From NCBI GenBank assembly GCA_017940265.1, contig JAGAYY010000025.1, positions 256,711 through 320,710 on the forward strand: a stretch of 64,000 nt of DNA. The letters are read 5' to 3'. Made by a program: the position numbers and the translations under genes. Origin of the DNA: Bacilli bacterium. Its GTDB lineage: Bacteria > Bacillota_I > Bacilli_A > RFN20 > CAG-826. Shown here one piece after another: positions 1 to 64,000 of this stretch. The notes beneath the pieces are model-generated. The model was not told the DNA's origin. It searched no databases and worked only from the letters and a program-made list of their open reading frames with translations. Numbering within the stretch: position 1 is the stretch's first letter; each line of letters begins with the position of its first letter.

Positions 1-1
1 G

Positions 2-322
2 ATTAATAGTTTTGAAGAATTAACTAAGCGATTAATTGAGATAAGAACCGATGTAGATGATGCTATTAATACATTAGAGCAGGTTCCTAGTACTGGCCCT
101 TCCGAATATGCTATCTATAGGTTCAAGGGAAATAAATCTATATCTATTAAAGACTACTTCGTTGATTCTAATATTTATAATGGGGCTATTTGGGGACCAG
201 AACCAAAATTGATGAGTGAATTAGAGGCTGAAGTAATTATTAAATATTTAGAATTTAGTAATAACGATGAGTATAAATACAGCATCATACATCTGGTACC
301 GGGAGAAACCAAGACTAAATAA
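2..322 (+). CDS. small basic-loop protein, tandem family copy 0 (5'-partial at window edge)
   Basis: Frame open from window edge to TAA 320-322 (own translation; not in ORF track, no Met). Family core AIYRFKGNKSISIKDYF..W.. Confidence 0.45.
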   Translation: MNSFEELTKRLIEIRTDVDDAINTLEQVPSTGPSEYAIYRFKGNKSISIKDYFVDSNIYNGAIWGPEPKLMSELEAEVIIKYLEFSNNDEYKYSIIHLVPGETKTK

Positions 323-512
323 GAAACGACCAATCATCCGAGAATACTACCAACGTAATCTTGATAAGGTTCCGGATTCAAACGCTTATTGGACTACTGA
401 TAAGAGTCGTGCTATGAGATTTAGTGAGGTGGGACTAGCCGATTGTTTTTGGTGGGCCTTAGATTCTATGGACCCATATAATTATGGATATGAAGAAATT
501 TGTGATAGTTAA
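267..512 (+). CDS. small basic-loop protein, family copy 1
   Basis: 81-aa ORF; core YIWYREKPRLNKKRPIIREYY..YWTTDKSRAMRF..GYEEI; overlaps copy 0 by 56 nt. Confidence 0.55.
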   Translation: MSINTASYIWYREKPRLNKKRPIIREYYQRNLDKVPDSNAYWTTDKSRAMRFSEVGLADCFWWALDSMDPYNYGYEEICDS

Positions 513-696
513 AACCAAAGGAAGTAAACGAAAATCTAAGAAAGAATATTTTATAGGAGAATGGCATTTTAGCCCAGATCCTAGAAATGCTACTTTGTTT
601 AACTCTAAGAAAGAGGCCTCTGGTATTAGGTTTAGACTTGAGACCGGAGCTGATACTTCTTGTGAGATCTATAAGATATTAGAATGGGATACCTAG
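484..696 (+). CDS. small basic-loop protein, family copy 2
   Basis: 70-aa ORF; core FVIVKTKGSKRKSKKEYF..RNATLF..EA. Confidence 0.6.
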   Translation: MDMKKFVIVKTKGSKRKSKKEYFIGEWHFSPDPRNATLFNSKKEASGIRFRLETGADTSCEIYKILEWDT

Positions 697-935
697 TCTA
701 TAAGGAGGGTGGTAGAAATAAACTTTCTATAATTCGATTCTACTTCAGGGAGGATACCGCTTCTAACTTGAAGTTTAGATTAACTAGAGAAAGAAAGGAA
801 GCTACTATATTTCCTAACTACGAAACTGCCAATAAAGCTCTCCACGATTATATTACAAAGTGTTTTTGTTTTGGCTGTGTGGATAAACCTGGAACACCAT
901 TTGGAATAGAAGATGAATTTGAGGAAATGGATTAG
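684..935 (+). CDS. small basic-loop protein, family copy 3
   Basis: 83-aa ORF; core LVYKEGGRNKLSIIRFYF..RKEATIF..GIEDEF; 13-nt overlap with copy 2. Confidence 0.6.
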   Translation: MGYLVYKEGGRNKLSIIRFYFREDTASNLKFRLTRERKEATIFPNYETANKALHDYITKCFCFGCVDKPGTPFGIEDEFEEMD

Positions 936-1227
936 TAGGTTTTTCTCTGAATCCCCATCCTTCCCTCCTCCACCATTAATTTCTTATTATATCGTTATCT
1001 ATGTATTAAAAGGACGAAAGAAAAAGTCTAGGAAAAGGTGGTGGTATGCAGGAGAATATAAGGGAGAACCAGTTTGGACAATAGATCAAGACGCTGCTAA
1101 GAAATTTGATGAACATAGTGAACACGGAGAAATCATGTTTATAGTAAAAGACCTATACGCCCGAACTCCGGAAGCCTTAGAGGTTGGTTATGTCAAGTTA
1201 CGCTATCAAGAAAGGACGTGGAAATAA
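913..1227 (+). CDS. small basic-loop protein, family copy 4
   Basis: 104-aa ORF; core IVIYVLKGRKKKSRKRWWY..VWTIDQDAAKKF. Confidence 0.6.
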   Translation: MNLRKWISRFFSESPSFPPPPLISYYIVIYVLKGRKKKSRKRWWYAGEYKGEPVWTIDQDAAKKFDEHSEHGEIMFIVKDLYARTPEALEVGYVKLRYQERTWK

Positions 1228-1360
1228 AAGATGGCCTACTAGGTGGTGGACTAGTAATGGTTGGGGTCCTAGAAGAGAAGCTACCATATATGACTATGAT
1301 TCTGCTCTTCTAATGACATTAATGATACATGATAATTGCCAAGTTTTTAAAGTGGATTAA
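1190..1360 (+). CDS. small basic-loop protein, family copy 5 (56 aa, below ORF-track cutoff)
   Basis: Own translation: MSSYAIKKGRGNKRWPTRWWTSNGWGPRREATIYDYDSALL..*; ATG 1190, TAA 1358-1360; fills the gap between copies 4 and 6 and carries the family motifs. Confidence 0.45.
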   Translation: MSSYAIKKGRGNKRWPTRWWTSNGWGPRREATIYDYDSALLMTLMIHDNCQVFKVD

Positions 1361-1610
1361 GGGACTAAAGAAAAAGAAAGAGCCTACTATAATACATCGA
1401 ACATTCTGGCTTATCCGACTTTCTGGAAATAAACGAAAATCTGGAAAACTATATTATACTAGGGCTGAGAAAAAGTGGGTAGATAAAAATTCAGCTACTA
1501 GATTTTTTAGTCCTAAGGATGCAGAAAATATTACCAAAGCACTTAAACTTATCGGCTATGACTGCAGAGTTGAAGAAGAAATTCAGAATATTCCGATTAA
1601 TAGGAAATAA
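1329..1610 (+). CDS. small basic-loop protein, family copy 6
   Basis: 93-aa ORF; core FWLIRLSGNKRKSGKLYY..NSATRFF..DAENI..GYDCRVEEE. Confidence 0.6.
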   Translation: MIIAKFLKWIKGLKKKKEPTIIHRTFWLIRLSGNKRKSGKLYYTRAEKKWVDKNSATRFFSPKDAENITKALKLIGYDCRVEEEIQNIPINRK

Positions 1611-1815
1611 AAAGAAAAAGAGAAAATTATACTTTGATGCAAGAAACCCAGATATTCCGACTTTTAGTCAAAAAGAATATATATTTACTAGTACTGAATC
1701 AATAGTAAGAAAAGCTGTTGTTAGAATATTAGATTTTCATCCAGAAGCAAAACTAGGATATGAAGAGGTGGATAGTAATGACAACTTGGGGATCACAAAA
1801 GAAAAAGACTCTTGA
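1558..1815 (+). CDS. small basic-loop protein, family copy 7
   Basis: Core FRIFRLIGNKKKKRKLYF..LGYEEV. Longest ORF starts at 1519; the internal ATG at 1558 gives a shorter overlap. Start uncertain. Confidence 0.5.
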   Translation: MTAELKKKFRIFRLIGNKKKKRKLYFDARNPDIPTFSQKEYIFTSTESIVRKAVVRILDFHPEAKLGYEEVDSNDNLGITKEKDS

Positions 1816-1993
1816 GTATATATGTAGAACAGAAGATAATACTGCTTTTACATTAACAAAAGAAAAATCAGAAGCATATTTATTTGATGACTTTAAAGTT
1901 GCGGCTGATCTAAGGGCCAGCATAATGAAACTCTATTATGGAAAACGAGTTATTATCAAAGAAACAGATTTTAATATCATATCGAGGAAATAA
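1760..1993 (+). CDS. small basic-loop protein, family copy 8
   Basis: 77-aa ORF; core WIVMTTWGSQKKKTLEYI..SEAYLF; 56-nt overlap with copy 7. Confidence 0.55.
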   Translation: MKRWIVMTTWGSQKKKTLEYICRTEDNTAFTLTKEKSEAYLFDDFKVAADLRASIMKLYYGKRVIIKETDFNIISRK

Positions 1994-2156
1994 AAAGAGA
2001 TCATTTTCCGGGTATATCCAACATATTGGGCCTCTTAAAACTAAAATAACTAAAGACAGAAAGGAAGCTACTATATTTTCTGATCTTTCCTCCCTGTTTC
2101 TAGCCATCAAAGTAACCCCTGGAAGAACGAAAACAAAAAATTTGAGTGAAAGTTAA
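1938..2156 (+). CDS. small basic-loop protein, family copy 9
   Basis: 72-aa ORF; core ILISYRGNKKRSFSGYI..RKEATIF; 56-nt overlap with copy 8. Confidence 0.55.
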   Translation: MENELLSKKQILISYRGNKKRSFSGYIQHIGPLKTKITKDRKEATIFSDLSSLFLAIKVTPGRTKTKNLSES

Positions 2157-2175
2157 TTCTTTCACTCTTTTATTT
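2144..2175. terminator. bidirectional intrinsic terminator at the convergence of + and - gene trains
   Basis: Perfect 9-bp stem GAGTGAAAG(2144-2152)/CTTTCACTC(2159-2167), loop TTAATT, followed by TTTTATTT and preceded by an A-run. Both converging stop codons lie inside it. Confidence 0.6.
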
Positions 2176-2497
2176 CCACACCAAAATAAAACCACAAGAT
2201 ATACTTGAGCTCAGGAAGTGTAGGATCTTCGGAATAAGGAGATTCTATATATCTTGGAGTATTAATCACTTGATCTAATATTTCATATTTAACCCATCTC
2301 GGACCAAATAACTTCAACCCAGGGAGACTATGAAACAAAGATACTCCCATATACTGAATTCCCTTAAATATTCTAGGACTTAATAGCCTAAACTTTTGAC
2401 CTTTACCTTTTCCAATAATTTCTAGGTAGAGTCTTGGTCTTATTTTAACATAATAGATAATTACTGAACCACATACTATAACCCAATATTTATACAT
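2162..2497 (-). CDS. hypothetical protein with N-terminal hydrophobic segment
   Basis: 111-aa ORF directly downstream of the flotillin gene; N-terminus YWVIVCGSVIIYYV. Confidence 0.5.
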   Translation of the reverse strand: MYKYWVIVCGSVIIYYVKIRPRLYLEIIGKGKGQKFRLLSPRIFKGIQYMGVSLFHSLPGLKLFGPRWVKYEILDQVINTPRYIESPYSEDPTLPELKYILWFYFGVEIKE

Positions 2498-2539
2498 AGA
2501 AAATGAGAGAGTCCTTTTTTTTTGAACCCTCTCATAAAT

Positions 2540-4102
2540 TTATTTAACAACAACGCCAGTATCGACTGAACCATCACCCTCGATCTTAACATTACGATCG
2601 GTTTTAGCAGCGATAGTATTGGTCTTAAGAATGTCGGCCATATCAACACCAGTCACGTCCTTCATAACATCCATGGTCTGTTTAATTACAGAAGGAACAT
2701 TACCTGCAAATCCTGCAGCCTCAGTTCCAGTAGTACCATAAATCTTGATATCACCAATCTTACCCATTGGTTCAGCAATACTTCGTGCAACCTCTGGCAT
2801 AACCTTTTCTGTCATCTTGGTTAGAATATCAATTACAGCGACATGACCATATTTCTCATAGGCTTCTGCTTTCTTCTGCATAGCTTGAGCTTCTGCCTCA
2901 CCCTTAGCCAGGATACCGGCTGCTTCTGCCTCTAATCCTGCTTGTTTAGCCGCAGCCTCAGCTTTACCCTTCGCTTCAATACCTGCAGCTTCCTGAAGAG
3001 CAGAATACTTATCAGCATCAGCTTTAACCTGAATAGCTTTAGCCTCCTGTTCAGCTAAATATGCCTTAGCTTCAGCCTCACGCTTCTGTTGTTCAAGTTT
3101 TGCCTGAGCATCAATCTCTGTCTGATATTTCTTAGCATCAGAGTTTACTTGAGTTTGATACTTTTCAGCATCGGCTTGAGCATTAACCTGGGCCTTAAGT
3201 TCATTTTGCTTAATTTTGATCTTTTCCTCAGAAAGAACTTGTTCACGCTTAGTTTGTTCAATCTGGGCATCAACAGTTTTAGTGTTGATAGTTTTTTGCT
3301 GTTCCTGCTTCTGAATTTCATATGCAGCATCAGCTTCAGCTTTCTTTGTGTCAGAGACCTTTTTAAGATCTGCTTTTTTAATTTCAAGCTCATTATTACG
3401 TTCAGCAATCTCAGTCTCTGTCTTAACTCTCACATCATTTGCTGTTTTCTTTGCTTCCTGTTCAGCAACGGCAATGTCACGTTCTGCATTTGCTTTGGTA
3501 ATAGCTGCATTCTTTCGGATAGCATAAGTATTATCAGCACCTAAGTTCTCGATAAGTTTATTTGAATCAGTTATGTTCTGAATATTACAAGAAATAACTT
3601 CAAGACCAAGTTTTGCCATATCCTTAGCAGCTTTTGCCTGAATTTCATCTGAGAACTTATCCCTGTCCGTGATTAAATTTTGGAGGGTTATGGCGCCAAC
3701 CACCTCTCTCATATTTCCCTCTAATGAATCCTTAATCTCAGAAGCAATCTGGGATGGATTCATGTTAAGAAAGTTTTTAGCGGCTAATCTTGTACCAGCT
3801 CCATCAGGTAAAGCTCTTACTTTGCACACAGCATCAACCATAACATCAATAAAATCATGCGTTGGTACTGGGATAGAAGTTTTTACATCCACAGAAACCT
3901 GGCCAAGAAACACCTTATCAAGACGTTCCAAGATAGGAATCTTAAATCCACCTGTACCAATAAGAACTCGAGGTTCTTTTTTAAGACCTGATAAAATGTA
4001 GGCATAAGATGGAGGAGCCTTAACATACATACTGAAGGCTAGTACCACCAATAGAACTACAACAATTGCAATTCCAATTAATACTAAATTTGAAGTAAAC
4101 AT
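2540..4102 (-). CDS. flotillin-like SPFH/Band-7 membrane protein
   Basis: 520 aa. N-terminal TM helix, SPFH core (..ILSGLKKEPRVLIGTGGFKIPILERL..GLEVISCNIQNITD..), long Ala/Glu/Lys/Gln coiled coil (AEAEAKA.., GLEAEAAGILAKGEAEAQA), C-terminal flotillin-type tail. Confidence 0.9.
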   Translation of the reverse strand: MFTSNLVLIGIAIVVVLLVVLAFSMYVKAPPSYAYILSGLKKEPRVLIGTGGFKIPILERLDKVFLGQVSVDVKTSIPVPTHDFIDVMVDAVCKVRALPDGAGTRLAAKNFLNMNPSQIASEIKDSLEGNMREVVGAITLQNLITDRDKFSDEIQAKAAKDMAKLGLEVISCNIQNITDSNKLIENLGADNTYAIRKNAAITKANAERDIAVAEQEAKKTANDVRVKTETEIAERNNELEIKKADLKKVSDTKKAEADAAYEIQKQEQQKTINTKTVDAQIEQTKREQVLSEEKIKIKQNELKAQVNAQADAEKYQTQVNSDAKKYQTEIDAQAKLEQQKREAEAKAYLAEQEAKAIQVKADADKYSALQEAAGIEAKGKAEAAAKQAGLEAEAAGILAKGEAEAQAMQKKAEAYEKYGHVAVIDILTKMTEKVMPEVARSIAEPMGKIGDIKIYGTTGTEAAGFAGNVPSVIKQTMDVMKDVTGVDMADILKTNTIAAKTDRNVKIEGDGSVDTGVVVK

Positions 4103-4132
4103 AATTTTTAGTTTATTTGTTTAATAATACAT

Positions 4133-4420
4133 TTATAAGGAATATACCCTTTCTCCAATTTTAAGAACATAATAAATCTTTCCAGGTTCGGCTCCCCAAT
4201 CTGGATTTCCGGATTTCACTTCTATTCCGTTAAGTTTAAATCTCATTCGTCTTGATAGGTCACTGCTCTTAGGATAACCAAGAGTAAATTCAACGAAGTC
4301 ATAGTGTTTTCCAACTAGTCTCTTCGTCCAATATTCTGTTATTTCTCGGTACTCTTCTATTTTGATACCAGCCTCAATTAATCGATACCATATTTCTTTA
4401 AGTGATAAGTATAATATCAT
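4133..4420 (-). CDS. hypothetical protein (possible ASCH/PUA-like fold)
   Basis: 95-aa ORF; LSLKEIWYRLIEAGIKIEEYRE..YW resembles the ASCH N-terminal pattern; weak, by eye. Confidence 0.55.
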   Translation of the reverse strand: MILYLSLKEIWYRLIEAGIKIEEYREITEYWTKRLVGKHYDFVEFTLGYPKSSDLSRRMRFKLNGIEVKSGNPDWGAEPGKIYYVLKIGERVYSL

Positions 4421-4604
4421 AATGATCTACAAAATTATCATTATCTAGGTCCTTAATAGCTTCTTCCTCAGTATCAAATCTACAGGCACAAACATGATGA
4501 CTGGTAAGATTAACGAAACAATATTTACCAGAGGCACGATCAAACATAATCTCTGTTTCTCGCACAGATCCATCCTTTCTAGTGACTATTATTCTTCTCG
4601 GCAT
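4398..4604 (-). CDS. hypothetical protein
   Basis: 68-aa ORF in overlapping minus-strand gene train. Confidence 0.5.
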   Translation of the reverse strand: MPRRIIVTRKDGSVRETEIMFDRASGKYCFVNLTSHHVCACRFDTEEEAIKDLDNDNFVDHYDIILIT

Positions 4605-5217
4605 CTTTTCCCTCTAGGATTAGTTGTATATCGAATGAACTCTTCCAAGCTAGATCTTCTGGTATATCACTAGCACTTACACTTAGTTCACCAGTAAATT
4701 TATCCGTTGAAACCCACACACCTTCCCGAGGATAATCATCATTCTTTTCAAAGTAGAGATTTATTTCGTAGTCATCATCATAAATTTCCGGATCTATAAT
4801 TCCAGCACGATCTGTAGTATATCCAAGTACATCAAGAACAGGGTACAACTCCTCTATAACCCACTTCATATTCTTTGCATGTGCCATAGCGATTTTATAT
4901 TCCTGCAAGATCGGATTACAGACTACCTTAATAGTTTCTTCGAGTATATCAAGACTATATTTATTACGTATGTCCGGCTCCTTAACTAATAGAATTCCCG
5001 GACTTCCAAATTCATCATCATTTGTATAGAAAGTGTTATTTGAGATAAAGATGCTATCTACCTCCCCTGATGTATTATCTACATTAATCCATACAAACCT
5101 ATCATCCTTCCCCTCATAATAAAAAGAAGTGAATTCCTCTTCTATATCAGTATTATCTGGAGAAGGTTTATATCCGTATAACCTAAGTATCTTTTCGTAT
5201 GTATTTATAGACTGCAT
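4579..5217 (-). CDS. hypothetical acidic protein
   Basis: 212-aa ORF in gene train, no recognisable motif. Confidence 0.7.
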   Translation of the reverse strand: MQSINTYEKILRLYGYKPSPDNTDIEEEFTSFYYEGKDDRFVWINVDNTSGEVDSIFISNNTFYTNDDEFGSPGILLVKEPDIRNKYSLDILEETIKVVCNPILQEYKIAMAHAKNMKWVIEELYPVLDVLGYTTDRAGIIDPEIYDDDYEINLYFEKNDDYPREGVWVSTDKFTGELSVSASDIPEDLAWKSSFDIQLILEGKDAEKNNSH

Positions 5218-5614
5218 AATGTTCTAATAAAGGTAATCCATTTATTCTCTGTTTCAGTATCGACTTAAGAACTTTATCCGGATTTCTGAAGTGAATACAT
5301 TTTCCACGTTCTTTATCTGTTATCTCACTACCAACGTTTATACTAATTGAATCAATCTCCTTAACCGGTATTTTAGATGCAGTAGTATATTTATTTTTCC
5401 TGATAAAATCTAATACTGCTGTATATCTGAAATTTATAGTAATCATGGAGGGTATCCAAGAAGTATCTACCTGATCTAATGCTTCCCAGATAGTTTTCCC
5501 CTCAGACATACTTTCCTTGAGATTACTAACTAATACATGAGGGTCGATTCTTCTTGTATCAGGTAACTCAAGATAAAACCAAAGAGACTTTCCTATAAAT
5601 CCAGAATCAATCAT
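5183..5614 (-). CDS. hypothetical protein
   Basis: 143-aa ORF in gene train. Confidence 0.65.
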   Translation of the reverse strand: MIDSGFIGKSLWFYLELPDTRRIDPHVLVSNLKESMSEGKTIWEALDQVDTSWIPSMITINFRYTAVLDFIRKNKYTTASKIPVKEIDSISINVGSEITDKERGKCIHFRNPDKVLKSILKQRINGLPLLEHYAVYKYIRKDT

Positions 5615-6015
5615 AAGGCATCAATCGCATTAATCAATATTTCTCGCTCATCTTTTCCTATATAAGCGTCTGTCACAATTTTCTTTAATCGTTTCTTAAG
5701 AACCTCGAGGTCTTGGATAGGGCACATCTTTATTTCATGTGTCTTCTCATCCATATAGTAACCGAGAGATTCCAACAAAGATTTCATATCATCTACCTGT
5801 TCCTCTTTAGCTACTCTCCAAAAATGAGGCCAAGTATCATCATGTCTTTTAATTCCCCACTTAGTAATTCGTGTGACAGAATCCATTTCAATTCCTGGCG
5901 GCGGATATTCACATCTAGATCCCAAGCCTTCATAGATAGCATAGTACGGTTCCCCAAAACTATCGTTATCTCTGTTCACTAAGATCTCACCTTTCTTATA
6001 ACTTAGAGGCCTCAT
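5611..6015 (-). CDS. hypothetical protein, tandem paralog 1 of 3
   Basis: N-terminus YKKGEILV..YAIYEG and C-terminus LKKRLKKIV..EREILINAIDAL are shared with the next two ORFs. Confidence 0.7.
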   Translation of the reverse strand: MRPLSYKKGEILVNRDNDSFGEPYYAIYEGLGSRCEYPPPGIEMDSVTRITKWGIKRHDDTWPHFWRVAKEEQVDDMKSLLESLGYYMDEKTHEIKMCPIQDLEVLKKRLKKIVTDAYIGKDEREILINAIDAL

Positions 6016-6410
6016 ACAAGACTATCGATTGCATCTGTTAATATAGCTTTATCGGTTTCAGACCTGTCAGACTCGACAACAAGTTCTAATAGTTTATTCT
6101 TAAGAACTTCCATATCGAAAATTCTATTAAGTCTAAGTTCACCTTTTAGATTTAAGTGATAACCCATTTCTGTCAAAATATCAAGGGCAGTTTCTAATTC
6201 CATACCCTTAGCACTTTTCCATTGATGGTTCCAGATTTTCATATCTCTCCAGACCCTACCAACAGAATCGAGTAAATATGCAGAACTTAGCATTTTCCCA
6301 TGAGCTTCACCAATTTCCTCTTGATAGATACAAAACCTAGGCCCTGTTGTTCTCGGAGGGTCAGCTGGTTGGATCAATATCTCTCCCTTCCTGAATTTTG
6401 CTGATTCCAT
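6012..6410 (-). CDS. hypothetical protein, tandem paralog 2 of 3
   Basis: FRKGEILI..FCIYQE..LKNKLLELV..DKAILTDAIDSL. Confidence 0.7.
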   Translation of the reverse strand: MESAKFRKGEILIQPADPPRTTGPRFCIYQEEIGEAHGKMLSSAYLLDSVGRVWRDMKIWNHQWKSAKGMELETALDILTEMGYHLNLKGELRLNRIFDMEVLKNKLLELVVESDRSETDKAILTDAIDSLV

Positions 6411-6813
6411 CTAGTAAGTATTGTTTTTCTGTCTCTTCAATATCAGAACACAAGATAGCTTCAAATAATCTAGACTTAAGGTCCTTGGGAATACCAGGTC
6501 TAGGAATACTTCGATATTCTCCCTCAATCCATACCTTCCCTTGATCCTTAAGATATCTATTTATAGTTTCTACCTCTCCTGGACAAGCTAACTTCCAATT
6601 TGGGACATAAGTACTCATCCATTCCTGTCTACCTCCATCCCAAATATGATCTACCCAACCACGATTCTTTTCTTTTTTACTGTAACCCTGAAAAATACCA
6701 AGAACATGGATTGGATTCTCAATACCAAGATCTATATCAGCAGAAACATAATCACCTTTCTTGAACCCTGTATGTACTGTAGACATATACACTCTCAATT
6801 TCTGGTTCATCAT
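6361..6813 (-). CDS. hypothetical protein, tandem paralog 3 of 3
   Basis: FKKGDYV..LGIFQG..LKSRLFEAI..EKQYLLDGISKI. Confidence 0.65.
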   Translation of the reverse strand: MMNQKLRVYMSTVHTGFKKGDYVSADIDLGIENPIHVLGIFQGYSKKEKNRGWVDHIWDGGRQEWMSTYVPNWKLACPGEVETINRYLKDQGKVWIEGEYRSIPRPGIPKDLKSRLFEAILCSDIEETEKQYLLDGISKIQEGRDIDPTS

Positions 6814-7348
6814 AGAGATAGTCTGTCATGGTGTTTTGGTCACCTATATAAGATCCCCATTTCTCCCATCTCCAACCATCTCTGGGTGGTTCATCTTTCT
6901 TGCGGATCTCCGACATTATAATAACGAATTCAAAACCCTTCCATTTTTCCAAGGCCTTAATTCTTTTATCACGTTCGAGGATTTGCTGGTAATTATCACA
7001 TACACCATAAGGATAGGAGATCCATACCTTACCTTTCTCGTGCTCTCCAAGTCTTTTAATGAAACCAGTACTAATACCTAGGAGACTAGATAATTTACCC
7101 AGGTTCCTTTTGGTGGGTAGATATTCACAGTTCACTAAATGATATGTTCGCTCAAGAAACATAGGCTTATTAACATCCCAATATTCATATATCCCCGGGG
7201 CTAACTCTTTAAAAACGTCACCTATCTTGAGATCCCGCCACATCCTATATACATCTTCTCCATAATCTCGCCTGAAGTCTTCTAATAATTCAGTGCGACC
7301 AGGAGAACTAACATAATACTCATTCGAATCAAAATATAATTTTTTCAT
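6752..7348 (-). CDS. hypothetical protein
   Basis: Longest ORF runs to 7471 but overlaps the upstream gene. ATG at 7348 (MKKLYFDSNEYY..) follows the stop of the 7375-7686 gene. Confidence 0.6.
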   Translation of the reverse strand: MKKLYFDSNEYYVSSPGRTELLEDFRRDYGEDVYRMWRDLKIGDVFKELAPGIYEYWDVNKPMFLERTYHLVNCEYLPTKRNLGKLSSLLGISTGFIKRLGEHEKGKVWISYPYGVCDNYQQILERDKRIKALEKWKGFEFVIIMSEIRKKDEPPRDGWRWEKWGSYIGDQNTMTDYLYDEPEIESVYVYSTYRVQER

Positions 7349-7374
7349 ATCTAATAATAAGGAAAATAAAAGAA

Positions 7375-7686
7375 CTAGATAACAACATAATCGTTTTCTA
7401 GTTCTATTTCCAAGTATATGTAATAACATCCCGGTAGATCCTCTAGAATCCAAGTTCCTTTTCCAGGACATGAATCTCCGAGAGGCGTCCGAATTATTAT
7501 ACCATCTACCATTCCATTTGGCGTTCGGATTTTATCCATATAAGCATATTCACCAGCAAACTCCAGGATCTCATCATAGTTATCGCCAGTAAATTTAATT
7601 GCCCTATGAACTTTTCCTTTCTTCTTATGATTCCAAGTAGGTCTTAATCGAATCACACCACTACTATTGTTCTTCGTTAAGTTCAA
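7375..7686 (-). CDS. hypothetical protein
   Basis: 103-aa ORF in gene train. Confidence 0.6.
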   Translation of the reverse strand: MNLTKNNSSGVIRLRPTWNHKKKGKVHRAIKFTGDNYDEILEFAGEYAYMDKIRTPNGMVDGIIIRTPLGDSCPGKGTWILEDLPGCYYIYLEIELENDYVVI

Positions 7687-8071
7687 GTTGTTCAGTTTTA
7701 ATTACACTACAATACATAATAGGTTTTCCTGGATGTATGATTATCTCTGAGTTCCCTAAGTTTATTAAATGAGTAGTTAGTTCACCATCAGCAGTAAATA
7801 GACAATCCATTAATAAACACGTATTCCTATTCCCAGAATGTTTTATTATTGAGTAGGCATCATTTGACGGTAGAGTAGCTTGAGTAGGGATAAACCTATA
7901 CAAATGAAATCCAGGAAAAACAAGATCCGACGGAATAATTATATCAGAACACGGAAGGAGGACAGATTCAGGAAGATCATCTGGATAATACACTTTAAGC
8001 ACTACGCCAGATCCAAATATCAGGACTGGATCTCTTGTGTTTCTAATCTTACGGTAACTTAAAGAAATCAT
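7664..8071 (-). CDS. hypothetical protein (weak dUTPase/dCTP-deaminase-like pattern)
   Basis: 135 aa; ..ADGELTTHLINLGNSEIIIHPGKPIMYCSVI resembles the dUTPase beta-barrel motif; weak. Confidence 0.55.
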   Translation of the reverse strand: MISLSYRKIRNTRDPVLIFGSGVVLKVYYPDDLPESVLLPCSDIIIPSDLVFPGFHLYRFIPTQATLPSNDAYSIIKHSGNRNTCLLMDCLFTADGELTTHLINLGNSEIIIHPGKPIMYCSVIKTEQLELNEEQ

Positions 8072-8471
8072 ATACTTCCTCCCAATCTACTTCAGGGTCA
8101 AAACCAAATTTATCATCTATTCCAATATTGAAGTAGAGCTTATCGGAGAAACACTGTAATTCCGTATTTTGTACCTCGGGATTTTCGTTTATCCAATCCA
8201 CCTTGATACCATCTACCTCCAGTCTCTCCTTGTATTTCATTAGCTGATCAGTGTAAGATGAGGACCATAGAATTATTCTTATCTCTTCTCTCCTCGACAT
8301 ATTCCTTAATGTATCGAGGGCTAACGGATAATACTCGTAGGTTTCTATCCTTTCATAGGATGGTCTGAATATAGTTCCATGTATATCAACCAAGACATAT
8401 ATCCTATCCCATCCTTTCTTGGCGGCTCTTTTATACGCTGCACTAAATGCATTCACCAGGTTCATACTCAA
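8049..8471 (-). CDS. hypothetical protein (possible HAD-like nucleotidase)
   Basis: 140 aa; YVLVDIHGTIF resembles a degenerate DxDxT motif I; weak. Confidence 0.55.
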   Translation of the reverse strand: MSMNLVNAFSAAYKRAAKKGWDRIYVLVDIHGTIFRPSYERIETYEYYPLALDTLRNMSRREEIRIILWSSSYTDQLMKYKERLEVDGIKVDWINENPEVQNTELQCFSDKLYFNIGIDDKFGFDPEVDWEEVYDFFKLP

Positions 8472-8682
8472 CTATTACTTTTGTTTTGATCTTACCTTTC
8501 TGTATGTATAAGTAATCAGATATCGACTGCGCTTCTCTATAACTACCATACTTAGCTGAATCATCTTTATTCGGGGTCCAAACAGGATCTTGACTATTAA
8601 CATTCATATCAAAACCTGCAAAATATATTTTTCTTTTTCCGAACTTTTTATTTCTAGGCTTCAACCGAATTATACAATCCAT
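8443..8682 (-). CDS. small basic-loop protein, minus-strand family copy M1
   Basis: CIIRLKPRNKKFGKRKIYF..VWTPNKDDSAKY..EA; same family as 2-2156. Confidence 0.6.
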   Translation of the reverse strand: MDCIIRLKPRNKKFGKRKIYFAGFDMNVNSQDPVWTPNKDDSAKYGSYREAQSISDYLYIQKGKIKTKVIVEYEPGECI

Positions 8683-8933
8683 GCTTCAACTCCCTTAGGA
8701 TATTCGATTATCTCTGGTCTCTTAACGCCATCAATCTTTGTTTGAAGTATTTCCAATGATCTAGAGACTTCTCCATGATTATCATATAACCTCATTTTCC
8801 TGGGATCTATAGTCCATCTAGCGGTAAAATTCAGGTTTAGTAAAAAGGGCCCATGAAAGTCTACCAAGTATATTACCTTAGACTTCTTTTTGTTTCCCAT
8901 CCGACTCCTTATGTACCAGATCTTTTTCTTCAT
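8670..8933 (-). CDS. small basic-loop protein, copy M2
   Basis: IWYIRSRMGNKKKSKVIYL..RWTIDPRKMRLY; 13-nt overlap with M1. Confidence 0.6.
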   Translation of the reverse strand: MKKKIWYIRSRMGNKKKSKVIYLVDFHGPFLLNLNFTARWTIDPRKMRLYDNHGEVSRSLEILQTKIDGVKRPEIIEYPKGVEAWIV

Positions 8934-9138
8934 ACGATGTTACAAAAGAGCCCTTAATCCCAAGAATTCCCATAAGTACCATAGTATCTAGGTGACCTTT
9001 AGCTATAACCAAAGAATCGAAAGTGATATTGGTAGTTCCTTGAAAAATAGGAATAAACTTACCACTATCTGGATCTCCCCATATACCATTAAAATATTGT
9101 ATCCTTCTCTTGTGCTTCCTAGCAATTACATATTTCAA
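8878..9138 (-). CDS. small basic-loop protein, copy M3 (divergent)
   Basis: YVIARKHKRRIQYF..; 56-nt overlap with M2. Confidence 0.5.
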   Translation of the reverse strand: MKYVIARKHKRRIQYFNGIWGDPDSGKFIPIFQGTTNITFDSLVIAKGHLDTMVLMGILGIKGSFVTSYEEKDLVHKESDGKQKEV

Positions 9139-9356
9139 CAGTAACGATCCTCCTCTATTTTGATGGGGTATAATCCGAAGATTCCAAGTTCACATATAAC
9201 ACCCAAGGATAGTCTATAATCAGGACATCTATACGCCTCTTGAAAGGAACTAGTCCACTTCACTACTGGTTCTGGACTCTTTAGGTAACGTTTCGATTTC
9301 TTTTTCTGATATCCGCTTCTTACGATTAACCAATTTAACATACAGCCATTTTCCAC
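9135..9356 (-). CDS. small basic-loop protein, copy M4
   Basis: WLIVRSGYQKKKSKRYL..KWTSSFQEAY; alternative start at 9341. Confidence 0.55.
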   Translation of the reverse strand: MENGCMLNWLIVRSGYQKKKSKRYLKSPEPVVKWTSSFQEAYRCPDYRLSLGVICELGIFGLYPIKIEEDRYC

Positions 9357-9456
9357 CAGTATAACCTAACCTAGCAAGATTAAGTTTATCGGTGATCCAA
9401 GAATAACACCAAAAAACTATTATTCCTGACAGAAAACCTACTAGAAACCAAATCAA
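9250..9456 (-). CDS. possible small membrane protein
   Basis: 68-aa ORF; N-terminal TM (IWFLVGFLSGIIVFWCY). Overlaps M4 by about 100 nt in another frame, so extent is doubtful. Confidence 0.35.
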   Translation of the reverse strand: MIWFLVGFLSGIIVFWCYSWITDKLNLARLGYTGGKWLYVKLVNRKKRISEKEIETLPKESRTSSEVD

Positions 9457-9821
9457 TGTTCTGCCTCAATTATATAGGGATAAAGACCAAACACCGGAAA
9501 AGAATATCCTCTAGTCTTTATCTTATAAGTTTTTCCTATCTCTAACGTACCAAATGCCTTAGAAGACATTAAACCAGATGGTGTTATCTCATAGGTTCCT
9601 TTATCTGTTCCTACCAGGTATTTGTAGGATAAGGATTTATTATCCTTACTACCTGTTAATTCTTGTTGAGCATTAACAGATATAACCTTAGCTAATACAA
9701 TATCCTCCTTAGTAAATTCAAGAATAGCAGAACAAATAATAGCTACCAGAAGTCCAAGTACTAATAATCCTTTAGTCGCTTTCATATTTTTCGAGTTCTT
9801 TATTAATTTCAGATAATCCAT
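9453..9821 (-). CDS. membrane-anchored hypothetical protein
   Basis: 122 aa; signal-anchor GLLVLGLLVAIICSAIL. Confidence 0.65.
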   Translation of the reverse strand: MDYLKLIKNSKNMKATKGLLVLGLLVAIICSAILEFTKEDIVLAKVISVNAQQELTGSKDNKSLSYKYLVGTDKGTYEITPSGLMSSKAFGTLEIGKTYKIKTRGYSFPVFGLYPYIIEAEH

Positions 9822-9884
9822 AATCTTCTGCAGCTCTTACACGACCGAGTTGTATAAGTCTGTGAATAATTCCACGTTTTTCTT

Positions 9885-10157
9885 TTAAGTGTTCGTATCT
9901 TGACATAATCCAATATTATAATGTTCTCTCAATAGGTCAAGCGTATCCTGAACATGGGTAGGTATACTGACTAGTGGTTTAAGGATTGGATCGATGTCGT
10001 CTATATGAACATCAACTACCTCTCCATCCTCACGTAGAACAGTTACATTATTTGTATGATATCCCAGTCCCATTAATACATAGGTTGAACCAAGAATTCT
10101 ATGTCTAACTTTTACTCTGAATGGAAGCAATAAAGCTAATAAATCTTTCTTACTCAT
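9885..10157 (-). CDS. hypothetical protein
   Basis: 90-aa ORF. Confidence 0.6.
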   Translation of the reverse strand: MSKKDLLALLLPFRVKVRHRILGSTYVLMGLGYHTNNVTVLREDGEVVDVHIDDIDPILKPLVSIPTHVQDTLDLLREHYNIGLCQDTNT

Positions 10158-10209
10158 TTAACATTTTTATCCATCTCTATTAATAAGGAAAAAGAAGGGA
10201 GAAAGAAAC

Positions 10210-10575
10210 CTAAACTTCTTCCTCTCCTTTCTGAATCCATTCTACTATAATTCCATCTCGTTCCGGACATCTATAATTACACTCATGACACTTGATTTCT
10301 CTAGTACAATTCTTTCGGTAAATACAGAAAACTTTTCCTCCTTCAAGCCTCTCTAACTCAAGACGCCGTTTTCTGAGTTTCTCCGCTGACCAGAAATACC
10401 ATATGACAGAGACTATTCCAAATAGATTAATCACACGGGTTAACCAAAAATTTGTTATTATTAGGCTACCGATAGAATACCCTAAGAAAATAACCTCGAA
10501 CGATGTAATAAATAGACGTTCTTGAAAAGCGAACTTAACTCCTGCTTCTAAGCTCTTCCACTTTTCCGAAAGCAT
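10210..10575 (-). CDS. membrane protein with C-terminal Cys cluster
   Basis: Two hydrophobic helices, then CIYRKNCTREIKCHECNYRCPE. Longest ORF starts at 10623; ATG 10575 reduces overlap. Confidence 0.5.
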   Translation of the reverse strand: MLSEKWKSLEAGVKFAFQERLFITSFEVIFLGYSIGSLIITNFWLTRVINLFGIVSVIWYFWSAEKLRKRRLELERLEGGKVFCIYRKNCTREIKCHECNYRCPERDGIIVEWIQKGEEEV

Positions 10576-10822
10576 TGATGAGCCATTCCTTAAGGGTTTT
10601 CTTGAATTCTCCGTTTGTATCATTGACTAAATCATACAGAAAACCGCTCGGAATATAAGCTATCTGTCTGAAAAAGCATCTTCCATCTGCCATCATCCTG
10701 TAGTCACCGTATAAGTCTCTTGGTTTCTTTTCCAGGAGGCCAAGAGTCTTCACACACAACATATGATCATAGCCTATTAAGGTAACCGATATACCACTAG
10801 TCCCTGTCATCTTAATTCTCAT
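10535..10822 (-). CDS. hypothetical protein
   Basis: 95-aa ORF. Confidence 0.5.
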   Translation of the reverse strand: MRIKMTGTSGISVTLIGYDHMLCVKTLGLLEKKPRDLYGDYRMMADGRCFFRQIAYIPSGFLYDLVNDTNGEFKKTLKEWLINAFGKVEELRSRS

Positions 10823-11310
10823 AGGTCATTAACATCTATGTAGTCAATACCATAGTTTTCCGCACACTTCAGATCAGAGTCAGAGAATTGGCCTGGTTTA
10901 CCTGAGGCATCACCAATCATTAACATCTCGGGTTTAGAAACTACAATTCCTAAGGTTGGTAGAATCTTAAGACAGGTATGATCCAACATCCCCGGGTTTG
11001 GTTTTCGATAAGGATCAGTCTTGGAGTTTCTTGGACAATATACCCATCGGACTGGAACCCCTAGGTACTCTTCGAAGGCTCTCACCAGGTACTCGATCTT
11101 GCCCTTAACCCAATTTTCATGATTAACTTTACCGATTGCTATACCTCCCTGATTTGTTACTATAACCAATACTTCAGGACTCATTTCCCTGATTTTATCC
11201 AAGACATCAAACTTAATTTTCATATCCCAAATACCCTTAGGGAATGAACTACCAGTGAGGGTATCTATCAAAGTACCGTCTAGGTCCGCAAATACAACTT
11301 TCTTTTTCAT
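10819..11310 (-). CDS. HAD-superfamily (subfamily IIIA-type) phosphatase, polynucleotide-3'-phosphatase/GmhB-like
   Basis: Motif I FADLDGTL, motif II VTNQGGI, Lys motif YRKPNPGML, motif IV IGDASG..DSD. Confidence 0.8.
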   Translation of the reverse strand: MKKKVVFADLDGTLIDTLTGSSFPKGIWDMKIKFDVLDKIREMSPEVLVIVTNQGGIAIGKVNHENWVKGKIEYLVRAFEEYLGVPVRWVYCPRNSKTDPYRKPNPGMLDHTCLKILPTLGIVVSKPEMLMIGDASGKPGQFSDSDLKCAENYGIDYIDVNDL

Positions 11311-11576
11311 CTTCTTAAAAATAATTTAATTAATGGGAGACTATCTTCCTGGATACCTAACTTATGTAACATATAAGCCTCCTGTTCAGCCATAAATAAT
11401 AACAATACTAAAAATACACTAGCCCAACATAGCAGATAAATAAATCCCATTTGTAATTTATCACTCAAGGTTGGACATTTCTCTTCAGTTCTTCCCATTA
11501 GCCTAACCATTAATACACAGAGCAGGCTAACTATTCCAGGCATTTCTAAATATTGAAACCACCAAGTTATTTCCAT
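11307..11576 (-). CDS. small membrane protein
   Basis: 89 aa, 2-3 hydrophobic helices. Confidence 0.5.
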   Translation of the reverse strand: MEITWWFQYLEMPGIVSLLCVLMVRLMGRTEEKCPTLSDKLQMGFIYLLCWASVFLVLLLFMAEQEAYMLHKLGIQEDSLPLIKLFLRR

Positions 11577-11845
11577 ACTATTTCTTTTCGTAGATAACCC
11601 TTTCCACTACAGACAGGACACGTATCGGAAAGTTCGATATCTTCCATCTTACATGTTAATTCATTCCTTATGCTCTCCACTCGATGATTAATTCTTCCGG
11701 TACCATAACAATTATCACACCTCTTCCGGATACCATCGAGTTCCTCTTCATAGGCTCGACAGGCTTCTTCGTTCCTGAATTCCTTACCGTCCTTAGCTAC
11801 ATAGATCGTTTCCTTGATTACCCTTTCTTTTTCGTAAGTCCGCAT
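11567..11845 (-). CDS. DnaJ-type zinc-finger protein
   Basis: Two CxxCxGxG units: CDNCYGTG and CPVCSGKG. Confidence 0.65.
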   Translation of the reverse strand: MRTYEKERVIKETIYVAKDGKEFRNEEACRAYEEELDGIRKRCDNCYGTGRINHRVESIRNELTCKMEDIELSDTCPVCSGKGYLRKEIVWK

Positions 11846-12065
11846 ATTTATTTCCTATATTAATAACTTTGACTAGGGCAGATGGGATTCTTATCCATTC
11901 ACTATCTCTTTTTGCTTCAACCACTTCTTCTCCATGTAATACACCAGGATAAGATCTAATGTCTGTTACTTCCCATAAATCACCTGGCTTGGTTGAAATT
12001 GAGAATCTAGACTTATTAGCTTCTATATACCTGAAGGCCTCGTGAGTTATGATCATTCCTCTCAT
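11793..12065 (-). CDS. hypothetical protein
   Basis: 90-aa ORF. Confidence 0.5.
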   Translation of the reverse strand: MRGMIITHEAFRYIEANKSRFSISTKPGDLWEVTDIRSYPGVLHGEEVVEAKRDSEWIRIPSALVKVINIGNKYADLRKRKGNQGNDLCS

Positions 12066-13054
12066 TGCCGTAACCTTCTAAGTAAATCCAGTACATCAAG
12101 TTCCGGATCCCTGACCAACAAAGATTCTAGGGTCATGGCATTAATAAATACCTGACCATTAATTTTCACCGTATCTCCGATGGTACAACCCTCTAAGCCC
12201 ATAATCGGATCTTCCTTCGGCTCTAGAGTATAAGAGTCTTGATCGATGTAAGGAATAGGACCGGTCGTTGTTTCATACCGATCGAGTTCCCGGGCTATAA
12301 CTTTGATTCTTTTATTCCCAGGTCCTAGAATCATATCACCTACCTGGAACCTAATGACGATCGGTTTTCCCTCGGCCGATAAATACCTACCATCCGACAA
12401 TAACCTCTCCATTAGTTTCTTTTTCTGAGTAGGGGAAGCAGGATACATAGGTTCTTCTTTTAAGTCATCGAAGCCATACAGTACCACATCCCCTCCGACC
12501 GTCTCCAAGATATCACCTTCTATCGGACTCCACTCCTCGAAATAGTCTTGAATTCCAGTTTCCCATGAATGTTTCTTCTGGGCCGTATCTTCCTCCGTTA
12601 TACACCCGGGAAATTCTGACAGATATATACCACCGGCTCTATACGGGAAAGAACCATTACTCATCTTCACGTCTTTGAGGCAACGATACCAATGACCTTT
12701 CTCTGGTATTTCCCGGATATCCTCTGAAAACCCGATGTGCTTACCAGAATCGAATACATACTCTTCTCCGGTAATTCCTATGAGAATTCCCTTGTCATAC
12801 TTCTTCCCGGGTTTGAGTTTCGGAGGTATGAAATCGGCCCATTCATTGGTGGACATAGGAAACAGAACACATTTCTTAAAACCACCAAGTCGACCTTCCT
12901 CATCCAGAATTATTTCCTTTCCATCCGGGTCTACCACAACGATTTTCCCATCTGAATTCACTTCTTTGTAGGTAACGGAACCATCAACCAACGGACACCT
13001 AAGACTAAATCCTGGTGTAGCTCCCTTAAGTATATCAATTATCTTTTTCTCCAT
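12062..13054 (-). CDS. hypothetical protein carrying the 'KDVxM..GC(I/L)T(E/D)ED' module
   Basis: 330 aa; WYRCLKDVKMSNGSFPYRAGGIYLSEFPGCITEED..HSW is shared with 27693-27932 and 27907-28455. Confidence 0.75.
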   Translation of the reverse strand: MEKKIIDILKGATPGFSLRCPLVDGSVTYKEVNSDGKIVVVDPDGKEIILDEEGRLGGFKKCVLFPMSTNEWADFIPPKLKPGKKYDKGILIGITGEEYVFDSGKHIGFSEDIREIPEKGHWYRCLKDVKMSNGSFPYRAGGIYLSEFPGCITEEDTAQKKHSWETGIQDYFEEWSPIEGDILETVGGDVVLYGFDDLKEEPMYPASPTQKKKLMERLLSDGRYLSAEGKPIVIRFQVGDMILGPGNKRIKVIARELDRYETTTGPIPYIDQDSYTLEPKEDPIMGLEGCTIGDTVKINGQVFINAMTLESLLVRDPELDVLDLLRRLRQ

Positions 13055-13427
13055 AACACCAACAACTAGCTGAATGAATAGTAGACGGATCCTCTGGATT
13101 ATACTTAGATACAGTAGTCAAATATTCATGACCTTGAATTGTATCTATGTATAATCTATAAGGTCTTGAATCCTCACCTACCTTATTGTACACCTTATAA
13201 TTTTTGACTCTAGGAGAAGGGTTACTATCACAAGACCCCAAGACTAAAGCCATCACGCAAACAGTCATTAACTTTTTCATAACTTTAATTGGAATTAATA
13301 TTAAGAGGATTACTACGAAACATACATATCCGTAGTCCTTTATCCCTGCCAAACACAATAAGCAACCTAATCCGAAGACCAGCCCAAGACAAACCAAGAG
13401 AGCTAACTCAACGGGATTGCTCTTCAT
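13035..13427 (-). CDS. membrane protein with internal lipoprotein-type signal (possible nested start at 13280)
   Basis: Two TM helices, then in-frame MKKLMTVCVMALVLGSC (lipobox). Longest ORF starts at 13469. Confidence 0.45.
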   Translation of the reverse strand: MKSNPVELALLVCLGLVFGLGCLLCLAGIKDYGYVCFVVILLILIPIKVMKKLMTVCVMALVLGSCDSNPSPRVKNYKVYNKVGEDSRPYRLYIDTIQGHEYLTTVSKYNPEDPSTIHSASCWCYGEKDN

Positions 13428-14406
13428 AATCTTGTCTCTTAATGAAATAATACACCGTACCCATTCCATAATCTACCTTGATCTCTGGTTTCAACATCCT
13501 AAGTCTTTTCTGTATCTCCTTCCTTTCCTTGGGCGCAGAAGATAAAAGTTTCCCTTGGAGTTCGGTATATTCTGGATTTTCTATAATGGTCTGGTGATGA
13601 TGAGAGGTCTTAACACCTAGAACCTCAACACCGACCCACTCTTCTTCAATCCGGATAGCCTTAGAGGAACTAGACCCAGAATCATAGAAACCTCTCCCGG
13701 TGGCATCTTTCCCTAGACAATAGGCATAATAGTTATAATAGTCTATAGTCCCACAACCATATACCGGGAATTTCTTGATGACCTGACCAACTCTAGCGAA
13801 TGCATCAAAGAAGTAGACAGGTTCACGATACTCAGGCTTATAATTCTGAGGCTCACACATATAAGTTCCACCTTTCCATGGTGTAACTCTAACTTGACCA
13901 AACTTAGGAATCCAGAGTCGTTGATTATATTGAATTCTCATCTTCCCAAATCCTTTCTTATTTGTACACCCAAGATCTAAGTCACGTTCTCTGATTATCC
14001 CGGAAGAATCAACCCAGAATGGTCTCTTCCCTCCATATGGCCGTAGTACCTGAGAATCTTCATCCATGGTACGATACGACGGGAGGTCCTTAACATGCTG
14101 ATCCCCGACGTCTAAGAACCGAGTATAGCCAAGGGAATCGATAGAGGGAAGATCTTTAGTTTTATGGTTATATTCCTTAATGAACTCGTCAATCCCTCGG
14201 CCAACAAATTTCCGAAGGAGACCTATCAAATATTTACGTTCAGGTTCAGTTCTCCCCAAGCGTTGACCTCCGGAAGTAGGACCGGATTTACTAACCCATC
14301 TTCTATGAATCCCAAGCCTAGTTCCCTCATACCGATCCATCTCATGTCGGTTGAACCTAAAGTCTTTCCATTTCTTAACTTTAATATTCCATTTCTTATT
14401 ACTCAT
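13408..14406 (-). CDS. hypothetical protein
   Basis: About 332 aa from ATG 14406 (MSNKKWNIKV..); no recognisable motif. Confidence 0.75.
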   Translation of the reverse strand: MSNKKWNIKVKKWKDFRFNRHEMDRYEGTRLGIHRRWVSKSGPTSGGQRLGRTEPERKYLIGLLRKFVGRGIDEFIKEYNHKTKDLPSIDSLGYTRFLDVGDQHVKDLPSYRTMDEDSQVLRPYGGKRPFWVDSSGIIRERDLDLGCTNKKGFGKMRIQYNQRLWIPKFGQVRVTPWKGGTYMCEPQNYKPEYREPVYFFDAFARVGQVIKKFPVYGCGTIDYYNYYAYCLGKDATGRGFYDSGSSSSKAIRIEEEWVGVEVLGVKTSHHHQTIIENPEYTELQGKLLSSAPKERKEIQKRLRMLKPEIKVDYGMGTVYYFIKRQDYEEQSR

Positions 14407-14546
14407 ATCAATTATAAGGAAATTACACATCTACTTCTTATATTCGAATCATTATAGAGCGGAATGTAAAATATCGGTCGCTCTTGTACTTTCGATTGTT
14501 AAGTTTCGCTGTGTAAATATTTAGTCATCCCTAATACATTTGCAAA

Positions 14547-16589
14547 TCATTTTCTTGATATTATTTCAAATCCATCTTTAACTCCAGAATCAGTAATTAC
14601 CTTAACTACTTTGAGATTAAAATAGTTTTCTAAATTTTTTGCCTTAGCGACTGATTTATACCCTAATTTTTCATAGATATCCTTTAGTGTAGATTTTATA
14701 TAAACATAAGAATATCTACTACCAACCTCAAAAGTAGAATACACAAGGTCCTCTAATTCTTCCTGCTTTTCTGAATTTTGACTTATTCTATTCCACTCTC
14801 GTTCTATATCAGCTTCTAGATATTTGAGCGCTTTCATCCGTTCTGTTCCGAAAGCTAGGTAATAATCCTTAAATTTACCAGGGAGTCTATCTAAGAACTT
14901 TCCCATATTCTCGGGATCAAGACTAACCTCTATATTATGTATAAACTTAATTTTATCTGGAAATGTCGTTAGTCCATTGAATTCCACTAATAAATCTGAT
15001 ATTCTACTATCCTGGGCTAGGAATCCAGCTTCTCCTAAGGCATTATACACACTGAATCTATCTTTATAATCTACTTGCTGGATATCGAAAGCTCTCATCT
15101 CCGATACCAACATTAGGTTATTAAATACCGGGAGAAGATCAGAACCCGCATGATGATTAACGGCAACATAGTCATTTAAGTAGTGAGATAACTTAATTTC
15201 ACTCTCGTATTTCTTAGCCAATGAATGTCTTTTAGTAGGGTCAGCATCTCTGTATATGTCTAAGAGGTCATAACTAGCTTGTTTTTTCTCTTCTAGGCGT
15301 TTATCAAAAACCTCCTTCGTCTGTTCCTCCTCTGTTGTTTTAACTACCAGATAAGCAGAATTCTTCCAAGGGTTAATATCGAGTCTTTGTCTACCCATAA
15401 TCTGTTCTAAGTCCATACTAATATCAACACTAAGACAATCTATATTACTATCACAGAAAATGAAAGTTCTAGCATTGGTACTATAGAAATCAGCACCGAG
15501 GTATACTGTTCTAGTACAAAAAGTAAACATCTTATGAGGTTCACCTTGTTTAGGAATAGAGCCAATAGCATCAATAGTCCCTGCCTTAGCCCTTTTCATT
15601 GACGGTCGGCCTAATTCGGAAAGAGCCTTATTGAATGCCTGCTTAATTAATTTATTATTTTCGAGAGTCTTAGCACATAGAACGTTACATTGATCTGGAG
15701 TTAATCTATTGTTGATGATAGCCCTAACAATAGCTTTAACTGAATTAACATATATAACTGCCTCCTTAGATACTACTTCATAGGGTCGGCCATCTTCTCC
15801 TATATATCTTCTCCTCTCATACTCCCCACTCAGGTATGGTTGGATTATTTTATTGATCTCTTCATTCAGTCCACGCTTAGTATATCTAACCTCAATCTTC
15901 GGACTAATAACTCGATCCGGATCTTCTTTACTCCAATTAAGTTCATAGTATGGAAGATTCTTAAATTCATCCAGCATATCTAAGTATTCATCTAACATAG
16001 GAGTAGCGGATACAAAGCAAACCTTCTGAATACCTAGGAGCTGATATAAGAGTTCAAGTTCTGTATGAGATTTGAAGCGTGAATCAATGAAGATGCTTTG
16101 AAACTCATCCACTACTATATAGAAATCTTCTAAGACTCCGAGTTCAACTAATACTTCCTTGATATGACGGAATGAATCATAGGTAACTAGAATCTTAGCA
16201 GCTTTTCTATTAAATCTGCATTTCCGGACATAATCTCTGGCTCTATCCTTAAACTCCAAGACTCTTTCAATACTTGGGACTGGTGGATCTACTATTTTTG
16301 CACCTTTAGTCATAGTACTAATATCCTTGTCATATCCAACAACGGATTCAATGTCATTTCTTGCATAGAATACTTCTCCTTGATGTTGATCCTCCTTATT
16401 CTCTAAGAGAAACCGGCGGGGACTACATACGACAACATTAAGTCCGCACCTGATACAATACTCTGTGAAACCGCAACCAGTCAGTGTCTTGTTCAAAATA
16501 TGAGGAGAGTTAAAGTTTTCTAATCCATATTCACTCCACTCTCCTATGTACCTTATTCCTTTTGGTACTACAATCTCTTTTCTATTCAT
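14547..16589 (-). CDS. SF2 helicase-like protein, paralog 1 (Walker A Lys replaced)
   Basis: Motif order GCGFTEY (I, no Lys), CSPRRFLLEN (Ia), VVDEFQS (II), VSATP (III), QIMGRQR (VI). The 718-aa track ORF uses a TTG at 16703. The ATG at 16589 matches the paralog N-terminus, and the 16590-16703 stretch is conserved as DNA with a stop-containing stretch upstream of paralog 2. Confidence 0.8.
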   Translation of the reverse strand: MNRKEIVVPKGIRYIGEWSEYGLENFNSPHILNKTLTGCGFTEYCIRCGLNVVVCSPRRFLLENKEDQHQGEVFYARNDIESVVGYDKDISTMTKGAKIVDPPVPSIERVLEFKDRARDYVRKCRFNRKAAKILVTYDSFRHIKEVLVELGVLEDFYIVVDEFQSIFIDSRFKSHTELELLYQLLGIQKVCFVSATPMLDEYLDMLDEFKNLPYYELNWSKEDPDRVISPKIEVRYTKRGLNEEINKIIQPYLSGEYERRRYIGEDGRPYEVVSKEAVIYVNSVKAIVRAIINNRLTPDQCNVLCAKTLENNKLIKQAFNKALSELGRPSMKRAKAGTIDAIGSIPKQGEPHKMFTFCTRTVYLGADFYSTNARTFIFCDSNIDCLSVDISMDLEQIMGRQRLDINPWKNSAYLVVKTTEEEQTKEVFDKRLEEKKQASYDLLDIYRDADPTKRHSLAKKYESEIKLSHYLNDYVAVNHHAGSDLLPVFNNLMLVSEMRAFDIQQVDYKDRFSVYNALGEAGFLAQDSRISDLLVEFNGLTTFPDKIKFIHNIEVSLDPENMGKFLDRLPGKFKDYYLAFGTERMKALKYLEADIEREWNRISQNSEKQEELEDLVYSTFEVGSRYSYVYIKSTLKDIYEKLGYKSVAKAKNLENYFNLKVVKVITDSGVKDGFEIISRK

Positions 16590-17098
16590 GTTTTTAAATT
16601 TTATTATTCTATCCACCCTTGTATTTTTGGGCGGAATCAGGTCTTTATTCGATAGTAAGGATTTGAGAGCTTCTGAAGTGTGAAACTTCGATTTTATTTT
16701 CAATTTTCAAACATATCCTTATATGAATGTTTGGGTTCAAAAAAGTCGAAAAAATGTATAGGTTATATTGTTAAAACAAAAGGAATCTCGCCTTGGCTTT
16801 CGCCTCGGCTCGAGTCCATTCAAGGGATCTTCGGCTAAAGCCTTCGATCACATTCGGTCGGTTCCCTCCCTCACCTTGAATATAGTATTAGGTCTTGTAA
16901 TATCCTTTACTTCAAGTCTTTGAAGTAAAGATTCTGGTCCGGGCAACGACGAGCTTTAGCGAGGAGGGGCTAGGTGGGCGGACCAGAATGACGAAGTCTT
17001 TGATAACCCTAGAATCATATCAAATAAGTTATCATAGATAACACCCTAGATTCATTTATATACAAAGACAAATACTATAAGCAGAAGCTCTCAACTTC
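16590..17098 (-). promoter_or_regulatory. long structured upstream/leader region of SF2-like paralog 1
   Basis: No credible ORF. GC-rich island 16781-16990 with perfect 11-bp hairpins (16905-16930 and 16931-16989). Block 16655-16686 is conserved with 42708-42737. Confidence 0.45.
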
Positions 17099-17145
17099 AA
17101 AAAAAAAAAAAAAGCTCCGCGCCCGTGTTTTTAACGGTTGCGCGG
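17099..17145 (-). terminator. rho-independent terminator
   Basis: On the minus strand: stem CCGCGC..GCGCGG (17117-17145) with inner CCG/CGG, followed by 15 consecutive T (17099-17113). The stop of gene 17131-17493 lies in the loop. Confidence 0.85.
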
Positions 17146-17493
17146 CTTATTGTTGATTTGGTATTCGTGCATTGGATACCAGACCTCGGTTACTGTAATT
17201 CTATCTCCTACCTTCATATCATAGTAACCTTGAACTCCACGTCGGGATATCTCAAGCCCGGAATCTAATCTAACTCTAACCTTCCTGCGACAATGTTTAG
17301 AGCTTCGTTTACCAATGATAGTTCCGGTATGGGTGACTGGTTTGTGGTATTGGTTAACCACTGAATCACTAAATAGAGGATAAGTTTTAATCCACACGTA
17401 GTCTTTTGTTTCTTTGACTACTACCGGTCGTTTAGGTTCGGTACATCCTATTATTATCAGGAAGAGCGTTACTAGTCTACATAATTTCCACAT
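17131..17493 (-). CDS. putative lipoprotein
   Basis: 120 aa; signal plus lipobox LFLIIIGC. Confidence 0.65.
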   Translation of the reverse strand: MWKLCRLVTLFLIIIGCTEPKRPVVVKETKDYVWIKTYPLFSDSVVNQYHKPVTHTGTIIGKRSSKHCRRKVRVRLDSGLEISRRGVQGYYDMKVGDRITVTEVWYPMHEYQINNKPRNR

Positions 17494-17678
17494 ACCTTAC
17501 ATCTCTTAACAACACCTTCATCTTCCAAAGACTTCATCCATTCTTCTAGTGGTTCATTTGCCTTCCTAAATTCCTTATAGGCCTCATGTAGTCTTATTCT
17601 AGTCTGATAATCCATATACCACAGAGTTCCCACTAATATTACAGCCACTAGGACTAATACTACTTTTATTTTCCCCAT
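17472..17678 (-). CDS. small single-pass membrane protein
   Basis: 68 aa; KVVLVLVAVILVGTLWY. Confidence 0.55.
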   Translation of the reverse strand: MGKIKVVLVLVAVILVGTLWYMDYQTRIRLHEAYKEFRKANEPLEEWMKSLEDEGVVKRCKVCGNYVD

Positions 17679-18013
17679 TTGTCAATTATTCCTAACTTCA
17701 TTGCTTCTTTATACTCCTCAGGTCCGGAAAACACGTCAGCTAATTTTCCTGGAAGTCTAATGTCATCTACACTTATTCCCATATACTCCATACAATCTAG
17801 AGGAGTTATATTCCCATGTTCTGCTTCTAGATGATGAGACGAACAGAGAGCGGCACCATTAGAGAGATAATATCCTCCATCTTTCCATAACCCTCGATCT
17901 AAGATATGGTGAGCATCAACAGCTTCTTTGGTGCAACCGGGAACACAACATTTACCACTTGTCCTCTTGAATACTTGCTCTTTGAATTCTTGTCTTGTTA
18001 GCAGCTCTTCCAT
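17666..18013 (-). CDS. HNH endonuclease
   Basis: CCVPGC..DAHHILDR..NGAALCSSHHLEAEHG (Cys pair, HH..N..H core). Confidence 0.8.
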   Translation of the reverse strand: MEELLTRQEFKEQVFKRTSGKCCVPGCTKEAVDAHHILDRGLWKDGGYYLSNGAALCSSHHLEAEHGNITPLDCMEYMGISVDDIRLPGKLADVFSGPEEYKEAMKLGIIDKWGK

Positions 18014-18384
18014 TTATCAAACTCTTTCTTTTTCTCTTCCAGATATTTTAGGTGTGATCTAGCTTCTTTTAGTTCTTTGTCGATAGTTTTGGTAGCATTC
18101 TCATAAAGTTTGGACTGAATAATTTCCCATATATCGTCTGGAATTTCTGAGTACCTAATTCGTTCACTAGGTTCCCATAAGTTTTCATTTACGGTTGGGT
18201 CTTCGAATACATAGTTAATCCAATCCTCACCATCTCTATCGGCCTCATAACAATAACTAAGGGTAATTGATTTATCCATTAGTCGTATTCTGGGGTAGAC
18301 ATGTTCATATGGGGTGGATTGATACCTCGGATTATTATTAACTAGATTAGCAAAGAATAATCCTACTTTTTCATCTATAATCAT
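17998..18384 (-). CDS. hypothetical protein
   Basis: 128-aa ORF. Confidence 0.65.
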   Translation of the reverse strand: MIIDEKVGLFFANLVNNNPRYQSTPYEHVYPRIRLMDKSITLSYCYEADRDGEDWINYVFEDPTVNENLWEPSERIRYSEIPDDIWEIIQSKLYENATKTIDKELKEARSHLKYLEEKKKEFDKWKSC

Positions 18385-18452
18385 TACCTGATCACTTCAT
18401 CTGCTGCAATAAGGTAATATACTTCTTATGTTCTTAATCCTATCATGTAGCT

Positions 18453-19559
18453 TCATACTATTTCCCATTTAACTTCTTGTGCTTCGTAATATTCTGGGAG
18501 GACTAGAGAAGATATCATTTTATCTATTACCTCTTCCGGAACAATAGCCTCCCTGGAATGATTTCTCTTAGTTTGTTCTTCGGGCGTAGTCTCCAGATAT
18601 ATGATTTTGACTCTTGCCTTATAGGATTCGAAAAGATCTATTAGTTGTCCTCTCGACCTACCTAAGTTGGTTGCATTCCATACGAAGGATTCTTTTCTCC
18701 TTAGGTATTCTTTTGCTTTCTCCTTGGCGGCCTGAATTATTTTACCGTCGATCGAACCCGGCTTAAGTCCTAATTCCTCCCTAATCTGATCCAAGGAAAT
18801 TACGGCCAGATCAGAGTTCTTCTTTATCCACGTGTCCTTGCCTGTTCCCGGAAGACCACACATAAGGATTACTTCTCCCCAGGTGTCATCAAATAAGGAA
18901 GGTCTAGAACAATTCCCCGTTCCGAATCCTAGGAACTTATGATCTGAATAAGGATCTTCTCCAAGGTGTCCCATCCCCTCTAGTAATCCTTCATCTTCTG
19001 CCAAGACCCTGAAATATTCAATATTTTCCAAGGAAACTTCTTTATCGGCGCAGATTCTTCCTTGGATATCTGCTTTCGAGAGTCTATACAAGAGATCTAA
19101 ATTAAAATCTGGGCTGAGGAATCCGGTAGCAGCAATCCGATAGAGTTTAGGAATTCCGTCACTATCGGTTAAAGCATGTGGAGGAAAACCATGATACCTA
19201 ACGAGAGAGACAACCGCTTCTCTGTACAGCATAGCCTCTTTAGTTCCTACTAATCCGAACTTTTTCCATAATATCTCACGGGTCATTTTTGCACCGATGA
19301 TAGAGTGATTTGGACATACTATATCACCGTTGCCTAGGTCTTGAGTGGTTCTGATTTTCCCGATATCATGAAGAAGAGCTGCAATCCTGAGGATAGATTC
19401 CTGATATTCGGTAAGGCCAATAGTGTCTAGAGAATCATAGACTAGTCTGGTATGTGTATAGACATCTCCTTCTCCATGGTATTTCTTGTCTTGTGGAGTT
19501 TCTTTCAAGGAGTCGACCAGACCGGATAAACAATTCTCTTCTATTTCCTTATACTTCAT
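18453..19559 (-). CDS. HD-Pnk type RNA/DNA end-healing enzyme (N-terminal HD phosphoesterase + C-terminal P-loop polynucleotide kinase)
   Basis: HD domain: HGEGDVYTHT.., LLHDIGK. Kinase: ILMCGLPGTGKDTWI. Start taken at ATG 19559 (longest ORF starts at 19601). Confidence 0.8.
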   Translation of the reverse strand: MKYKEIEENCLSGLVDSLKETPQDKKYHGEGDVYTHTRLVYDSLDTIGLTEYQESILRIAALLHDIGKIRTTQDLGNGDIVCPNHSIIGAKMTREILWKKFGLVGTKEAMLYREAVVSLVRYHGFPPHALTDSDGIPKLYRIAATGFLSPDFNLDLLYRLSKADIQGRICADKEVSLENIEYFRVLAEDEGLLEGMGHLGEDPYSDHKFLGFGTGNCSRPSLFDDTWGEVILMCGLPGTGKDTWIKKNSDLAVISLDQIREELGLKPGSIDGKIIQAAKEKAKEYLRRKESFVWNATNLGRSRGQLIDLFESYKARVKIIYLETTPEEQTKRNHSREAIVPEEVIDKMISSLVLPEYYEAQEVKWEIV

Positions 19560-20235
19560 ACACAAGTTTAGCTCGTTTCCAGTTTTTAGCCCAGAAGACA
19601 TCGGTTCTAACGTGATGAGGTCTTACGTACTTGCAAACATGGCGTGGAAATTCGTCCCCAAGACCAAATCCTTCGGTAGTTCTCATTACCACGCCCTCTT
19701 TCTCGATTCCGTAGGTTGAAGGATATTTCATTTGTTCGAGAATAAGTTCTTTAATTTGTTCCTCTGATTCTGCTACTCCTCTCCAAAGAACTGGGACATG
19801 TGGTATTTGTAAGAGCTCAGAGAATTCGGTCACTTCATCCCAAGAATACCATCTCTTATTATCCCTTACGGCGAAGAGATGATAGTAGGAAGGAAGTTTA
19901 TTGTACTCGATTGAATGAATTCCGAAGAGGTTTTCACCATAGATTAGTTCATCTTCACCAATCAAGTCCTTAAGGGTCCAGAATATACCACCAGTTCCCC
20001 ACATATTCCTAGACCAATCCGAGCGTGTGGGGGCGGCATGGGATCTGGCATAAACATCAAAGTGTGAACAAGACGTATTTTCTCCATCTAATTTCTCGGT
20101 TAGGACTATTTCTTTTCCTCTATAATCCTCAAACCAGCCATCATGGAGTAGTCTGTCATCTGATGTAGTCCCAGGTGAAAATGGGACATGATACGTTCTA
20201 GGATACTTCTGATTATCTATTATTTCTTTTTCCAT
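19549..20235 (-). CDS. ATP-dependent RNA ligase (RNA_ligase / nucleotidyltransferase-only type)
   Basis: YPRTYHVPFSPG.., motif I EKLDGEN, motif III IYGENLFG, motif IV EGVVMR, motif V KYVR. Confidence 0.85.
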   Translation of the reverse strand: MEKEIIDNQKYPRTYHVPFSPGTTSDDRLLHDGWFEDYRGKEIVLTEKLDGENTSCSHFDVYARSHAAPTRSDWSRNMWGTGGIFWTLKDLIGEDELIYGENLFGIHSIEYNKLPSYYHLFAVRDNKRWYSWDEVTEFSELLQIPHVPVLWRGVAESEEQIKELILEQMKYPSTYGIEKEGVVMRTTEGFGLGDEFPRHVCKYVRPHHVRTDVFWAKNWKRAKLVYEV

Positions 20236-20261
20236 AACAATAATAAGGAATAGCGGTTAAG

Positions 20262-21098
20262 CTATTCCGTATATAGTTCATTTATTGAGTCTAAAATAAG
20301 TTCCGCCAGATCTCTATGTGTATCTAGGTTATAATCTTGATCCCCTGTTTTTGAAGGATGGAAATAATCTGGCATTCTTAGTAATTTGGTATAAAGAGTG
20401 AGGAACCTATTAATTTCATAGTCCGCTTTCTCAAACACTTCAATTTCTTTGTCTGCCGGAAGTTGTTTGAACAGAGCCATGAAATATTCTGACATTCCCT
20501 CATGACTGTAGATGCCATATTTCTTGGACTTAATAATCTCTTGACATTTTTCGGGAAGCCATATTCCATCTCCTACACCTTTTCCAAAGAATTTAGGAAG
20601 TTTTAGGTTTCTATGATTCTTCCATTCTTTAATGATATCCCTAAACCCAGATAATAAATCCTCTTTTGTCTTAGTAAATTCTAGGTAGATACTTTCATGT
20701 TCCATCATTAAGGATAAGGTAGGGTTTTGATTTCGGAGTCTATTAGTAATCGGAAGAATTCTAGTATATGTATCTTTATCCTTACCTTCCCAATACTTAA
20801 TATTATCCTGAAGGCCTTTCCCATAGAGACAACGTTCTACGCTTTTTAGGATTTCTTCAATACCTACTCCAAAATAATTTTCTAGAGCATCAACAACTGG
20901 CCCGGAATCTATATTCCCTACTGCTCCATAATCATCATATTTTCCATACACCGGAAGAAAATATGGAGCAATAACTGAGTCTGGATAGTACAACTCTCTA
21001 AAACCTCTATGTGTTTCTATTCCGATAAAACACGCTACTCTCTGCCCTGCTAATATTGGGAGACGAGATAAAAATCCTGTAGTATTAAAACATCCCAT
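20262..21098 (-). CDS. hypothetical protein
   Basis: 278-aa ORF. Confidence 0.75.
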   Translation of the reverse strand: MGCFNTTGFLSRLPILAGQRVACFIGIETHRGFRELYYPDSVIAPYFLPVYGKYDDYGAVGNIDSGPVVDALENYFGVGIEEILKSVERCLYGKGLQDNIKYWEGKDKDTYTRILPITNRLRNQNPTLSLMMEHESIYLEFTKTKEDLLSGFRDIIKEWKNHRNLKLPKFFGKGVGDGIWLPEKCQEIIKSKKYGIYSHEGMSEYFMALFKQLPADKEIEVFEKADYEINRFLTLYTKLLRMPDYFHPSKTGDQDYNLDTHRDLAELILDSINELYTE

Positions 21099-21329
21099 TT
21101 ATATTTTTCCTCCAAAATATTTAAACCAATATTCATAGAACGGCTTAAACCAATGATTAACCGTCCATACCAAAGCTCCTATTAAAACCACTAACCAAGA
21201 GAAAGCTGCTATATCAATAGAGAATGTACCTTTCTTCTCTAAGGCATTATCTTTAGCTATAATAATTAAAGCCAGCAAAACACCGATAAGATATATTCCA
21301 GCTACACTAATAAATGCTATCATACTCAC
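21099..21329 (-). CDS. small two-TM membrane protein
   Basis: 76 aa, two hydrophobic helices. Confidence 0.6.
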   Translation of the reverse strand: MSMIAFISVAGIYLIGVLLALIIIAKDNALEKKGTFSIDIAAFSWLVVLIGALVWTVNHWFKPFYEYWFKYFGGKI

Positions 21330-22014
21330 TAAGTTTCTTTTGTGTATCCTCTATTTCAGTCTTAGTAGGTTCATGATTCGGATCTAGCCTTAAAATTTGT
21401 TCCTGCAGTTTTAGGATTTCTTTAAGTCTTCGATATTCTTTGTCCAGCCGTTTCTTAGGTGTGGGAGGTATATAAGATGCGCATTTTTCTTCTATATCGT
21501 CTCCCTGTTCAAATAGAAACTTAAACTCTCTAATATCGTGTCCAAAGAATTCTGCATCTTTTAAAGCATAGGATTTCTTAATGACTTCGGATTTATCATG
21601 ATCTACATTTTCCGGGTTAGCTAAGAAACAAAATCCTACACTTTCAATATCTTTAAGCATTTCTTCTAGACTATCGAATCCACATATTTGAATTCCATGG
21701 TCTGTATCCATTCCTGTAGCTGGGTAATCGAAGTGAATAAGTCGGAGAGCACAATATTCTTCTACCTTATTCCCCGGTGTACTCTCTAATGCTTCCTCTA
21801 GTTCTTCCCAAGTATTTTCTCCAAGAGCTACTAACTTTTTCAAGAGAGGTTCCATTCGCATAAACCTTCTATAGAGATTAAGCTTAGTATCCCAGAGCAA
21901 ATATAGGCGTTGAGCTCTTTTATATCCGTCATTAAATCCCCAGAAACAGATTGCTTCTTCCTGATTTCCTTTTAGCTTGGTTAATTCTGTTTTAATGTCC
22001 ATAAGCTTCTTCAT
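21307..22014 (-). CDS. hypothetical protein
   Basis: 235-aa ORF. Confidence 0.7.
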   Translation of the reverse strand: MKKLMDIKTELTKLKGNQEEAICFWGFNDGYKRAQRLYLLWDTKLNLYRRFMRMEPLLKKLVALGENTWEELEEALESTPGNKVEEYCALRLIHFDYPATGMDTDHGIQICGFDSLEEMLKDIESVGFCFLANPENVDHDKSEVIKKSYALKDAEFFGHDIREFKFLFEQGDDIEEKCASYIPPTPKKRLDKEYRRLKEILKLQEQILRLDPNHEPTKTEIEDTQKKLSEYDSIY

Positions 22015-22154
22015 TTATTACCGCCTTTAGTTCGCTTGCCAAGTTCGGATTCTAGATCTTTGACTCGTCGGATTGCTTCCAGCGAGACAACGAATGCTAC
22101 GAGTCCTAAGAATAATCCGAAAACTAAGCAAGCACTGAGAAAGGCGGTTTTCAT
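22011..22154 (-). CDS. small membrane protein (47 aa, below ORF-track cutoff)
   Basis: Own translation MKTAFLSACLVFGLFLGLVAFVVSLEAIRRVKDLESELGKRTKGGNK*; ATGA start/stop overlaps with both neighbours. Confidence 0.4.
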   Translation of the reverse strand: MKTAFLSACLVFGLFLGLVAFVVSLEAIRRVKDLESELGKRTKGGNK

Positions 22155-22378
22155 CTTGGTTCAATTACGCTAATGTTTCCGTTATTTCCCGTAGTGATTA
22201 AGAGAGTTCTGTAGTCGGAAGTTCTTATTTTCCAAACTGTCACGTGATTTCCATCCAAGACACCACTGTAAATAATTCTCTCACTACCTATCCTCTCACC
22301 TCCCCGTCTATATTGTGGGGTGGCATATATTAATACTGCTACTAATACTATAATAATAATTACTAATAATTTTTTCAT
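22151..22378 (-). CDS. small secreted/membrane-anchored protein
   Basis: 75 aa; KKLLVIIIIVLVAVLIY. Confidence 0.55.
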   Translation of the reverse strand: MKKLLVIIIIVLVAVLIYATPQYRRGGERIGSERIIYSGVLDGNHVTVWKIRTSDYRTLLITTGNNGNISVIEPR

Positions 22379-22998
22379 ATTAATTCGTCTTTAAATTTCA
22401 TAGCAACATCCATTGGTATACTAACTCTTTTAGGGAGCCCATCTACCATAGCTAAATTCCAACATGCGCACTTAACCGGTTCCTTATAGGTCCACCCCGA
22501 ACAAGTTTTATTTTCAACGCACTTAGGAGCAGGACAACCAACTCTACATATATGATCTTCTTTGATAAACGGCTGTCCTTTATAGAATTTATTCCAGCTT
22601 TCCTCACTTTCTTTTAGAGAAGATTCAGGATATTCTTCATAGCCACAAGTGAATGAATGTAAGGTGAAGAGATGACCCACTAGACTTTTGATCTTTTCTC
22701 TCCTCCACTCAATCTCTTTTTGTGCATCTTCTTGAGTATGTCCGAATGCTAAATTATTTCTTGTTATTGCACCGGGCTGTAATGAGAAATACCAAGAAAG
22801 ACATCTATTATCATGTGGAGCTCCATCTAGGAAGGCATACTCTATATAAGTCCCTTCCTCATCTTCTCTTAGCCATACATATTTTTTCTCTTCTCCAGAT
22901 AATATGGCATGAACTCTTATAACTTCTAATTCATCATTTGTTGGTTTCATATTATTTATAAGGAAATAAAAGAAAGAAGACTTAATGTCCTCTTTCAT
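22375..22998 (-). CDS. hypothetical Cys-rich protein
   Basis: 207-aa ORF. Confidence 0.7.
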   Translation of the reverse strand: MKEDIKSSFFYFLINNMKPTNDELEVIRVHAILSGEEKKYVWLREDEEGTYIEYAFLDGAPHDNRCLSWYFSLQPGAITRNNLAFGHTQEDAQKEIEWRREKIKSLVGHLFTLHSFTCGYEEYPESSLKESEESWNKFYKGQPFIKEDHICRVGCPAPKCVENKTCSGWTYKEPVKCACWNLAMVDGLPKRVSIPMDVAMKFKDELI

Positions 22999-23600
22999 TT
23001 TACTATACCCTTAACACATTCAGAAACTAACTTACCATCTGCTCTTTCGAACGCTTTCTTTGCTTTTCCTATAGTTGGGCCCATCTCTTTTTGTGTGATC
23101 CCGTCAGGAAAATTTTCATTAAGCCATTCGATAATATCCTCACGACTAGCTTCTTTCGGTAGCCAAAATTCTAGGATACTTAATTCATATTTCTCCTTCT
23201 CAAGTTGAGTTCCTTTATAAATGCCAATATTTTCCTTATGAGCCTTAACAAGTTTTTCTATAATAGGTCTAGAGAATTGTTCTGGCATTAAGTTAATCCT
23301 CTCCTCCATAGTCTGATCGATAACTTTGACCTCTACAAGTTTATTAGTTTTCTCATCTTTTACTGTTTCGAGGTGAGTTGTAATTTTTCCTTCTGAAATC
23401 AAGAAATCAATGAGCTCCTGATTTTTAGTTAACTCCTCCATAAACAGGGACTTAATGATTTTGAAGAGCCCAAGTTTAGTAGAAAGACTAAAAAGTTTCT
23501 CTGATTCTTCGACTGTTATTTCTCTACCCTTTGTTTCTAACTTAAGAGGCATATATTCATCTGTTACCTCTTTGATCAATCTGTTAATATTAATTTCCAT
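22995..23600 (-). CDS. hypothetical protein with GatB/YqeY-like C-terminus
   Basis: 201 aa; C-terminus ..QKEMGPTIGKAKKAFERADGKLVSECVKGIV resembles the YqeY domain; by eye. Confidence 0.65.
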   Translation of the reverse strand: MEININRLIKEVTDEYMPLKLETKGREITVEESEKLFSLSTKLGLFKIIKSLFMEELTKNQELIDFLISEGKITTHLETVKDEKTNKLVEVKVIDQTMEERINLMPEQFSRPIIEKLVKAHKENIGIYKGTQLEKEKYELSILEFWLPKEASREDIIEWLNENFPDGITQKEMGPTIGKAKKAFERADGKLVSECVKGIVK

Positions 23601-23609
23601 AACTTTACT

Positions 23610-23924
23610 TTATTTATTATCACGATTCTTTCCTATATGATAACCATCACAGAATAAGCACTTATAGTATGAAAAATGTTTACCGTGTTTAAGGCTCATT
23701 TTCTCTGCACTCTTTCTAGCGGTTTCTTTTGTATTATACATTATTTTAGGTTTCCCTGAGGTTTGATTTATATGGGAATTAATCGAGAAAGCACCCCAAG
23801 CATTTCGTGTTATAAAGAAATTTCTGAAGGCTGTTCCTCGTTTGATTTGATCCCATAACCAAATCCAGAGGTTCTTTAATTTTATTCTAGGCATACTGTT
23901 ATAATAGTTTCTTCTCCCATCCAA
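23610..23924 (-). CDS. hypothetical protein
   Basis: 104 aa; C-terminal YYKCLFCDGYHIG. Confidence 0.6.
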   Translation of the reverse strand: MDGRRNYYNSMPRIKLKNLWIWLWDQIKRGTAFRNFFITRNAWGAFSINSHINQTSGKPKIMYNTKETARKSAEKMSLKHGKHFSYYKCLFCDGYHIGKNRDNK

Positions 23925-24100
23925 CCTATCGTACTTCTAACGCTTTTAATTTTAGATGGTGGAATATCTCCGATTGATAATTCACATCCAGGAATTAATG
24001 AGGGAAGAGGAAAATTAGCAATTACCTCTATACTCTCATATTCTGGTTTCTCTACTATAACTTTATAAACTCTGTCTAAATATATTTCTCTATTTTTCAT
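23882..24100 (-). CDS. hypothetical protein
   Basis: 72-aa ORF. Confidence 0.5.
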   Translation of the reverse strand: MKNREIYLDRVYKVIVEKPEYESIEVIANFPLPSLIPGCELSIGDIPPSKIKSVRSTIGWMGEETIITVCLE

Positions 24101-24121
24101 ATGTCTCGGAAGGAGGTTGGT

Positions 24122-24373
24122 TTATTCCTCCTGCTCTTCTCTGCGTCTTTCTAATTCCCTCGCCCAAAAGTCTCTCCATCCTTCTTTCTTATATTTAGCC
24201 TTATAGTTAGGATAGTATTTTTCTTTACCTTCTTTCTGGATAAAGGGATCATTAGGCTCGCAGTAGTTATCTAGCATTCCATCTATTTCCCTGAACCAAT
24301 AACCTAAATAACCACATGCCCATCCTCCGTCATCCTTACAGAGGTGAACACAGATTCTACAGTTACTTGCCAC
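24122..24373 (-). CDS. hypothetical protein
   Basis: 83-aa ORF. Confidence 0.55.
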   Translation of the reverse strand: MASNCRICVHLCKDDGGWACGYLGYWFREIDGMLDNYCEPNDPFIQKEGKEKYYPNYKAKYKKEGWRDFWARELERRREEQEE

Positions 24374-24761
24374 AGTGTAGAAGTATATTAATCACTCTTT
24401 TACATCTATCTCTGAATCTCATTGCCTTCTCTTTGGTTCCGTGAGCAAGAAGGTTAGCATATATTTTTTCTTGGGTTATCCTTATATATTTTACCCTAGA
24501 CCTATCCATTGCCTTAAGGATTATCCAGAAATTCATAGGAACTTCTCCACCCTCTTTGGTTAACTTAAGATCCAGCACTCCTATTTCTCTCCTCAGTCCT
24601 TTGGATTCGAAGCATTCAGTACAGATATGCCCTTTCACTGGCCAATCTTCTTTTTGGCAAGTATCAATCCATATTTTGTCCTTAACCACAAACCAATCTT
24701 CAGGCTTAGTGAGATAGGAACCACAGCTATCACACTTAAATCTCTTGTCCTCAGTTCTCAT
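24363..24761 (-). CDS. zinc-finger protein
   Basis: CDSCGS..C..CTEC Cys pairs. Confidence 0.6.
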   Translation of the reverse strand: MRTEDKRFKCDSCGSYLTKPEDWFVVKDKIWIDTCQKEDWPVKGHICTECFESKGLRREIGVLDLKLTKEGGEVPMNFWIILKAMDRSRVKYIRITQEKIYANLLAHGTKEKAMRFRDRCKRVINILLHCGK

Positions 24762-25513
24762 TTCTTAATCTCAATATAGAATTCATGTGTAACCCATTTT
24801 TCCCACGAACCTTCGATCCGGAGAACTGTACCTACCGGAAGATTCCATCTCTTAATAAGTCTAGAAATTTTTCTCTTCGAGAGGGGACCCCAGAAATTTG
24901 CTGTGTTAGTTTGTTTGTCACTTTCATGGGCTTCTTGCCAAGTATACCACATCCTAGTTCTTTCATCATACCAGAAACTATCTCCTTCCGGTTCCTTGAC
25001 TACTTGAATCCACCACCAAATTTTTCGATCTCGGAGTTGACACCAATATTTGACGTCTTTGATTCTGTAGTGTTTACTCCCCTTACGAATATAGTTATCA
25101 TAGTCTGAAGTTCTAGCCTTAATGTTTTCGTAACTAAATTTATATTGTACTTCCCGTAGTCTCTCCTGAATGAACTCTATCGGGCAATTACGAATCAACC
25201 AGATATCAAATACACAAGAGGTATTCCATAGTACACATTCACCTACCTCATCTATCGGAGTAGGTTTCCAATCAGGGCCCCAGAGTTTTTTCTCTTCGGC
25301 TATATACTCCGGATTTTCTAGGTTTTTCTGATATCGATCACGTTGTCCTTTGATTGACTCTTCGAACTCGGGCTTAGTCCACTCCCATAAATAATTCTTC
25401 GGGTTTAATCTATTTCCATAGTCATCGGTCACTATTCCTACCGACTCAACCCATTTTTTAACCTCTAAGTACTGTTCCCACTTTTTGAAATAGGTTTTAT
25501 CAATTCCTGCCAT
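24758..25513 (-). CDS. hypothetical Trp-rich protein
   Basis: 251-aa ORF. Confidence 0.75.
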   Translation of the reverse strand: MAGIDKTYFKKWEQYLEVKKWVESVGIVTDDYGNRLNPKNYLWEWTKPEFEESIKGQRDRYQKNLENPEYIAEEKKLWGPDWKPTPIDEVGECVLWNTSCVFDIWLIRNCPIEFIQERLREVQYKFSYENIKARTSDYDNYIRKGSKHYRIKDVKYWCQLRDRKIWWWIQVVKEPEGDSFWYDERTRMWYTWQEAHESDKQTNTANFWGPLSKRKISRLIKRWNLPVGTVLRIEGSWEKWVTHEFYIEIKK

Positions 25514-26003
25514 ACCACATTAAGGTGTTATTAATTCTAGCATTTAGTGAACTCCATTTATTATCCCGTGGTTTCCATCTCTCCCTTAATAACTCCTTCC
25601 TCTCTAATAAATCCATATGGTGTTCGGGAGTTGGAAGTATTCTAGGATTAAGGGATGAAAACCATTCCAAGGCTTCGGGGTCTAGTGGATACATGATAGG
25701 TTCTGCTTGTTTATCCCTCCAAAGATGACGATATACAGCAATAGTATGTCTTATATCCGTTAATCCGTCTATCTCCTCGTCATTCAGTTCCTTAAGATTC
25801 AGACCTTTATACGCCCAAGAAATATGTTTAATAATTTTTCTTAAGGTATCGAAATCAGCATGATCTTCAGGGATGAATTTACCAAAGAGAGTGATTGCAT
25901 TATCTGGCACTTTCTTAGGGAGATAGAAACTAATCTTATTTTCTTTCAATAATTCTTTTACTGTTTCTATAATTTGTTTGTTATTCATGTTGTACTTTTT
26001 CAA
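25500..26003 (-). CDS. hypothetical protein
   Basis: 167-aa ORF. Confidence 0.7.
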   Translation of the reverse strand: MKKYNMNNKQIIETVKELLKENKISFYLPKKVPDNAITLFGKFIPEDHADFDTLRKIIKHISWAYKGLNLKELNDEEIDGLTDIRHTIAVYRHLWRDKQAEPIMYPLDPEALEWFSSLNPRILPTPEHHMDLLERKELLRERWKPRDNKWSSLNARINNTLMWYGRN

Positions 26004-26226
26004 AAACCCACATTGCTATATAACATCCTAGGAAATTAGTTGACGCCGCTATAATAATCGAAACTAGCAGGTCAGTCTCAGATATAAATTTAACTACTAC
26101 TGCTGAGAATGTATAACAAATACAATTCATCAGTGAGGCTATTAATTTTCCTGACTTAACAACTAAGAGGGTTCTGAAAATATGTAAGAAAACATTAATG
26201 AATGATATAATTATAAACCAAACCAT
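25981..26226 (-). CDS. small multi-pass membrane protein
   Basis: 81 aa, 3 hydrophobic helices. Confidence 0.55.
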   Translation of the reverse strand: MVWFIIISFINVFLHIFRTLLVVKSGKLIASLMNCICYTFSAVVVKFISETDLLVSIIIAASTNFLGCYIAMWVFEKVQHE

Positions 26227-26332
26227 TCTTTTCTTTTAATAATTTTCATATATTTGTTTCTTTTTCATGTTAAAAATAAATGGAGGAGAGGGACTTAATC
26301 AATAAATCCCTTCCCCTTCATTAATAAGGCAT

Positions 26333-27397
26333 TCAGAGCTTACACCCTAGGATAGCCTTAGTTAATAGGTCAATAGCTCCTCCAATATCCCTCCAATCCA
26401 TAGTCTCAACAGGTGTATGCATTGATAGAAGAGGAAGACTAAGAAGTGTAGTCTCAGCATCAGCACTCTCTAAGTAGAATTTAGCTGTATTTGTTCCACC
26501 TATTCTTGAGACTGAATCTTGTGTCTTAATTTCTCCTTCTACGGCGACTTTTCGGAGGAGAGAGTTTAGGCGACGAGATTTATCTTGGCCATACTCGAGT
26601 ACAACTCCAGAGCCAAGTTTTATGTCGCCATACTTTTCCTCCGGGTATTGACCGCCGTGATTAGCATGAGTAACATCTAGGTCTATTGAAATATCGGGAT
26701 TGATCTGATGTGCGGCTCGATGTGCTCCTAACAAACCAGATTCTTCACCAGTACAAGCAAGTCCTATGATAGTATACTTAGTTTCCCATTCTCCAGAGCA
26801 AGCAGACAGGTTACGTAAAACTTCGGATACTACGAAAACACCCGCCTTATCATCTAGGGAATTACCATGAAGCTTAGTCTTACCAAATTCTAAATTTATA
26901 TGACGGCCAGGAACTATCAATGAACCAACCCGTATTCCATATTCCTCTATAACTTCTTCTTTAGATTCGGCTCCAATATCAATTCTCATATCGTCTAGGT
27001 CATAAGCTTTCTCCTTAAGTTTCTCTTCTCCGTATTCTATATGTATGGCTGGTTTATGCACTACGCCTTCTACGGTACCACCCATTACATCATAACCTTT
27101 CATTACCAAGACATTCCGACCTGGGAGCACTTTTTTATCAATACCACCCATTCCGGTTGGCACTAAGAATCCGTCTTTAGTTATAAATCTAACTGCCATA
27201 CAAATTTCATCGATATGGCCGGACAATAATATCTTAGTTGGTCCAGTTCCTAACGAAAAAGCTAAGTTGCCAGATTTATCTTGATAATAACGATTTCCTA
27301 TTGTACTCATCTCATCCTCCCACGCTTTCAGTCCTAAGGTTTCGAGACCACTGGGAGTAGGAGTCTCTAGGAGTTTCTTTAAGAATTGTTTTTGCAT
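26333..27397 (-). CDS. M42-family metallo-aminopeptidase (FrvX/YsdC/PepA-like)
   Basis: LLETPTPSG.., GHIDEICMAV, LDDKAGVFV, CTGEESGLLGA, SMHTPVE: the canonical M42 metal-ligand blocks in order. Confidence 0.9.
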   Translation of the reverse strand: MQKQFLKKLLETPTPSGLETLGLKAWEDEMSTIGNRYYQDKSGNLAFSLGTGPTKILLSGHIDEICMAVRFITKDGFLVPTGMGGIDKKVLPGRNVLVMKGYDVMGGTVEGVVHKPAIHIEYGEEKLKEKAYDLDDMRIDIGAESKEEVIEEYGIRVGSLIVPGRHINLEFGKTKLHGNSLDDKAGVFVVSEVLRNLSACSGEWETKYTIIGLACTGEESGLLGAHRAAHQINPDISIDLDVTHANHGGQYPEEKYGDIKLGSGVVLEYGQDKSRRLNSLLRKVAVEGEIKTQDSVSRIGGTNTAKFYLESADAETTLLSLPLLSMHTPVETMDWRDIGGAIDLLTKAILGCKL

Positions 27398-27498
27398 ATT
27401 TCTCTCATTATATTAATTACTTCATCTTCCATAATACCATTTCTTCGAGCAATACTTGAAATTGCTCTCATAATATCCTTAGCTGCCTCGTCGTTCAT
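27379..27498 (-). CDS. possible 39-aa protein (below ORF-track cutoff)
   Basis: Own translation MNDEAAKDIMRAISSIARRNGIMEDEVINIMREICKNNS*; fills the 100-nt gap upstream of the M42 gene. Confidence 0.3.
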   Translation of the reverse strand: MNDEAAKDIMRAISSIARRNGIMEDEVINIMREICKNNS

Positions 27499-27499
27499 T

Positions 27500-27709
27500 T
27501 TAGTGATAGTGATTTTCTATAGTATGATGTTCTCCGCAATTAGGACAAACTACCCATTTTTTATACCACCCAGAATTACCAGGACCTAGGATACCATTAT
27601 TCCAAGAATCTTCTCTAGTGTCAGATTGTAGATAAGCAAACTCACACCCACATTTTTTACAAATTACTACCTTTTCTTCGGTAGGATTAGGATTATTGAT
27701 TATTCTCAT
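27500..27709 (-). CDS. zinc-ribbon protein
   Basis: CKKCGC..CPNCGEHH. Confidence 0.6.
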   Translation of the reverse strand: MRIINNPNPTEEKVVICKKCGCEFAYLQSDTREDSWNNGILGPGNSGWYKKWVVCPNCGEHHTIENHYH

Positions 27710-27932
27710 AATATAGTTTTTTATTCTTATTAACTAAAACAAAATGTTCCTTAAAAGATTCGAGCGTCTCTAGATCATCTGTCCAATAATGTGTCTTAGT
27801 TCCATCCTCATTAGTAAGACAATCTTGAACTTCGCATATATAGATTTTTCCTTTTAGATAGAGTACATCACCAGTATCCATCTTAACATCTTTTATGCAT
27901 TTAACCTTATCTCCAGGAATTAGTGTAAACAT
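27693..27932 (-). CDS. hypothetical protein with 'KDVxM..C(L)T(N/D)EDG' module
   Basis: GDKVKCIKDVKMDTGDVLYLKGKIYICEVQDCLTNEDGTKTHYW. Confidence 0.6.
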   Translation of the reverse strand: MFTLIPGDKVKCIKDVKMDTGDVLYLKGKIYICEVQDCLTNEDGTKTHYWTDDLETLESFKEHFVLVNKNKKLYYENNQ

Positions 27933-28455
27933 CTAGTAATCGTAGAATTCCTGCCTCAATTGCTTCCTCCGGGATATTATACAAGAAACCACCAGAATGA
28001 TTTTGGCAATTATACATAAATTTTCCTTCCTTCGAGATCGCTTCAATCCAGATCCCATATCTTTTCCATACCCAAGAAATAGCTACCCAAATTGATGGAG
28101 CAAGGATTAGGTCTGGTTCAGAATTATCATACCTGATTTGTGCATCTTCGAAAGTTCCATCCTGATAATACACAGTATAGAGCTCAGACTTAAATCCCAG
28201 CTCTTTTAATAACTTAGAAACCTTAAAAGAACAGTAACTTTCTTTTACTTTCACTTCCGGAGGAACAGACTTACAGAAGAAAGAATCGAAGTAGAAAACG
28301 TTACTCCAATGATGATCTTTGTTTCCATCTTCATCCGTCAGGCATCCATCCATTTCAGAGATATATGTAGTACCTTTTCGATAGGCGATGTCCTTCGGAT
28401 TACCATTCATACACACATCTTTATAGCATAACCATCTATCTCCGACTTTAATCAT
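27907..28455 (-). CDS. hypothetical protein with 'KDVxM..C(L)T(N/D)EDG' module
   Basis: GDRWLCYKDVCMNGNPKDIAYRKGTTYISEMDGCLTDEDGNKDHHW. Confidence 0.7.
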   Translation of the reverse strand: MIKVGDRWLCYKDVCMNGNPKDIAYRKGTTYISEMDGCLTDEDGNKDHHWSNVFYFDSFFCKSVPPEVKVKESYCSFKVSKLLKELGFKSELYTVYYQDGTFEDAQIRYDNSEPDLILAPSIWVAISWVWKRYGIWIEAISKEGKFMYNCQNHSGGFLYNIPEEAIEAGILRLLDVYTNSWR

Positions 28456-29312
28456 AATTTTCTGAGATCAATTCTTTGTCCACGTTTTCCACCAGAGATA
28501 CATGGAGATAGGGAAAACCATTCTTGAAGATCTTTAGCAGCAGGAGTACGATCAGGGAAACCACATCTAATATATATTTCCTTTAATCTCTCCTTAACTC
28601 CTGAAGCTCCATCTAATAATTCTTCCCCCAGCCTAAATTCCTTGTACACCTCAGAAGCTAGGTCTGGATATTCTGGACCTATGGTTTCGTCCGGTCTGCA
28701 AAATTCAGGCTCTTCTCGATTACCTACCTCCTTAGATTCACCCATATACCTAAGGTGCTCTTGAATCCACTCCGGTAATAAACTCACAGCAGAATCAGTG
28801 GTCAATCCTTCCCGAGCAAGTTCTAGTTTCTTATAAGTGGTCGGCAGGATAGAAATTTTACGCAGTACTTCTTTTTCTGCCGACGATAATCCTAGAAACT
28901 TATTTGCTGCTCGGAGATTATCGACCCCAACTAAATCGGTGAGGTAATTTTCGGAGTCTATAGTATACAAAATCTCATAATCCAGAGTCTTATTTTCCCA
29001 ACTCCTTCCCAATATCCTCAGGGCACCAAGAACTTCAGATACTCGTCTCTCATGTTCTCTCTCCGACACTCTCCTAAGCTCTGTTACCCCTTTCCATTCT
29101 ATCAAGCCGGGAAGTTCTGTAAGTAAGGAGAGTTTATAATAGTCGGTAGTTTTGATCCCTAGATATTTCCAAGGCCTTAGGTTGGCTCGAATTCTATCAG
29201 AGAGTTCTAACTCCGGGAATGTATATAGTAACTCCGTTCTTCCCAGGTCAAATTCTCTTCTAGGTTCTTCAGATAAATATACTAAATCTTTCTTTTTTAT
29301 AACCCTAATCAT
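28452..29312 (-). CDS. hypothetical protein sharing the C-terminal module of the two SF2-like proteins
   Basis: C-terminus VYKEF..LKEIYIRCGF..AAKDLQEWFSL..GGKRGQRI aligns with ..LKDIYEKLGY..AKNLENYFNL.. (paralog 1) and ..IRKIYSELGM..ATDLNNYFVF.. (paralog 2). First gene of the minus arm. Confidence 0.75.
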   Translation of the reverse strand: MIRVIKKKDLVYLSEEPRREFDLGRTELLYTFPELELSDRIRANLRPWKYLGIKTTDYYKLSLLTELPGLIEWKGVTELRRVSEREHERRVSEVLGALRILGRSWENKTLDYEILYTIDSENYLTDLVGVDNLRAANKFLGLSSAEKEVLRKISILPTTYKKLELAREGLTTDSAVSLLPEWIQEHLRYMGESKEVGNREEPEFCRPDETIGPEYPDLASEVYKEFRLGEELLDGASGVKERLKEIYIRCGFPDRTPAAKDLQEWFSLSPCISGGKRGQRIDLRKL

Positions 29313-29355
29313 AAAATCTTTATCAATATTAAGGAAAAGACGGCAAAATTAGACC

Positions 29356-29417
29356 AAAAATCCCAAAAAATCCTTGAAAAATTGTCGGAATCCCTTATCC
29401 TATGAAGTAATATCAAG
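29356..29417 (+). promoter_or_regulatory. conserved intergenic element, copy 1 (phased A-tracts + TTGTCGGAATCCCTTATCCTATGAAGT)
   Basis: About 80% identical without gaps to 47711-47773; lies in the divergent control region. Confidence 0.5.
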
Positions 29418-29554
29418 TCGAGGTAAGTATATTATTTCAGGGATAGACTAGTGTTCCAGGAGTTGGGAAAGGAGATCTAACGGGTGGAATCTCGTCTTGA
29501 TCACTCCGACTGCCTTGGAACCAGTCTTCCCTTCTTTTTAATTTTCTAAATACT

Positions 29555-30043
29555 ATGATAAAAGAATTATTATTGTTAATTTGGATTTTTATTATTGATT
29601 ATCCAAGGAAACATAGACTCTTAGATATTCACCCAGAAACTAAGTATTTTCCTATCGGAAAAACTAAAGAGAGAATGTGGGCAGGTTATGTAATTCATAG
29701 AGGAGAGTTTGAGCAGTGGTATGATAATAGAGTTAGGTGGCTTCATTTAAACATACATCTCGCCCAAGCCAGAACACACCATGTTACTTGGATTGGTTGG
29801 TACTTAGATTATTTCTTTGAAACATTGATAGGAGCACTTTACCTATCATCCTGGAAAGGTGGCTCTCTAACAAACCGATATGAAGTCGAAGCATTATCTA
29901 ATGAGGATGACATGTACTATCTCTCTAACTATAATTCAGAGAGTATCAAGAGATATAGAATTCCACTATCCCAGAGAAAAGAATTATGGGAATCAGTTGG
30001 AAAAGATAAAACCAAACTAAAAGAATTAATTAAGTCAATATGA
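29555..30043 (+). CDS. hypothetical protein (HExxH-less paralog of 34781-35272)
   Basis: ..W.GWYLDYFFETL..RYEVEAL..DDMYY aligns with ..WIKYYWGYLIEWL..KYEVEAY..DDTY. Confidence 0.7.
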   Translation: MIKELLLLIWIFIIDYPRKHRLLDIHPETKYFPIGKTKERMWAGYVIHRGEFEQWYDNRVRWLHLNIHLAQARTHHVTWIGWYLDYFFETLIGALYLSSWKGGSLTNRYEVEALSNEDDMYYLSNYNSESIKRYRIPLSQRKELWESVGKDKTKLKELIKSI

Positions 30044-30504
30044 TATTAATAAGAACATTCTCGAAAACTTGGGAATCTCTTAAGACTCCTGAGGAACGCT
30101 CCAAGAAAGCTAAAGAACTTCTTGAGGCTAGAAAGAAAATCAACACCAGAAAAGAAAACCTTAAGACTAAATACGCCGAAGATTTAGAGAAAGCGGGTCT
30201 TGGTGAATTGAAAGGCAAAGATGGTAAACGAATTAATACCAGAGGCGTTGATGAAAAATTTAAATCTGATATGGCTGATCTGAAGAGATATCAAGAATCT
30301 ATTCAGGATACCACCAAACGCAAACCTTCCTTCAAACCTAAAACCACCCCTAAAATAAACCCTGAGACTCTCAAAAAAGTAGGTAAGGGAGCAGGAGTTG
30401 TTGCCGGAGTAGTGGGAGCTGGTCTGGCTGGAAAAGCTGTTTATAAGAAAGTAAAAAATAAGAAGAGAGAAAATGAAGTTCGTGGGAGGTTTAATACAAA
30501 ATGA
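30040..30504 (+). CDS. leader-bearing basic protein with Gly/Ala-rich hydrophobic segment
   Basis: N-terminus MILIRTFS; GKGAGVVAGVVGAGLAGKAVY. Confidence 0.7.
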   Translation: MILIRTFSKTWESLKTPEERSKKAKELLEARKKINTRKENLKTKYAEDLEKAGLGELKGKDGKRINTRGVDEKFKSDMADLKRYQESIQDTTKRKPSFKPKTTPKINPETLKKVGKGAGVVAGVVGAGLAGKAVYKKVKNKKRENEVRGRFNTK

Positions 30505-30884
30505 GTATCTTAGTTAAAAATATAATCCGTGGGTCTAAATGTCCAGAGGAGAGATCCTATCAGGCTATATCTATCGGCTTAGACACTAAACCAGACTCTT
30601 ACCTAATCCTGGCGGAGGACGGATATTACCCTAAGACCTTCAACCTGCATTTTCATGGGATACACCTTCTCTCAGAATATGAAGTGGACTCTGTATTAGA
30701 TGCTCTAGTTGCATATCTTCAACCAGGTACTTACTTAGCTAGAGCAGGAGAATCAATCCCAGAGGAGCATGGATGGTGGATGAAACTAACCTATAAGCTT
30801 GAGGAAACAACAGCTATCCGGGTTCTTCATTCTAGATACAACCACTTAGAAAAAACATATTGGAATATACTTAAGAAACAATGA
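30501..30884 (+). CDS. hypothetical protein
   Basis: 127-aa ORF, ATGA-coupled to both neighbours. Confidence 0.65.
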   Translation: MSILVKNIIRGSKCPEERSYQAISIGLDTKPDSYLILAEDGYYPKTFNLHFHGIHLLSEYEVDSVLDALVAYLQPGTYLARAGESIPEEHGWWMKLTYKLEETTAIRVLHSRYNHLEKTYWNILKKQ

Positions 30885-31615
30885 TTACGCAAGTTCCATA
30901 CACCAAAGAAAACGTTGAGAGATATAAATCTTCGGATAATCTTCTCCGACATGCTAGAACTAAAGGATGTGATGGGATAATTCTGGTGGATGGAACTAAA
31001 CTCGTCGGCTATGTGGGTTGGGAAAAGAACTGGATTATTTCTCTCGAAGTTTCTAGTGATTATCGCTCCAAGGGTTTCGGCGGTAAATTACTCGACAAAG
31101 CTATTAAGAAAGGTTGCAACGGTCTAACTGTCGATTTTGAGAATACCGTTGCTATTTCATTATATAAGTCGAGAGGATTTATAACCGCCGGATGGATTGG
31201 AGCGGATAGGATAAATATGGTTAAGGTGGATTCATTTTTCCTGGTTTCTGCTACACCAAAGTTAAAAACGGCAGAACCTAAGGTAAAAGTGTATAAAACA
31301 ATCGAAGACGCAATAACCGGAAGATACCTAGACCAGAACCTAACCGGAAAGACATTAACCGTTTATTTTCCAAGAACAAAACTAAATCCGGAATCTCTCC
31401 TTAAACCTTCCCTCACTGACTGTCCATATGGTTTAGTGGTTGATGAATATTGGTACCTCAGAGATATGGATGTGATAGAAATCAGTACCATCCGAATCGA
31501 CCAGGAGATAGGAACCATCTCATATCACACTGGCCCTAGATCATCCCTCAAGCGTATAAAAAGATGGAGATGGCACGAAGAATTAAAGGGATGGGAGAAA
31601 ACTAAATTATTATGA
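30881..31615 (+). CDS. GNAT-family N-acetyltransferase with C-terminal extension
   Basis: ..ISLEVSSDYRSKGFGGKLLDKAI..ISLYKSRGF (GNAT motif A). Confidence 0.7.
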   Translation: MITQVPYTKENVERYKSSDNLLRHARTKGCDGIILVDGTKLVGYVGWEKNWIISLEVSSDYRSKGFGGKLLDKAIKKGCNGLTVDFENTVAISLYKSRGFITAGWIGADRINMVKVDSFFLVSATPKLKTAEPKVKVYKTIEDAITGRYLDQNLTGKTLTVYFPRTKLNPESLLKPSLTDCPYGLVVDEYWYLRDMDVIEISTIRIDQEIGTISYHTGPRSSLKRIKRWRWHEELKGWEKTKLL

Positions 31616-31684
31616 GAATTAAACGTAAACATATTCCACCTACTCTAGATGATGTGATAATTAGGGTAATCAAGAAACGCCGCC

Positions 31685-31927
31685 ATGAAGATAAAGAGAA
31701 ATAACTATATAATAGGACTCGGGAAACAAAGAATCAAAGGTATGAAACCCGCACAAATCAAATTCCTAGATTCAAATCTCAAGTCTGTCAATGAATGGAT
31801 AAGCCCTGGGAAATATAACTCCCTTAAGGTTAACCACTCAAAAGAATCGACCCTCAAGAGAATTGGTCGGGCAGAATCAACTAAGATGAGTGAACCCGAA
31901 TTCTCTAAGGCGATTGAAAAACTTTAA
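31685..31927 (+). CDS. hypothetical basic protein
   Basis: 80 aa, N-terminus MKIKRNNY. A 30-aa ORF (31612-31704, MRIKRKHIPP..) overlaps its start. Confidence 0.5.
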   Translation: MKIKRNNYIIGLGKQRIKGMKPAQIKFLDSNLKSVNEWISPGKYNSLKVNHSKESTLKRIGRAESTKMSEPEFSKAIEKL

Positions 31928-32156
31928 TTATTTAATAACATGTGTACAACTAAAATTTGCAAGAAAGCCGGAAAATTATTGGTTAAACCATTGAAGTGGT
32001 ATATCAGAACTTCGGCTAGGAACTATGAGAACATGTTTGGTGAGAATCTTCAGTATGTTAGATTCTGGATGTAAAAACATGTATTTTTAGAGATGTAAAA
32101 CACAGAGAGTGCCTAGGAAACGCTTAGGGTATACCACTCTCGTGTTGGTGGTGTTG

Positions 32157-32164
32157 TACATTTG
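32157..32164 (+). promoter_or_regulatory. Bacteroidota-type -7 promoter box (TAnnTTTG)
   Basis: TACATTTG lies 13 nt upstream of the lipoprotein ATG, after a 250-nt non-coding gap and a 7-bp hairpin (32104-32140). Confidence 0.35.
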
Positions 32165-32176
32165 TGACAAACTAAA

Positions 32177-33883
32177 ATGAAGAAAATAATACTATTAATC
32201 TTAACTACTCTTCTTCTCATTGGCTGTATCAAAGGTCCTGAATATAATGAGTCCGAGGTAGTTAAGGGAAATATAGAAAATATATTTGGGAATACTTTTG
32301 ATCCTGAACATGATTGGAGCAGCATAGTCTCTGGAGAAATTACGGTAACTCCACTTTCAGGATCAACAGAAATCCAGATATTAGCTTATACAGAAGATGG
32401 GACTCTTAAGATATTAACTAAATCAGAAGGAAATTCAGAAACAAAACTTAAGTATGATGCTCCTAATACAATGATAGCTCTTTTTGTAGCTTGTATCTCT
32501 GAAGGTGGTGGTTATTATATAAAAGAAATAAAACCTACAGATAAGATAGTTTCTTTTCTTATGCCATTATCAACAAGAGCTATAACTCGTAGTAGTATGG
32601 ATGGGAGTAAAAGACTAACTATAATTGGAAGTGAAATATCCTATGAAACTCAGCGTGGATATCCTGGGTTTGAGTCTGAGATATTATATCAGTTTAATTC
32701 AGTCCCTTATACTGTTTCTAATTATGATCTTTCCACCTTAGTAATCCTGAGGTCTATTATATTTACTTATCTTCCAAATGGTAGAAAATATAATAATCTA
32801 CCTCAAATAAAAGAAAGTGGTTATTATAATGAAAACTGTTATGCTATCACAACCGGAAAAGAACCTATCATAGTTTCACCTATTTATAAGAATGATGGTG
32901 GATATCATGAGGTAGAAACTTGTGAACTATATTACTATTATTTCAAGGATCCAGAAACTGATATTAAATCCCTTCCTAAGTATAGACTAATTAAACTTAA
33001 CGAATGTATTAAAGGTGATGATGTCCTAGAAAAGCATTGTTCATATAAACTTGTCTATTGGAAGAAAGATGGAACTGGCACTTATGATTTCCCTCCTGGA
33101 TATAAGATTGGGTTTATGTTAAGGAGTAATTATAAGAATGACGTTAAGAAAGGTGAACTCTATTTTGATGGACGTCTAAATACTGAAATCAATAAACATG
33201 GCCATTTTGCTTCCTCTAAGTTAGGTCCAGTAGATCCCAGAATGTGTTGGTTAAGTATAAATCATATGATGCTAATGTGTTGTGAAGGAGGAACGGATTC
33301 AGATTTCAACGACGTAATTCTAGAGGTCTCAGGTGGCGTAGAGCCAATTGAAATTCCTATCACACCTGAATACAATTCTTATACTTTTCTTTTCGAGGAT
33401 CAACTTTTAGGTGACTATGACATGAATGATGTTGTACTTAAGGCAGAAAGATTAAGTGACACTAAAATTAAATATTCACTTTTGGCTTGCGGAGCCTGTG
33501 ATGAACTATATCTTAGAAACTTAGGAGGTAAGGTATTAAATGAAGGTACCGAAATTCATAGGATCTTAGGCTCGGAGGGATTTATTAATACTGTTTCTAA
33601 GAGCATAGAACCTATTACAGAAATTATAACAGTACCTAAGACGTTTAGTTTTAATAATTTGGACGAACAGGTTTATATATATAATAAAACAACCAACCGT
33701 GAAATCAGGATGTCCCAAAAAGGGCAAGATCCTCACGGCATAATGATCCCCACAGATTTCAAATGGCCTAAGGAGAAAATATGTATTAAAGATGCCTACC
33801 TCGGATTTGGATCTTGGGGACATAATAAAATCGATAGCATCGGATGGTACTTAAGTCCGGTGGAAAATAATGTAATAAAATGA
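32177..33883 (+). CDS. surface lipoprotein with LruC/DUF4842-type C-terminal domain
   Basis: Signal plus lipobox LLLIGC. FEDQLLGDYDMNDVVLK and DSDFNDVILEV match the D-x-D-[FYM]-N-D-[VL]-V signature of LruC-domain proteins. Confidence 0.8.
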   Translation: MKKIILLILTTLLLIGCIKGPEYNESEVVKGNIENIFGNTFDPEHDWSSIVSGEITVTPLSGSTEIQILAYTEDGTLKILTKSEGNSETKLKYDAPNTMIALFVACISEGGGYYIKEIKPTDKIVSFLMPLSTRAITRSSMDGSKRLTIIGSEISYETQRGYPGFESEILYQFNSVPYTVSNYDLSTLVILRSIIFTYLPNGRKYNNLPQIKESGYYNENCYAITTGKEPIIVSPIYKNDGGYHEVETCELYYYYFKDPETDIKSLPKYRLIKLNECIKGDDVLEKHCSYKLVYWKKDGTGTYDFPPGYKIGFMLRSNYKNDVKKGELYFDGRLNTEINKHGHFASSKLGPVDPRMCWLSINHMMLMCCEGGTDSDFNDVILEVSGGVEPIEIPITPEYNSYTFLFEDQLLGDYDMNDVVLKAERLSDTKIKYSLLACGACDELYLRNLGGKVLNEGTEIHRILGSEGFINTVSKSIEPITEIITVPKTFSFNNLDEQVYIYNKTTNREIRMSQKGQDPHGIMIPTDFKWPKEKICIKDAYLGFGSWGHNKIDSIGWYLSPVENNVIK

Positions 33884-34230
33884 AAATTATACGACTTAAA
33901 CAATTCTCTAAGAAAGAGGATGCTGCTAAAACTGCTGCTGTTGCTGGGTCTGTAGTTGGGCTTGGTGGTGCAGCTACTTCTCTCGGTGCTAAGGTTGCCG
34001 AACAGAAGACACAAAAAGATATTGCCGATGCTCTTAAGAAAATCACAGGCAATGAAACCGGTATTAAAGGAAAGAAAGCCCTCTTAGACAAGGCTTCCGA
34101 GCTCAGCAAGAAAAAGGGCCTATTAGAGAAGATAGGTAAAAAGGCTGGCAAAATTGGTAAAGTAGGTCTTGGTGTATCTGTTGCAGGTGGAGCTACCTAT
34201 AAGGCTCTTAAGAAAAACGACAAGAAATGA
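33880..34230 (+). CDS. leader-bearing Gly/Ala-rich protein
   Basis: MKIIRLKQFS; AAVAGSVVGLGGAATSLGA; VGLGVSVAGGA. Confidence 0.7.
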   Translation: MKIIRLKQFSKKEDAAKTAAVAGSVVGLGGAATSLGAKVAEQKTQKDIADALKKITGNETGIKGKKALLDKASELSKKKGLLEKIGKKAGKIGKVGLGVSVAGGATYKALKKNDKK

Positions 34231-34781
34231 AGAAAACCATTTTATCTATATTAGCATTTGTTTTGATCTTAGGTGGTATTATACTATATTGTGTAGTCAA
34301 CAGTCCTAAGCAGCAGAAACTTGTGTTAGAAAATACGATATCGTTAGATCGTGAGAGTATGTATTTAATAGATAGTACATATTTCTGGTATGAATCACAG
34401 ATCGAACTTAAAGATATGATGAGTGATTCTCTATCTACCGATACTATTATATCTATTAGGAATATATTTCAGGATACAATTCCTAAGGTCTATATCTACA
34501 TACATACTTTTGGTGTAGATAGTGTTAGATTAAGTGTACGAGATGATTTCGTTGTTGGGGATTCTGATATGAGTAGTGATTCAATTAAAGTAACGTTCGA
34601 TAAGGCTTTCCAGTTAATGAAAAACTCAGGTCTCTATATTCCCAATAGTAGATATTGTACCCTTAGAAAGGAAGTAGGCTCTAAAGAAGCTAATCCACAA
34701 TACATCTTTGGAAACGATAAAGTTCAGATCTATGTTGATGCTGTGACAGGTAACGTCTCCGATACAAATCCCGCTTATTAA
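34227..34781 (+). CDS. membrane-anchored protein
   Basis: N-terminal TM ILSILAFVLILGGIILYCVV. Confidence 0.7.
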   Translation: MKKTILSILAFVLILGGIILYCVVNSPKQQKLVLENTISLDRESMYLIDSTYFWYESQIELKDMMSDSLSTDTIISIRNIFQDTIPKVYIYIHTFGVDSVRLSVRDDFVVGDSDMSSDSIKVTFDKAFQLMKNSGLYIPNSRYCTLRKEVGSKEANPQYIFGNDKVQIYVDAVTGNVSDTNPAY

Positions 34782-35272
34782 TGAGGTTCTTTAAAGAAAT
34801 CTGGACATTTATTCAGCTATTCTTTACTGGAATGGATAAGAGTAAGACTGAATTAGAGCCCTGGGGAGTTAAGTATATACTTTCTGGGAAATACAAATAT
34901 ATGTGTTGGTGTGGTAGAGTATTATTCCACCTAGAGAAACCAGAAGAAGGTATCTTGGTAGGTGAGGATAAAAATCATGAGACTCTTCACCTAATACAAG
35001 CTCATGATTCCGGTTCTTGGATTAAGTATTACTGGGGTTACCTCATTGAATGGCTAAAAGGTGGTGGTCCGTTCTCTAAAAAGTCTTATTATGTCGGAAA
35101 ATATGAGGTAGAGGCATATGCTAAGGAAGGAGATGACACCTATATCTCAAGGAGACCAGCCGGAAACGTAGATAAATTCATTCTTAAAGATAAAACCCAA
35201 GAATGGAAGAACGGTCGGAAGAGTTCTTATCTCTTCAAACTCTACATTAAAGAAAAATTTAAAGATATATGA
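34781..35272 (+). CDS. putative HExxH zinc-metallopeptidase-like protein
   Basis: DKNHETLHLIQAHD (HExxH), plus downstream YEVEAYA glutamate block. Confidence 0.6.
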   Translation: MRFFKEIWTFIQLFFTGMDKSKTELEPWGVKYILSGKYKYMCWCGRVLFHLEKPEEGILVGEDKNHETLHLIQAHDSGSWIKYYWGYLIEWLKGGGPFSKKSYYVGKYEVEAYAKEGDDTYISRRPAGNVDKFILKDKTQEWKNGRKSSYLFKLYIKEKFKDI

Positions 35273-35583
35273 TTATCAAACGCTTTTCCCGTTCTAATGA
35301 AGATCTTGAGAAGTTAAGTGATTATGAACTTACCAAGATAATTAAGAAAGGAGAAAATAGACATAAAACAACTCGGGATTTAGGCACCGCATCTGGACTA
35401 GTAGGGGCAGCTATAGCGGGAAACCTAGCTAAGCGAGATCTAATCAATGCGGCTGGTGCTGGTTTTATGGTTGGTGCGATTCCGGGTCTAGTAGCTGGTA
35501 TTAAAAGTGGTAAAAAGAAAAAGGAAGAGGCTGAAACTGCTACTAAAATTCTAAGAAAAAGGAGAAATAAAAATGATAATTAA
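35269..35583 (+). CDS. leader-bearing Gly/Ala-rich protein
   Basis: MIIKRFS; SGLVGAAIAGNLA..AAGAGFMVGAIPGLVAGI. Confidence 0.7.
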   Translation: MIIKRFSRSNEDLEKLSDYELTKIIKKGENRHKTTRDLGTASGLVGAAIAGNLAKRDLINAAGAGFMVGAIPGLVAGIKSGKKKKEEAETATKILRKRRNKNDN

Positions 35584-35989
35584 ACGTCAGAAAACATTTG
35601 GAGTTAAATCAAAAGCTCTCGGTTTATTAGCCCCAGGTTCTTATCAAGCCAAAGAAGCTGCTAAGTATGGTTACGATGAGGACGAATATAAGAAAAAAAG
35701 AGCTGGATATGCACTTAAGGGACTTTTTGCACCAGGAACAAGTACCTATATGAAAAAGAAAGCTCAAGAAATGCATGAGGAAGGTAAATCTCAAAAAGAA
35801 ATTCGTAACTTTCTTGAAAATAAAGGAAAGCATAAGAGTTCTGGACGTGTGGCTGCTGGAGTTGCTGAAGCCTTAACAGGTAGTGCTGGTGGTGTTGGTC
35901 ATACAATTGCTCAAGGTGTCGGTATCTATGATAAAGTAACCGGACATAGAGTTAAATATAAGAAGAAAAATGCTAGTCCTAAGAAATAA
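35573..35989 (+). CDS. leader-bearing protein
   Basis: MIIKRQKTFG; VAAGVAEALTGSAGGVGHTIAQGVG. Confidence 0.7.
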   Translation: MIIKRQKTFGVKSKALGLLAPGSYQAKEAAKYGYDEDEYKKKRAGYALKGLFAPGTSTYMKKKAQEMHEEGKSQKEIRNFLENKGKHKSSGRVAAGVAEALTGSAGGVGHTIAQGVGIYDKVTGHRVKYKKKNASPKK

Positions 35990-36392
35990 AAAGCCTATCA
36001 GAAAAATAGGTGGAATATATTGCTTCAAGGCTAATACATCGAATGAAATAATAATTGAACATATCTTGCGTGACTTTGCTCTTAAACTCTATGGGATAAT
36101 GAAAGAATACTATGACCCTAGAGTTGGTTGTTCTAGTCTTTGTACTTATGAGATCTTCGATAAACACTGGGGACTTGATGATCCAGGTGATGTTTCTAGT
36201 ACAGGGCAAGAAATCTATAGTGAGATACCTTCGGAGAAAGTTGCAGGCTACATAAGAGAACTCGATCCTAATTTCTCTAAGGAAACCGTCCGAAGATCTT
36301 TTGATGGTGGCGAATTTCCAATCATCAAGATATGGAAAGGCTATCATGAGGGGAGAAATGAGATTCACGTTACTTATCATATTTGCAGATGA
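35970..36392 (+). CDS. hypothetical protein
   Basis: 140-aa ORF. Confidence 0.65.
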   Translation: MLVLRNKKPIRKIGGIYCFKANTSNEIIIEHILRDFALKLYGIMKEYYDPRVGCSSLCTYEIFDKHWGLDDPGDVSSTGQEIYSEIPSEKVAGYIRELDPNFSKETVRRSFDGGEFPIIKIWKGYHEGRNEIHVTYHICR

Positions 36393-36532
36393 TAGTTTTA
36401 AGACAACAAAATTATAGTAAAAAACGATATGAGGATGTTATACCTTTTGGAAATACTAAGAAAAAAGATAAACCGAAAGAGTATAAAACAAAAAGTCCAG
36501 AAACAGATAAACCCTTGGAACAGTTTGAATAA
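36389..36532 (+). CDS. leader-bearing 47-aa basic protein (below ORF-track cutoff)
   Basis: Own translation MIVLRQQNYSKKRYEDVIPFGNTKKKDKPKEYKTKSPETDKPLEQFE*; ATGA overlap with the upstream stop. Confidence 0.45.
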   Translation: MIVLRQQNYSKKRYEDVIPFGNTKKKDKPKEYKTKSPETDKPLEQFE

Positions 36533-36540
36533 AATCTATT

Positions 36541-36597
36541 CTCTTGTAGCGATCACCTCTTTTATACCGGATCTACTCTTCGATGAGACTACAAGAG
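36541..36597 (+). promoter_or_regulatory. late-region hairpin element S1
   Basis: 9-bp stem CTCTTGTAG/CTACAAGAG closing a loop that ends in CTACTCTTCGATGAG; TATAAT lies 4 nt downstream. Confidence 0.6.
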
Positions 36598-36715
36598 CTG
36601 TTATAATCCTTGCTCGATAAGATATGAAAGTTAGGAATTAAGGAGCGGGAGTATCAAAGTCAGCGCTCCTTATTTTACTTTCAAAATTCTATCGAGCCTT
36701 AAAACCAGAATGAAT

Positions 36716-36904
36716 ATGAAAATAAAACGTAAGAATTTCGCTGTTAAAGTAATTAGCGATGATCTAATTAAGAAACAAGTAGCGGCAGAAGTCAAGAAAA
36801 GTACAGATTGGATATTAAAAAATAAACCATCCATAAAATTCCTTCGACCTGCCACTAAGAAGAGTAGTTGGTTTAGTAAGAAGGAAGGAGAAAAAGATGA
36901 ATAA
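36716..36904 (+). CDS. leader-bearing small basic protein
   Basis: MKIKRKNFA (longest ORF starts at 36710); overlaps the terL start by 8 nt. Confidence 0.55.
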   Translation: MKIKRKNFAVKVISDDLIKKQVAAEVKKSTDWILKNKPSIKFLRPATKKSSWFSKKEGEKDE

Positions 36905-37538
36905 CCTAGATTTTATAGATCATTCCCCCAAGTTTGATCCTTTGGCAAGTGAAAGGGAAATAGATAATGCTTCCCTTGAAAAACAATACGCATCTTTAAG
37001 TGAAGAAGAAAAAAATTTAGTTTATGCTAAACTGAATGGCTATAGGTATATTCCACCAACTATACGTCAAATGTGGGAAGACACTTATTTTTTAGGTGGA
37101 GAAGCTTTTTACAATAAAGGTATTGCATTATTTGATTACTGGAAAAAAGTTCTTGAGGATGATATATTCAGTGGTCCTTTTTTTATAAAGAAGAACTATA
37201 TAGTAGCTAGTGGTGCTATAGGAATTGGCAAAAGTACGTTCGCTAGGTTATGCTGGATGGAGAATCACGCTAGAATGCTTTCAATGCGTCAGCCCTATAG
37301 TACTCTTAAGATTGTTCCAAAAACACTAAGTTATGTAATAATGCATAAATCTGAAGAAACTGCAATTGTAGAGTTTAAGAGATGGTTTTTAAGAGACGTT
37401 ATGGAATTATCTCCATTTTTTAAAAATGTCAAAAACGAAAATTTTAAATTCAAAGTAATTTGTAGCGGTCCAAGAGGTGTAGCAGGATTAGGTAGTGATA
37501 GAAATGTCGTCTATATTGGTAACAGTATAGATTATTAG
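36897..37538 (+). CDS. terL: terminase large subunit, N-terminal (ATPase) part
   Basis: Walker A VASGAIGIGKSTFA. The frame ends at TAG 37536-38, before any Walker B or nuclease domain. Confidence 0.85.
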   Translation: MNNLDFIDHSPKFDPLASEREIDNASLEKQYASLSEEEKNLVYAKLNGYRYIPPTIRQMWEDTYFLGGEAFYNKGIALFDYWKKVLEDDIFSGPFFIKKNYIVASGAIGIGKSTFARLCWMENHARMLSMRQPYSTLKIVPKTLSYVIMHKSEETAIVEFKRWFLRDVMELSPFFKNVKNENFKFKVICSGPRGVAGLGSDRNVVYIGNSIDY

Positions 37539-37755
37539 TGGGCAAAAACGGTGAAAGGTGTGATTCCTAATACCGTGCTAATTTAAAAGTTAACATATTT
37601 AAATAGTGTAACGAGTAGGCAGTGAAACTTTTATAAAGAATATAATCTGCCCAAGAGTGTCCGCCATCCTTCCTAGGAAGGATGAAAATGTACTCTGAAC
37701 TAATGCGAACAAGAAGTATTAGAACTACAAGATAAATAGCTTGTAGGATAACATA
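37539..37755 (+). mobile_element. structured insertion in terL: candidate ORF-less group I intron
   Basis: No ORF. Nested perfect helices: 37548-52/37572-76, 37618-22/37647-51, 37654-58/37692-96, 37665-73/37676-84 (9 bp), 37700-04/37718-22, 37725-31/37740-46 (7 bp). The boundaries are only the ORF limits, not mapped splice sites. Confidence 0.5.
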
Positions 37756-39060
37756 TTGGTTATTTTTTACCTAATAAGTGAATCTAATTTCTGGACCCCA
37801 TCTGAATTAGCTTTTGATAAGATTTCAACCGCCTTAATAAGATTTAAATCAAGATTTAACTCAGATACTCTACAAAATGTAGGACAAATTATCATTGACT
37901 CTTCTGCTAAAGGTGTACTAGATAGTACAAAGTGGTTTGTTGAGAATTCAGATCCTAAATATACCTGGTTTGATAGTCCTGCTCACTACGAAGTTAGGCC
38001 CCAAGATTATAAGGAGTCAGATGGAAAAACGTTTAAAGTATTTACCGGTAGTGGAAAATATCCGCCTCAAATATTGGCTAATGATGATAACCCTGACCCT
38101 TCTATATATGATCCCGATAAAATAATAAAAGTACCTATTCAATTATTACGCGACTATAAAAGAGCTTTAGTAAAAAGTTTACAGGATTATTCAGGTATTA
38201 GTACTGGAAGTACTGATTCTTTCTTCGGTGGAAATATTAAACACATTGTTGAATCTTCTACTATAATAAATAGAATTCCTGAAATAATAACCGTAGATTT
38301 TTATGATAAAACAGACAGGCTCTTAGATCATATATGGCCAATGTTATCTTTACTTCCTTATAAAACTCCAATTTGGTTAGGACTTGACCTTAGTTATGCT
38401 AAAGGAGGAGATAAAACAGGAATAGCTATATCTACATTTGAGGGCTGGGAAATAATAAACGGCACTAAACTTCCAAAAATGGCTGTTAGATTAATTGTAG
38501 CTATCCAAAATAAAGAAGGTCAAGAAATATCATTATTCCACATAGAACAGCTAATAATGGATTTACATAAGAGATTTAATCTAACAGTAAATGCAGATGC
38601 TGCATATTCTAGACAAATCTTACAAGCTTGCGATAGGGAAGGAATTAATAATAATGGTAGAATATCAACTGATATTGTTCCATGTGAGCCAGCACTTTAT
38701 ACAAAATCTGCAATAAATGGTGGACAAGTTCAACTAGTCATACATAAAAGATTTCAGAGAGAAGCTTATGATTTATATTATACAGAAAAAGGGAAAGTAG
38801 ATCACCCTAAAAAAGCTTCTATTAGTAATGACTTTGACAATCCACCAGGTAATCCAACTCCAGAAAAAGGAAGTAAGGACTGTTGGGATGCAGTATGTCA
38901 AAGCTTATATGGTATCAAACTAAGTATTGATGCCGGAGACGAATATGGAATGAATGGCGGATATTATAAAGAACTACAGGTAATGAATAAAGTGACTGAT
39001 GACCCAAGAGAAAGATCTAGAGAAATAGTTCAATCTATGATGGAGTCAGTATTCGATTAA
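37756..39060 (+). CDS. terL: terminase large subunit, C-terminal part (rest of ATPase + RNase H-like nuclease)
   Basis: ..VIFYLISESNFW.., nuclease acidic blocks WLGLDLSYAKGGDKTGIAI, VNADAAYS, KDCWDAV. The frame is open from 37747, and the 'start' at 37756 is a TTG artefact. Confidence 0.85.
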   Translation: MVIFYLISESNFWTPSELAFDKISTALIRFKSRFNSDTLQNVGQIIIDSSAKGVLDSTKWFVENSDPKYTWFDSPAHYEVRPQDYKESDGKTFKVFTGSGKYPPQILANDDNPDPSIYDPDKIIKVPIQLLRDYKRALVKSLQDYSGISTGSTDSFFGGNIKHIVESSTIINRIPEIITVDFYDKTDRLLDHIWPMLSLLPYKTPIWLGLDLSYAKGGDKTGIAISTFEGWEIINGTKLPKMAVRLIVAIQNKEGQEISLFHIEQLIMDLHKRFNLTVNADAAYSRQILQACDREGINNNGRISTDIVPCEPALYTKSAINGGQVQLVIHKRFQREAYDLYYTEKGKVDHPKKASISNDFDNPPGNPTPEKGSKDCWDAVCQSLYGIKLSIDAGDEYGMNGGYYKELQVMNKVTDDPRERSREIVQSMMESVFD

Positions 39061-39093
39061 AGTGTAATAAGGTAGTTATGCACTAAATAAACT

Positions 39094-40965
39094 ATGAAAT
39101 TGAAAACTAATAAACATAAGATTATGAATAAAGTAAATTGGAAAAATGAATTATCTAAACTTCGAGAATATATTGAAGTGAAACATATGACATTCGAGGA
39201 GGTTGGAAAAATATATAATAAGCCTAAAGGACAAATCGAAGTTGTATGTATAAGATATGGTATTAAATATGCCCATAGAAAAGTTTTCCCTTGGAGAGAA
39301 GATGAAATAAATACTGTCAAAGAGGAATTGCTTAAAGGTAAAACCTATGAAGAAATTTCTGAGTTACTACCAGGGAGAACCAAAAATGCGGTAAAGTCTC
39401 TTTATGAATATCATAGTAAGGAATTAAATTTAGTAAAACCTAAAAAACCAAATGGTATTACTAGTGAAAATGAAATAAAAATAAAGGAACTAGTATTAGA
39501 TGGTTATCCTGACCCTTGGATAAAACAATTAACTGGAGTATCTACTGATTGGATTTTAAAAGTAAAAGAAAAATACAATATTATTCAACCTAGTATAGAA
39601 GAACTACAAGATAAAGGTATATTTTTTACTAGTACTCCTAATATTACGCGTATAGAAACTGAATTGACTAAAGAAAAATTAATTTTATTACTGAATGACA
39701 ACGTTTCTATATGTGAAATGTCCAGAAGATATAGTATAAATATAAACACTATAAGAAATTTAGTAAGACGCCTTGGTTGGAAAGATGAAAAACTTGCATC
39801 TGCTAAAAATCTTAAACGCAAATTATATAAAGAGATACATGGGATAATAAATCCTACAGAAAAGCAACTTAATAAATCTTTCTTAAGCATATTTACTAGA
39901 GATTATATTCTAGATCTTCTCATAAGAAATGAATATAGTCTTAAGAAATGTTCATTAGAGCTTGATAATATAGATCCGAAATGTATATCTAGTGCTATAA
40001 AGAAATATAATATTGATATACCAGAAGATTTTGATTATAAAAGAAAATTTGGTCCATCATTTCAAAGTAGAATGGAGAACAATAGGAAAGAGTTTAGAGA
40101 ATATATGAATATTTATTTTCCGGATTATGAAATTATAGAAGATTATATTGGATCAGAAGAACATATAAAGCTAAGATGCAAAATACATCCGGAAGAAATT
40201 ATAGTAACCACTCCTTACTCTATAAAAACTATATTTACTTTACATGATGAAAACGGAAATATAATAGGAACTAAGCACCTCTGCAAAAAGTGTAAAGACC
40301 TAGAAGAAATCGCTAAAAAACTAACTGTTATTAAAAAAGAAATAGAAGAAACTTTTCCTGGTAAATTTGATCTTTCTGAATCAACTATAGAAAAAGTTTT
40401 TGTTTCTGAAAAATCTGGGCATAAATTAGTACTTACTAATATAAAATGCAATAAATGTGGTAATGTGTTTAAAGCAGATATTTATGACATTAGAAACAGT
40501 GGAGTTTGTAAGTTCTGTGATCTAAAATCTTCTGGAGAAATAAAAACAAAAACAGTTCTAGATAGACTTGGGATAAGCTATACAGAACAAAAATTAAACA
40601 ATCATGCAGTTCCCAAAGAAATAAGATCAATGGGTATATTTATAGATTTTTGTTTGGAGTATAATGGAAAAGAAATATGGATTGAATATAATGGTTCTCA
40701 ACATTATAAGTTTTCCACTAAATTTCATCAGAATATGGATGAATTTAAAAATAATATTCTACGTGATCTTTATGAGAGAAAATATTGTGAAGAGAATGGA
40801 ATACTTCTTATAGAAATACCATATACTTTCGATACTATAGATAAAATCCAAAATCTCTTACAGAAGGTAATTATTGATGGTCAGGATATAAATACTATCA
40901 TTGACTATAAACCTTTCTATGAGAAGATTAATAAACTTGGTGGTATATATGCAAATAATACGTAA
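39094..40965 (+). CDS. free-standing homing-endonuclease-like protein (multi-HTH + Zn-ribbons + PD-(D/E)XK/Vsr-like C-terminus)
   Basis: At least 5 HTH-like modules (e.g. MTFEEVGKIYNKPKGQIEVVCIRYGI; VSICEMSRRYSININTIRNLVRRLGW). CKKC/CNKCG..CKFC. C-terminus SSGEIKTKTVLDRLGI..FIDFCL..IWIEYNGSQHY. Markedly more AT-rich than terL. Confidence 0.6.
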   Translation: MKLKTNKHKIMNKVNWKNELSKLREYIEVKHMTFEEVGKIYNKPKGQIEVVCIRYGIKYAHRKVFPWREDEINTVKEELLKGKTYEEISELLPGRTKNAVKSLYEYHSKELNLVKPKKPNGITSENEIKIKELVLDGYPDPWIKQLTGVSTDWILKVKEKYNIIQPSIEELQDKGIFFTSTPNITRIETELTKEKLILLLNDNVSICEMSRRYSININTIRNLVRRLGWKDEKLASAKNLKRKLYKEIHGIINPTEKQLNKSFLSIFTRDYILDLLIRNEYSLKKCSLELDNIDPKCISSAIKKYNIDIPEDFDYKRKFGPSFQSRMENNRKEFREYMNIYFPDYEIIEDYIGSEEHIKLRCKIHPEEIIVTTPYSIKTIFTLHDENGNIIGTKHLCKKCKDLEEIAKKLTVIKKEIEETFPGKFDLSESTIEKVFVSEKSGHKLVLTNIKCNKCGNVFKADIYDIRNSGVCKFCDLKSSGEIKTKTVLDRLGISYTEQKLNNHAVPKEIRSMGIFIDFCLEYNGKEIWIEYNGSQHYKFSTKFHQNMDEFKNNILRDLYERKYCEENGILLIEIPYTFDTIDKIQNLLQKVIIDGQDINTIIDYKPFYEKINKLGGIYANNT

Positions 40966-41434
40966 CTTTAAGTGTTCGGCCTGTGGAGAATGCTGCCGAC
41001 ACATATCACACGTTCTTCCTGAGTATGACATCGGGAATGGGACTTGTTGCTGGCTAGATCAGAGCACTAATCTTTGTCGAATCTACCAAAAGAGGCCATT
41101 GATCTGTCGTGTGAAAGAATATTGGCAGCAAATTCTCAGGCCGGAAGGAATAAGTTGGGAAGATTGGTGCCGTGAAAATTATAAAGCTTGTGCGAGGATG
41201 AAGAAGAAAACAAACATAATCCAGGCTATCTTATCTATTTCAGAGGGATTAGATAAGAACAAAGATTATGGGGATGATAAGGTCTCTATAACTTGGCAAC
41301 CTAATCCCGGAAGATGGTGTGTTAATATAGGGGACTTTGAGTTTGGAACCCTGACAGAACAATATCTTACCCAACTCCCAGAAGATAAAGTGATGGAGAT
41401 CTGGGAAAGACTAAATAAAAAAGACCAGACTTAA
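40949..41434 (+). CDS. YkgJ/CxxCxxCC-family zinc/iron-chelating protein
   Basis: MQIIRNFKCSACGECCRH..C..CRIYQKRPLICR; start at ATG 40949 (longest ORF starts at 40901). Confidence 0.7.
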   Translation: MQIIRNFKCSACGECCRHISHVLPEYDIGNGTCCWLDQSTNLCRIYQKRPLICRVKEYWQQILRPEGISWEDWCRENYKACARMKKKTNIIQAILSISEGLDKNKDYGDDKVSITWQPNPGRWCVNIGDFEFGTLTEQYLTQLPEDKVMEIWERLNKKDQT

Positions 41435-41547
41435 TACGTCTGGCTCCCTTGGGTTTTAAATCCCATAACCTTAGTACAGAGACCTATAATCTCTGGTACT
41501 CTCGGATCTTTCTTACATATATAGGGTTCCTGAGACGATCCAAATTT

Positions 41548-41590
41548 CCTCATGCGTCTTCTGGTGACTACTCTTCGATGAGACATGAGG
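41548..41590 (+). promoter_or_regulatory. late-region hairpin element S2
   Basis: 7-bp stem CCTCATG/CATGAGG closing a loop that ends in CTACTCTTCGATGAG; TATAAT lies 6 nt downstream. Confidence 0.6.
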
Positions 41591-41845
41591 AACAATTATA
41601 ATAAACTTAAAAATATGATTACAGGAGAAACTACCTTATGTGTTTTGCGTCACGGGAATACATACGCAACAATCCTCAAGACTACAGAAGATACTTATGA
41701 TGTCTATAGAGGAAATGACTTAATGTATGAAGAAGTAACATACACCGAAGCCTGCGAGTTCTACAAAGCTTTTATGGCTACTAAATCACTAAACCATTCA
41801 GAAGAGATTATATGTATAACAAAGAAACAACCCATATTATCCTAG
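41585..41845 (+). CDS. hypothetical protein
   Basis: 86-aa ORF; alternative start at 41615, because ATG 41585 sits in the S2 stem. Confidence 0.55.
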   Translation: MRNNYNKLKNMITGETTLCVLRHGNTYATILKTTEDTYDVYRGNDLMYEEVTYTEACEFYKAFMATKSLNHSEEIICITKKQPILS

Positions 41846-42498
41846 GAACAGCTCACCTAGGTTCTACCCCAGGAAAATGTAGTCCAGATTCTAAATTCAG
41901 AGAAGCAGTATGGAGTAGAGAAATTATTGCTGAACTTGCCCCTGCCCTTGAAAGTTATGGTTGGACGGTACATGTTGATTATCCCTCAATGCTTCCCGGT
42001 CCTGCTCTCAAAGACAAAGACCCAAAGAAAGAACAATCCAAAGAACTTCAGTATAGGGTTGGATTCGTTAACGGTCTTTGCAAACGACATGGCAAAGAGA
42101 ATTGTATCTACGTGTCAATTCATGTTAATGGAGCTGGAAATGGAGGGAAATGGTTAGGAGCTAGAGGATGGAGCGCTTATACTTCTCCGGGGCAAACAAA
42201 AAGTGATATCCTAGCCTCTGACTTATACTGGGCCGCTACCAAAAATATTGTCCCTGATTACTCTAAAACTGGTGAATGGGTCGGAAGTCAGAAACCTATC
42301 AGGACAGATCTCTCAGATGGTGACCCCGATCTAGAAGAGAGATTATATGTTCTTACTAAAACCCTCTGTCCTGCCGTCCTAACCGAAAATCTCTTCCAGG
42401 ATAATAAGGACGATGTCAGTTTCCTTACCTCAGATCTAGGCCGACAATTAATCCTGAGGACTCATGTAGAAGGAATATTACGATTCTTAGAACGATAA
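41812..42498 (+). CDS. N-acetylmuramoyl-L-alanine amidase (Amidase_3 type endolysin)
   Basis: IILGTAHLGSTPGKCSPD.., YVSIHVNGAGNGG, GWSAYTSPGQTKSD, AVLTENLFQDNKDD. Confidence 0.9.
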   Translation: MYNKETTHIILGTAHLGSTPGKCSPDSKFREAVWSREIIAELAPALESYGWTVHVDYPSMLPGPALKDKDPKKEQSKELQYRVGFVNGLCKRHGKENCIYVSIHVNGAGNGGKWLGARGWSAYTSPGQTKSDILASDLYWAATKNIVPDYSKTGEWVGSQKPIRTDLSDGDPDLEERLYVLTKTLCPAVLTENLFQDNKDDVSFLTSDLGRQLILRTHVEGILRFLER

Positions 42499-42820
42499 TT
42501 ACAAGATGATAGATTTCCATTTTCTCTCGCGCCAGGGGAACCGGAAAGGGAGCCCCTTAATGCCTATCTGCCGATGACGGCATTAAGGCCGCTACGCGGA
42601 AGGCTAAAGCCATTGAACTCCTCTCCCTAATTCCAATTTTTCTAATTTTTTGGTGCCAAAATAATATATTAAACCAATTACAGTAAAAATTGCGTTATAA
42701 ATAGAAATTTCACGCCTCAGAGAAGCTCAAATCCTAATATGTGATGTAGAGAATCGGGCTTCCCCGATTCCCTTGGCCGGTTTATTGGCCAAGGAATTAA
42801 CTTTAAATATAAAACATATT
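42499..42820 (+). promoter_or_regulatory. structured upstream/leader region of SF2-like paralog 2
   Basis: GC-rich island with a 10-bp hairpin (42555-64/42579-88). Block 42708-42737 is conserved with 16655-16686. Two perfect 8-bp hairpins (42751-70, 42771-94) lie just before ATG 42821. Confidence 0.45.
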
Positions 42821-44839
42821 ATGGATATAGTTAAATTAGAAAATGGAAAATCTTTAATAAGAGTTCCAGAAAATATAAGGTACATGAATGATTGGAAAGA
42901 ATTTGATTTCGATTTATTTCATGGACCTTATATTATTGACAAACAAATCCCAGGTTGCGGATTTACAGAGTATTGTCTTACTTCAGGAGATAATCTTATA
43001 CTATGTTCTCCTCGTAAGATTCTTCTAGAAAATAAAGCTAATCAACATCTAGGGGAAGTCTATTATGCTAAGAATGAGATGGAAACGGATCTTAGTATTG
43101 ATAGAGATTCTACTAAAAAGGTTAAGAAGTTATCTAGGGAAACTAAGAAAGAGGATATACATGCTGTTCTTGAAGCTATCGAAAAAATGTATAAAGGGTT
43201 GGATGAGTACATAGAAGATAGAATTAAGAATAGAAAACCTATTAAAATATTGGTTACCTATGATTCTTTCAAACATATCAAGAATTATCTTTTAAAAAGA
43301 AGTAGTCCAGAGCTAGATATCCTAGGATCATTTAAAATAGTGATAGATGAATTCCAGTCGGTTTTTGTAGATTCACACTTTAAACCAACAGTAGAATTAG
43401 ATTTTGTTAATCAACTTTTGGGGTTATCTAATAACATTTGTTTTGTCTCAGCGACTCCTATGCTAGATAAATACCTTAAGCAGGTTGATTATTTCAAGGA
43501 TCTACCATATTTTGAATTTGATTGGGAAACTTTAGATCCGGGCAGAGTTATTAAGCCTGAACTTAAGGTTAGAAAAGAAAGATCTGTTTATGGTAAAGCA
43601 GTTAATATTATTCAAGAGTACCTAGATGGGAAATTTGCTGTTCTTGCAGATCCTACCTCAGGTAAATTAGTTAAAAGTACAGAGGCCGTATTTTATGTAA
43701 ATTCTGTCTTAGGAATTATTAAGATAATAGGAAAAGCTGGTCTTACACCAGATCAGGTTAATATTTTATGTTCTAATACTCCACAAAATCAGAAGAAGAT
43801 TAGAAAAATGTTAGGCAAGGGATTTGTGATTGGTTCAGTTCCCTTGAAAGGGCAGCCACATAAGATGTTTACATTCTGTACTCGAACTGTTTACTTAGGA
43901 GCAGACTTCTACTCAATGTGTGCTAGAACCTTTATATTTAGTGATGCTAATGTGGACTCTATGGCTATTGATATTTCTCTCGACTTACCACAGATTCTAG
44001 GTCGACAGAGGCGTATAGAAAATCCATGGAAGAATCATGCAGAATTCTACTTCAAAACTATTGGAAAAACTAAAGAAGAAACTATAGAAATATTTAGTAA
44101 ACGTCTTGATGAAAAACTAAGGGAAACCTATAGACTTCTGAGAGCTTTTGAAGGAGCAGTAGAGGAAGATAAATCGGCACTATTGAGGAAATATACAAAA
44201 GATATTGCTTCATCTAATTATATGGATGATTATGTATCGATAAGTTTTGTCAATGGTGAGAAAATACCAGTTAAGAACAATCTTGTATACATCTCTGAAC
44301 AACGAGCTTATGAAATACAGCAAATAGATTATAAAGATAGATTCTCAGTTTTTAGTTCTATACAGAAAGAAGGATTGAAACTAGATAGATTAAGTAAAGC
44401 AATAGGAAGGTTAAGGGAGACTTCTATTCCTTTCTCAGCTCGACTAAAATATTTATGTGAATCTACCGAGTATTCTGATGAGGAAAAGAAAATAATAGCG
44501 CAACAAGCTTCGGAGAGCTTTGATAGATATTATAATCTCCTAGGACCTGAAAGATGTAAGGCGCTAAGATATAATATTACTGATCTTAAAAAAGAAATAG
44601 CCGATATTTCTATACCAAAAGAAAAGATAAGTCAAACTTTTCAGAGTAATTTTTTGGTTGGTGCTAGATATTCTAATGTTCAGGCTAAAGAAATTATTAG
44701 AAAAATTTATTCTGAACTTGGTATGAATAAATCACCTAAGGCAACTGACCTAAACAACTATTTTGTTTTTAAGAAAGTAAAATTTCCTGATTCAACCGGA
44801 AAAATGATAAACGGTATTGAAATTCTAGGAACTAAATAA
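42821..44839 (+). CDS. SF2 helicase-like protein, paralog 2 (Walker A Lys replaced)
   Basis: PGCGFTEY, CSPRKILLEN, VIDEFQS, VSATP, QILGRQR. Collinear with 14547-16589. The track start at 42773 is a TTG inside a hairpin. Confidence 0.8.
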   Translation: MDIVKLENGKSLIRVPENIRYMNDWKEFDFDLFHGPYIIDKQIPGCGFTEYCLTSGDNLILCSPRKILLENKANQHLGEVYYAKNEMETDLSIDRDSTKKVKKLSRETKKEDIHAVLEAIEKMYKGLDEYIEDRIKNRKPIKILVTYDSFKHIKNYLLKRSSPELDILGSFKIVIDEFQSVFVDSHFKPTVELDFVNQLLGLSNNICFVSATPMLDKYLKQVDYFKDLPYFEFDWETLDPGRVIKPELKVRKERSVYGKAVNIIQEYLDGKFAVLADPTSGKLVKSTEAVFYVNSVLGIIKIIGKAGLTPDQVNILCSNTPQNQKKIRKMLGKGFVIGSVPLKGQPHKMFTFCTRTVYLGADFYSMCARTFIFSDANVDSMAIDISLDLPQILGRQRRIENPWKNHAEFYFKTIGKTKEETIEIFSKRLDEKLRETYRLLRAFEGAVEEDKSALLRKYTKDIASSNYMDDYVSISFVNGEKIPVKNNLVYISEQRAYEIQQIDYKDRFSVFSSIQKEGLKLDRLSKAIGRLRETSIPFSARLKYLCESTEYSDEEKKIIAQQASESFDRYYNLLGPERCKALRYNITDLKKEIADISIPKEKISQTFQSNFLVGARYSNVQAKEIIRKIYSELGMNKSPKATDLNNYFVFKKVKFPDSTGKMINGIEILGTK

Positions 44840-45005
44840 ACAAGAATATTGTCTATCCCGAAAGGGCTGGGCAATATTTCTTTTAACCATGTACAAAATA
44901 TGAAAAGAAATTTTTGGGGCACAAGACCGGGTAGTGCTCGCAGAATAATTAAGAAACCCAAATCCCCGGCTATCAAAGATTCTGGGGTATTAATGTCTAT
45001 TGATT

Positions 45006-45524
45006 ATGAAGGTAATACGACAAAATAAGGTTATTATCGATGCTCTTAAGGGGATTGATACAACGAAAATTAACTTGGATGATCGAGAATTTCATTTTAT
45101 AGACGAAGTAACTCAGGGGCCAGGTTATACTAAGGTTTGTATTTCTGGTGGTCTTAATGGAAGAGGTATCTGGTCTAACTATTTCGAAGTCCTGGCTAAA
45201 GTTATGTTTCAGATAGAACTTAGGTTTCCTGACGCTTTTGTTGTATCACTGGAGAATGATACTGCGGATGATATTTTCTATCTCTACATAGGTATTCCGA
45301 ATGATAATGAGGAACGTATTTTCTCTAAGGCATCCGGACGAGAAACGGTACCTGACTCTATCGTTAAGAAAGTTAAAGCAGGTGAAGGAGTAATTCATCA
45401 GTATAAAGGAAAATGGAGAATTGTTAGTATGAAAACTAACCCTCCCACTTTTTGGAACGCTGAGTATGAGACTAGGGAAAAAGCTGAATCTGCGCTTAAA
45501 GCATATCAAGCAAATAAAAGATGA
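45006..45524 (+). CDS. hypothetical protein
   Basis: ATG 45006 (MKVIRQNKV..); the track start at 45000 is a TTG. Confidence 0.65.
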   Translation: MKVIRQNKVIIDALKGIDTTKINLDDREFHFIDEVTQGPGYTKVCISGGLNGRGIWSNYFEVLAKVMFQIELRFPDAFVVSLENDTADDIFYLYIGIPNDNEERIFSKASGRETVPDSIVKKVKAGEGVIHQYKGKWRIVSMKTNPPTFWNAEYETREKAESALKAYQANKR

Positions 45525-46882
45525 TAACATTTAAAGAAAAAACAACAGATCTCCTAGACGAAAAAGACTTCCTCCCTAAGGCTATAGATAGTTTTTTCAA
45601 GTTTAGGGGAAGGGAATTGTACTCAGAACCAATCTCCTCTACAAAGCCGTCGGGAACAAAATTGGCCGGACTCTCTAAGGGCAAATTTTCTACTCCGGAG
45701 GTTAAGGGGATAATTAAGGAAGTAACTATAATACATCCAGCTTCTCACCGTGAATATAAGGCTTCGGAGTTTGTGTATACAGGAAAACCAAAGGACTCTA
45801 CTCTTGATTTAGGTTTCAAGGTATCGGTGAAAGAAGGCTTAATAGTACCTGAAGAATTTGAATACTATAATTTCCTGATGTACACTTTAGGAAAATACAC
45901 AGGAGATTATGACTACAAATTTGTTATGGTGGGCTCTAATCCCCCTAAGCCAATTATCACTATTCCAAACTCAAAGACTGGATGGATAAATCTAGTAAGG
46001 GCATTGACTGAATTTTGTGTTTCCCTTAAGTTATTCTTCGGGATTAAGTATTATGTTTGGTTAGTCCCCGAGGAAGTTCCAGAAGCAAAGAATTTCTCAG
46101 GACTTGCATCTTTTATACCTACTCTTACTTCACTGGTCTATAAAACAATAGTACTCCCTATCCTTAAAAAACGTGTAGCTCTTAAGTGGGAAAAATCATT
46201 AACTACTAAATACTCTTCTTCTCTTCTCCCTAAGCTTCTCAAGAAAATAAAAGGAGATTGGGGAGATAAACTGATATTAGGGGATTGTACGCAGCAGTCA
46301 TATTATCTCAACCTAACTAAAGGAAAACAAGCAGCAGAGGTTAGGAAGGTATTTACGAACAAGAAATTCCTAGAAGATGAAGGGATAGATCCAGAGAGAA
46401 GAAGATGTCCAGTTGATTGGTGGGCATTTGCAGCTTCGAAAGAAAAAGATCTGATAATGATTTCTGACCTAGATCCTGTTCCTGCTATTTTCCATGAGGT
46501 TGGACATTTCTTAGCTAACAATGAAAATCTATTAGGTCCCATTCAGAGAGCTTCCCATCGTGGAGTATTCAGTGATGGATTCGTTTCACTAGCCTCATTT
46601 CTTTTAGGTACTGGAGGGGGTATAGCTGGAAGCCCGGTAGGAGAAATATCAGGGTGGGTAGTTTCTATACTTCTTAAGTTCCCTACCTTGTGCACAGAAT
46701 TTATGGCTTCGTGGTATGGACTCCAGCTTATGAAGTCGTTAGGTGCTACTGATAAGGACCTGACAGAAGCTAAGTATGCATTTAAGACAGCATTCTCTAC
46801 TTATGTACTATCTGCCTTAGGAAAAGCTGGCAATTCTGGATATGGTCGTCTATTAGGTGAAGGAATTAAACGATATAAATAA
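45521..46882 (+). CDS. leader-bearing HExxH zinc metalloprotease with C-terminal membrane segments
   Basis: MITFKEKT..; PAIFHEVGHFLA; hydrophobic LASFLLGTGGGIAGSPVGEISGWVVSILL. Confidence 0.7.
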   Translation: MITFKEKTTDLLDEKDFLPKAIDSFFKFRGRELYSEPISSTKPSGTKLAGLSKGKFSTPEVKGIIKEVTIIHPASHREYKASEFVYTGKPKDSTLDLGFKVSVKEGLIVPEEFEYYNFLMYTLGKYTGDYDYKFVMVGSNPPKPIITIPNSKTGWINLVRALTEFCVSLKLFFGIKYYVWLVPEEVPEAKNFSGLASFIPTLTSLVYKTIVLPILKKRVALKWEKSLTTKYSSSLLPKLLKKIKGDWGDKLILGDCTQQSYYLNLTKGKQAAEVRKVFTNKKFLEDEGIDPERRRCPVDWWAFAASKEKDLIMISDLDPVPAIFHEVGHFLANNENLLGPIQRASHRGVFSDGFVSLASFLLGTGGGIAGSPVGEISGWVVSILLKFPTLCTEFMASWYGLQLMKSLGATDKDLTEAKYAFKTAFSTYVLSALGKAGNSGYGRLLGEGIKRYK

Positions 46883-46883
46883 T

Positions 46884-47678
46884 ATGGTTACAATCAAACA
46901 AGGAAGCAAGGGACCAGAGGTAACTCGTCTTGCTAAACTCCTCGGTCTTTCCCCAAGGACCGTATGTGATAAGGAGATGTCTGATGCTATGTGTGCCTAT
47001 CAGAAAGCTTGGGGACTCACAGCGGATGGTGTTTTTGGGTATAAATCTTGGAAACATATCTTGATCGCTGAGAGATATTCAAAAAATAAGTCTGGGAAAA
47101 TAGTTGACTCAGATTATGAATTATTTGCCTGGCTCCTGGGATGTGAGGCTATAATGATTAAAGCTTTTGTATCTGTAGAGTCTGGAGGTTCTGGTTTTCT
47201 TCCTTCTGGTAGACCTAGGATTCTTTTTGAGTCTTATCAATTCTGGAAGAACCTTAAGGCTGAAGGAATCGACCCCAACAAATATCTCCCCGAGTATTCT
47301 GACGTTATAACCACTAAATGGATCAAGAATTACAAGGGAGGTGAAGGAGAATGGACTCGGATGGAAAAAGCTAGAAAGATATCTCAGGGGGCAGCTAATA
47401 AATCAGCTTCTTGGGGTATGCTTCAGATTATGGGATTCAATTATTCTTTATGTGCCGAACCCTCTATTACTAAATTTGTTGAGGATATGGGAAAAGACGA
47501 ATTCACACAACTTAGCCTGGGAATTGAATTTATGAGATCGGCAGGAATAGTTCCATACATGATCTCTAAAGATTTCACTAAGCTAGCTAAGAAGTATAAT
47601 GGTCCGGGTTATGCTGCCAACAAGTACGATTTGAAGCTTAAAAACGCATATTACAGCCTAAAATCGAAGAAAAACTAG
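46884..47678 (+). CDS. peptidoglycan-binding domain + N-acetylmuramidase (DUF3380-type)
   Basis: PG_binding_1-like KQGSKGPEVTRLAKLLGL..YQKAWGLTADGVFG. Muramidase blocks VSVESGGSGF, ILFESYQFW, SWGMLQIMGFNY, KYNGPGYAANKYD. Confidence 0.85.
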   Translation: MVTIKQGSKGPEVTRLAKLLGLSPRTVCDKEMSDAMCAYQKAWGLTADGVFGYKSWKHILIAERYSKNKSGKIVDSDYELFAWLLGCEAIMIKAFVSVESGGSGFLPSGRPRILFESYQFWKNLKAEGIDPNKYLPEYSDVITTKWIKNYKGGEGEWTRMEKARKISQGAANKSASWGMLQIMGFNYSLCAEPSITKFVEDMGKDEFTQLSLGIEFMRSAGIVPYMISKDFTKLAKKYNGPGYAANKYDLKLKNAYYSLKSKKN

Positions 47679-47710
47679 TTATTTTGGCATATTAACTGTC
47701 ATTTTGGCCG

Positions 47711-47773
47711 AAAAATCCCAAAAAATCATCAAAAATTTGTCGGATACCCTTATACCATGAAGTTAAACATCGA
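47711..47773 (+). promoter_or_regulatory. conserved intergenic element, copy 2
   Basis: AAAAATCCCAAAAAATC..AAAAATTTGTCGGATACCCTTATACCATGAAGT; about 80% identical to 29356-29417; directly upstream of the portal gene. Confidence 0.5.
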
Positions 47774-47826
47774 TATTTTCCTCCTTCCCCGAGTAATATC
47801 GATTCTATAAATTGAAATTATTACTT

Positions 47827-49488
47827 ATGAAGAAGAGTGAAAATATGATTCAAAAGATGTTCGGATCATTCGCAATCGGATCAAGTCGTGTACCAATCCG
47901 AAGTAATGTATATCGAACAGGTGGAGGGTATTCGGCAATTGGCGGAACTGGTGGAGCGTCGATTTTCGATAGCTTTGACAGAAAATCTCCACTTCTCGGA
48001 AATGCTAGTCCGAGTAATCGTATCTCTGGGTATATCGATCGAATTGGAGAGCTCAAGGGATACCAACTTTTAGATATCTCGAAGCTTGCAACTAATTTCT
48101 TCGCCGACTATGTAACGAATTTCTTAGTCGATGGAAATGGACAGCAACTCGTGACTATATTAAATGAAGAGGATGATTCAACCGACGAACAGGTGACTGA
48201 GCGTATTAACAACATCCTCTCGAAAGACCTGAAAATTCTAGACTGGATTCGAGATCACTTACAGGATTATATATTCTATGGTGAGTACTTCGGAATGTTA
48301 CAGAAATCTCAGGATGAAACTGGTCATACGAAGTTCAGAATTGAGGAACTGCATGACCCGATTTGTGTAATTACCAAGAAAAAGCGCAATTCTGATGGTG
48401 AGATGGAAGAAACTTATCTTGCCAGAGGTGAAGATGGTGGTATTTACGAGATTCCAAGAAATGAGATCGTCTATATTGCCTCTCAGAACTTGCGCTTAAT
48501 AAATGACCTCTCTGACGAATGGAAAGAGAATGAGAAGAAACAGAAAAAACTAATCCTTAAGGGTGAGAGCAATCGAGATAAGGTACTTAAGTCAGAATCT
48601 TATATGACCTCTGAACCTCTCCTGTATGCTCTAATCCTGAAGGTTAAGGAGTTAGTTATTAAAGAGTTATTAGTTAGCCTGATCTCTCTTCGTGACTTAT
48701 CTTCAGTACAAATTTTTCTCCTTCAGTTCGATAAATCCATTCCCCTAGAAAGTGCTAATGAATTATGTGCTAGAGCCACTAAGTTAGCTAATAATACAAA
48801 CGAACTTGGTAGCTTTCTGTCCAGTCAATTTGATGTGATTTCCTTTATTGAAAACACCTTGACCCAGAGTGCTAAATTCGTTCCTGACTATAACTCTACT
48901 CTGGGAGGTAAGAATTCAATGCTCCCCTTAGATAAGCTCACTGATAAACTCTTAGATATTATGCAGACCCTTGATCAATGTAAGGGTAATATCTTAGGTC
49001 CCCTTGGTCTTCCTACTACTATGATGGATTCAACCTCTGGTAATAAATGGCAAGTCCTTCAACAATCAGAACGTGCTAATTCAAGAGTTACCGGATTTAT
49101 GTCAGGGATTAAGGATTCTATGATTTCCTTAGTTTGCACGATCTATCGAACCCTGTATAATGATGAACTTGATCCTGGACTTATTAAACTTCATATCGCT
49201 GAGAAAACGAGCGTAGAGTATAATAATCAGATCAACCAATCAGAATCAGTAAGTGGTTTAGTTCAGGGTATAACTGGTATTGTTCAGAATGCAATTCAGA
49301 CTCTTGAAACTGCTGCCCCACTCATTGATGGAAAAGCGTTCTTGAGTTATATTCAGACACTTATCAAGAACATAGACTCTAATACCGGTGACTTAATAAC
49401 AGAGGAATCACTAGAATCATACCTTAAGTTATTACAGGCTAAGGTTGACTCACAGTACGAACAATTAGGATTAACACCAGATGAATAA
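47827..49488 (+). CDS. putative portal protein
   Basis: About 550 aa. First gene of a T4-like head module (portal, small proteins, protease, scaffold, MCP). Called from position and size only. Alternative start at 47845 gives MIQKMFG, which matches the leader. The track start at 47812 is a TTG. Confidence 0.55.
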   Translation: MKKSENMIQKMFGSFAIGSSRVPIRSNVYRTGGGYSAIGGTGGASIFDSFDRKSPLLGNASPSNRISGYIDRIGELKGYQLLDISKLATNFFADYVTNFLVDGNGQQLVTILNEEDDSTDEQVTERINNILSKDLKILDWIRDHLQDYIFYGEYFGMLQKSQDETGHTKFRIEELHDPICVITKKKRNSDGEMEETYLARGEDGGIYEIPRNEIVYIASQNLRLINDLSDEWKENEKKQKKLILKGESNRDKVLKSESYMTSEPLLYALILKVKELVIKELLVSLISLRDLSSVQIFLLQFDKSIPLESANELCARATKLANNTNELGSFLSSQFDVISFIENTLTQSAKFVPDYNSTLGGKNSMLPLDKLTDKLLDIMQTLDQCKGNILGPLGLPTTMMDSTSGNKWQVLQQSERANSRVTGFMSGIKDSMISLVCTIYRTLYNDELDPGLIKLHIAEKTSVEYNNQINQSESVSGLVQGITGIVQNAIQTLETAAPLIDGKAFLSYIQTLIKNIDSNTGDLITEESLESYLKLLQAKVDSQYEQLGLTPDE

Positions 49489-49729
49489 AGAAAAACATGG
49501 ACAAGCCGTAGGAGTAGCAACAACTTTAACAGGAGCGGGACTTATGGCTGCAGGAAAACTCGCTGGCGCAAAGAAATTCCAAGAATATGCTGGTGAGGGT
49601 ATTAAGAAACATGCTAAGACCTTAAAAGTAGCCGGTCCTATTCTCACAGCTGGGGGAATTGGATTGACTGGGGTTAGTACTTATAAACTCAAGAGAAAGA
49701 AGAAAGATGATAGTTCTGAGAAGAAGTAA
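49481..49729 (+). CDS. small Gly/Ala-rich (glycine-zipper-like) protein
   Basis: VGVATTLTGAGLMAAGKLAGA..LTAGGIGLTGV. Confidence 0.6.
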   Translation: MNKEKHGQAVGVATTLTGAGLMAAGKLAGAKKFQEYAGEGIKKHAKTLKVAGPILTAGGIGLTGVSTYKLKRKKKDDSSEKK

Positions 49730-50036
49730 ATCATTCTCCTCTCCTGAACAATCCCAAGAAGTTACATCTCGTGATCTTTTGGTCGAGCAAATGAAACAGC
49801 AACGTCAATTACTTCAGACTCAGAGGTTGCGCGAAAAATTACAGGCTCAAGAACGGCGCGACATGATGAAAAATCTTAGGGAGGCTCAGAAGGATAGTGA
49901 CGAAGACAAGAACGACCAGATGAAAAATCAGGTTAAGATAAACAAGATACAAGCAGAACAGAATGATGGCGCCAAAAATGTAAGCCTGTATAAAACTCGC
50001 GCAAAAACTGTTCCCCCTGTATCAATGAAAGTCTAA
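49707..50036 (+). CDS. leader-bearing basic coiled-coil protein
   Basis: MIVLRRSKSFS. Confidence 0.6.
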   Translation: MIVLRRSKSFSSPEQSQEVTSRDLLVEQMKQQRQLLQTQRLREKLQAQERRDMMKNLREAQKDSDEDKNDQMKNQVKINKIQAEQNDGAKNVSLYKTRAKTVPPVSMKV

Positions 50037-50043
50037 AGAAAAT

Positions 50044-50139
50044 ATGGAACTGAAAGAGAAAACATTTACCAAGGAAGTTGAGAATGGACCACAGGAAACC
50101 GATGAGTCCAAAATCTATAATCCACTCCGCCCATGGTAA
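50044..50139 (+). CDS. possible 31-aa leader-bearing peptide (below ORF-track cutoff)
   Basis: Own translation MELKEKTFTKEVENGPQETDESKIYNPLRPW*; its stop overlaps the next ATG. Confidence 0.3.
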   Translation: MELKEKTFTKEVENGPQETDESKIYNPLRPW

Positions 50140-50324
50140 TCAAGCGTAAAAAGAAGAAAGTATCGGGCGAAGAACTACGTGATGTTCTCTCCGATCATGT
50201 CCTGGAACCTACCACCGACGTACTTAATAAGGTCGAAGAATCTAAGGTAGGTCAAGTAGCACCCGTCAAGAAAAAGACGAGGATGGTACGAAACTTTATT
50301 ACTGGAGTCAAGGCATACTCCTGA
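50133..50324 (+). CDS. leader-bearing small protein
   Basis: MVIKRKKKKVS. Confidence 0.5.
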   Translation: MVIKRKKKKVSGEELRDVLSDHVLEPTTDVLNKVEESKVGQVAPVKKKTRMVRNFITGVKAYS

Positions 50325-50338
50325 TAAAAGAAACAATT

Positions 50339-50650
50339 ATGTATATACGTAGAAAAGCATTCTCAGTAGCAACGATTGATGGTGAGGAAAAGTTATTCTC
50401 TACTAAGGATCGTGCCAAGAAAGCAGCTGAAGGAACTGCCGTAGCTGGTGGTGTAGCTGCTGTTGGTCTTGCTGGTGCTCATAAACTGGGTGATAAGATT
50501 AAGAATAAGATTGCCAAAGAAACTGAAGAAGCTGGTTATAAATCAAGAAAGAATCAGAAACTTGAGAAGGTAGCCGAAAAACTTCAGAAACCAGGTGAAA
50601 AAGTATCTAAAGGTCTTGCCAAGGTTCTTAAGAGAGTTACTAAGCGATAA
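50339..50650 (+). CDS. leader-bearing Gly/Ala-rich protein
   Basis: MYIRRKAFS..EEKLFS..; GTAVAGGVAAVGLAGA. Confidence 0.65.
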   Translation: MYIRRKAFSVATIDGEEKLFSTKDRAKKAAEGTAVAGGVAAVGLAGAHKLGDKIKNKIAKETEEAGYKSRKNQKLEKVAEKLQKPGEKVSKGLAKVLKRVTKR

Positions 50651-50660
50651 ACACCTATAA

Positions 50661-50706
50661 TCCTAGGGAGAACATAATGGTTCTATGATTCGATTCAACC
50701 CTAGGA
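50661..50706 (+). promoter_or_regulatory. late-region hairpin element S4 (divergent copy)
   Basis: 8-bp stem TCCTAGGG/CCCTAGGA. The loop ends in CTA-TGA-TTCGAT-TCA, so the 3-bp mini-stem flanking TTCGAT covaries with CTC..GAG of S1-S3. Confidence 0.4.
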
Positions 50707-50722
50707 ACTAATTACACAAAAA

Positions 50723-50977
50723 ATGCCTATGGAAAAACTAAAAGAAATTTGGCACAAGATCCTAGCCTACATCTATGATATGGAGTATGGAGTTGGCAAG
50801 ACCCATTACATCATACTTAGCGTATTCATAGGTTTTCTGTTTGGGGCTTGTCCTGTAGTAGCTTTCATGCTCGGATACAATTACGAGCGATCAAAGGAAG
50901 GTAAGGCTGATATAAAATCTGCCCTAACCTATTTTGCAGCAGCCTTTGTAGGTTGTTTTGTTAGACACATAATCTGA
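50723..50977 (+). CDS. small membrane protein
   Basis: 84 aa, two hydrophobic helices. Confidence 0.6.
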   Translation: MPMEKLKEIWHKILAYIYDMEYGVGKTHYIILSVFIGFLFGACPVVAFMLGYNYERSKEGKADIKSALTYFAAAFVGCFVRHII

Positions 50978-51063
50978 GGTACTGGGGAGGGGAGAACAAA
51001 ACCTATTCTCTCTCTTCATCAGTTTTCCCCTACCCTATCCTCATTTCAAAAACTAAAACCAAT

Positions 51064-51741
51064 ATGATACACTCAAGTGACCCATTTAATGATCCAGAGT
51101 TCAAGAAACAGATCCTGGCGGGTGAAGGCGTGGATCAATTGGACGATGATAATGTTGAGGACGAAATTAAAGGTATGTTAACTAATGCCCCTGTCCTCCC
51201 CAGTAGCGCAAAAAATATAATCCTAGACTCTTCTGCAATCGTTAAATCAGAGAAAGACAAGAAGGCAGCTGAATTTAATCTTGCTCTTAATTCGATTATT
51301 ACCCGATACAATGAGGAGTACGGAACCGACATAAATATAGATTTCGGAAATATCTCTAATACTTTGGTGGCTGTTTCAGATCCCGAGAAGAGAAAAGTTT
51401 TAGAGTTATATGTATCCGAAGTCTTCAAATCAATAAAACCTATTCTCTTACTACATCTCCTAAATAGGTTAGTCCTGTGTTTAGATTATATCTTAGATCC
51501 GAAGAGAATGTTATCGGGCAATGAACTTAGTCTTCCCGATATGTTCTTAGCGGTAGAAAAACTCCAGGGCTACATATTAAACCTGCAAGAGATAATCGAA
51601 ACCAGTACTATCAAAGATTCTGATGCTATCCTTGAGAAGATTGCATCCGATAAAGACGACTCTACCATAAATTCGCCCGAGTCTAAGAAAGTAGTGGATG
51701 AATTTATGCAGCTCTTTAAGAGAGATCAGGGAATAGAATAA
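51064..51741 (+). CDS. hypothetical head-module protein
   Basis: 225-aa acidic ORF between the portal and the protease. Confidence 0.65.
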   Translation: MIHSSDPFNDPEFKKQILAGEGVDQLDDDNVEDEIKGMLTNAPVLPSSAKNIILDSSAIVKSEKDKKAAEFNLALNSIITRYNEEYGTDINIDFGNISNTLVAVSDPEKRKVLELYVSEVFKSIKPILLLHLLNRLVLCLDYILDPKRMLSGNELSLPDMFLAVEKLQGYILNLQEIIETSTIKDSDAILEKIASDKDDSTINSPESKKVVDEFMQLFKRDQGIE

Positions 51742-51821
51742 GATATAGACCAACTTCTGTCATAAATCATATATTTTGCCGCGTCCCCGAGTTGCGATAA
51801 CTAGGGGTCGAAACCTTAAAA

Positions 51822-51874
51822 GTCTTGGAGTGAATCTGTAATATGGACTCTACTCTTCGATGAGGCTCCAAGAC
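51822..51874 (+). promoter_or_regulatory. late-region hairpin element S3
   Basis: 9-bp stem GTCTTGGAG/CTCCAAGAC closing a loop that ends in CTACTCTTCGATGAG; upstream of the protease-scaffold-MCP genes. Confidence 0.6.
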
Positions 51875-51943
51875 CTAATTCAATATCAAACAGAATGCTC
51901 ATTAAACTGTGAGCTGATTTTTAACTTAATAAATAATTAATTT

Positions 51944-53176
51944 ATGCGTTGTAAGGTACGTGTTTTAAAATTTGGTACCAAAGCAAGTGATGGTAGCTTA
52001 ATCGGAGAATCTGTAGTACGGAGTTATCTAGAAACCCCGGAATGCATCGAGGATCTAAAAGCTCACCGCATGATAGGATCATTAACTCACAGAGTTCGTA
52101 ATATATCAGCACTAGGGTATTCAAGTGAAACGGCGTCAAATCTTAAGAAAACTATTGCCAAAGATGATGGACTTCTTTTGATTGATAGTAATTGTCCACC
52201 CACTCACTATGTTGATAAATTATGGATTGAAAATGGAGCACTTTGGGCCGAGTTACAAATTTTTGATGAAGAAGGATTTGATGATCAAGCTGTTCAGGCC
52301 ATTCGTAGACTTAAATCTCTCTTGAAATGTACTCAGATAGGCATTTCGAGCGTAATACTAGGCTTCTGGTCGGGCATGAAAGATGGTGTAGATGTTTTAG
52401 AGAAACTTGTACGCTGTAAGGGTATAGACTTTACTTTAAGCCCCAGTTTTCCTGGCAGTTATGTTACCGATGTCATGAATGATGATGGAACTGTTATTGA
52501 AAAAACTTACAGTATTCCACAAGAAGAAATGTTCGAAGGATATAGAGTAAAAACTTTCTCTAGTCTTGAGGGATTTGATATTAATGTTCCAAAAACTTCA
52601 AAGATTGAGAATAAGTTTACTATTCTAAAAGCTAAGGAATTTAATTCAATAACAGATCTTTCAACTGTTAATGATGAATGTGAGCCTAAACAGAAAGAAT
52701 TCACAGTAGCTTCAGTAAATGATCAGATTAGGATGACGAAACTTAGTCCTCGTATTAGGTTTAGACGTATAATCCTAGAATATCGTCAAGTCCTTAAGCA
52801 ACATGGTGGTATAGAAAAGATTGATGAAGAAACTTTGAGAATTATGAAGTCTTTGTTTGCTAATGAAATTCTTAAATTACTGCAGGAAGCTACTCCCCAG
52901 GTAATGAAAGGCAAACAACTTAATGCATTACTTGGCGCTGCATCTCTTAGTGCCGAAGTCAGAAAGGCTTGTAACTCTCTAAACCTTCCACTCAGATTAG
53001 CTTTGATGGAAAATAAGAAGCAAGGTTTTGTAAGTAAGGCTAGATATCAGAAGATTCAAGATGCTTATAATGACTTTGTTCATAGCATTTTGGCCTATGT
53101 ATTCGAAACTCCAACCACCAAGAAGCTACAGGAAGAGGAACTTAATCCAGAAGAAGGCAATGAAGGAAAGAATTAA
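51944..53176 (+). CDS. prohead (maturation) serine protease, T4 gp21-like, with C-terminal coiled-coil extension
   Basis: By eye, blocks MIGSLTH (His), LWIENGALWAELQIFDE, QIGISSVILG (Ser) and IDFTLSPSFPGSYV parallel the gp21 blocks ..GELNHP.., ..MWWKGNDVYGRARVIEG.., ..PGVSSRGLG.., ..VDAVWGPSAPDAWV.. as I recall them. Sits just upstream of the scaffold and MCP. Confidence 0.7.
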   Translation: MRCKVRVLKFGTKASDGSLIGESVVRSYLETPECIEDLKAHRMIGSLTHRVRNISALGYSSETASNLKKTIAKDDGLLLIDSNCPPTHYVDKLWIENGALWAELQIFDEEGFDDQAVQAIRRLKSLLKCTQIGISSVILGFWSGMKDGVDVLEKLVRCKGIDFTLSPSFPGSYVTDVMNDDGTVIEKTYSIPQEEMFEGYRVKTFSSLEGFDINVPKTSKIENKFTILKAKEFNSITDLSTVNDECEPKQKEFTVASVNDQIRMTKLSPRIRFRRIILEYRQVLKQHGGIEKIDEETLRIMKSLFANEILKLLQEATPQVMKGKQLNALLGAASLSAEVRKACNSLNLPLRLALMENKKQGFVSKARYQKIQDAYNDFVHSILAYVFETPTTKKLQEEELNPEEGNEGKN

Positions 53177-53963
53177 ATTATTTTCAGACCCCACCCCAAA
53201 AGAGAGGATTAAGCTTTTCTCTAAGGATGGTAGTGGAACAAAAGTAGTAGTTTGTGCAGATTGTGGGTTTAAACAAGAGACCTCCGCCCATACTACTAAT
53301 TTGCTATGTCCTAAATGTGGTAGTACCCGGTTTAATGTTCTTAGAGCTGTTTATAGCCCTGAAGTATCACCGGAGAAAATCGAAGAACAGGAATGGCAAA
53401 AAGAATTTAATGAAACAAGTGATGAGTTAGAACTTAGATTAAAGGAATTTTCGGGGACAAGTCTTAGTGCTGCCAACTTCGAAAAGGAATTTAGCGTCAT
53501 AGGAGTTACTTCCGAAGATCTTCAAGCGAGAGGTTATGCTAATACCGCTGAAGATGGAAGTATCGAGATTCCTAGCGATGCCTTCTTAATGTCGAGACTC
53601 TTCAGTAATATCAAGATCAGCATAACTAAAACGCTTGAACTAGATCCGGAAGTAATGAATGACGCTTCTACTGGCATATCTAAACTGGAAGAGGTCAGTG
53701 ATCTAAGTCCAAAGAGTATTGCCATAATCAAGAAAGTTCATGGATTTAAAGTCCCTGAGATAGATAAAGAGTCTTGGTTGGCTGATTCTGGTATACAAGG
53801 TGATTTGAAACTCGAGTTTGGTGGTCAGAATATGGATACACCAGAATTTCAATCATTACTAGCAGAAAGATATCCTGATGCTCCGGAGGATCTCTTTGAA
53901 GTTTTAAAAACAAAAGGTATAATCCGAGACACCGGAGATAACAGATTAGAAATCATAAAATAA
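53160..53963 (+). CDS. zinc-ribbon protein with duplicated leader
   Basis: MKERIKLFSDPTPKERIKLFSK..; CADCG..CPKCG; start at ATG 53160 (longest ORF starts at 53061). Confidence 0.7.
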   Translation: MKERIKLFSDPTPKERIKLFSKDGSGTKVVVCADCGFKQETSAHTTNLLCPKCGSTRFNVLRAVYSPEVSPEKIEEQEWQKEFNETSDELELRLKEFSGTSLSAANFEKEFSVIGVTSEDLQARGYANTAEDGSIEIPSDAFLMSRLFSNIKISITKTLELDPEVMNDASTGISKLEEVSDLSPKSIAIIKKVHGFKVPEIDKESWLADSGIQGDLKLEFGGQNMDTPEFQSLLAERYPDAPEDLFEVLKTKGIIRDTGDNRLEIIK

Positions 53964-53966
53964 ATT

Positions 53967-56075
53967 ATGGCTAATACACGTTTAATGGATCGACTCTTTA
54001 GTGCTACAGAAAATAAAGAGGAAGATGTTTTGAATCAGACCGCTCAGGAAATCGAGAAGGCTAAGGAAAATGGCTCTCACGATACGGATGAGTTGGCCTA
54101 TGAAAAGGTAGACGATAATAAAGTTAAAGTTACCGATAAGGAGAATGGTGAGGTTACTATGATCGAGAATTCAGAAGATGGTTACGATATCTATAACCCT
54201 GAGGACGTCTTAGAGGATGAGCAGCCCAAACTTGAGGGATTCTTGCATCCGGAAGTGGATGATCAGGTTGTTCCTGGTGAGCAGACTAATCCTACCGAGA
54301 AAGTCGAAGATCATGAAAATGAACCTATCTCTCCAAATGTAGAAGGTGGTGGTCTCAATCCAGAGGCAGGCCAGGAGAAGAGCGTTGAGGAAACAGCAGC
54401 TGAAGGTCCACAGCCTGAGGAAGGTAAGTGCCCTGAGTGCGGTAAGGAATCTTGTGAATGCAAAAAGGAAGAGCCCAAGAAGGAAGAGGAAGAGAAGAAG
54501 TTCTCTGTATATACTTCTAATTCTGCTGTTCATCGTATCTTCAGTGATCAGGAGTTCTGTGAGCGTTTGTTCTCAGAGGTTCTTGAATCAACTGGTGATG
54601 TTGAAGATGTTACTAAGGTTGGTAACCTCAAGATTGAGAAGACTGCAGACAATGAGCTGATTGTAACTGACTGTGCAACTGGTGATGCTGCTAAGGTATC
54701 TCTCGATGCAGAAGAGCTTTCTGTGACTGAACTTGAGAAGAAGACATTCTCTGAGGAGGGTTCAGAAGGTATTAATCAGCCAGATCAATTTGAACCTGTT
54801 CATGTAGTAGGTGTTGATACTGGTAATCATCAGTTAGTTGACTCTAGTGCATATGGCGCAGAGGAGGCTCAGGAATTAGCTAACCGCCTTACAGAGGCTG
54901 GCGTAGACGGCGTTCAGGTAATTGAAGATGAGGAGGCCGCTCGTGATTACGCTATCGACCTGTTGAATAATCTCGGTGTTAATAATCCCGAGAATGTTGA
55001 AGAGCCCGAAGAGGTTACTTTCAGTGACACAGAAGGCAAGGAATATAGCGTATTTGTTACTCGCTATTTCTCTAATAACACTATCTTCATGGATCGCTTA
55101 TTCAGTGAGTCTGCTAATGGTGTTGAAACCAGTCAGGCTAAGATTGAAGATGCTCTGAAGAGTGGTGACGAGATTGAAACCGATAGTGAAATTGTTACTC
55201 CAATTAGTGCTACAGAAGCTGTAGTCGAAGACAAGGATAATGACCAATTCACGAAGGTTACTCTCGTAGATGACGAACTTAAGCTTGATCCTATTTCTAA
55301 GGATGAAGCAGACGAACTTTTAGATGACGTCGCTGTTTCAGAAAAAGAGAAGGATTTCTCTGATATCTGGACAAATGAGGCTCGCACTAAGTTCTTCTCT
55401 GAAAATGAACCTATGACTGCTTACATGGAACGTCTATTCTCTGATGAAGAGAAGGAAGAACTAATTGAGGAAGCAATCGAGAAAGGTGAACAGAATGAGA
55501 CCGATACTATTGTTATTACTCCGGTAGATGCAGAAACTGCTATTATCCAGGATAAAGGAAATGGTGAGTTTACTAAAGCTGTTCTGTCAGAGGAAGATAT
55601 TGATCTCGCTCCTATCAGTGAGGAAGAAGCTGATAAATTAACTGAGGAGAAGAAGGTCGAGGAAGAGCCTAAGAAAGAAGAGAAAGAGGAAGAAAAGGGA
55701 TTCTCCGTACTCACTAAGTGGTTCACTCAGGTTGTTCCTGCACAGGCACAGCCCGTAGTAGCTGCTCCTCAAGCTGCTCCAGTTCCCGTTGCTCCTGCAG
55801 TTGATGAGAATGGTCAGCCTGTAGTTCCTGCTAATGAAGTACCTAGCGTAGAAGCTATCGAAGACAAGGCTATCGCTGCTGTTCAGCAAATTCAGGCTGC
55901 TGCTGCTGAAGCTGAGGCTCAGATTCTTAATGCTAAGGCTGCTCCGGTGGAGAATGCAGAAGTAGATCTTCAGGAAGCTCAGTTCTCTGAGAAGAAAGAC
56001 GAAAAGACTTTCTCTGCTAATGAAAACGATTCTCTCGTTTCTTGGCTGAACGGCATTTCTAAATTTCGTCGTTAA
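53967..56075 (+). CDS. acidic scaffolding-like protein with internal repeats
   Basis: 702 aa and highly acidic, immediately upstream of the MCP. Four RLFS-initiated modules; Ala/Pro/Gln-rich C-terminal region. Confidence 0.65.
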   Translation: MANTRLMDRLFSATENKEEDVLNQTAQEIEKAKENGSHDTDELAYEKVDDNKVKVTDKENGEVTMIENSEDGYDIYNPEDVLEDEQPKLEGFLHPEVDDQVVPGEQTNPTEKVEDHENEPISPNVEGGGLNPEAGQEKSVEETAAEGPQPEEGKCPECGKESCECKKEEPKKEEEEKKFSVYTSNSAVHRIFSDQEFCERLFSEVLESTGDVEDVTKVGNLKIEKTADNELIVTDCATGDAAKVSLDAEELSVTELEKKTFSEEGSEGINQPDQFEPVHVVGVDTGNHQLVDSSAYGAEEAQELANRLTEAGVDGVQVIEDEEAARDYAIDLLNNLGVNNPENVEEPEEVTFSDTEGKEYSVFVTRYFSNNTIFMDRLFSESANGVETSQAKIEDALKSGDEIETDSEIVTPISATEAVVEDKDNDQFTKVTLVDDELKLDPISKDEADELLDDVAVSEKEKDFSDIWTNEARTKFFSENEPMTAYMERLFSDEEKEELIEEAIEKGEQNETDTIVITPVDAETAIIQDKGNGEFTKAVLSEEDIDLAPISEEEADKLTEEKKVEEEPKKEEKEEEKGFSVLTKWFTQVVPAQAQPVVAAPQAAPVPVAPAVDENGQPVVPANEVPSVEAIEDKAIAAVQQIQAAAAEAEAQILNAKAAPVENAEVDLQEAQFSEKKDEKTFSANENDSLVSWLNGISKFRR

Positions 56076-56163
56076 ACAAGATATATAATCACATGCGGCT
56101 TTAATAAAATGTCCGGGGAAAATTCCCTGGACTCAGCCACATACAAAACACATAATCATAATT

Positions 56164-57624
56164 ATGAATAGCAATACATATTATTTGTCTATGATGCAGC
56201 AGCCCGCTATGATGGATGCTCTGCTTGCAAGCTCGGTTAGTGCTGAAGACGCTAATCTCCGTTCACGCGAGTATGCTAAGATGTTCTCTCGCAATGAAGA
56301 CCTGAAGAATGTATTTGGTCTTAATAACAGTGCTAATCTGATGCAGAAGACTTTCTCTGGTTATGCAGAGACTCCGCTGCTGAGCACGCAGTATTTCAAT
56401 GCTTCGGTTGCTTCTTATGTAAGCTCTTTCGCTGGCTATATGTCTATCGAGCGCGACTTTGATCAGCCTAATGGTCTGTTCTATTGGTTCGACGTTCTCG
56501 GTGTTACCGATATGCGTTCAATTATTCCTAACCTGGGTCCGGATCAGTATCAGGACATTCAGAGCATGGGTGGATTTGAACTCGAGATTACTCCTACTGC
56601 TAATGCTGACTATAGCGCACTGGTAGGTCGTAAGATTATCCCCGGTACTGTGCGTATTAAGATTAAGAATGCTACTGAGGCTTTCGAGCTGATTGATAAT
56701 GGTCAGGGTGCTTTCATGGCTGTTGCTAATAAGATCACTACTGGTACTGTTAACTATCTGAACGGTCGTATCGAGTTCACACTGGCTACTGCTCTGAGCG
56801 GTGATGCTAATACTGAGTCTATCGTTATCGTAGGTAAGGAAGACGTTACTGGTACTCCTTGCAATACCGTAGGTGCAAGCAATGCTCATACTAATGACAA
56901 GCGTTTCATTGCTAAGATGCAGCAAATTGGTCTGTCTACAGTTCCCGATATGCTGGTTGCTGAGTATAACATTGCAGCTCTCGGTGCAATGAAGAAGGCT
57001 ACTGGTGCTGATATGGCTACTTTCCTGTTCACCAAGCTGCGCGAGCTCTATACCAAGATGATTAACTACAAGCTGGTTAGCACTCTGGAAGAGGGTTATG
57101 TAGGTAACACTATGAATGACCTGGATCTGAGTGTTGCATCTGTTGGTGTATCTAGCAAGTTCCACGATTATCGTTCTCGCGTTGATGTATTCGATGCATA
57201 TCTGATCAACGTTGAGAGTGCACTGGCTACAAAGGCTGTTAAGGGTGTTAACACAACTGCTTATGTTGTTGGTAACCAGGCTGCTAACCAGTTCCAGAAG
57301 GGTGGTATGATTGGTAAGTTCGAGAAGAATACCAAGATGACCTACATCAACGACCTGCTTGGTTGGTACGACGGTGTTCCCGTGCTGCGTTCTACCGATA
57401 TCGCTGAGGCTCAAGGTGAGGGTACATTCTATGCTATCCACAAGACCGCTGATGGTCAGATGGCTCCTCTGGCTCGTGGTATCTACATGCCTTTGACAGA
57501 TACTCCTACCATTGGTAACTATAACAACCCAACTCAGATGGCTTCTGGTATCTACTACCAGGAGGGTACTAAGTACATGGCTCCTGAGCTGGTTCAGAAG
57601 GTTACCTTCAAGTACGGCATCTAA
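56164..57624 (+). CDS. major capsid protein (gp23-like position)
   Basis: 486 aa. Follows the protease and scaffold. Codon usage differs sharply from its neighbours (CTG/CGT/GGT-rich), as expected for a highly expressed gene. RSIIPNLG resembles the gp23 RRAIPNLIA block. Flanked by strong hairpins. Confidence 0.75.
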   Translation: MNSNTYYLSMMQQPAMMDALLASSVSAEDANLRSREYAKMFSRNEDLKNVFGLNNSANLMQKTFSGYAETPLLSTQYFNASVASYVSSFAGYMSIERDFDQPNGLFYWFDVLGVTDMRSIIPNLGPDQYQDIQSMGGFELEITPTANADYSALVGRKIIPGTVRIKIKNATEAFELIDNGQGAFMAVANKITTGTVNYLNGRIEFTLATALSGDANTESIVIVGKEDVTGTPCNTVGASNAHTNDKRFIAKMQQIGLSTVPDMLVAEYNIAALGAMKKATGADMATFLFTKLRELYTKMINYKLVSTLEEGYVGNTMNDLDLSVASVGVSSKFHDYRSRVDVFDAYLINVESALATKAVKGVNTTAYVVGNQAANQFQKGGMIGKFEKNTKMTYINDLLGWYDGVPVLRSTDIAEAQGEGTFYAIHKTADGQMAPLARGIYMPLTDTPTIGNYNNPTQMASGIYYQEGTKYMAPELVQKVTFKYGI

Positions 57625-57692
57625 ACTGTCAATAACAATTCTTGACCCCTCTAGGAAACTAGCGGGTCCTTAAGATAAAGAATTAAATCAAT

Positions 57693-57748
57693 AGAGAGGA
57701 ATTACACTGTCTTTTAACCGGAGAGTGTGTTCCTCTCTTACTTTTATA
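57693..57748 (+). terminator. intrinsic terminator after the MCP gene
   Basis: 9-bp stem AGAGAGGAA/TTCCTCTCT (57693-57738) with inner ACACT/AGTGT, followed by TACTTTTAT. Confidence 0.6.
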
Positions 57749-57753
57749 TAGAT

Positions 57754-58026
57754 ATGGCTACATACAAGCTAAAGAGAAAAACTTTTGGTATACCGGGTGC
57801 GCTTTTTGGTGCTAAAAACTTCAAGGCTATGGCTTCTGGAATGAAAGGTACAGAGGCTCTTAGTGCTGGTAAAAGAGCTCTCGAAGGCGCAAAAGGCCTG
57901 GCCAAATCAGTCGGAACGGTTGGTGCAGTAGGTGCTGTTGGGGCTGGCGCTCTTGCAAATAAAGCCGGAGCTAGTGAAGTCCTAAGTGGCGGTGAGAACA
58001 CTGCCCAAAAAATGGAATTCTCATAA
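57754..58026 (+). CDS. leader-bearing Gly/Ala-rich protein
   Basis: MATYKLKRKTFG..ALFG..; VGTVGAVGAVGAGALA. The track start at 57727 lies inside the terminator hairpin. Confidence 0.65.
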   Translation: MATYKLKRKTFGIPGALFGAKNFKAMASGMKGTEALSAGKRALEGAKGLAKSVGTVGAVGAVGAGALANKAGASEVLSGGENTAQKMEFS

Positions 58027-58030
58027 AAAC

Positions 58031-59161
58031 ATGACAAATAAAGTAATCTATAAGGGACTGGAACTAACAACCCTTAAGGGATGTAAATATTATAATGTTG
58101 TTGAGGGATGTGTATGCTCGATTGTAGATGATCCTACCCATTCTGTCCTCACCCTAACCTACACCCCTGGATCTAGCTCTTGGACTTTATCAGAGTTACT
58201 TGGGATACCTCGACTTGGAAGAGATCAAGAGATGGAACCTACTTATGGACCCGTTAGATTCCAGGAGGTTACAGTTTCTCTTGGGGGTATGGTTCTCAGG
58301 AAAATGACAGCCGATACCCACATAATCCACATTGTCATAGTATCAGATTCGGAATCTAGAGTTGTTCAGAATTATGAAGGAACAACTATTGTAGTTTCAC
58401 TTGAGGATAGTAAAAACCCAGATTTTGTTGAGTTTGTGTTTTATTCTGGCGGGCTCGTATATCTAAAACCCGTTGGACCTAAACCTAAATGCTGGACTTT
58501 TGCTAATTACCCAAGAATAATAATAGGAAATAAAAATCTAGTACTCAGCTCGGAAAATCAAGAGGTGTATAGTTTGCGTCGGAGATATGATGATTATGTT
58601 ATACGTGCGACTGACTACTTAGATCAATTCCTGGGAGAAGTTAGACGAATTCTAGACGGTTATGGGCTTGAGTTAGTTAGATTAAATAAGGAAACTACAC
58701 TAAAGAAAACCTCGCACGTAGTTTATAACATCACACAAACACCGACGCGAGAATTACACCCCGGACGTGACGAGCTGGATTCTAGAGTAATTTCATATAA
58801 ACTACCCATCGACTTCTACCTGAGAGCAACAGATATGCCTATGTTCTTTGATTTCAAGAGCAAGTACATAAACGTTAATCTTCTCACTAACTTGACAGAA
58901 TTTAAGACGGGTGATAGATATGGAAAAAGATGGACTGCTGCTGTGAAATGGGGATCAATTACCGAAGATTTTAATCACTTGTATCAACTCGACGATAACT
59001 CTAATTTCTCTTTCCAGTGTCAATTTAGGTGCGAACTCCATTTTTATGAAGCCTTCGACACTAGATATAAGTTCTTAGAGGAAATTGTCTATAATATCAA
59101 ATCTGACAATCATGATATCGTTCAGGAAGAAGCAGTCCCTCGTACAAGACCTAATGCCTGA
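58031..59161 (+). CDS. hypothetical structural-module protein
   Basis: 376 aa from ATG 58031 (the track start at 57986 is a GTG). Confidence 0.7.
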   Translation: MTNKVIYKGLELTTLKGCKYYNVVEGCVCSIVDDPTHSVLTLTYTPGSSSWTLSELLGIPRLGRDQEMEPTYGPVRFQEVTVSLGGMVLRKMTADTHIIHIVIVSDSESRVVQNYEGTTIVVSLEDSKNPDFVEFVFYSGGLVYLKPVGPKPKCWTFANYPRIIIGNKNLVLSSENQEVYSLRRRYDDYVIRATDYLDQFLGEVRRILDGYGLELVRLNKETTLKKTSHVVYNITQTPTRELHPGRDELDSRVISYKLPIDFYLRATDMPMFFDFKSKYINVNLLTNLTEFKTGDRYGKRWTAAVKWGSITEDFNHLYQLDDNSNFSFQCQFRCELHFYEAFDTRYKFLEEIVYNIKSDNHDIVQEEAVPRTRPNA

Positions 59162-59501
59162 AGCAATAGAGTACTTGGAAAAGACAGAGGGAAAATCATT
59201 TAACATTATACCTCCTGAAAAAGCTGACGAAACCTCAAGGGTAAATTCGAAAGCTATGGTCCTTGTATCCTTCGTTAAGAATGAATACGGATATTATCAG
59301 ATACAAGTTCAAGATAAGGAGTTATATAATTATACTCAGAAACTTATCAAAGATATATTTAGAATGAGAATTACTGATATTGATAGAGAACACCGAGTAA
59401 TAACTGCTGAATGCGATCACAAGGGAATAGCTCTACAAATTATTGATGTTCTTAGAGAAAAATATAATCTTTCTATAGTAGTTTCTGGCAAAAGTCGATA
59501 A
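59154..59501 (+). CDS. hypothetical protein
   Basis: ATG 59154 (MPEAIEYLEK..) overlaps the upstream stop by 8 nt. Confidence 0.6.
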   Translation: MPEAIEYLEKTEGKSFNIIPPEKADETSRVNSKAMVLVSFVKNEYGYYQIQVQDKELYNYTQKLIKDIFRMRITDIDREHRVITAECDHKGIALQIIDVLREKYNLSIVVSGKSR

Positions 59502-59507
59502 TATACT

Positions 59508-60089
59508 ATGATTATATTCAAACAAAAAACTTTCTCAGAGTATGATGCAATGAGAAGTTTAGTCGTCACTTTACAAAAATATGGTGACCGAACAAAATGG
59601 AAAACTATCGACTCTAGTGCAGTAGTTCCCGTTCTTCGTGGAAATAATGTAGTAATTGAAAGATTCGTAATATCAACTTCATTCTTACATAGAGATCGTT
59701 ATAGGATGTATTTAAAAATAGGTGCTAAAGCGAAACTCCCGGATGAAGTAAGATTACCAGAAAAAGTATATGATAAAAGACTTGGAAATGCATCTTTAAA
59801 CATAAATGTTGCTAATTTTGCTCCCGGTAGTCAACCTCAGCAAAAGAACAACTCAGTTATATTTAAGCAAAAAGAATTTAAAGGCGGTGGTGCTCCTCCT
59901 ACCGTAAGTGCTAACCTTTCTCCAAATATTGATCTTACATATCAAGTCAGAGAACTATTAGGAGAAGCAGTTAAATACGATAAGAAAGCTCGCTCACTTG
60001 TCTTAGAATTCAAATCAATTCAAGATGCAATTACAGCCTTAAATATACTACCTTTTGGTATAGACTATAATATATTCTTACTCAAATGA
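59508..60089 (+). CDS. leader-bearing protein
   Basis: MIIFKQKTFS; internal repeat of the leader VIFKQKEFKG. Confidence 0.7.
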   Translation: MIIFKQKTFSEYDAMRSLVVTLQKYGDRTKWKTIDSSAVVPVLRGNNVVIERFVISTSFLHRDRYRMYLKIGAKAKLPDEVRLPEKVYDKRLGNASLNINVANFAPGSQPQQKNNSVIFKQKEFKGGGAPPTVSANLSPNIDLTYQVRELLGEAVKYDKKARSLVLEFKSIQDAITALNILPFGIDYNIFLLK

Positions 60090-60307
60090 TAATCTTGCGT
60101 AAACAATTCTCAGGGACTAAGATCTTGAATACAAATGGTGCTCCCGGATTTATTAGGGGAAGAAAATATGATACTGACCTTGATAGACTTGGACGTATGG
60201 AGACATCACAACGAGAACTTCAGAGGACTGGGCAAATAGGGCAAGAGATTAGACAATTGGGAAAAGAATTAAATCAAGGAAGACTAGGAAAATGGCAAAA
60301 TTCGTAG
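60086..60307 (+). CDS. leader-bearing small protein
   Basis: MIILRKQFS. Confidence 0.6.
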   Translation: MIILRKQFSGTKILNTNGAPGFIRGRKYDTDLDRLGRMETSQRELQRTGQIGQEIRQLGKELNQGRLGKWQNS

Positions 60308-60564
60308 TTAAAAGAAAAACATTTGGAATTGCTGAAGCTGCACAGAATACGATCGGTACAGCCGCTGAAACTGCTGGTAATGTTGCTGATACTAAAATCG
60401 GTGGTATGGTAGGTGGACTTGCTACTGGAGGTGCTATTCAAAGTGCCTTGGGTCTTGGATTAGGTCCTTTAGGTTGGTTAGCAGGTGCAGCTCTCGGAAC
60501 AGCAGCTACTCGTGCCGCAGGTAAGGGTCTCAAATCCCTTGGTGAAAGTATTAAGACTGATTAA
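60292..60564 (+). CDS. leader-bearing glycine-zipper protein
   Basis: MAKFVVKRKTFG; GGMVGGLATGGAIQSALGLGLGPLGWLAGAALG. Confidence 0.7.
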   Translation: MAKFVVKRKTFGIAEAAQNTIGTAAETAGNVADTKIGGMVGGLATGGAIQSALGLGLGPLGWLAGAALGTAATRAAGKGLKSLGESIKTD

Positions 60565-60570
60565 AATACA

Positions 60571-61878
60571 ATGATAACATTCAAGCAGAAAAAATTTGCT
60601 ATTCCTGCAATTGCTATGGGAGCACTAAACGCTGCTGGAACTGTAGCTACCGTAGCAGGAATAAAACAGTCTGCTGATCAAGCCAAGGAAGCTGAGGAAC
60701 AAGCCGAAAAACAACGAGAAGCTATAGAAAAACAAACCAAAGCTCTCAATAAAATAGCTAAAGAAGCCAAATCTAATCCTGAGGTTGCCGATAAAGTTCA
60801 GAAAGAATTTGCTGCTACACCACTAATAAAAAATGTAGCCGGATTTGCAAAGGATGTATGGGGAACTCAGAAAGGCAACGTAAGCAAAGCTGCAAAAGCG
60901 GGCTTAGGTTTTGGTGCATTAGGTTGGGCAGGTAATAGATTAACAACATCCATAAAAGACCATGATGAGGGAAATGATGAAAAAAATCGTAGTTTCCTTA
61001 AGAAAGCCGCACTAGGTGCTGCTACCGTTGGGGGTGGTATCTTGGCTGCTAAAAAGGGAGTACTTGGAAAATCCGCTCAAGAATTCATGACTAATGGTGC
61101 AGGATCTAAAGCCTTAACCACAACCAAAGAAGCTATTAATCCAATTGTTCGAGATCCTAAAACCGGTTCTATCTCCAAAGGACAAACAGCTATGAAGGTT
61201 GGTATGAATGGTGTTTTTGTTGGGATGCCTGTTATGGGTTATCTTGGACAGAAAAAACAACAGGATGATCAAATTCAGAAAAGCTATTCGGATAGAAAAG
61301 ATTCTGGACTCCTTAAAGGATTAGCTGGTGCTGCAACATTAGCAGGAACAGTAGCCTTGGGTAGGAAAGGAATGCTAGGGGCTAAGGTTCAAAGAGGCAT
61401 TGGTAATGTCACTGCACACACTGGTGGGATTCTTAAGTCAGTTGGTGCTACTAAAACAGGTGATAAACTGGCGAAAAGTGGTGCTAATACTTTTGCTCAA
61501 GGATTCCGCGATAAGAATGGTAATGCTGTTATAGGTGCTGTCAAAAATAGTGTAGCAAATAAAAAATACAATACGGCTGCTGCTCCTAATAAAATATCAG
61601 ATGGAATATCTAAGGCGGGTAGCTTCTTAGGCTTCTATGGTAAAGGAGGTACTAAGGCCGTTCAGAATACAGCAAATACCTTGGCTAAATCAGATAATCA
61701 AATCTCTAAAAACGTAGGTGAGTTCTTACAAAAACACAAGACGACTGCTAATGTGGCTGGAAGTGTTGGAGCTCTTGCAGTAGGTGGAACAGTAATGGGA
61801 GCTGGTGAAAAACCATTCAAAGTACTAGATTCACGTGCCTACGATTATGAGAAACAACAAAATCAGGAGGTTCGATAA
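60571..61878 (+). CDS. leader-bearing large Gly/Ala/Lys-rich protein
   Basis: MITFKQKKFA; 435 aa with repeated KKGVLGKSAQ / RKGMLGAKVQ units. Confidence 0.75.
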   Translation: MITFKQKKFAIPAIAMGALNAAGTVATVAGIKQSADQAKEAEEQAEKQREAIEKQTKALNKIAKEAKSNPEVADKVQKEFAATPLIKNVAGFAKDVWGTQKGNVSKAAKAGLGFGALGWAGNRLTTSIKDHDEGNDEKNRSFLKKAALGAATVGGGILAAKKGVLGKSAQEFMTNGAGSKALTTTKEAINPIVRDPKTGSISKGQTAMKVGMNGVFVGMPVMGYLGQKKQQDDQIQKSYSDRKDSGLLKGLAGAATLAGTVALGRKGMLGAKVQRGIGNVTAHTGGILKSVGATKTGDKLAKSGANTFAQGFRDKNGNAVIGAVKNSVANKKYNTAAAPNKISDGISKAGSFLGFYGKGGTKAVQNTANTLAKSDNQISKNVGEFLQKHKTTANVAGSVGALAVGGTVMGAGEKPFKVLDSRAYDYEKQQNQEVR

Positions 61879-62312
61879 TGGCAACATACAAGTTAAAAAG
61901 AAAAGTTTTTACCAAGTATGATGAGACTGATAACTTGAAACGTATGAAAGACTCGGATATCCTTGCTGAACAAAAAAAGCAAGCTCCTGGTTACGGTTCA
62001 GTTGCAAGTCAAGCAGCTGGTGGCGCTATTGCTGGTGGTATAGCCGCAGGTGCAGCCGGAATTGCTAAAGGACTTGGAAATAAAGGTGCTAGAGTTGCTA
62101 CTGCTGGAGCTAATCTCTCCAAGTATGGAAAACTCGGAGCCATCGGTGGAGCTGCAATCCTCGGAGGTATGGCACTTAAAAATAGAAATAAACAGGCTGA
62201 GGAAAACAACTTCTATAATCGTCGTCTAGAATATGCTCAAAAACAAGCAATTAGACGCGAGAAAAAGGACTGGAAAGCCAATATGACACAGCGAGATGGG
62301 TACTCTTATTAA
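61878..62312 (+). CDS. leader-bearing glycine-zipper protein
   Basis: MATYKLKRKVFT; AAGGAIAGGIAAGAAGIA; LGAIGGAAILGGMA. Confidence 0.7.
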   Translation: MATYKLKRKVFTKYDETDNLKRMKDSDILAEQKKQAPGYGSVASQAAGGAIAGGIAAGAAGIAKGLGNKGARVATAGANLSKYGKLGAIGGAAILGGMALKNRNKQAEENNFYNRRLEYAQKQAIRREKKDWKANMTQRDGYSY

Positions 62313-62583
62313 ATTTCGACAAAAAAAGTTTGGAAAAGTAGAAAAGTTTTTGAAGACGCCTGCAGGAATTATTAGTACTACAGGTTTAGCAGTTTCTTCA
62401 GCCAATCTAACTACCAACGTAAGTAGACATCGAAACGATAAGAAATACCAAGAAAATCAGATTGAAGCTATGAATAAACTTACTTCTTCAATTAAAGGGC
62501 TGGATAAAACAGTTAAAGGAGTTGAGAAGGGAAAAGAAAATCTACACAGCTTCATAACATTTAAACCAAAACATAAGAAATGA
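62296..62583 (+). CDS. leader-bearing small protein
   Basis: MGTLIKFRQKKFG. Confidence 0.6.
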   Translation: MGTLIKFRQKKFGKVEKFLKTPAGIISTTGLAVSSANLTTNVSRHRNDKKYQENQIEAMNKLTSSIKGLDKTVKGVEKGKENLHSFITFKPKHKK

Positions 62584-63197
62584 TTCAGTTTAGACAAAAA
62601 CAATTTGGTCTAGGTGCTGATACTTTAAAATGGGCAGGCCTCGGTGGAATAGCTGGTCAAGTTGCATCTAAAATTCCTTACTTCAGAAAAAAAATAAGGG
62701 GAAAAGAAGATTGGTCAACTACTTTGGCTATCGTTGGAGGTGGTACTGTAATTGGTGCTGGTTTAGGTCTACTGGTTGGATTAACTAAGGACGCATCTCA
62801 AAAAATCAATCGAGCTACTACAGTCGATAGAAGACTTATGCAAAGTGTAATAGAAAATCTTAAGAAATCAGGACTTAAAGAAGATCAAGACTTTACCCGA
62901 GATCCAAAAATTGCTAACGACTTGAAGGTTAAAGTTTGCATAGTCATTTCTAAAGATTCAGGTAACTTACACCTCTTAGTTAATACAGTAGCAGACGCAA
63001 AATTAAAGACTGTTACTAACGGAATGGCTAAAAACATTCCAAACTCAGCTACAGTACATACAAAACTGTCAGATAAATATAACGATATATCGATATCAGC
63101 TATATCAGATTCTTCAGCTGACACAGGATTAATCACCGGAATTGCAGAATACTTCATACATAATAAGTATCCGGTCTATCTTGTTGAAGTTGGATAA
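62580..63197 (+). CDS. leader-bearing protein with glycine-zipper segment
   Basis: MIQFRQKQFG; LAIVGGGTVIGAGLGLLVGL. Confidence 0.7.
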   Translation: MIQFRQKQFGLGADTLKWAGLGGIAGQVASKIPYFRKKIRGKEDWSTTLAIVGGGTVIGAGLGLLVGLTKDASQKINRATTVDRRLMQSVIENLKKSGLKEDQDFTRDPKIANDLKVKVCIVISKDSGNLHLLVNTVADAKLKTVTNGMAKNIPNSATVHTKLSDKYNDISISAISDSSADTGLITGIAEYFIHNKYPVYLVEVG

Positions 63198-63224
63198 TAA
63201 CATTTAAATTCATAAATAATAATT

Positions 63225-64000
63225 ATGGCACAATGGACACAAACTCTTGAGCCGTATGTAAAAGTTCAAGAGCAAGTAATGACCGCACCACTTAATCCGA
63301 CTGCTGGTGAGGATTTGATTGTTGGTGTTGTTTTAATTTCCGATGCAGGTCCCAGTGTTCCCACTCTGATCTCAAGTCAGAAAGAATATTTGGAAACTTA
63401 TACTTCCAAAGATCTTACTCAGGATTATCTAGAATCCCTGAAGAAACTCTATACAGGAGCTGATAAGGAAATCCCCACGACAATGTGGGCTAATGGATAT
63501 CGTCTGGCTGGATCGAACCACATGTTAGTTGTTCGTGCATCTAAAGCTAATGATATCTATTTCTCAAAGCCAATGGCCAAGGGTGATATGAATACCTATA
63601 TTCTTCGCGATGGTCTTCTGATGAAGAAGGTTGGTCCGAGCGAGAAGGTATTTAAGTTTGTTCTTGACATTGATGCTGATGATGCCGATCACGATCAGGA
63701 CGGATGGGCTATTGCTATTAGTGGTGTAGGCGTTCTTGGTAATCGCACAACCGACGAAGGTCCTCAGTATGATTACTATGTTAATAACCTCCCCGACCTA
63801 GTAGAACAACTTAACGAAACCTCTAAGTTCTTCTCTCCTTCTTATAAATATTACACAGATGTTAAGTGTGAGAATGAGATCGAGATTGATGCTGATTCAG
63901 ACATCATTACCCGTGGAAAGGTTCGCGCAGTATTGTTTGATGAAGTATATCTTGGCTCTTACGCTATTGACACCACAGATGAACGTTGCCCTGAGGGTTA
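63225..64000 (+). CDS. contractile tail sheath protein (3'-partial, runs off window)
   Basis: Own translation from ATG 63225: MAQWTQTLEPYVKVQEQVMTAPLNPTAGEDLIVGVVLISDAGPSVPTLISSQKEYLETY..ANGYRLAGSNHMLVVRAS. Pattern resembles the N-terminus of T4 gp18-type sheaths. No stop before the window end. Confidence 0.55.
   Translation, partial: MAQWTQTLEPYVKVQEQVMTAPLNPTAGEDLIVGVVLISDAGPSVPTLISSQKEYLETYTSKDLTQDYLESLKKLYTGADKEIPTTMWANGYRLAGSNHMLVVRASKANDIYFSKPMAKGDMNTYILRDGLLMKKVGPSEKVFKFVLDIDADDADHDQDGWAIAISGVGVLGNRTTDEGPQYDYYVNNLPDLVEQLNETSKFFSPSYKYYTDVKCENEIEIDADSDIITRGKVRAVLFDEVYLGSYAIDTTDERCPEG

Follow-up and report, generated by a model that had tools for sequence, protein, structure and literature searches.

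A folded non-coding element upstream of helicase-like genes that huge gut and rumen phages carry in many copies

The gap, its neighbours and the SF2-like protein

The window, by which is meant the whole 64,000-nt stretch of DNA analysed, has a GC content of 37.3% and appears to be part of a very large phage genome; ENA contigs of 268–394 kb match it, ERZ27256935 k141_328788 among them. Transcription within it is divergent near 29.4 kb. On the minus strand, a gap at 16590–17130 separates the gene at 17131–17493 from an SF2-like gene, paralogue 1, and this upstream region (r1) is the subject of the present report. Elsewhere the window carries an amidase-like ORF, recognized from its translation, and, at 18453–19601 and 19549–20235 (minus strand), an HD and AAA_33 protein resembling polynucleotide kinase-phosphatase (Pnkp-like) adjoining an RNA ligase, which together are a T4-type RNA repair pair. 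An ORF at 39094–40965 (plus strand), in a 28% GC stretch, encodes 623 residues with repeated helix-rich N-terminal units and Cys-rich motifs, and is possibly a selfish nuclease-type gene. ARAGORN found no tRNA or tmRNA in the window.

The gap is non-coding. Stop codons of at least two kinds occur in each of its frames, so that no single stop-codon reassignment makes it coding, and translation under a reassigned stop codon was rejected on this ground. An earlier note on this DNA had likewise described the gap as non-coding and, from stops in the equivalent DNA upstream of paralogue 2, as conserved at the nucleotide level; the conservation found here is at the level of both nucleotides and structure. 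As that note had remarked, the ORF of paralogue 1 can be extended from a TTG, and this longer frame (14547–16703) runs 114 nt into the gap. The real start is the ATG at 16589, where all 29 aligned homologues begin. The GC-rich island placed by the note at 16781–16990 measures 50.5% GC against 37.3% for the window. Among the intergenic gaps of the window, a 60-nt GC maximum above 0.6 is found only upstream of the two SF2-like genes (0.63 and 0.62), and GC peaks 200–500 nt upstream are general across the SF2-like gene family. The sense strand of r1 folds far better than shuffled sequences (z = -4.5), and the antisense strand does so as well (z = -5.4).

For the SF2-like protein, searches of Pfam, PHROGs, NCBIfam, PADLOC and PDB sequences gave no match. 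Its AlphaFold model (pLDDT 82.6) contains a generic SF2 helicase core, which Foldseek matched best to WRN/RecQ, Brr2, DEAD-box proteins, the HSV-1 origin-binding protein (UL9) and Cas3 (E about 1e-9 to 1e-6). In all 29 aligned members motif I reads GCG[F/Y]TE, with Phe or Tyr in place of the Walker-A lysine; motifs II, III and VI are retained (DEFQ, SAT and QxxGRQR). The protein sequence thus suggests a helicase fold, perhaps without the usual ATP hydrolysis. Modelled alone (pLDDT 90), the C-terminal module, at about residues 520–680, has a beta-alpha-alpha-beta-beta unit as its last part; the only folds matched, including the P4 origin-binding domain, are winged-helix-like, and these matches are weak and not significant (E > 0.06). 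Its Pfam matches, to Cac1_C and DUF2087, are likewise weak. This module of about 150 residues is copied in a second ORF, about 500 nt downstream, in many loci (L007, L012, L046, L069, L072, L075, L077, L081, L111, L139, L144 and others). Protein matches spanning about 3 kb, considered as introns or inteins, were rejected as such and correspond to this second ORF. No retron reverse transcriptase was found downstream of the gap: Pfam detects no such domain in the protein there, and its fold is that of an SF2 helicase. The homologues scored number more than 4,900, none of them named; 485 loci lie in IMG/VR and at least 577 in JGI metagenomes. IMG/VR phage contigs of 350–400 kb carry several copies of the gene each, and the family also occurs in rumen metagenomes.

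Paralogue 2 (42821–44839, plus strand) is 42% identical to paralogue 1. The counterpart region upstream of it (r2) contains two 8-bp hairpins (42751–42770 and 42771–42794), and a best-helix search found no clear long-range arms there. The block of about 32 nt at 16655–16686 that the earlier note had matched to 42708–42737 aligns at 23 of 30 positions, and belongs to a family-wide motif. The 'ordered blocks' said to be common to r1 and the paralogue 2 region are short, BLAST detects no similarity between r1 and r2, and the MAFFT alignment is unconvincing. Direct alignment of r1, r2, the third region (r3) and locus L001 was uninformative. The link of r1 to the paralogue 2 region is weak, and consists of a promoter-like motif and short blocks.

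Three regions of the window had been grouped as upstream regions of paralogues. Two of them do precede SF2-like paralogues, whereas 29313–29554 is a divergent promoter region of unrelated genes. The sequence reported as common to r1 and this third region, GGAATCTCG[C/T]CTTG, is indeed present, at 29485–29498, and the region holds a 14-nt remnant of hairpin H4 (29485–29503) together with the promoter-like motif (GGAATCCCTTATCCTATGAAG) at 29388–29412 on the plus strand. Since these lie upstream of non-SF2 genes, the modules are not strictly confined to the paralogues.

Conserved architecture with covarying arms and internal helices

The gap is one copy of a folded non-coding element found ahead of the members of a helicase-like gene family, which very large phages of gut and rumen carry in many copies. 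The parts of the window copy, for which the sense strand is the minus strand, are given in Table 1.

Table 1. Features of the element in the window, its flanking genes and its counterpart upstream of paralogue 2
Feature	Position	Strand	Basis
SF2-like paralogue 1, 680 aa	14547–16589	-	Homologue alignment, AlphaFold, Foldseek
Conserved promoter-like motif (UUUCACACUUCAGAAGCUCUCAAAUCCUUACUAUCGAAUAAA), includes 3' arm	16655–16696	-	Comparison across loci
3' arm of long-range inverted repeat, sense CAGAAGCUCUCAA, 74–86 nt before ATG	16663–16675	-	Repeat analysis
AT-rich spacer	16697–16781	-	Sequence; matching position AT-rich in other loci
Hairpin H4: GGA-C-UC-GA-GCC-GA-GGC-GAAA-GCC-AA-GGC-GA-GA-U-UCC	16782–16817	-	MFE and centroid
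Hairpin H3: GAUC-GAA-GGC-UUUA-GCC-GAA-GAUC, purine-rich symmetric internal loop on sense strand	16826–16849	-	Predicted fold
G-rich tract GGUGAGGGAGGG, complementary to H1 loop CCCCUCCUCGC(U)	16864–16875	-	Best H1-loop partner in r1, L164 and L174; weak scores
Hairpin H2: 11-bp perfect stem, loop AGAC, abuts H1	16905–16930	-	Repeat analysis
Hairpin H1: 11-bp perfect stem, 37-nt C-rich loop (CCCACCUAGCCCCUCCUCGCUAAAGCUCGUCGUUGCC)	16931–16989	-	Repeat analysis
AT-rich spacer with palindrome GTTATCTATGATAAC (17028–17042) and direct repeat ACCCTAGA(A/T)TCAT	16990–17081	-	Repeat analysis
5' arm of long-range inverted repeat, sense UUGAGAGCUUCUG, with family core (C)AGUUGAGAG	17082–17094	-	Repeat analysis: 13 nt, 100% complementary
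Terminator-like hairpin of upstream gene 17131–17493: CCGCGC-17 nt-GCGCGG, then T15 run	17099–17145	-	Read from sequence
Counterpart region upstream of paralogue 2 (r2): GC island 42520–42640, motif 42708–42745	42499–42820	+	

A perfect 13-bp inverted repeat, absent from the earlier note, brackets the region with 406 nt between its arms. An inner repeat lies at 16881–16899/17061–17079. Twenty-seven loci carry the core of the 5' arm at the distal end of their upstream regions. Outside the arms, the upstream gene has a terminator-like hairpin whose end is 4 nt short of the 5' arm; this hairpin is absent from the output of the hairpin scan, which accepts loops of up to 8 nt. It is the sole hairpin followed by a T-run, H1–H4 having none, and no intrinsic terminator was found between the arms. 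A sigma-70 and terminator scan of the region was uninformative, and CATATAAGG, considered as a general promoter element, is not enriched in the window.

Between the arms, the two perfect 11-bp hairpins previously noticed were confirmed, with stems at 16905–16915/16920–16930 (H2) and 16931–16941/16979–16989 (H1). The G-rich tract and the H1 loop are a candidate pseudoknot or alternative pairing. The design of H3 is also found in L001, L002, L003, L085, L164 and L175. On the sense strand H4 has two tandem-purine internal loops and a GNRA tetraloop (GAAA), and its counterpart in L170 has a GAUA loop. The perfect palindrome between the 5' arm and H1 is kept in three loci (the window, L170 at about 2063–2077 and L174 at about 934–948) and looks like an operator or a short hairpin. 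The promoter-like motif is the family motif of about 40 nt, ending ..AA(T/C)CCTTA..ATGA, of which a forward copy is present at -220 to -40 in 66 of 165 loci.

When relatives were examined for conservation, the upstream architecture was found to recur in gut and rumen loci, in a constant order on the gene strand: 5' arm, hairpin array, AT-rich spacer, motif of about 40 nt, and 3' arm 40–130 nt before the ATG. The proposal that the gap is related to regions upstream of paralogous genes was borne out, the best evidence lying outside the window, in L164 and L170, which are paralogues 3 and 4 of the same phage genome, and in L174, which encodes P0003. These share with r1 the hairpins H1 and H2 and the GA-loop hairpins, with compensatory changes in the stems. 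The four regions are arranged alike, with a 5' arm (C)AGTT(G/A)AGAGC, an AT-rich stretch containing GTTATCTATGATAAC, H1, H2, further hairpins, an AT-rich spacer, the motif and the 3' arm; the hairpins after H2 are built as stem-GA-GGC-loop-GCC-GA-stem. Between r1 and L164/L170, four stem pairs of H1 have changed on both sides and the C-rich loop is conserved. Both the rumen and the gut subfamilies have related C-rich tracts. An identical H2 is present in r1 and L170; in L164 another stem sequence with the loop AGA occupies the same place, and in L174 the stem is 12 bp long and its loop is GAAA. L164 and L170 have an identical H1, and L174 is a mosaic, modules having been exchanged among paralogues. 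The arms of r1 and L164 are shared, their proteins being 57% identical.

Segments have also been turned round. The H1–H2 block is inverted relative to the gene in L175–L177, and hairpin loops are reverse-complemented between relatives, as in L086/L087/L114 compared with L097/L105/L118/L124/L125 (a 57-nt hairpin, AAGCTAT..ATAGCTT) and in L042 compared with L076. Such flips suggest that recombination between stem arms inverts segments over evolutionary time. The upstream sequences of different subfamilies are too diverged for BLAST alignment. The matches to an nhmmer profile of H1–H2 were all in paralogues of this one phage. In IMG/VR no exact match to the H1 loop pattern was found, and a strict regular expression for GA-flanked mini-helices gave too few matches to use.

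Some subfamilies carry further features. In L002 (2270–2560) and L083 (1–290) a tandem array of about ten palindromic units of about 30 nt (ATAGTTT-N8-AAACTAT), with short variable spacers, sits between the 5' arm and the GC-rich hairpins. The rumen subfamily has a terminator-like hairpin with a T-run after the 5' arm. In L094, L097 and L132, and in L086, L173 and L095, pairing is possible between the C-rich tract in the internal loop of H1 and a conserved stretch some 70 nt upstream of the ATG, as CUUCGCUAU/GUAGCGGA in some loci and CCACU/AGUGG in others; the two sides appear to change together, with weak scores.

To find long-range arms, 1.2-kb upstream regions were searched for the best helix joining their distal and proximal parts. 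Most loci have arms of 10–34 bp, 280–700 nt apart, with sequences wholly different between subfamilies. An arm score of at least 40 was reached in 26 of 119 loci, against 2 of 119 mismatched-locus controls. The window arms score 32 on the lenient helix score, a value that 21 of 119 controls reach, and the chance of the window 13-bp match, about 0.003, is an uncalibrated back-of-envelope estimate rather than a computed one. Alignment of 28 rumen loci on the core gives 78% paired cells; shuffling gives 65%, and 0 of 500 shuffles reach the observed value. The observed percentage is inflated because the loci were picked partly by pairing count. Compensatory change is seen in 15 of the 20 arm pairs, with 106 compensatory cells against 53 expected, and slid arm registers pair at 44.5% at most. 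The cores change in step: GUUGAGAG pairs with CUCUCAA and GUUAAGAG with CUCUUAA. At the DNA level, GTTAAGAG is always opposite CTCTTAA (L106, L170, L173), and GTTGAGAG is opposite CTCTCAA or, as a wobble, CTCTTAA.

Covariation extends to the internal helices. A three-way junction of a gut subfamily has, on the sense strand, 11 compensatory pairs and six pairs using G·U, with no A·C, and 10 of 20 predicted pairs of the rumen H1 show compensatory changes, with G·U pairs present.

A proposed sense-strand structured RNA and its competitors

The leading reading, given a little under an even chance, is that the gap encodes a large structured RNA on its sense strand, as a leader or a processed ncRNA. 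Conservation and covariation are the grounds for it. The element would be a modular, fast-evolving domain transcribed on the strand of the SF2-like gene. Its closing helix would pair the 5' arm (core CAGUUGAGAG) with the 3' arm (CUCUCAA...), 40–130 nt before the start codon, and would enclose H1 with its C-rich loop, H2, purine-loop hairpins with GNRA-type loops and an AT-rich stretch. The folded molecule would be RNA: arms 280–700 nt apart are too distant for a DNA cruciform, so their pairing would imply a single strand. The long, near-perfect helix may be a processing stalk, at which cleavage of the RNase III type would release the domain and fix where the helicase-like mRNA begins. The domain could affect its own gene in cis, at the level of expression, or could be an RNA partner for the protein that this gene encodes.

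RNase III processing stalks are known from rRNA precursors, the R sites of phage T7 and the lambda N leader. As in these, the flanks of a folded domain pair near-perfectly over 13–34 bp and the 3' arm would lie in the downstream mRNA leader; a near-perfect duplex of at least about 12 bp flanks the domain in the window (13 bp) and elsewhere (10–34 bp), and the window closing duplex is a candidate RNase III cleavage site. The element differs in that the enclosed RNA is not a known stable RNA, and in that the promoter-like motif sits between the folded domain and the 3' arm. This position, together with the T-run hairpin that follows the rumen 5' arm, indicates that the two arms may not share one transcript.

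The strand of the element leans towards that of the gene. The GNRA and tandem-GA motifs are on the sense strand (H4, and the GAAA loop of the L174 H2), as are the G·U pairs of the gut junction, and orientation relative to the gene is fixed in 165 loci. In the arms, G·U exceeds A·C modestly (61:24 and 38:23), and stringent local hairpins give no strand signal (11:8). Against an RNA, both strands of r1 fold equally well, paralogue 2 lacks clear arms, and the inversion of the H1–H2 block and the loop flips are changes that a sequence-specific RNA should not tolerate easily.

A DNA element, which we consider unlikely, would place protein-binding sites in the arms and their cores, recognized perhaps by the winged-helix-like C-terminal module of the SF2-like protein and of its small neighbour, and forming an operator or an origin-like site. 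The presence of HSV-1 OBP among the helicases matched by the SF2 core, the weak winged-helix hits of the C-terminal module (including the P4 origin-binding domain), its duplication in the downstream ORF of many loci, the arm core conserved within a clade, the conserved palindrome GTTATCTATGATAAC, the tolerance of block and loop inversions and the weak G·U bias in the arms are all consistent with such a site. Protein recognition would explain the core, but not the compensatory change in the variable arm extensions, and arms 280–700 bp apart cannot pair in duplex DNA. Moreover, G·U pairs in the internal helices of two subfamilies are confined to one strand, the fold matches of the C-terminal module are not significant (E > 0.06), and r1 and L164 have arms in common at a protein identity of only 57%. 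The closest models would be origins with their initiators (HSV UL9/oriS, phage P4 alpha/ori, archaeal orc1/oriC), in which, as here, a helicase-fold protein has a C-terminal, possibly winged-helix, module and inverted boxes flank an AT-rich stretch next to the gene. The present element is unlike them in occurring in at least five copies per genome, in having arms that covary beyond a fixed box, and in its association with a protein that lacks the Walker-A lysine and has no significant DNA-binding fold match.

It is rather improbable that the region has no specific function and is a recombination-prone cassette of hairpins, terminators or insulators with a promoter, kept alike by gene conversion. 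T4-type phages have promoter-early stem-loop cassettes, which offer a parallel for a gene-converted regulatory cassette. The shuffling of modules among paralogues whose proteins are about 50–60% identical (H1, H2 and the L174 mosaic), the H4 remnant and promoter-like motif upstream of a non-SF2 gene (29388–29503), and the loop and block flips would all be expected of it. However, the architecture of arms, H1 with its C-rich tract, H2, spacer and motif persists between gut and rumen loci whose proteins are about 42–50% identical, and the stems show compensatory change, not the simple identity that conversion would leave. H1 and H2 have no T-runs and so are not ordinary terminators, and BLAST found no further copy of an r1 or r2 module in the window, only chance-level short matches.

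An invertible promoter, with a site-specific recombinase flipping the segment between the arms and so switching each paralogue on or off, is very unlikely. Bacteroidota invertons, such as those of Bacteroides capsule loci, similarly have inverted repeats with a shared core flanking a few hundred base pairs directly upstream of several loci per genome. Here, repeats of 13–34 bp, 280–700 bp apart, lie directly upstream of the gene, their core is common to several loci of a genome, and the promoter-like motif is inside the segment; the host is probably a member of the Bacteroidota, since no Shine–Dalgarno sequence precedes either gene. Among 165 upstream regions, however, no whole-segment minus-strand match was found, and the motif is always forward and gene-proximal. 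These loci include up to 12 independent assemblies per locus and all the paralogues of single genomes, and L163, L164–L168 and L169–L172, from different samples, are all co-oriented. The lack of any whole-element flip makes an invertible promoter unlikely, and, unlike in an inverton, the internal helices covary on a single strand.

Equally slight is the chance of one or more separate small-RNA genes on the strand opposite the SF2-like gene (plus in region 1). That strand folds slightly better, and GGAAUC/GGUUCC in r1 and GGAAUU/GGUUCC in r2 pair with G·U only when read antisense, but the GNRA and tandem-GA loops found in H3 and H4 belong to the sense strand alone, gut and rumen G·U use is on the sense strand, and no plus-strand promoter or terminator rises above chance level. 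A MITE, a non-autonomous transposon inserted upstream of the gene, would account for terminal inverted repeats of 13–34 bp with a CAG-type outer end, and is scarcely credible given that no target-site duplication flanks the arms, that there are no copies elsewhere in the window, and that place and orientation relative to one gene family are constant across deep divergence.

Relation to known systems and significance

The search of Rfam that the earlier note had suggested gave no match for the window region: with Rfam 15, including ROOL, GOLLD, HEARO, group I and II introns, ribozymes and riboswitches, nothing reached a gathering score in the window or in 14 related loci from different subfamilies, and a permissive search (E up to 10) gave only chance-level matches in r1 and the L077 upstream region. 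BLAST searches with the region and with the surrounding 6 kb found no match among 50,697 phage records, and a literature search found nothing relevant.

The sense-strand RNA, as proposed above, would have much in common with ROOL, GOLLD, HEARO and OLE, large ornate ncRNAs of phages and of gut or rumen bacteria. These likewise span several hundred nucleotides, form many hairpins whose stems covary, are rich in GC against an AT-rich genome, come from phage or rumen metagenomic DNA and had no known function when discovered. The element differs from them in having no Rfam match, in being tied to one protein gene family and placed immediately 5' of the gene, and in being modular, with subfamilies that BLAST does not align. 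Retron ncRNAs (msr-msd, with a1/a2 repeats) are similarly structured, bracketed by inverted repeats, and directly upstream of and co-oriented with a partner protein, but the gene here is SF2-like and not a reverse transcriptase, and the element is 2–4 times longer. None of the systems compared fits on its defining features, and the element is rated as a gene-linked structured non-coding element.

A bolder proposal, for which the likelihood is low, is that these elements are a new class of ornate RNAs of 0.3–0.7 kb, excised at the closing helix and forming an RNP with the lysine-less SF2-like protein, with at least five diverged RNA–protein pairs per phage. If the element is RNA, it would belong with the larger of the structured RNA classes that await description, and would provide a first functional handle on an abundant, unannotated protein family. 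As a DNA site, it would instead be a landmark of regulation or replication in the genomes of huge phages.

Follow-up and report, generated by a model that had tools for sequence, protein, structure and literature searches.

A shared N-terminal leader in the + strand module

The window analyzed here is a stretch of 64,000 nucleotides from Bacilli bacterium (GCA_017940265.1, JAGAYY010000025.1:256711-320710), and it falls within the 'Jug' clade of jumbo gut phages, with relatives of 330-400 kb. Sequence analyses revealed a short motif at residues 6-13 in about 17 small, mostly basic proteins and in the portal candidate. The genes listed below by start and end coordinates are located on the + strand, and a slash marks the predicted cut site. 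The leader genes begin with 30040..30504 (MILIRTF/S), which encodes 154 aa with a pI of 10.2 and a glycine-zipper-like segment, followed by 33880..34230 (MKIIRLKQF/S; 116 aa, basic, Gly/Ala-rich), 35269..35583 (MIIKRF/S; 104 aa), 35573..35989 (MIIKRQKTF/G; 138 aa) and 36716..36904 (MKIKRKNF/A; 62 aa). Further along, the leader protein of 49707..50036 (MIVLRRSKSF/S; 109 aa), for which 29 orthologs were found, is followed by a conserved ORF of 31 aa at 50044..50139 (MELKEKTF/T), with a similar ORF of 30-41 aa in most relatives examined, and by 50339..50650 (MYIRRKAF/S; 103 aa), which has a second site, EEKLF20/S. The remaining leader proteins are encoded at 57754..58026 (MATYKLKRKTF/G; 90 aa, 38% Gly+Ala), 59508..60089 (MIIFKQKTF/SEYDAMRSL; 193 aa, present in every relative examined), 60086..60307 (MIILRKQF/S; 73 aa), 60292..60564 (MAKFVVKRKTF/G; 90 aa, 40% Gly+Ala), 60571..61878 (MITFKQKKF/A; 435 aa), 61878..62312 (MATYKLKRKVF/T; 144 aa), 62296..62583 (MGTLIKFRQKKF/G; 95 aa) and 62580..63197 (MIQFRQKQF/G; 205 aa). 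Among the orthologs of 60571..61878, conservation of the body was poor (0.28), while that of the leader K and F was about 0.9.

A sequence-only reading of this DNA had proposed that these proteins share a basic leader ending in Phe and a small residue, and all of the N-termini that it quoted (22/22) were found at the positions it had assigned. Three of the listed leaders, at 45521, 50133 and 36389, do not fit the motif. The start at 45521 (MITFKEKTT) has no aromatic-small pair, and 36389 (QQNYS) is a doubtful ORF of 47 aa. In the leader-like start MVIKRKKKKVS (50133..50324), Val replaces Phe; what appear to be its counterparts, placed alike in relatives, read RFSGY or NFSGY, and the site in the window is possibly decayed or weak.

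In the + strand module (29.5-63.2 kb), 19 of 46 proteins carry the motif [KR]-x-F-[SGAT] within residues 1-14, compared to 0/47 in the opposite-strand block (2-29 kb) and 1/177 among unannotated ATG ORFs. Whole-protein shuffles yielded a mean of 0.66 motif-bearing proteins (maximum 5), and shuffles of the first 14 residues alone yielded 1.7 (maximum 8). The shuffling test that had been named beforehand as a possible refutation therefore excluded chance (19 versus a mean of at most 1.7), and the N-terminal motif is non-random, far above chance expectation. In 15 leader genes, the leader Met is the earliest possible start codon of the ORF. Synonymous codons vary within the leaders (TTT and TTC for Phe, TCN and AGT for Ser, AGA and CGN for Arg), which indicates that the leader is selected at the protein level.

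The sequence logo that the earlier reading had called for showed the consensus M-I-I-phi-R-x-K-x-F-S, with information content collapsing right after the small residue; as its input was picked by a regular expression, the information at P3, P1 and P1' arises partly by construction. The leaders have hydrophobic residues at P8 and P6 (0.77 and 0.87) and a basic residue at P5 (0.77), whereas the corresponding values at internal sites were only 0.20, 0.40 and 0.16. This hydrophobic and basic part (M-I-I-phi-[RK]), absent at internal sites, suggests a two-part tag consisting of an address and a cut site. No conserved Glu was found in the leaders, which end in K-x-F-[SGAT] and not in L/I-x-E, and show no similarity to the capsid-targeting sequence (CTS) of T4.

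After removal of the leader, the best pairwise BLAST match between bodies had an E value of 0.065. The bodies are thus largely unrelated in sequence, as had been claimed, although most are alike in composition, with a pI of about 10 and a Gly/Ala-rich hydrophobic segment. A recognizable function or family was found for none of these cargo proteins. Directly after most leaders the sequence is polar or charged, and the hydrophobic h-region of 7-15 residues and the lipobox Cys of Sec or lipoprotein signal peptides are lacking there. The window also contains genuine lipoprotein-like starts (32177, 34227), which differ in look from the leaders.

Leaders were present in all relatives examined and are conserved across the Jug clade. 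The repertoire of cargo genes differs between relatives; at least 17 tagged genes lie within 34 kb, and their copy number varies.

Protease, scaffold-like proteins, probable capsid protein and portal candidate

The gene order in the head region is portal candidate (47827), small genes, protease (51944), zinc-ribbon protein (53160), acidic protein (53967) and capsid protein (56164); the protease gene hence sits between the portal candidate and the scaffold and capsid genes, as is the case for prohead proteases of the gp21/assemblin fold. ORF 51944..53176 is predicted to encode a prohead protease (about residues 1-185) fused to a helical, scaffold-like C-terminal domain. Structure prediction agreed with the gp21-like protease already suspected at 51944: the AF2 model had a pLDDT of 81 overall, above 90 in the N-domain and below 50 in the linker, and the best Foldseek match in the PDB was T4 gp21 (5jbl; E 1.5e-4, probability 1.0, TM(target) 0.55), with herpesvirus assemblins ranking next. 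In BFVD, 71 matches at E<=1e-3 were obtained, the named ones being mostly prohead or capsid maturation proteases. No sequence matches of the window protease and 19 distant family members were found in Pfam, PHROG or PDB, and the family, with 247 cluster representatives, is absent from Pfam as a sequence family. By its modeled structure the protein has the gp21/assemblin fold, and by sequence it belongs to a separate family. H49 and S135 are invariant in the homolog alignment (A1), as are the corresponding H49 and S125/126 in alignments A3, A4 and A5; by invariance and sequence order, H49/S135 is the candidate catalytic pair.

The disordered linker (residues 190-252) contains the candidate self-cleavage sites EKTY-S190, VKTF205-S206, NKF225-T and KEF253-T. 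F205-S206 is invariant although it lies inside the linker with pLDDT below 50, and self-cleavage in the linker is predicted from such invariant K-x-F-S sites. Distant members of the family retain K-x-F/Y-S, either immediately behind the protease domain or immediately ahead of the C-domain, and in distant relatives the protease and the C-domain are encoded by separate genes. Two further phage lineages with this protease family again carry K-x-F-[S/G] on neighboring head genes; motif and protease family therefore co-occur in three lineages.

The recurrence of the motif inside the scaffold and in the capsid protein N-terminus, noted in the sequence-only reading, was borne out: K-x-F-[S/G] is present in the scaffold-like proteins, among the first 65 residues of the probable capsid protein and also in the disordered linker of the protease itself. 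Outside the protease, the zinc-ribbon protein, the acidic protein and the capsid protein N-terminus, the internal motif density equaled background (1.4 versus 1.2 per 1000 aa). The zinc-ribbon protein (53160..53963; 267 aa) begins with a tandem duplicated leader, MKERIKLF/S DPTP KERIKLF/S, which recurs in relatives (MARLKLFSENPVRRKLFS and others), and has four F-[SG] sites besides. Downstream, 53967..56075 encodes a hyper-acidic scaffold- or core-like polyprotein of 702 aa (pI 4.1, 180 D+E) rather than the major capsid protein (MCP), the scaffold and MCP genes having been mislabeled before. In this protein, S or T comes after 17/24 Phe, three internal leader-like FMxRLF/S repeats are present, and 14 F-S sites are kept in 10/10 divergent orthologs, where column conservation averages 0.53. 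Cleavage is predicted to yield products of 9-168 residues.

The next gene, 56164..57624, was tentatively identified as encoding the probable MCP, with an N-terminal propeptide region (alignment A2), given that a tblastn search matched residues 290-483 to the 'putative major capsid protein' of Escherichia coli phage IME392 (E 1e-6); the AF2 model was poor, so the fold is unconfirmed. Of its sites in A2, AKMF41/S and QKTF64/S are invariant and NVF51/G is variable. The segments EYAKMFSRN and QKTFSGYAETP are likewise invariant and the stretch between them is variable, and the predicted mature N-terminus is S65-GYAETPLL. ORF 47827..49488 was assigned, tentatively and by position only, as the portal candidate, for which Pfam, PHROG and PDB gave no sequence match. 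It carries a conserved [EQ]-K-[MIL]-F-G site, and its start is more likely at 47827 than at 47845 as previously suggested, which places K-M-F-G at residues 10-13, as in the apparent counterparts of relatives.

Proposed cleavage code and alternative explanations

We consider that [K/R]-x-[F/Y]-[S/G/A/T] is probably the site that the prohead serine protease encoded by the phage (51944-53176) recognizes and cuts, and that it ends a two-part N-terminal propeptide that combines address and cut. The proposed scissile bond is the one joining F to the small residue, although the sequence would also suit a cut on the far side of that residue. The upstream part, M-I-I-phi-[R/K]-[R/Q] or the variant MATYKLKR, would be the address, and K-x-F/S the cut site. 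The address would keep the protein on the assembling core, probably via the hyper-acidic 702-aa scaffold-like protein. After closure of the shell, the protease would cut itself in the linker, chop the acidic protein into about 15 pieces, take about 64 residues off the capsid protein and clip the leaders, leaving the mature basic proteins free inside the head. Capsid targeting by the leader is suggested by its extra hydrophobic and basic part and by analogy with the T4 CTS.

One alternative, which we regard as rather unlikely, is that the leader is a cleavable propeptide with no addressing role that keeps small membrane-active or DNA-binding basic proteins inert up to its removal by the prohead protease, while the bodies determine incorporation into the head. 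Many bodies are indeed basic with glycine-zipper-like hydrophobic segments and are possibly harmful if active in the cytoplasm, and the analogous N-terminal peptide of phage 80alpha is needed for assembly or folding and not for targeting (PMC5744158). The conserved hydrophobic and basic part of the leaders, which cleavage sites internal to the scaffold do not need, argues for an address, and the lack of sequence relationship among the bodies makes a shared, body-encoded incorporation signal unlikely. The invariant residues in disordered or variable contexts behave as a short linear motif would, and an uncleaved K-x-F-[S/G] might dock many proteins and the scaffold on one shared partner, for example the portal, the inner face of the shell or the C-domain of the protease. 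Encapsulin-type cargo peptides are a precedent for such an uncleaved signal. We hold docking of this kind to be unlikely: the sites sit where prohead proteases cut, that is, in the MCP N-terminal region, along the scaffold, at the junction of protease and C-domain and where N-terminal extensions end, and conservation stops abruptly after the small residue, as expected of a scissile bond.

Cleavage by another enzyme appears improbable. The candidates within the window are a HETLH (HExxH) protein of 163 aa with no leader (34781..35272), which matched phrog_15610 'protease' (E 1e-7), and a protein of 453 aa (45521..46882) with a HEVGH motif, a leader-like start lacking F-small and a weak match to PF04298 (E 3e-4, below the cutoff). 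A host protease acting as Prp does in Firmicutes phages is a further candidate, as Prp cuts F/A in the capsid and scaffold proteins of 80alpha (PMC5744158). The motif, however, tracks the gp21-fold protease family, its own linker included, across the three lineages. A Pfam scan of 36 proteins from the + strand module and 10 from the opposite strand detected no Prp domain, and the predicted hosts are Bacteroides/Phocaeicola (PMC12880540), while descriptions of Prp and the L27 extension concern Firmicutes. An origin of the pattern in chance, paralogous 5' ends, a translation signal in the mRNA or a Sec/lipoprotein signal peptide is hardly credible, even though the codons of the leader are AT-rich, relatives have duplicates of some leader genes and a few G-type leaders precede hydrophobic stretches resembling signal anchors. 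Shuffles and controls excluded chance, synonymous codon use varies, starts of this kind are missing from the opposite-strand genes of this phage, and most leaders show the polar continuation described above. Internal sites are conserved as well and are therefore not translation signals. The shuffles, codon use and conserved internal sites largely refute such an artefact.

Comparison with known systems and implications

The T4 CTS system (IPI-III/Alt, gp21) resembles the proposed one in that otherwise unrelated, mostly basic small proteins bear an N-terminal tag, some 10 residues long, which ends in a motif also present in scaffold, MCP and protease, in T4 cut by the prohead protease. Targeting and processing residues of the T4 CTS are separable (PMC9026906). 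The protease fold is the same, and in both cases the cargo repertoire varies between relatives. The systems differ in code (L/I-x-E in T4, basic-x-aromatic followed by a small residue here), in the number of tagged genes (a handful in T4 compared to about 17 in 34 kb) and in the Gly/Ala-rich hydrophobic segments of the cargo; the protease described here has no detectable sequence similarity to gp21 and, unlike it, is fused to a helical C-domain.

Herpesvirus assemblin cuts at (V/L/I)-x-A/S; it is made as a fusion with a scaffold-like C-terminal region, from which it frees itself by cleavage. It has the same fold, and its P3-x-P1/Ser layout is the geometry proposed here, although the window protease would require a basic P3 and an aromatic P1, has no sequence similarity to it and belongs to a bacterial virus. 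In lambda (C/Nu3) and P2 (gpO), too, a single gene joins an N-terminal protease to a helical, scaffold-like C-terminal domain, as found here, but the protease families are others (lambda C is ClpP-like) and no leader is common to many cargo proteins.

In the jumbo phages phiKZ (gp175) and SPN3US (gp245), one self-cleaving protease removes N-terminal propeptides from many proteins of the head, abundant internal or ejection proteins among them (PMC10052503; PMC9026906), as would be the case here; removal of such propeptides from head proteins is described for SPN3US (PMC10052503). Their motif is S/A/G-x-E, cut after Glu, and their propeptides are long with no common short leader, in contrast to the short stereotyped leader of the window. 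In Staphylococcus phage 80alpha, too, structural proteins that are not homologous share a short conserved peptide at the N-terminus, cut between Phe and a small residue (F/A), in an L27-like motif context (PMC5744158) that differs from the consensus obtained here. It is not a jumbo phage, few of its proteins are concerned, and its enzyme is a host cysteine protease with ribosomal protein L27 as main substrate, whereas here the motif co-varies with a serine-protease fold that the phage itself encodes. The literature searched gave no description of a K-x-F-[S/G] head-protein cleavage code, in line with the earlier statement that no phage code of this form was described.

Taken together, the best reading is a T4-CTS-like system that would use a new cleavage code. 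The broader proposition, to which we give roughly even chances, is that uncultivated jumbo phages, including the abundant human-gut Jug phages, carry a widespread new gp21/assemblin-fold head protease family of a basic-x-aromatic/small specificity unprecedented in phage maturation, paired with a two-part tag that loads unusually many small, basic, glycine-zipper-type proteins into the head. No cultured relative was found. Jug phages are reported to account for about 1.1% of human gut metagenome reads, and almost all of their structural genes are unannotated (PMC12880540). If the code holds, the tag would predict, from nothing more than sequence, which proteins of these phages are internal or injected, annotating some twenty orphan genes per genome as head-internal and yielding exact mature N-terminus predictions for metaproteomics. 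The tagged proteins would then be candidate pore-forming, DNA-condensing or anti-defence effectors, and the tag could be used as a portable loading signal, for example, for engineering Bacteroides phages. Such a code would also establish which substrates are recognized by a new branch of the herpesvirus/phage maturation protease lineage. The principle of the T4 CTS, known until now from T4-like phages, would then apply as well to a clade unrelated to them that uses a different chemical code.

N-terminal leaders of the head module

The window carries about 47 minus-strand genes (2-29 kb) and about 46 plus-strand genes (29.5-63.2 kb). A sequence-only reading had proposed that many plus-strand proteins share a short basic N-terminal leader serving as a capsid-targeting and cleavage code, and all 22 N-termini that it quoted were found where it had placed them. 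The core leader pattern, [KR]-x-F-[SGAT] scored within the first 14 residues, was present in 19 of the 46 plus-strand proteins, compared to none of the 47 minus-strand proteins and 1 of 177 unannotated ATG ORFs. Shuffling of whole proteins gave a mean of 0.66 matches (maximum 5) and shuffling of the first 14 residues only a mean of 1.7 (maximum 8), so that the 19 observed lie beyond chance in the shuffling test which that reading had named. The codons at conserved leader positions vary (Phe is TTT 12 times and TTC 8 times, Ser is TCN and AGT, Arg is AGA and CGN), thus indicating that the constraint acts on the peptide and not on the mRNA. As origins of the leader, chance, paralogy, a translation signal and a signal peptide were rejected on the grounds of the shuffles and controls, the codon variation, the unrelated bodies, the conserved internal sites and the sequence after the leaders. 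Outside the N-termini and four core proteins, the motif density in plus-strand proteins was 1.4 per 1000 aa, equal to the minus-strand background (1.2 per 1000 aa).

Most of the listed N-termini fit the motif and three do not: 45521 is without an aromatic-small pair, 50133 has Val in place of Phe, and 36389 is a doubtful ORF of 47 aa. The bodies behind the leaders, described as unrelated, are so in sequence (best pairwise E-value after leader removal 0.065, not significant) and not in composition, most being basic (pI ~10) with a Gly/Ala-rich hydrophobic segment. The ORF at 50044-50139 (MELKEKTFT...; 31 aa, about 23 after predicted cleavage) is of a size normally ignored, and is probably a real gene because most relatives examined have a similar counterpart of 30-41 aa. 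The run of tagged genes stops at 63197, possibly the boundary with the tail module, and the ORF at 63225-64000 (MAQWTQTLEPYVKV...), which runs past the window end, has neither a leader nor a database match.

Several other genes of the window deserve mention. The Walker-A ORF at 36897-37538 (GAIGIGKST) and the 434-aa ORF at 37756-39060, about 220 nt apart and in different frames, resemble a large terminase split in two; Pfam and PHROGs gave no match to either, and the Rfam scan of the window found nothing, hence no recognised intron at this site. They are followed by a 623-aa HNH/homing-endonuclease gene (39094-40965; phrog_559, E 2e-23). The products of 34781-35272 and 29555-30043 are similar proteins of ~160 aa with the common motif YEVEA..(E/K)DD..Y, one of which has a HETLH zinc-protease signature and matches phrog_15610 "protease", the other being without HExxH. 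The 453-aa product of 45521-46882 contains hydrophobic segments and the motif HEVGH, and weakly matches PF04298 (putative neutral zinc metallopeptidase); its start, MITFKEKTT, is leader-like but without the Phe-small pair. Two cell-wall hydrolases, an N-acetylmuramidase (46857-47678; PF11860, E 5.6e-52) and an Amidase_3 protein (41812-42498), lie within the structural module and bear no leader. On the minus strand, an M42 glutamyl aminopeptidase (26333-27397; E 2.5e-53), an SPFH/flotillin-like protein (2540-4102) and an HD-domain plus AAA_33 kinase-like protein (18453-19601) are unusual auxiliary genes for a phage.

The protease and the core head proteins

Pfam, PHROGs and PDB sequence searches recognised almost no head gene. 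For the core head genes (the portal candidate at 47827-49488, protease, acidic protein, major capsid protein (MCP) and several cargo proteins), nothing useful came from Pfam and PHROG scans, and the PDB sequence searches, run with the protease, MCP and portal and with the profiles of the MCP alignment (A2) and of distant protease-family members (A4), returned 0 matches. The gene at 51944-53176, previously called a gp21-like protease, encodes 410 aa and has 179 homologs in the clustered database (36-65% identity in the resulting alignment), none with a Pfam domain. H49 and S135 are invariant. In the AF2 model (pLDDT 81), a confidently predicted N-domain (1-185) is joined to a helical C-domain (255-390) by a disordered linker (190-252). 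Foldseek placed T4 gp21 at the top (5jbl, E 1.5e-4, prob 1.0), herpesvirus assemblins next, and the BFVD fold search gave 71 matches at E<=1e-3, the named ones being mostly prohead or capsid maturation proteases; the gp21-like label is thus upheld for the fold and not for the sequence family. The K-x-F/Y-S/T sites of the linker (EKxFS, VKTF205-S206 and QKxFS, the last directly preceding the C-domain) are invariant or nearly so. The N-terminus of the protease, MRCKVRVLKFG, was rejected as a leader: it forms a confidently modelled beta-strand of the protease fold, and the Phe in it is unconserved.

The product of 53967-56075, previously taken for a capsid protein, proved instead to be a hyper-acidic, multi-site protein (702 aa, pI 4.1, 180 Asp+Glu). 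Ser or Thr follows 17 of its 24 Phe, where about 6 would be expected, and 14 F-S/T sites are kept in 10/10 divergent orthologs, against a mean column conservation of 0.53. The protein resembles a polyprotein of the scaffold or core, from which cleavage would release about 15 fragments. A leader-like FMxRLFS stands before each of its internal repeats (approximately residues 380-464 and 492-579), which suggests an origin through duplication of a unit of leader plus small acidic domain. The adjacent Zn-ribbon protein (53160-53963) has a tandem duplicate leader (KERIKLFS twice), a duplication present in relatives too.

The MCP is probably the 486-aa product of 56164-57624, a gene conserved better than any other in the module (79-89% identity). 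A match (E 1e-6) links the C-terminal 40% of this protein to the "putative major capsid protein" of IME392, an E. coli phage in which no leaders were found. Within its first 65 residues, invariant EYAKMF↓SRN and QKTF↓SGYAETP (↓, proposed cut) flank a variable stretch; together with the conserved F-S sites of the acidic protein, these bear out the noted recurrence of the motif in scaffold and MCP N-terminus. The shallow alignment left the MCP with a poor AF2 model (pLDDT 51), and the fold search with this model was uninformative.

Leaders and motif in relatives and in the protease family

The MCP search retrieved at least 80 IMG/VR contigs of up to 330-400 kb, corresponding to the "Jug" jumbo gut phages of PMC12880540, which are 360-402 kb long with Bacteroides/Phocaeicola as predicted hosts. 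That paper terms portal and protease "fragmented and/or highly divergent", and the terms "leader" and "N-terminal" are absent from it. In L103-L161, common human-gut Jug contigs, the protease tblastn match covers 1500-1690 nt for ~375-387 residues; this suggests a gene interrupted by an insertion, which fits the "fragmented" genes, and the window copy is uninterrupted.

A logo and a scan of related genomes, as the sequence-only reading had called for, revealed leader starts in every relative examined: among ORFs no farther than 10 kb from the MCP or protease gene, 8-18 on the plus strand and 0-4 on the opposite one. Across the clade the logo reads M-I-I-[LFI]-[RK]-[RQ]-K-x-[FY]-[SGAT], with Phe mostly at residue 9 or 11, and a second class has the form MATYKLKRKxF[GST]. 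Information drops to 0.2-0.6 bits directly after the small residue, and conservation of K and F is ~0.9 in ortholog alignments even where the body is at 0.28. The tagged genes vary among relatives in count and duplication.

An exhaustive profile search extended the protease family to 247 cluster representatives (E<=1e-3), comprising fusions in which the linker is longer, protease domains of ~165 aa that stand alone and separate C-domain-only proteins, with H49 and Ser still invariant in the distant alignments. Distant fused proteases have 3-6 K-x-F/Y-S sites right after the protease domain, and C-domain-only proteins a K-x-F-S-[AV]-A site immediately before the homologous domain. The genes around the protease could be examined in two further lineages. 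In one of them (contigs of ~75-200 kb from human samples), [KR]-x-[FY]-[ST] occurs within the first 16 residues of 8 of 25 protease-neighbourhood genes, for example MNDTLLMTRIFSDE, MARINKFSETRAFSE and MNRLIQRIYSAME. For the stand-alone proteases, IMG/VR gave only Jug contigs or a contig end, and the metagenome scan one usable 8-kb contig (GC 0.32); there, the neighbours of the protease are a small gene that begins with MGIINQISKVFSS and a gene for a protein of 976 aa in which the motif occurs at least 8 times, mostly as K-x-F-S. No homologs of these proteases were detectable in cultured GenBank phages, and tblastn against GenBank phages with the 702-aa protein, the protease, the distant proteases and the last partial ORF gave no match.

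A proposed targeting and cleavage code

These results are most simply read as a T4-like system that uses a new cleavage code, cleavage and targeting both being predictions. The basic internal proteins of T4 carry a capsid targeting sequence 10 residues long, which binds the core and which gp21 removes by cutting at L/I-x-E, its targeting residues being separable from its processing residues (PMC9026906); the phiKZ and SPN3US proteases strip N-terminal propeptides from many head proteins at S/A-x-E (PMC10052503, PMC9026906). In the present leaders, P8 is hydrophobic in 0.77 compared to 0.20 of internal sites, P6 hydrophobic in 0.87 compared to 0.40, and P5 basic in 0.77 compared to 0.16. Such leader-only features would be expected of a tag made of two parts, an address and a cut site; the basic address would be tethered to the hyper-acidic core protein by electrostatic and hydrophobic contacts. 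Assemblins cleave at (V/L/I)-x-A↓S. Cleavage between Phe and the small residue is moderately favoured over cleavage after the small residue, since conservation ends at the small residue, the assemblins have the same fold as the window protease and share the P3-x-P1↓Ser layout, and the new N-termini would be S/G/A/T. The predicted mature MCP would then start with SGYAETPLLSTQYFNASVASYVSSFAGYMSIER, or with GYAETPLL... if cut after the small residue, and a leader protein would expose, for example, SEYDAMR... after a Phe↓Ser cut.

Three rival explanations were considered. The leader could be a propeptide without address function, which is unlikely; the leader-only positions speak against it. Rather less probable is an uncleaved docking motif; uncut MIIFKQKTFSEYDAMR or QKTFSGYAE in particles would contradict the predicted cleavage. 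The least probable of the three assigns the cut to another enzyme, either an HExxH protein of the module or a Prp-like host enzyme. The 34781-35272 product does match a phrog "protease" (E 1e-7), that of 45521-46882 weakly matches PF04298, and Prp cuts F↓A in the 80alpha capsid and scaffold proteins (PMC5744158). However, the motif co-varies with the gp21-fold family, including its own linker, which argues against other enzymes.

Full-text literature searches turned up neither the motif nor the leader, in line with the earlier statement that no phage cleavage code of this form is known. The principle of a prohead protease plus N-terminal targeting propeptides is already known; the novelty lies in the code, in the stereotyped leader with its two parts, in how many genes are tagged, in the sequence family of the protease, and in the presence of such a system in a jumbo phage clade that is abundant in the human gut.

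Among viral folds, the protease model is matched best by BFVD A0A385IRY6, an unnamed protein of 478 aa aligned over 440 columns, and the gene directly upstream of the IME392 capsid gene (L081, 1645-3081) likewise encodes 478 aa. The two may be the same protein, in which case the protease-plus-C-domain architecture would be common to the Jug phages and a cultured E. coli phage that is without K-x-F-S leaders.

Follow-up and report, generated by a model that had tools for sequence, protein, structure and literature searches.

A covarying three-way junction between phage genes as a candidate tRNA-like processing signal

The window, by which we mean the whole 64-kb stretch of DNA analyzed here, carries a short repeated element between its genes, with an outer stem that differs from copy to copy and a nearly unchanging core. 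This raises the question of which structure the element forms, on which strand, and what it does at the borders of genes. The initial annotation described a stem closing a 29-39-nt loop, formed by RNA or single-stranded DNA, with possible roles as a late promoter, an antitermination or processing site, or a stabilizing 5' structure. The three exact 15-mers CTACTCTTCGATGAG on which it was based are present at 36573, 41568 and 51850 on the + strand, as is the divergent fourth copy, in which TGA/TCA replaces CTC/GAG. All four copies in the window (n = 4) are on the + strand and, as described, lie in gaps ahead of genes, between ORFs (Table 1).

Table 1. Copies of the element and neighboring hairpins in the window (CM, covariance model; P1-P3, helices)
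Feature	Position	Strand	Basis	P1	Additional P1 pair	Junction pair	P2	P3	P3 loop	3' tail	Surroundings
S1	36542-36596	+	CM 54.7 bits, fold	36542-36549/36589-36596	C36541-G36597 (optional)	C36550.A36588	within 36551-36575, UA junction at its end	36576-36578/36585-36587	TTCGAT, 36579-36584	GCTGT, 36597-36601 (+); R then C, cf. tRNA positions 73-74	
Hairpin AAGGAGCG/CGCTCCTT + T-rich run	36641-36672	+	read from sequence								between S1 and ATG 36710
S2	41547-41591	+	CM 51.8 bits, fold	41547-41554/41584-41591	T41546-A41592	C41555.A41583		41571-41573/41580-41582	41574-41579	ACAAT, 41592-41596	ATG at 41615, 23 nt downstream
S4 (divergent copy)	50661-50706	+	CM 54.5 bits, fold	50661-50668/50699-50706		A50669.A50698	GAAC/GTTC	TGA/TCA, 50686-50688/50695-50697	50689-50694	ACTAA, 50707-50711	stop codon 10 nt upstream; ATG at 50723, 16 nt downstream
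S3	51823-51873	+	CM 64.3 bits, fold	51823-51830/51866-51873	G51822-C51874	T51831.G51865 (wobble)		51853-51855/51862-51864	51856-51861	CCTAA, 51874-51878	
Terminator-like hairpin GCTCATTAAACTGTGAGC then TGATTTTTAA	51897-51914	+	scan								between S3 and ATG 51944

Fold, covariation and strand

The supposed 29-39-nt loop is itself folded, into a covarying hairpin (P2) and a 3-bp helix (P3), which turns the outer stem (P1) into one arm of a three-way junction. The element is a conserved structure of this kind on the sense strand, most likely of RNA and about 45-55 nt long. The 8 bp of P1 are free in sequence, and a junction wobble, U.G or C.A, closes the stem; in S2 the outer stem extends to 9 bp (TTCCTCATG/CATGAGGAA, 41546-41592), rather than the 7 bp first assigned. 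P2 varies in length over a conserved G-A...U-C base and carries loops of 3-15 nt of variable sequence. After a UA linker follows P3, 3 bp capped by UUCGAU, or by UUCAAU (TTCAAT in DNA) in 4 copies, and 3' of P3 come P1', a single-stranded R-C-W-A tail and an A/U-rich leader. The first reading had missed the inner helices and, as described below, the likeness to tRNA in geometry and 3' tail. The hairpin at 56093-56142, previously taken to have similar geometry, is a different structure that lacks the TTCGAT core; it, too, is followed by ACAAA, and it lies 21 nt before an ATG.

The earlier argument that compensatory changes imply a single-stranded structure is borne out by overwhelming covariation across relatives. 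In the family alignment, 97.6-98.1% of helix cells are paired, compared with about 70% in shuffled controls and at most 55% when the partners are slid, and 14-15 of the 16 pairs change on both sides. P2 is paired in 96-99%, although it played no part in selecting the copies. The wobbles in P1 and P2 number 23 G.U and 0 A.C, which indicates that the folding strand is the sense strand and that the molecule is most likely RNA; every copy found is on the gene strand.

Distribution and surroundings

A covariance model recovered the four copies in the 64-kb window at 51.8-64.3 bits (E 3e-13 to 4e-17), the other window matches scoring at most 13.7 bits, the best of them the reverse strands of the same sites. 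The search of related contigs that had been proposed at the outset found both conservation and covariation, with more than 180 copies, about 50 of them distinct, beyond the window. Some lie in contigs of related jumbo phages, others in a temperate Bacteroides phage or prophage that is unrelated to these and whose type is present in Bacteroides or Bacteroidaceae assemblies; the host clade of the element-bearing uncultured phages is Bacteroidales. Since the jumbo and temperate carriers seem unrelated in gene content, this distribution argues for a factor shared by their hosts. A copy with GCCTGTAC...GTACAGGC occurs in the temperate phage or prophage. Phage genomes hold several copies, their presence varies among close relatives, some paralogues within one contig have P1 sequences in common (L052:893 with L092:2589; L052:235 with L092:6429), and the element is found at mosaic boundaries where the flanking genes differ on either side. 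No Rfam family matched the element: Rfam gave no hit in the window at the gathering threshold and none over S3 and S4 at E ≤ 10.

The element lies between co-directional genes, usually 6-30 nt past the upstream stop codon and 16-36 nt ahead of the following ATG (mode 22-23 nt); in the temperate lineage the distance to the ATG is exactly 22 nt across four different downstream genes. The leaders that follow are A/U-rich and lack a Shine-Dalgarno (SD) sequence. One clade (L001-L048) is an exception, in that its lone copy stands 3' of a gene, before a terminator-like hairpin, with no same-strand ORF downstream. Among 47 distinct flanks of the family, the first tail position holds A in 82% and G in 12%, the second is C in all 47, the third is T or A, and the fourth is A in 87%. 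The CTAATT reported after S3 and S4 is there and belongs to this conserved tail (A/G, C, T/A, A). TATAAT is likewise present 17 nt past TTCGAT in S1 and S2, but it is not conserved in the 47 distinct flanks.

Two further hairpins lie downstream of copies in the window (Table 1). That at 36641-36672, which drew no call in the terminator scan, may be a terminator or attenuator, or may form the 3' terminus of a small RNA, and its link to S1 is uncertain, as is the tie of the terminator-like hairpin at 51897-51914 to S3. Plain hairpins with short leaders, unrelated to the element, lie 15-26 nt before the ATG of other window genes, the probable capsid gene among them. A distinct 60-nt repeat stands at the head of the + strand gene block, and a window gene whose relatives carry the element has a 60-nt promoter-like repeat instead. 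As to the neighboring genes, an endolysin match backs the amidase label, whereas terL, protease and scaffold find no support in Pfam, PHROGs or a PDB sequence search.

Likeness to tRNA and proposed role

On the 3' side, P3 (3 nt), the wobble (1) and P1 (8) form a continuous strand of 12 bp, and we infer that these would stack coaxially to the length of a tRNA acceptor plus T stem. This length is not strict, because a pair between positions -1 and +1 can extend P1 in about a third of copies. In the element an acceptor-like stem joins a T-arm-like hairpin, together about 12 bp long, with a cap whose UUCRA resembles a T-loop; the canonical tRNA has a 5-bp T stem and a 7-nt loop where the element has 3 bp and 6 nt. 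P2 would stand where a tRNA has its D arm; its loop is not conserved, so that an elbow contact between D-loop and T-loop is not demonstrated for the element. The tail appears to mimic tRNA positions 73 (A, the discriminator) and 74 (C) as the phages' own tRNA genes encode them. Of the 29 distinct tRNA genes found in the same two lineages, 20 have A, 6 have G and 3 have T at N73, all 29 have C at N74, and most lack a complete CCA; the 3' flank of the element is therefore like that of tRNA genes in the same genomes, although C74 is also found in 9 of 10 tRNA genes sampled from unrelated phages, so the tail may reflect a general feature of tRNA genes. Position -1 differs, with A in 61% of elements versus T in most of the phage tRNA genes. 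The element is not itself a tRNA: it has three helices and no anticodon arm, and neither the Rfam tRNA model (RF00005) nor ARAGORN, which called zero tRNAs in the window, sees it.

At cistron borders the element also takes the places that real tRNA genes occupy. In the same lineages, tRNA genes likewise often stand 22-34 nt ahead of a same-strand ATG. Orthologues of the window gene at 47827-49488 have the element upstream in 14 of 17 loci, and one (L046) has tRNA-Met and tRNA-Leu genes in its place. In a temperate locus (L128), three consecutive ORFs with similar leaders are preceded by the element, by a T-arm hairpin (GTAGG-TTCGACT-CCTAC) and by a tRNA, one each, and downstream of a copy in L092 comes a 12/13-bp hairpin with the 7-nt T-loop cap TTCGACT.

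This mimicry of the top half of tRNA, together with intergenic sites that in relatives often hold tRNA genes, points to cuts by host tRNA-processing enzymes that would separate mRNAs. We put roughly even chances on the element being such a tRNA-like processing signal, an anticodon-less tRNA mimic comparable to the plant mitochondrial t-element. Host enzymes would recognize it within the long polycistronic RNAs of the phages and cleave at its borders, with RNase P acting at the 5' edge and RNase Z, or a different tRNA 3'-end nuclease, possibly acting 3' of the discriminator. The downstream cistron would then be released with a short A/U-rich leader, or the folded element would remain as a 5' cap, and true tRNA genes at the equivalent sites of related phages appear to do the same job. 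Among the roles originally offered, the processing site is thus favored, possibly with a stabilizing 5' structure, and the promoter is left without support.

Several other readings account for part of these observations. The element could be a generic 5'-UTR or intercistronic element for stabilization or translation with no part for tRNA-processing enzymes, its fold blocking 5'-end-dependent decay or placing ribosomes, or ribosomal S1, on the leader, and its conserved junction and loop binding a host or phage protein. The narrow spacing to the ATG, down to the constant 22 nt of the temperate lineage, fits this, as do SD-less A/U-rich leaders, which are expected of Bacteroidales hosts; and since unrelated hairpins stand before other window genes, that of the probable capsid included, a general role as a 5' hairpin would be enough to explain where the element sits, with no need for tRNA enzymes. 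However, it leaves the invariant C at +2, the purine at +1, the UUCRA loop, the 12-bp stack and the replacement by tRNA genes unexplained, and a phage-encoded partner is improbable because the two carrier types appear unrelated in gene content; overall we consider this role unlikely. A put/nut-like RNA, which in its nascent form would bind the elongating polymerase, alone or with a factor, and carry it through terminators downstream in long late operons, would suit the location within long co-directional gene blocks and the T-tailed hairpins 12-45 nt after S1, S3 and an L002-type copy. Yet most copies have no terminator behind them, only a leader of about 22 nt that runs directly into an ORF, and put and nut sites adjoin promoters on the downstream side whereas these copies closely follow upstream stop codons. 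As it also fails to account for the tRNA-like tail and for the exchange with tRNA genes, we regard antitermination as quite improbable.

To two further readings, a new self-cleaving ribozyme of small size and a mobile intergenic cassette with a fold that promotes its own spread, we give only a slight chance taken together. Small size, a conserved junction and loop, multiple copies in phages with variable presence, the L052/L092 pairs with the same P1 and the mosaic-boundary sites would agree with either; but the junction is paired almost throughout, its 2-3 unpaired nucleotides offering little from which to build a catalytic core, none of the known ribozyme families in Rfam matched, and mobility alone does not account for the fixed orientation and the spacing to the start codon. 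A promoter, with TTCGAT as a -35 box ahead of a downstream -10 or with an N4-like DNA hairpin for a phage RNA polymerase, is scarcely credible. It draws on TTCGAT-N17-TATAAT in S1 and S2, on the 'TATA'-like AT-rich stretch directly 5' of P1 in many copies, and on the 60-nt promoter-like repeat that replaces the element before one window gene. Against it, the 47 distinct flanks hold no -10 box at a fixed distance, TTCGAT matches TTGACA at 2 of 6 positions, a sigma-70 scan found 59 sites versus 64 expected and left the element sites uncalled, there is scant room between the upstream stop codon and P1, and a different 60-nt repeat heads the + strand block; the sigma-70 type is not supported. The Bacteroidales promoter consensus differs from the sigma-70 type. 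An N4-type hairpin does not fit either, in that the element is a three-way junction whose wobbles fit the sense strand only, whereas a template-strand hairpin would show A.C mismatches, and a 3-bp P3 would be unstable as DNA. Intrinsic termination was also discarded: an A-C-W-A tail and an A-rich leader follow the fold, and the terminator scan called none of the elements.

Related systems

Repeated hairpin-bearing intergenic modules before phage genes have precedents. N4 virion RNA polymerase promoters are hairpins with a 5-7-bp stem and a 3-nt loop on the template DNA strand, and the PeSL of T4-type phages joins a terminator-like stem to an early promoter of sigma-70 type. The wobble asymmetry and the three-way junction of the element agree with neither. 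DUF2693-FD RNA (RF02926) is closer in architecture: 49 nt, a three-way junction followed by an ACTA tail, and a 7-bp P1 abutting a 5-bp stem with a 7-nt loop (7 + 5 = 12 bp). In temperate Bacteroides phages the two share a non-coding stretch, with DUF2693-FD RNA some 280 nt upstream of the element, but its loop and junction sequences are different and lack UUCGA. The RF02926 model scores 76-77 bits at this separate site, seen in L137, L128 and L228, and misses the TTCGAT element, and we rejected identity of the two, the likeness being one of architecture and tail only.

RNase P matures the C4 RNA of phages P1 and P7, the CI RNA of P4 and operon mRNAs through acceptor-stem-like helices with an RCCA-type tail. 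These non-tRNA substrates are single cases, usually with a full CCA, and do not form a repeated, covarying family of T-loop-capped junctions. MALAT1/MEN-beta mascRNA is a tRNA mimic in a longer transcript that acts as an RNase P/Z cleavage signal; it differs in being eukaryotic and nuclear and in its full cloverleaf-like fold, and it fixes the 3' terminus of the RNA upstream, after which CCA is added. The t-elements and mitochondrial tRNA punctuation come close, with non-canonical tRNA-like folds at mRNA borders within polycistronic transcripts that can be swapped with real tRNA genes and hold a T-arm-like motif. The t-elements are thought to direct the RNase P/Z cuts that make mRNA ends (PMC1920247). 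The phage element differs in occurring in Bacteroidales phages, in having no anticodon arm and a P1 of 8-9 bp, and in a T stem of 3 bp and a loop of 6 nt that do not conform to GGTTCRANYCC. If the tRNA-like processing signal is real, transcripts of these phages would be punctuated in the manner of mitochondrial tRNA punctuation, plant t-elements and MALAT1 mascRNA.

Fold and conservation of the repeated element

All four copies of the element lie between ORFs, as the initial annotation had placed them. The identical 15-mer CTACTCTTCGATGAG recurs at 36573, 41568 and 51850 on the forward strand, and the divergent fourth copy retains TTCGAT with CTC..GAG changed to TGA..TCA. The outer stems reported earlier are present, that of S2 being 9 bp long and not of the length first given, whereas the "large loop" they were said to enclose is itself structured, with RNA folding yielding a three-way junction in each copy.

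Copies of the element in the window and helices of the three-way junction
Feature	Description	Window coordinates	Strand	Basis
S1	copy of the element	36542-36596	+	
S2	copy of the element	41547-41591	+	
S4	divergent fourth copy	50661-50706	+	
S3	copy of the element	51823-51873	+	
P1	outer stem			RNA folding
P2	inner hairpin			RNA folding
P3	3-bp helix capped by UUCGAU, abutting the 3' strand of P1			RNA folding

Across distinct copies, the invariant or nearly invariant parts are the G-A...U-C base of P2, a UA linker, the wobble at the junction and the UCC/GGA ends of P1. The P1 pair closing the junction is U.G in 31 copies, C.A in 7 and U-A in 5, U.G and C.A being isosteric wobble pairs. The loop, UUCGAU, is likewise nearly invariant, with UUCAAU in 4 copies and UUUGAU in 1. 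P2 is 3-9 bp long, with no conservation in its loops. Conservation continues outside the helix: in 47 distinct flanks, the first nucleotide 3' of P1 (+1) is A in 82% and G in 12%, +2 is C in 47/47, +3 is U or A, and +4 is A in 87%. The 5' flank is A/U-rich and G-depleted, often ending in UA. A resemblance of UUCGAUGAG to the hammerhead motif CUGAUGAG was discarded because the three bases on either side of UUCGAU covary as helix P3.

An Rfam 15 gathering scan of the whole window returned no matches, a search across S3 and S4 in E-value mode met no more than chance miRNA and snoRNA similarities elsewhere, and tRNA models did not detect the element.

The element in two phage lineages

The probable capsid gene at 56164-57624 has relatives on 80 IMG/VR contigs (75-86% amino-acid identity), many of them 250-400 kb long. 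A simple descriptor scan of loci from these contigs gave 85 further instances, every one of them oriented with the genes; their P1 sequences are diverse, P3 comes in 8 variants and P2 covaries. A covariance model seeded with 20 distinct copies scored the four window copies at 51.8-64.3 bits and the rest of the 64 kb at 13.7 bits or less; in four batches of loci it matched 84, 53, 7 and 45 times, corresponding to about 50 distinct sequences overall. The search of related phage contigs that the initial annotation had proposed thus uncovered a family with strong covariation: pairing is kept in 97.7-98.1% of cells of the hit alignments, compared with about 70% after shuffling and at most 55% when partners are slid, and 14-15 of 16 pairs have changed on both sides. 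The seed copies were picked by P1 and P3 pairing and the hit alignments were fitted to the model; P2, though never used as a selection criterion, is paired at 96-99%.

Counted over P1 and P2 of 46 distinct copies, G.U pairs number 23 and A.C pairs 0, which indicates that the structure forms in the sense strand. The earlier suggestion of a single-stranded structure, in RNA or single-stranded DNA, is therefore narrowed: sense-strand RNA fits, and the wobble asymmetry disfavours a template-strand DNA hairpin or a symmetric cruciform.

When IMG/VR was scanned with the core pattern TCTACTNTTCGATNAG, the matches listed included contigs of 20-52 kb with the near-identical architecture GCCTGTAC...GTACAGGC. 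Their genes for an integrase, a CI-like repressor, Sak4, SSB and HNH identify them as temperate phages, in which the element belongs to an early operon. Among GTDB representatives, an exact 19-mer of the temperate-type copy is confined to assemblies of Bacteroides ovatus, Bacteroidaceae and Bacteroidales; the covariance model confirms these matches, and the host clade is therefore Bacteroidales. Since two unrelated phage types share the element, its partner is likely to be a host factor. No close cultured relative exists: GenBank phages gave no megablast match to 36-42 kb of the window, and tblastn of the probable capsid protein reached only E. coli phages, with 31% identity across 40% of its length. 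Searches of Pfam, PHROGs and PDB sequences with the genes downstream of the elements were empty apart from an endolysin and an HNH-like ORF, and the former labels terL, protease and scaffold stay provisional.

Several neighbouring genes deserve description in their own right. The window ORFs at 36897-37538 and 37756-39060, previously labelled terL, correspond to a single protein of 622-630 aa in relatives; 36897-37496 matches its residues 1-196 and 37759-39054 its residues ~198-630, so the window gene is interrupted by about 220 nt, where Rfam finds no intron. The observation extends to another phage locus (L021, 1315-1668 and 1828-3372). Directly 3' of the split gene, the 623-aa ORF at 39094-40965 has HNH/homing-endonuclease PHROG matches and a D5-like or Myb-like N-terminal DNA-binding region; in the temperate locus L128, an HNH ORF (5565-6131) lies just upstream of the element. 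Many small late-region ORFs (window 36710, 50339, 35269, 35573, 49707 and 50133, and many in the other loci) have similar N-termini, e.g. MIILRxKxF, MYIRRKVFS, MIIKRK and MKYQVRRFS, which suggests that they may be a paralogous family or carry a common N-terminal signal.

Cistron borders and likeness to tRNA genes

The stop codon of the upstream ORF usually lies 6-30 nt before P1 and the next ATG 16-36 nt past its 3' strand (mode 22-23 nt), the leaders in between being A/U-rich without a clear Shine-Dalgarno sequence. S1 and S3 are further from the ATG (113 and 70 nt), with a hairpin followed by a T-rich tail in each gap, and one clade (L001-L048) has a single copy 3' of a gene and 5' of a terminator-like hairpin. 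The ATG is too distant (~23 nt) for the UCC/GGA ends of P1 to sequester a Shine-Dalgarno sequence, and a riboswitch was rejected in view of the unstructured ~22-nt leader of most copies, which offers no expression platform.

Relatives differ in whether they carry the element at a given site. It precedes orthologues of the window gene 47827-49488 in 14 of 17 loci and is absent ahead of the window gene itself; relatives carry the tRNA-like element or tRNA genes upstream, compared with a 60-nt direct repeat in the window. In L046, a locus with no element, tRNA-Met and tRNA-Leu lie 34 nt before this orthologue. The two copies of the repeat (29349-29408 and 47704-47763, 82% identity, AAAAATCCCAAAAAATC...TTGTCGGA..CCCTTAT.C.ATGAAGT) are found at the divergence point of the minus- and plus-strand gene blocks and upstream of gene 47827, and are a candidate promoter region.

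Along the unbroken 3' strand of the element, P3 contributes 3 nt, the wobble 1 nt and P1 8 nt, giving a 12-bp stack; the acceptor and T stems of a tRNA together have this length, which RNase P and other tRNA enzymes gauge. The UUCRA loop of the element is the T-loop consensus. Among 29 distinct tRNA genes from both lineages, 20 have A at N73, 6 have G and 3 have T, and N74 is C in 29/29; the tail of the element matches the phages' own tRNA genes at these positions. The full CCA is usually missing from the phage tRNA genes (loci L001-L080 and temperate loci), e.g. AC followed by gaaag or GC followed by taattg, and these genes often lie 22-34 nt ahead of same-strand start codons. Three ORFs in a row in L128 have similar leaders and differ in what stands ahead of them: the element, a perfect T-arm hairpin or a tRNA. 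The T-arm hairpin (GTAGG-TTCGACT-CCTAC), 27 nt before the ATG, ends a non-coding stretch of ~190 nt (6437-6625) in which neither ARAGORN nor Rfam calls a tRNA; a 9-bp long-range pairing, AAAAGGTAG/CTACCTTTT, is possible there. For the 83-nt tRNA-like gene of L119 and L128 (6909-6991), ARAGORN gives a 4-base anticodon (tgtg), implying an 8-nt anticodon loop, and the variant in L165 is called tRNA-Arg. In another locus (L092), one copy is followed by a 12/13-bp hairpin with a true 7-nt T-loop cap, 5 nt before the ATG.

The Rfam DUF2693-FD RNA occurs in the temperate Bacteroides phages ~280 nt upstream of the element (L137 3549-3597, L128 5249-5297, L228 4246-4294; 76-77 bits). It is likewise a 49-nt three-way junction, with a 7-bp stem abutted by a 5-bp stem that has a 7-nt loop, followed by ACTAT, and could share the functional class of the element; the paper introducing the motif does not discuss it in the main text.

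Proposed role and alternatives

The element is a conserved three-way junction of the sense strand that resembles a tRNA in its geometry and flanks, stands at the borders between cistrons and can be exchanged there for tRNA genes. As a processing signal, it would be cut at its 5' edge by host RNase P and/or past the discriminator by a tRNA 3'-end nuclease; such cuts would split long phage transcripts, and the downstream cistron would start with a short, defined leader or keep the folded element as its 5' cap. The invariant C74 could help RNase P to bind or could block RNase Z. Cleavage of this kind is the proposed mode of action of plant mitochondrial t-elements and of mitochondrial tRNA punctuation (PMC1920247). 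We tentatively propose that gut Bacteroidales phages, both jumbo phages of ~250-400 kb and unrelated temperate ones, may use anticodon-less mini-tRNA mimics, interchangeable with tRNA genes, as punctuation in polycistronic transcripts, with host RNase P/Z commandeered to set mRNA ends, a possible phage counterpart of mitochondrial tRNA punctuation that would place the DUF2693-FD RNA in the same functional class; the excised ~50-nt RNAs might also persist and act in trans, e.g. as decoys or competitors for enzymes binding the acceptor/T domain.

Several features count against a tRNA mimic: the T stem and loop are shorter in the element than in tRNA, position -1 is mostly A in elements and T in tRNA genes, P1 length is not strictly fixed, and no conserved elbow contact is seen, the P2 loops varying from 3 to 15 nt. 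That variation also leaves a conserved contact between P2 loop and T-loop unsupported, and a cryptic arm-less tRNA was ruled out because the P2 loops do not resemble an anticodon loop. Owing to these points, a generic role as 5' stabiliser or in translation stays a serious rival, if a rather unlikely one; it is favoured by the plain hairpins and short leaders ahead of other genes, including the probable capsid gene. Strong intergenic hairpins lie around the probable capsid gene and its neighbours (56093-56142, 57639-57664, 57694-57738, 42771-42794 and 50965-51053); the hairpin ahead of this gene (z = -5.2) has ACAAA on its 3' side and is 21 nt from the ATG, and a GAAA-capped hairpin comes after the stop codon.

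Other explanations fit less well: antitermination appears improbable, and a ribozyme or mobile cassette even less probable. A late promoter, the leading idea of the initial annotation, is the least credible, as it fails on conservation and in a sigma-70 scan, is contradicted by the wobble asymmetry, and faces a different 60-nt repeat that heads the plus-strand block and precedes gene 47827.

Returning to the tRNA-like processing signal, this kind of signal is already known from organelles and eukaryotic lncRNAs, and we found no phage precedent in the literature; what is new here is the anticodon-less three-way-junction form, which recurs within phage operons and can stand in for the phages' tRNA genes and vice versa. 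If the proposal is correct, it would add a structured RNA family with strong covariation and a clear, testable mechanism, absent from Rfam 15, and extend tRNA mimics and tRNA genes as mRNA-maturation punctuation beyond organelles to phages. It would also give a reason beyond codon usage for the tRNA genes scattered among the late genes of large phages, and a first functional lead on the orphan DUF2693-FD motif. In Bacteroides, post-transcriptional control is poorly understood and Shine-Dalgarno-independent translation makes definition of 5' ends important; for these bacteria, the element would provide a compact, portable processing signal.
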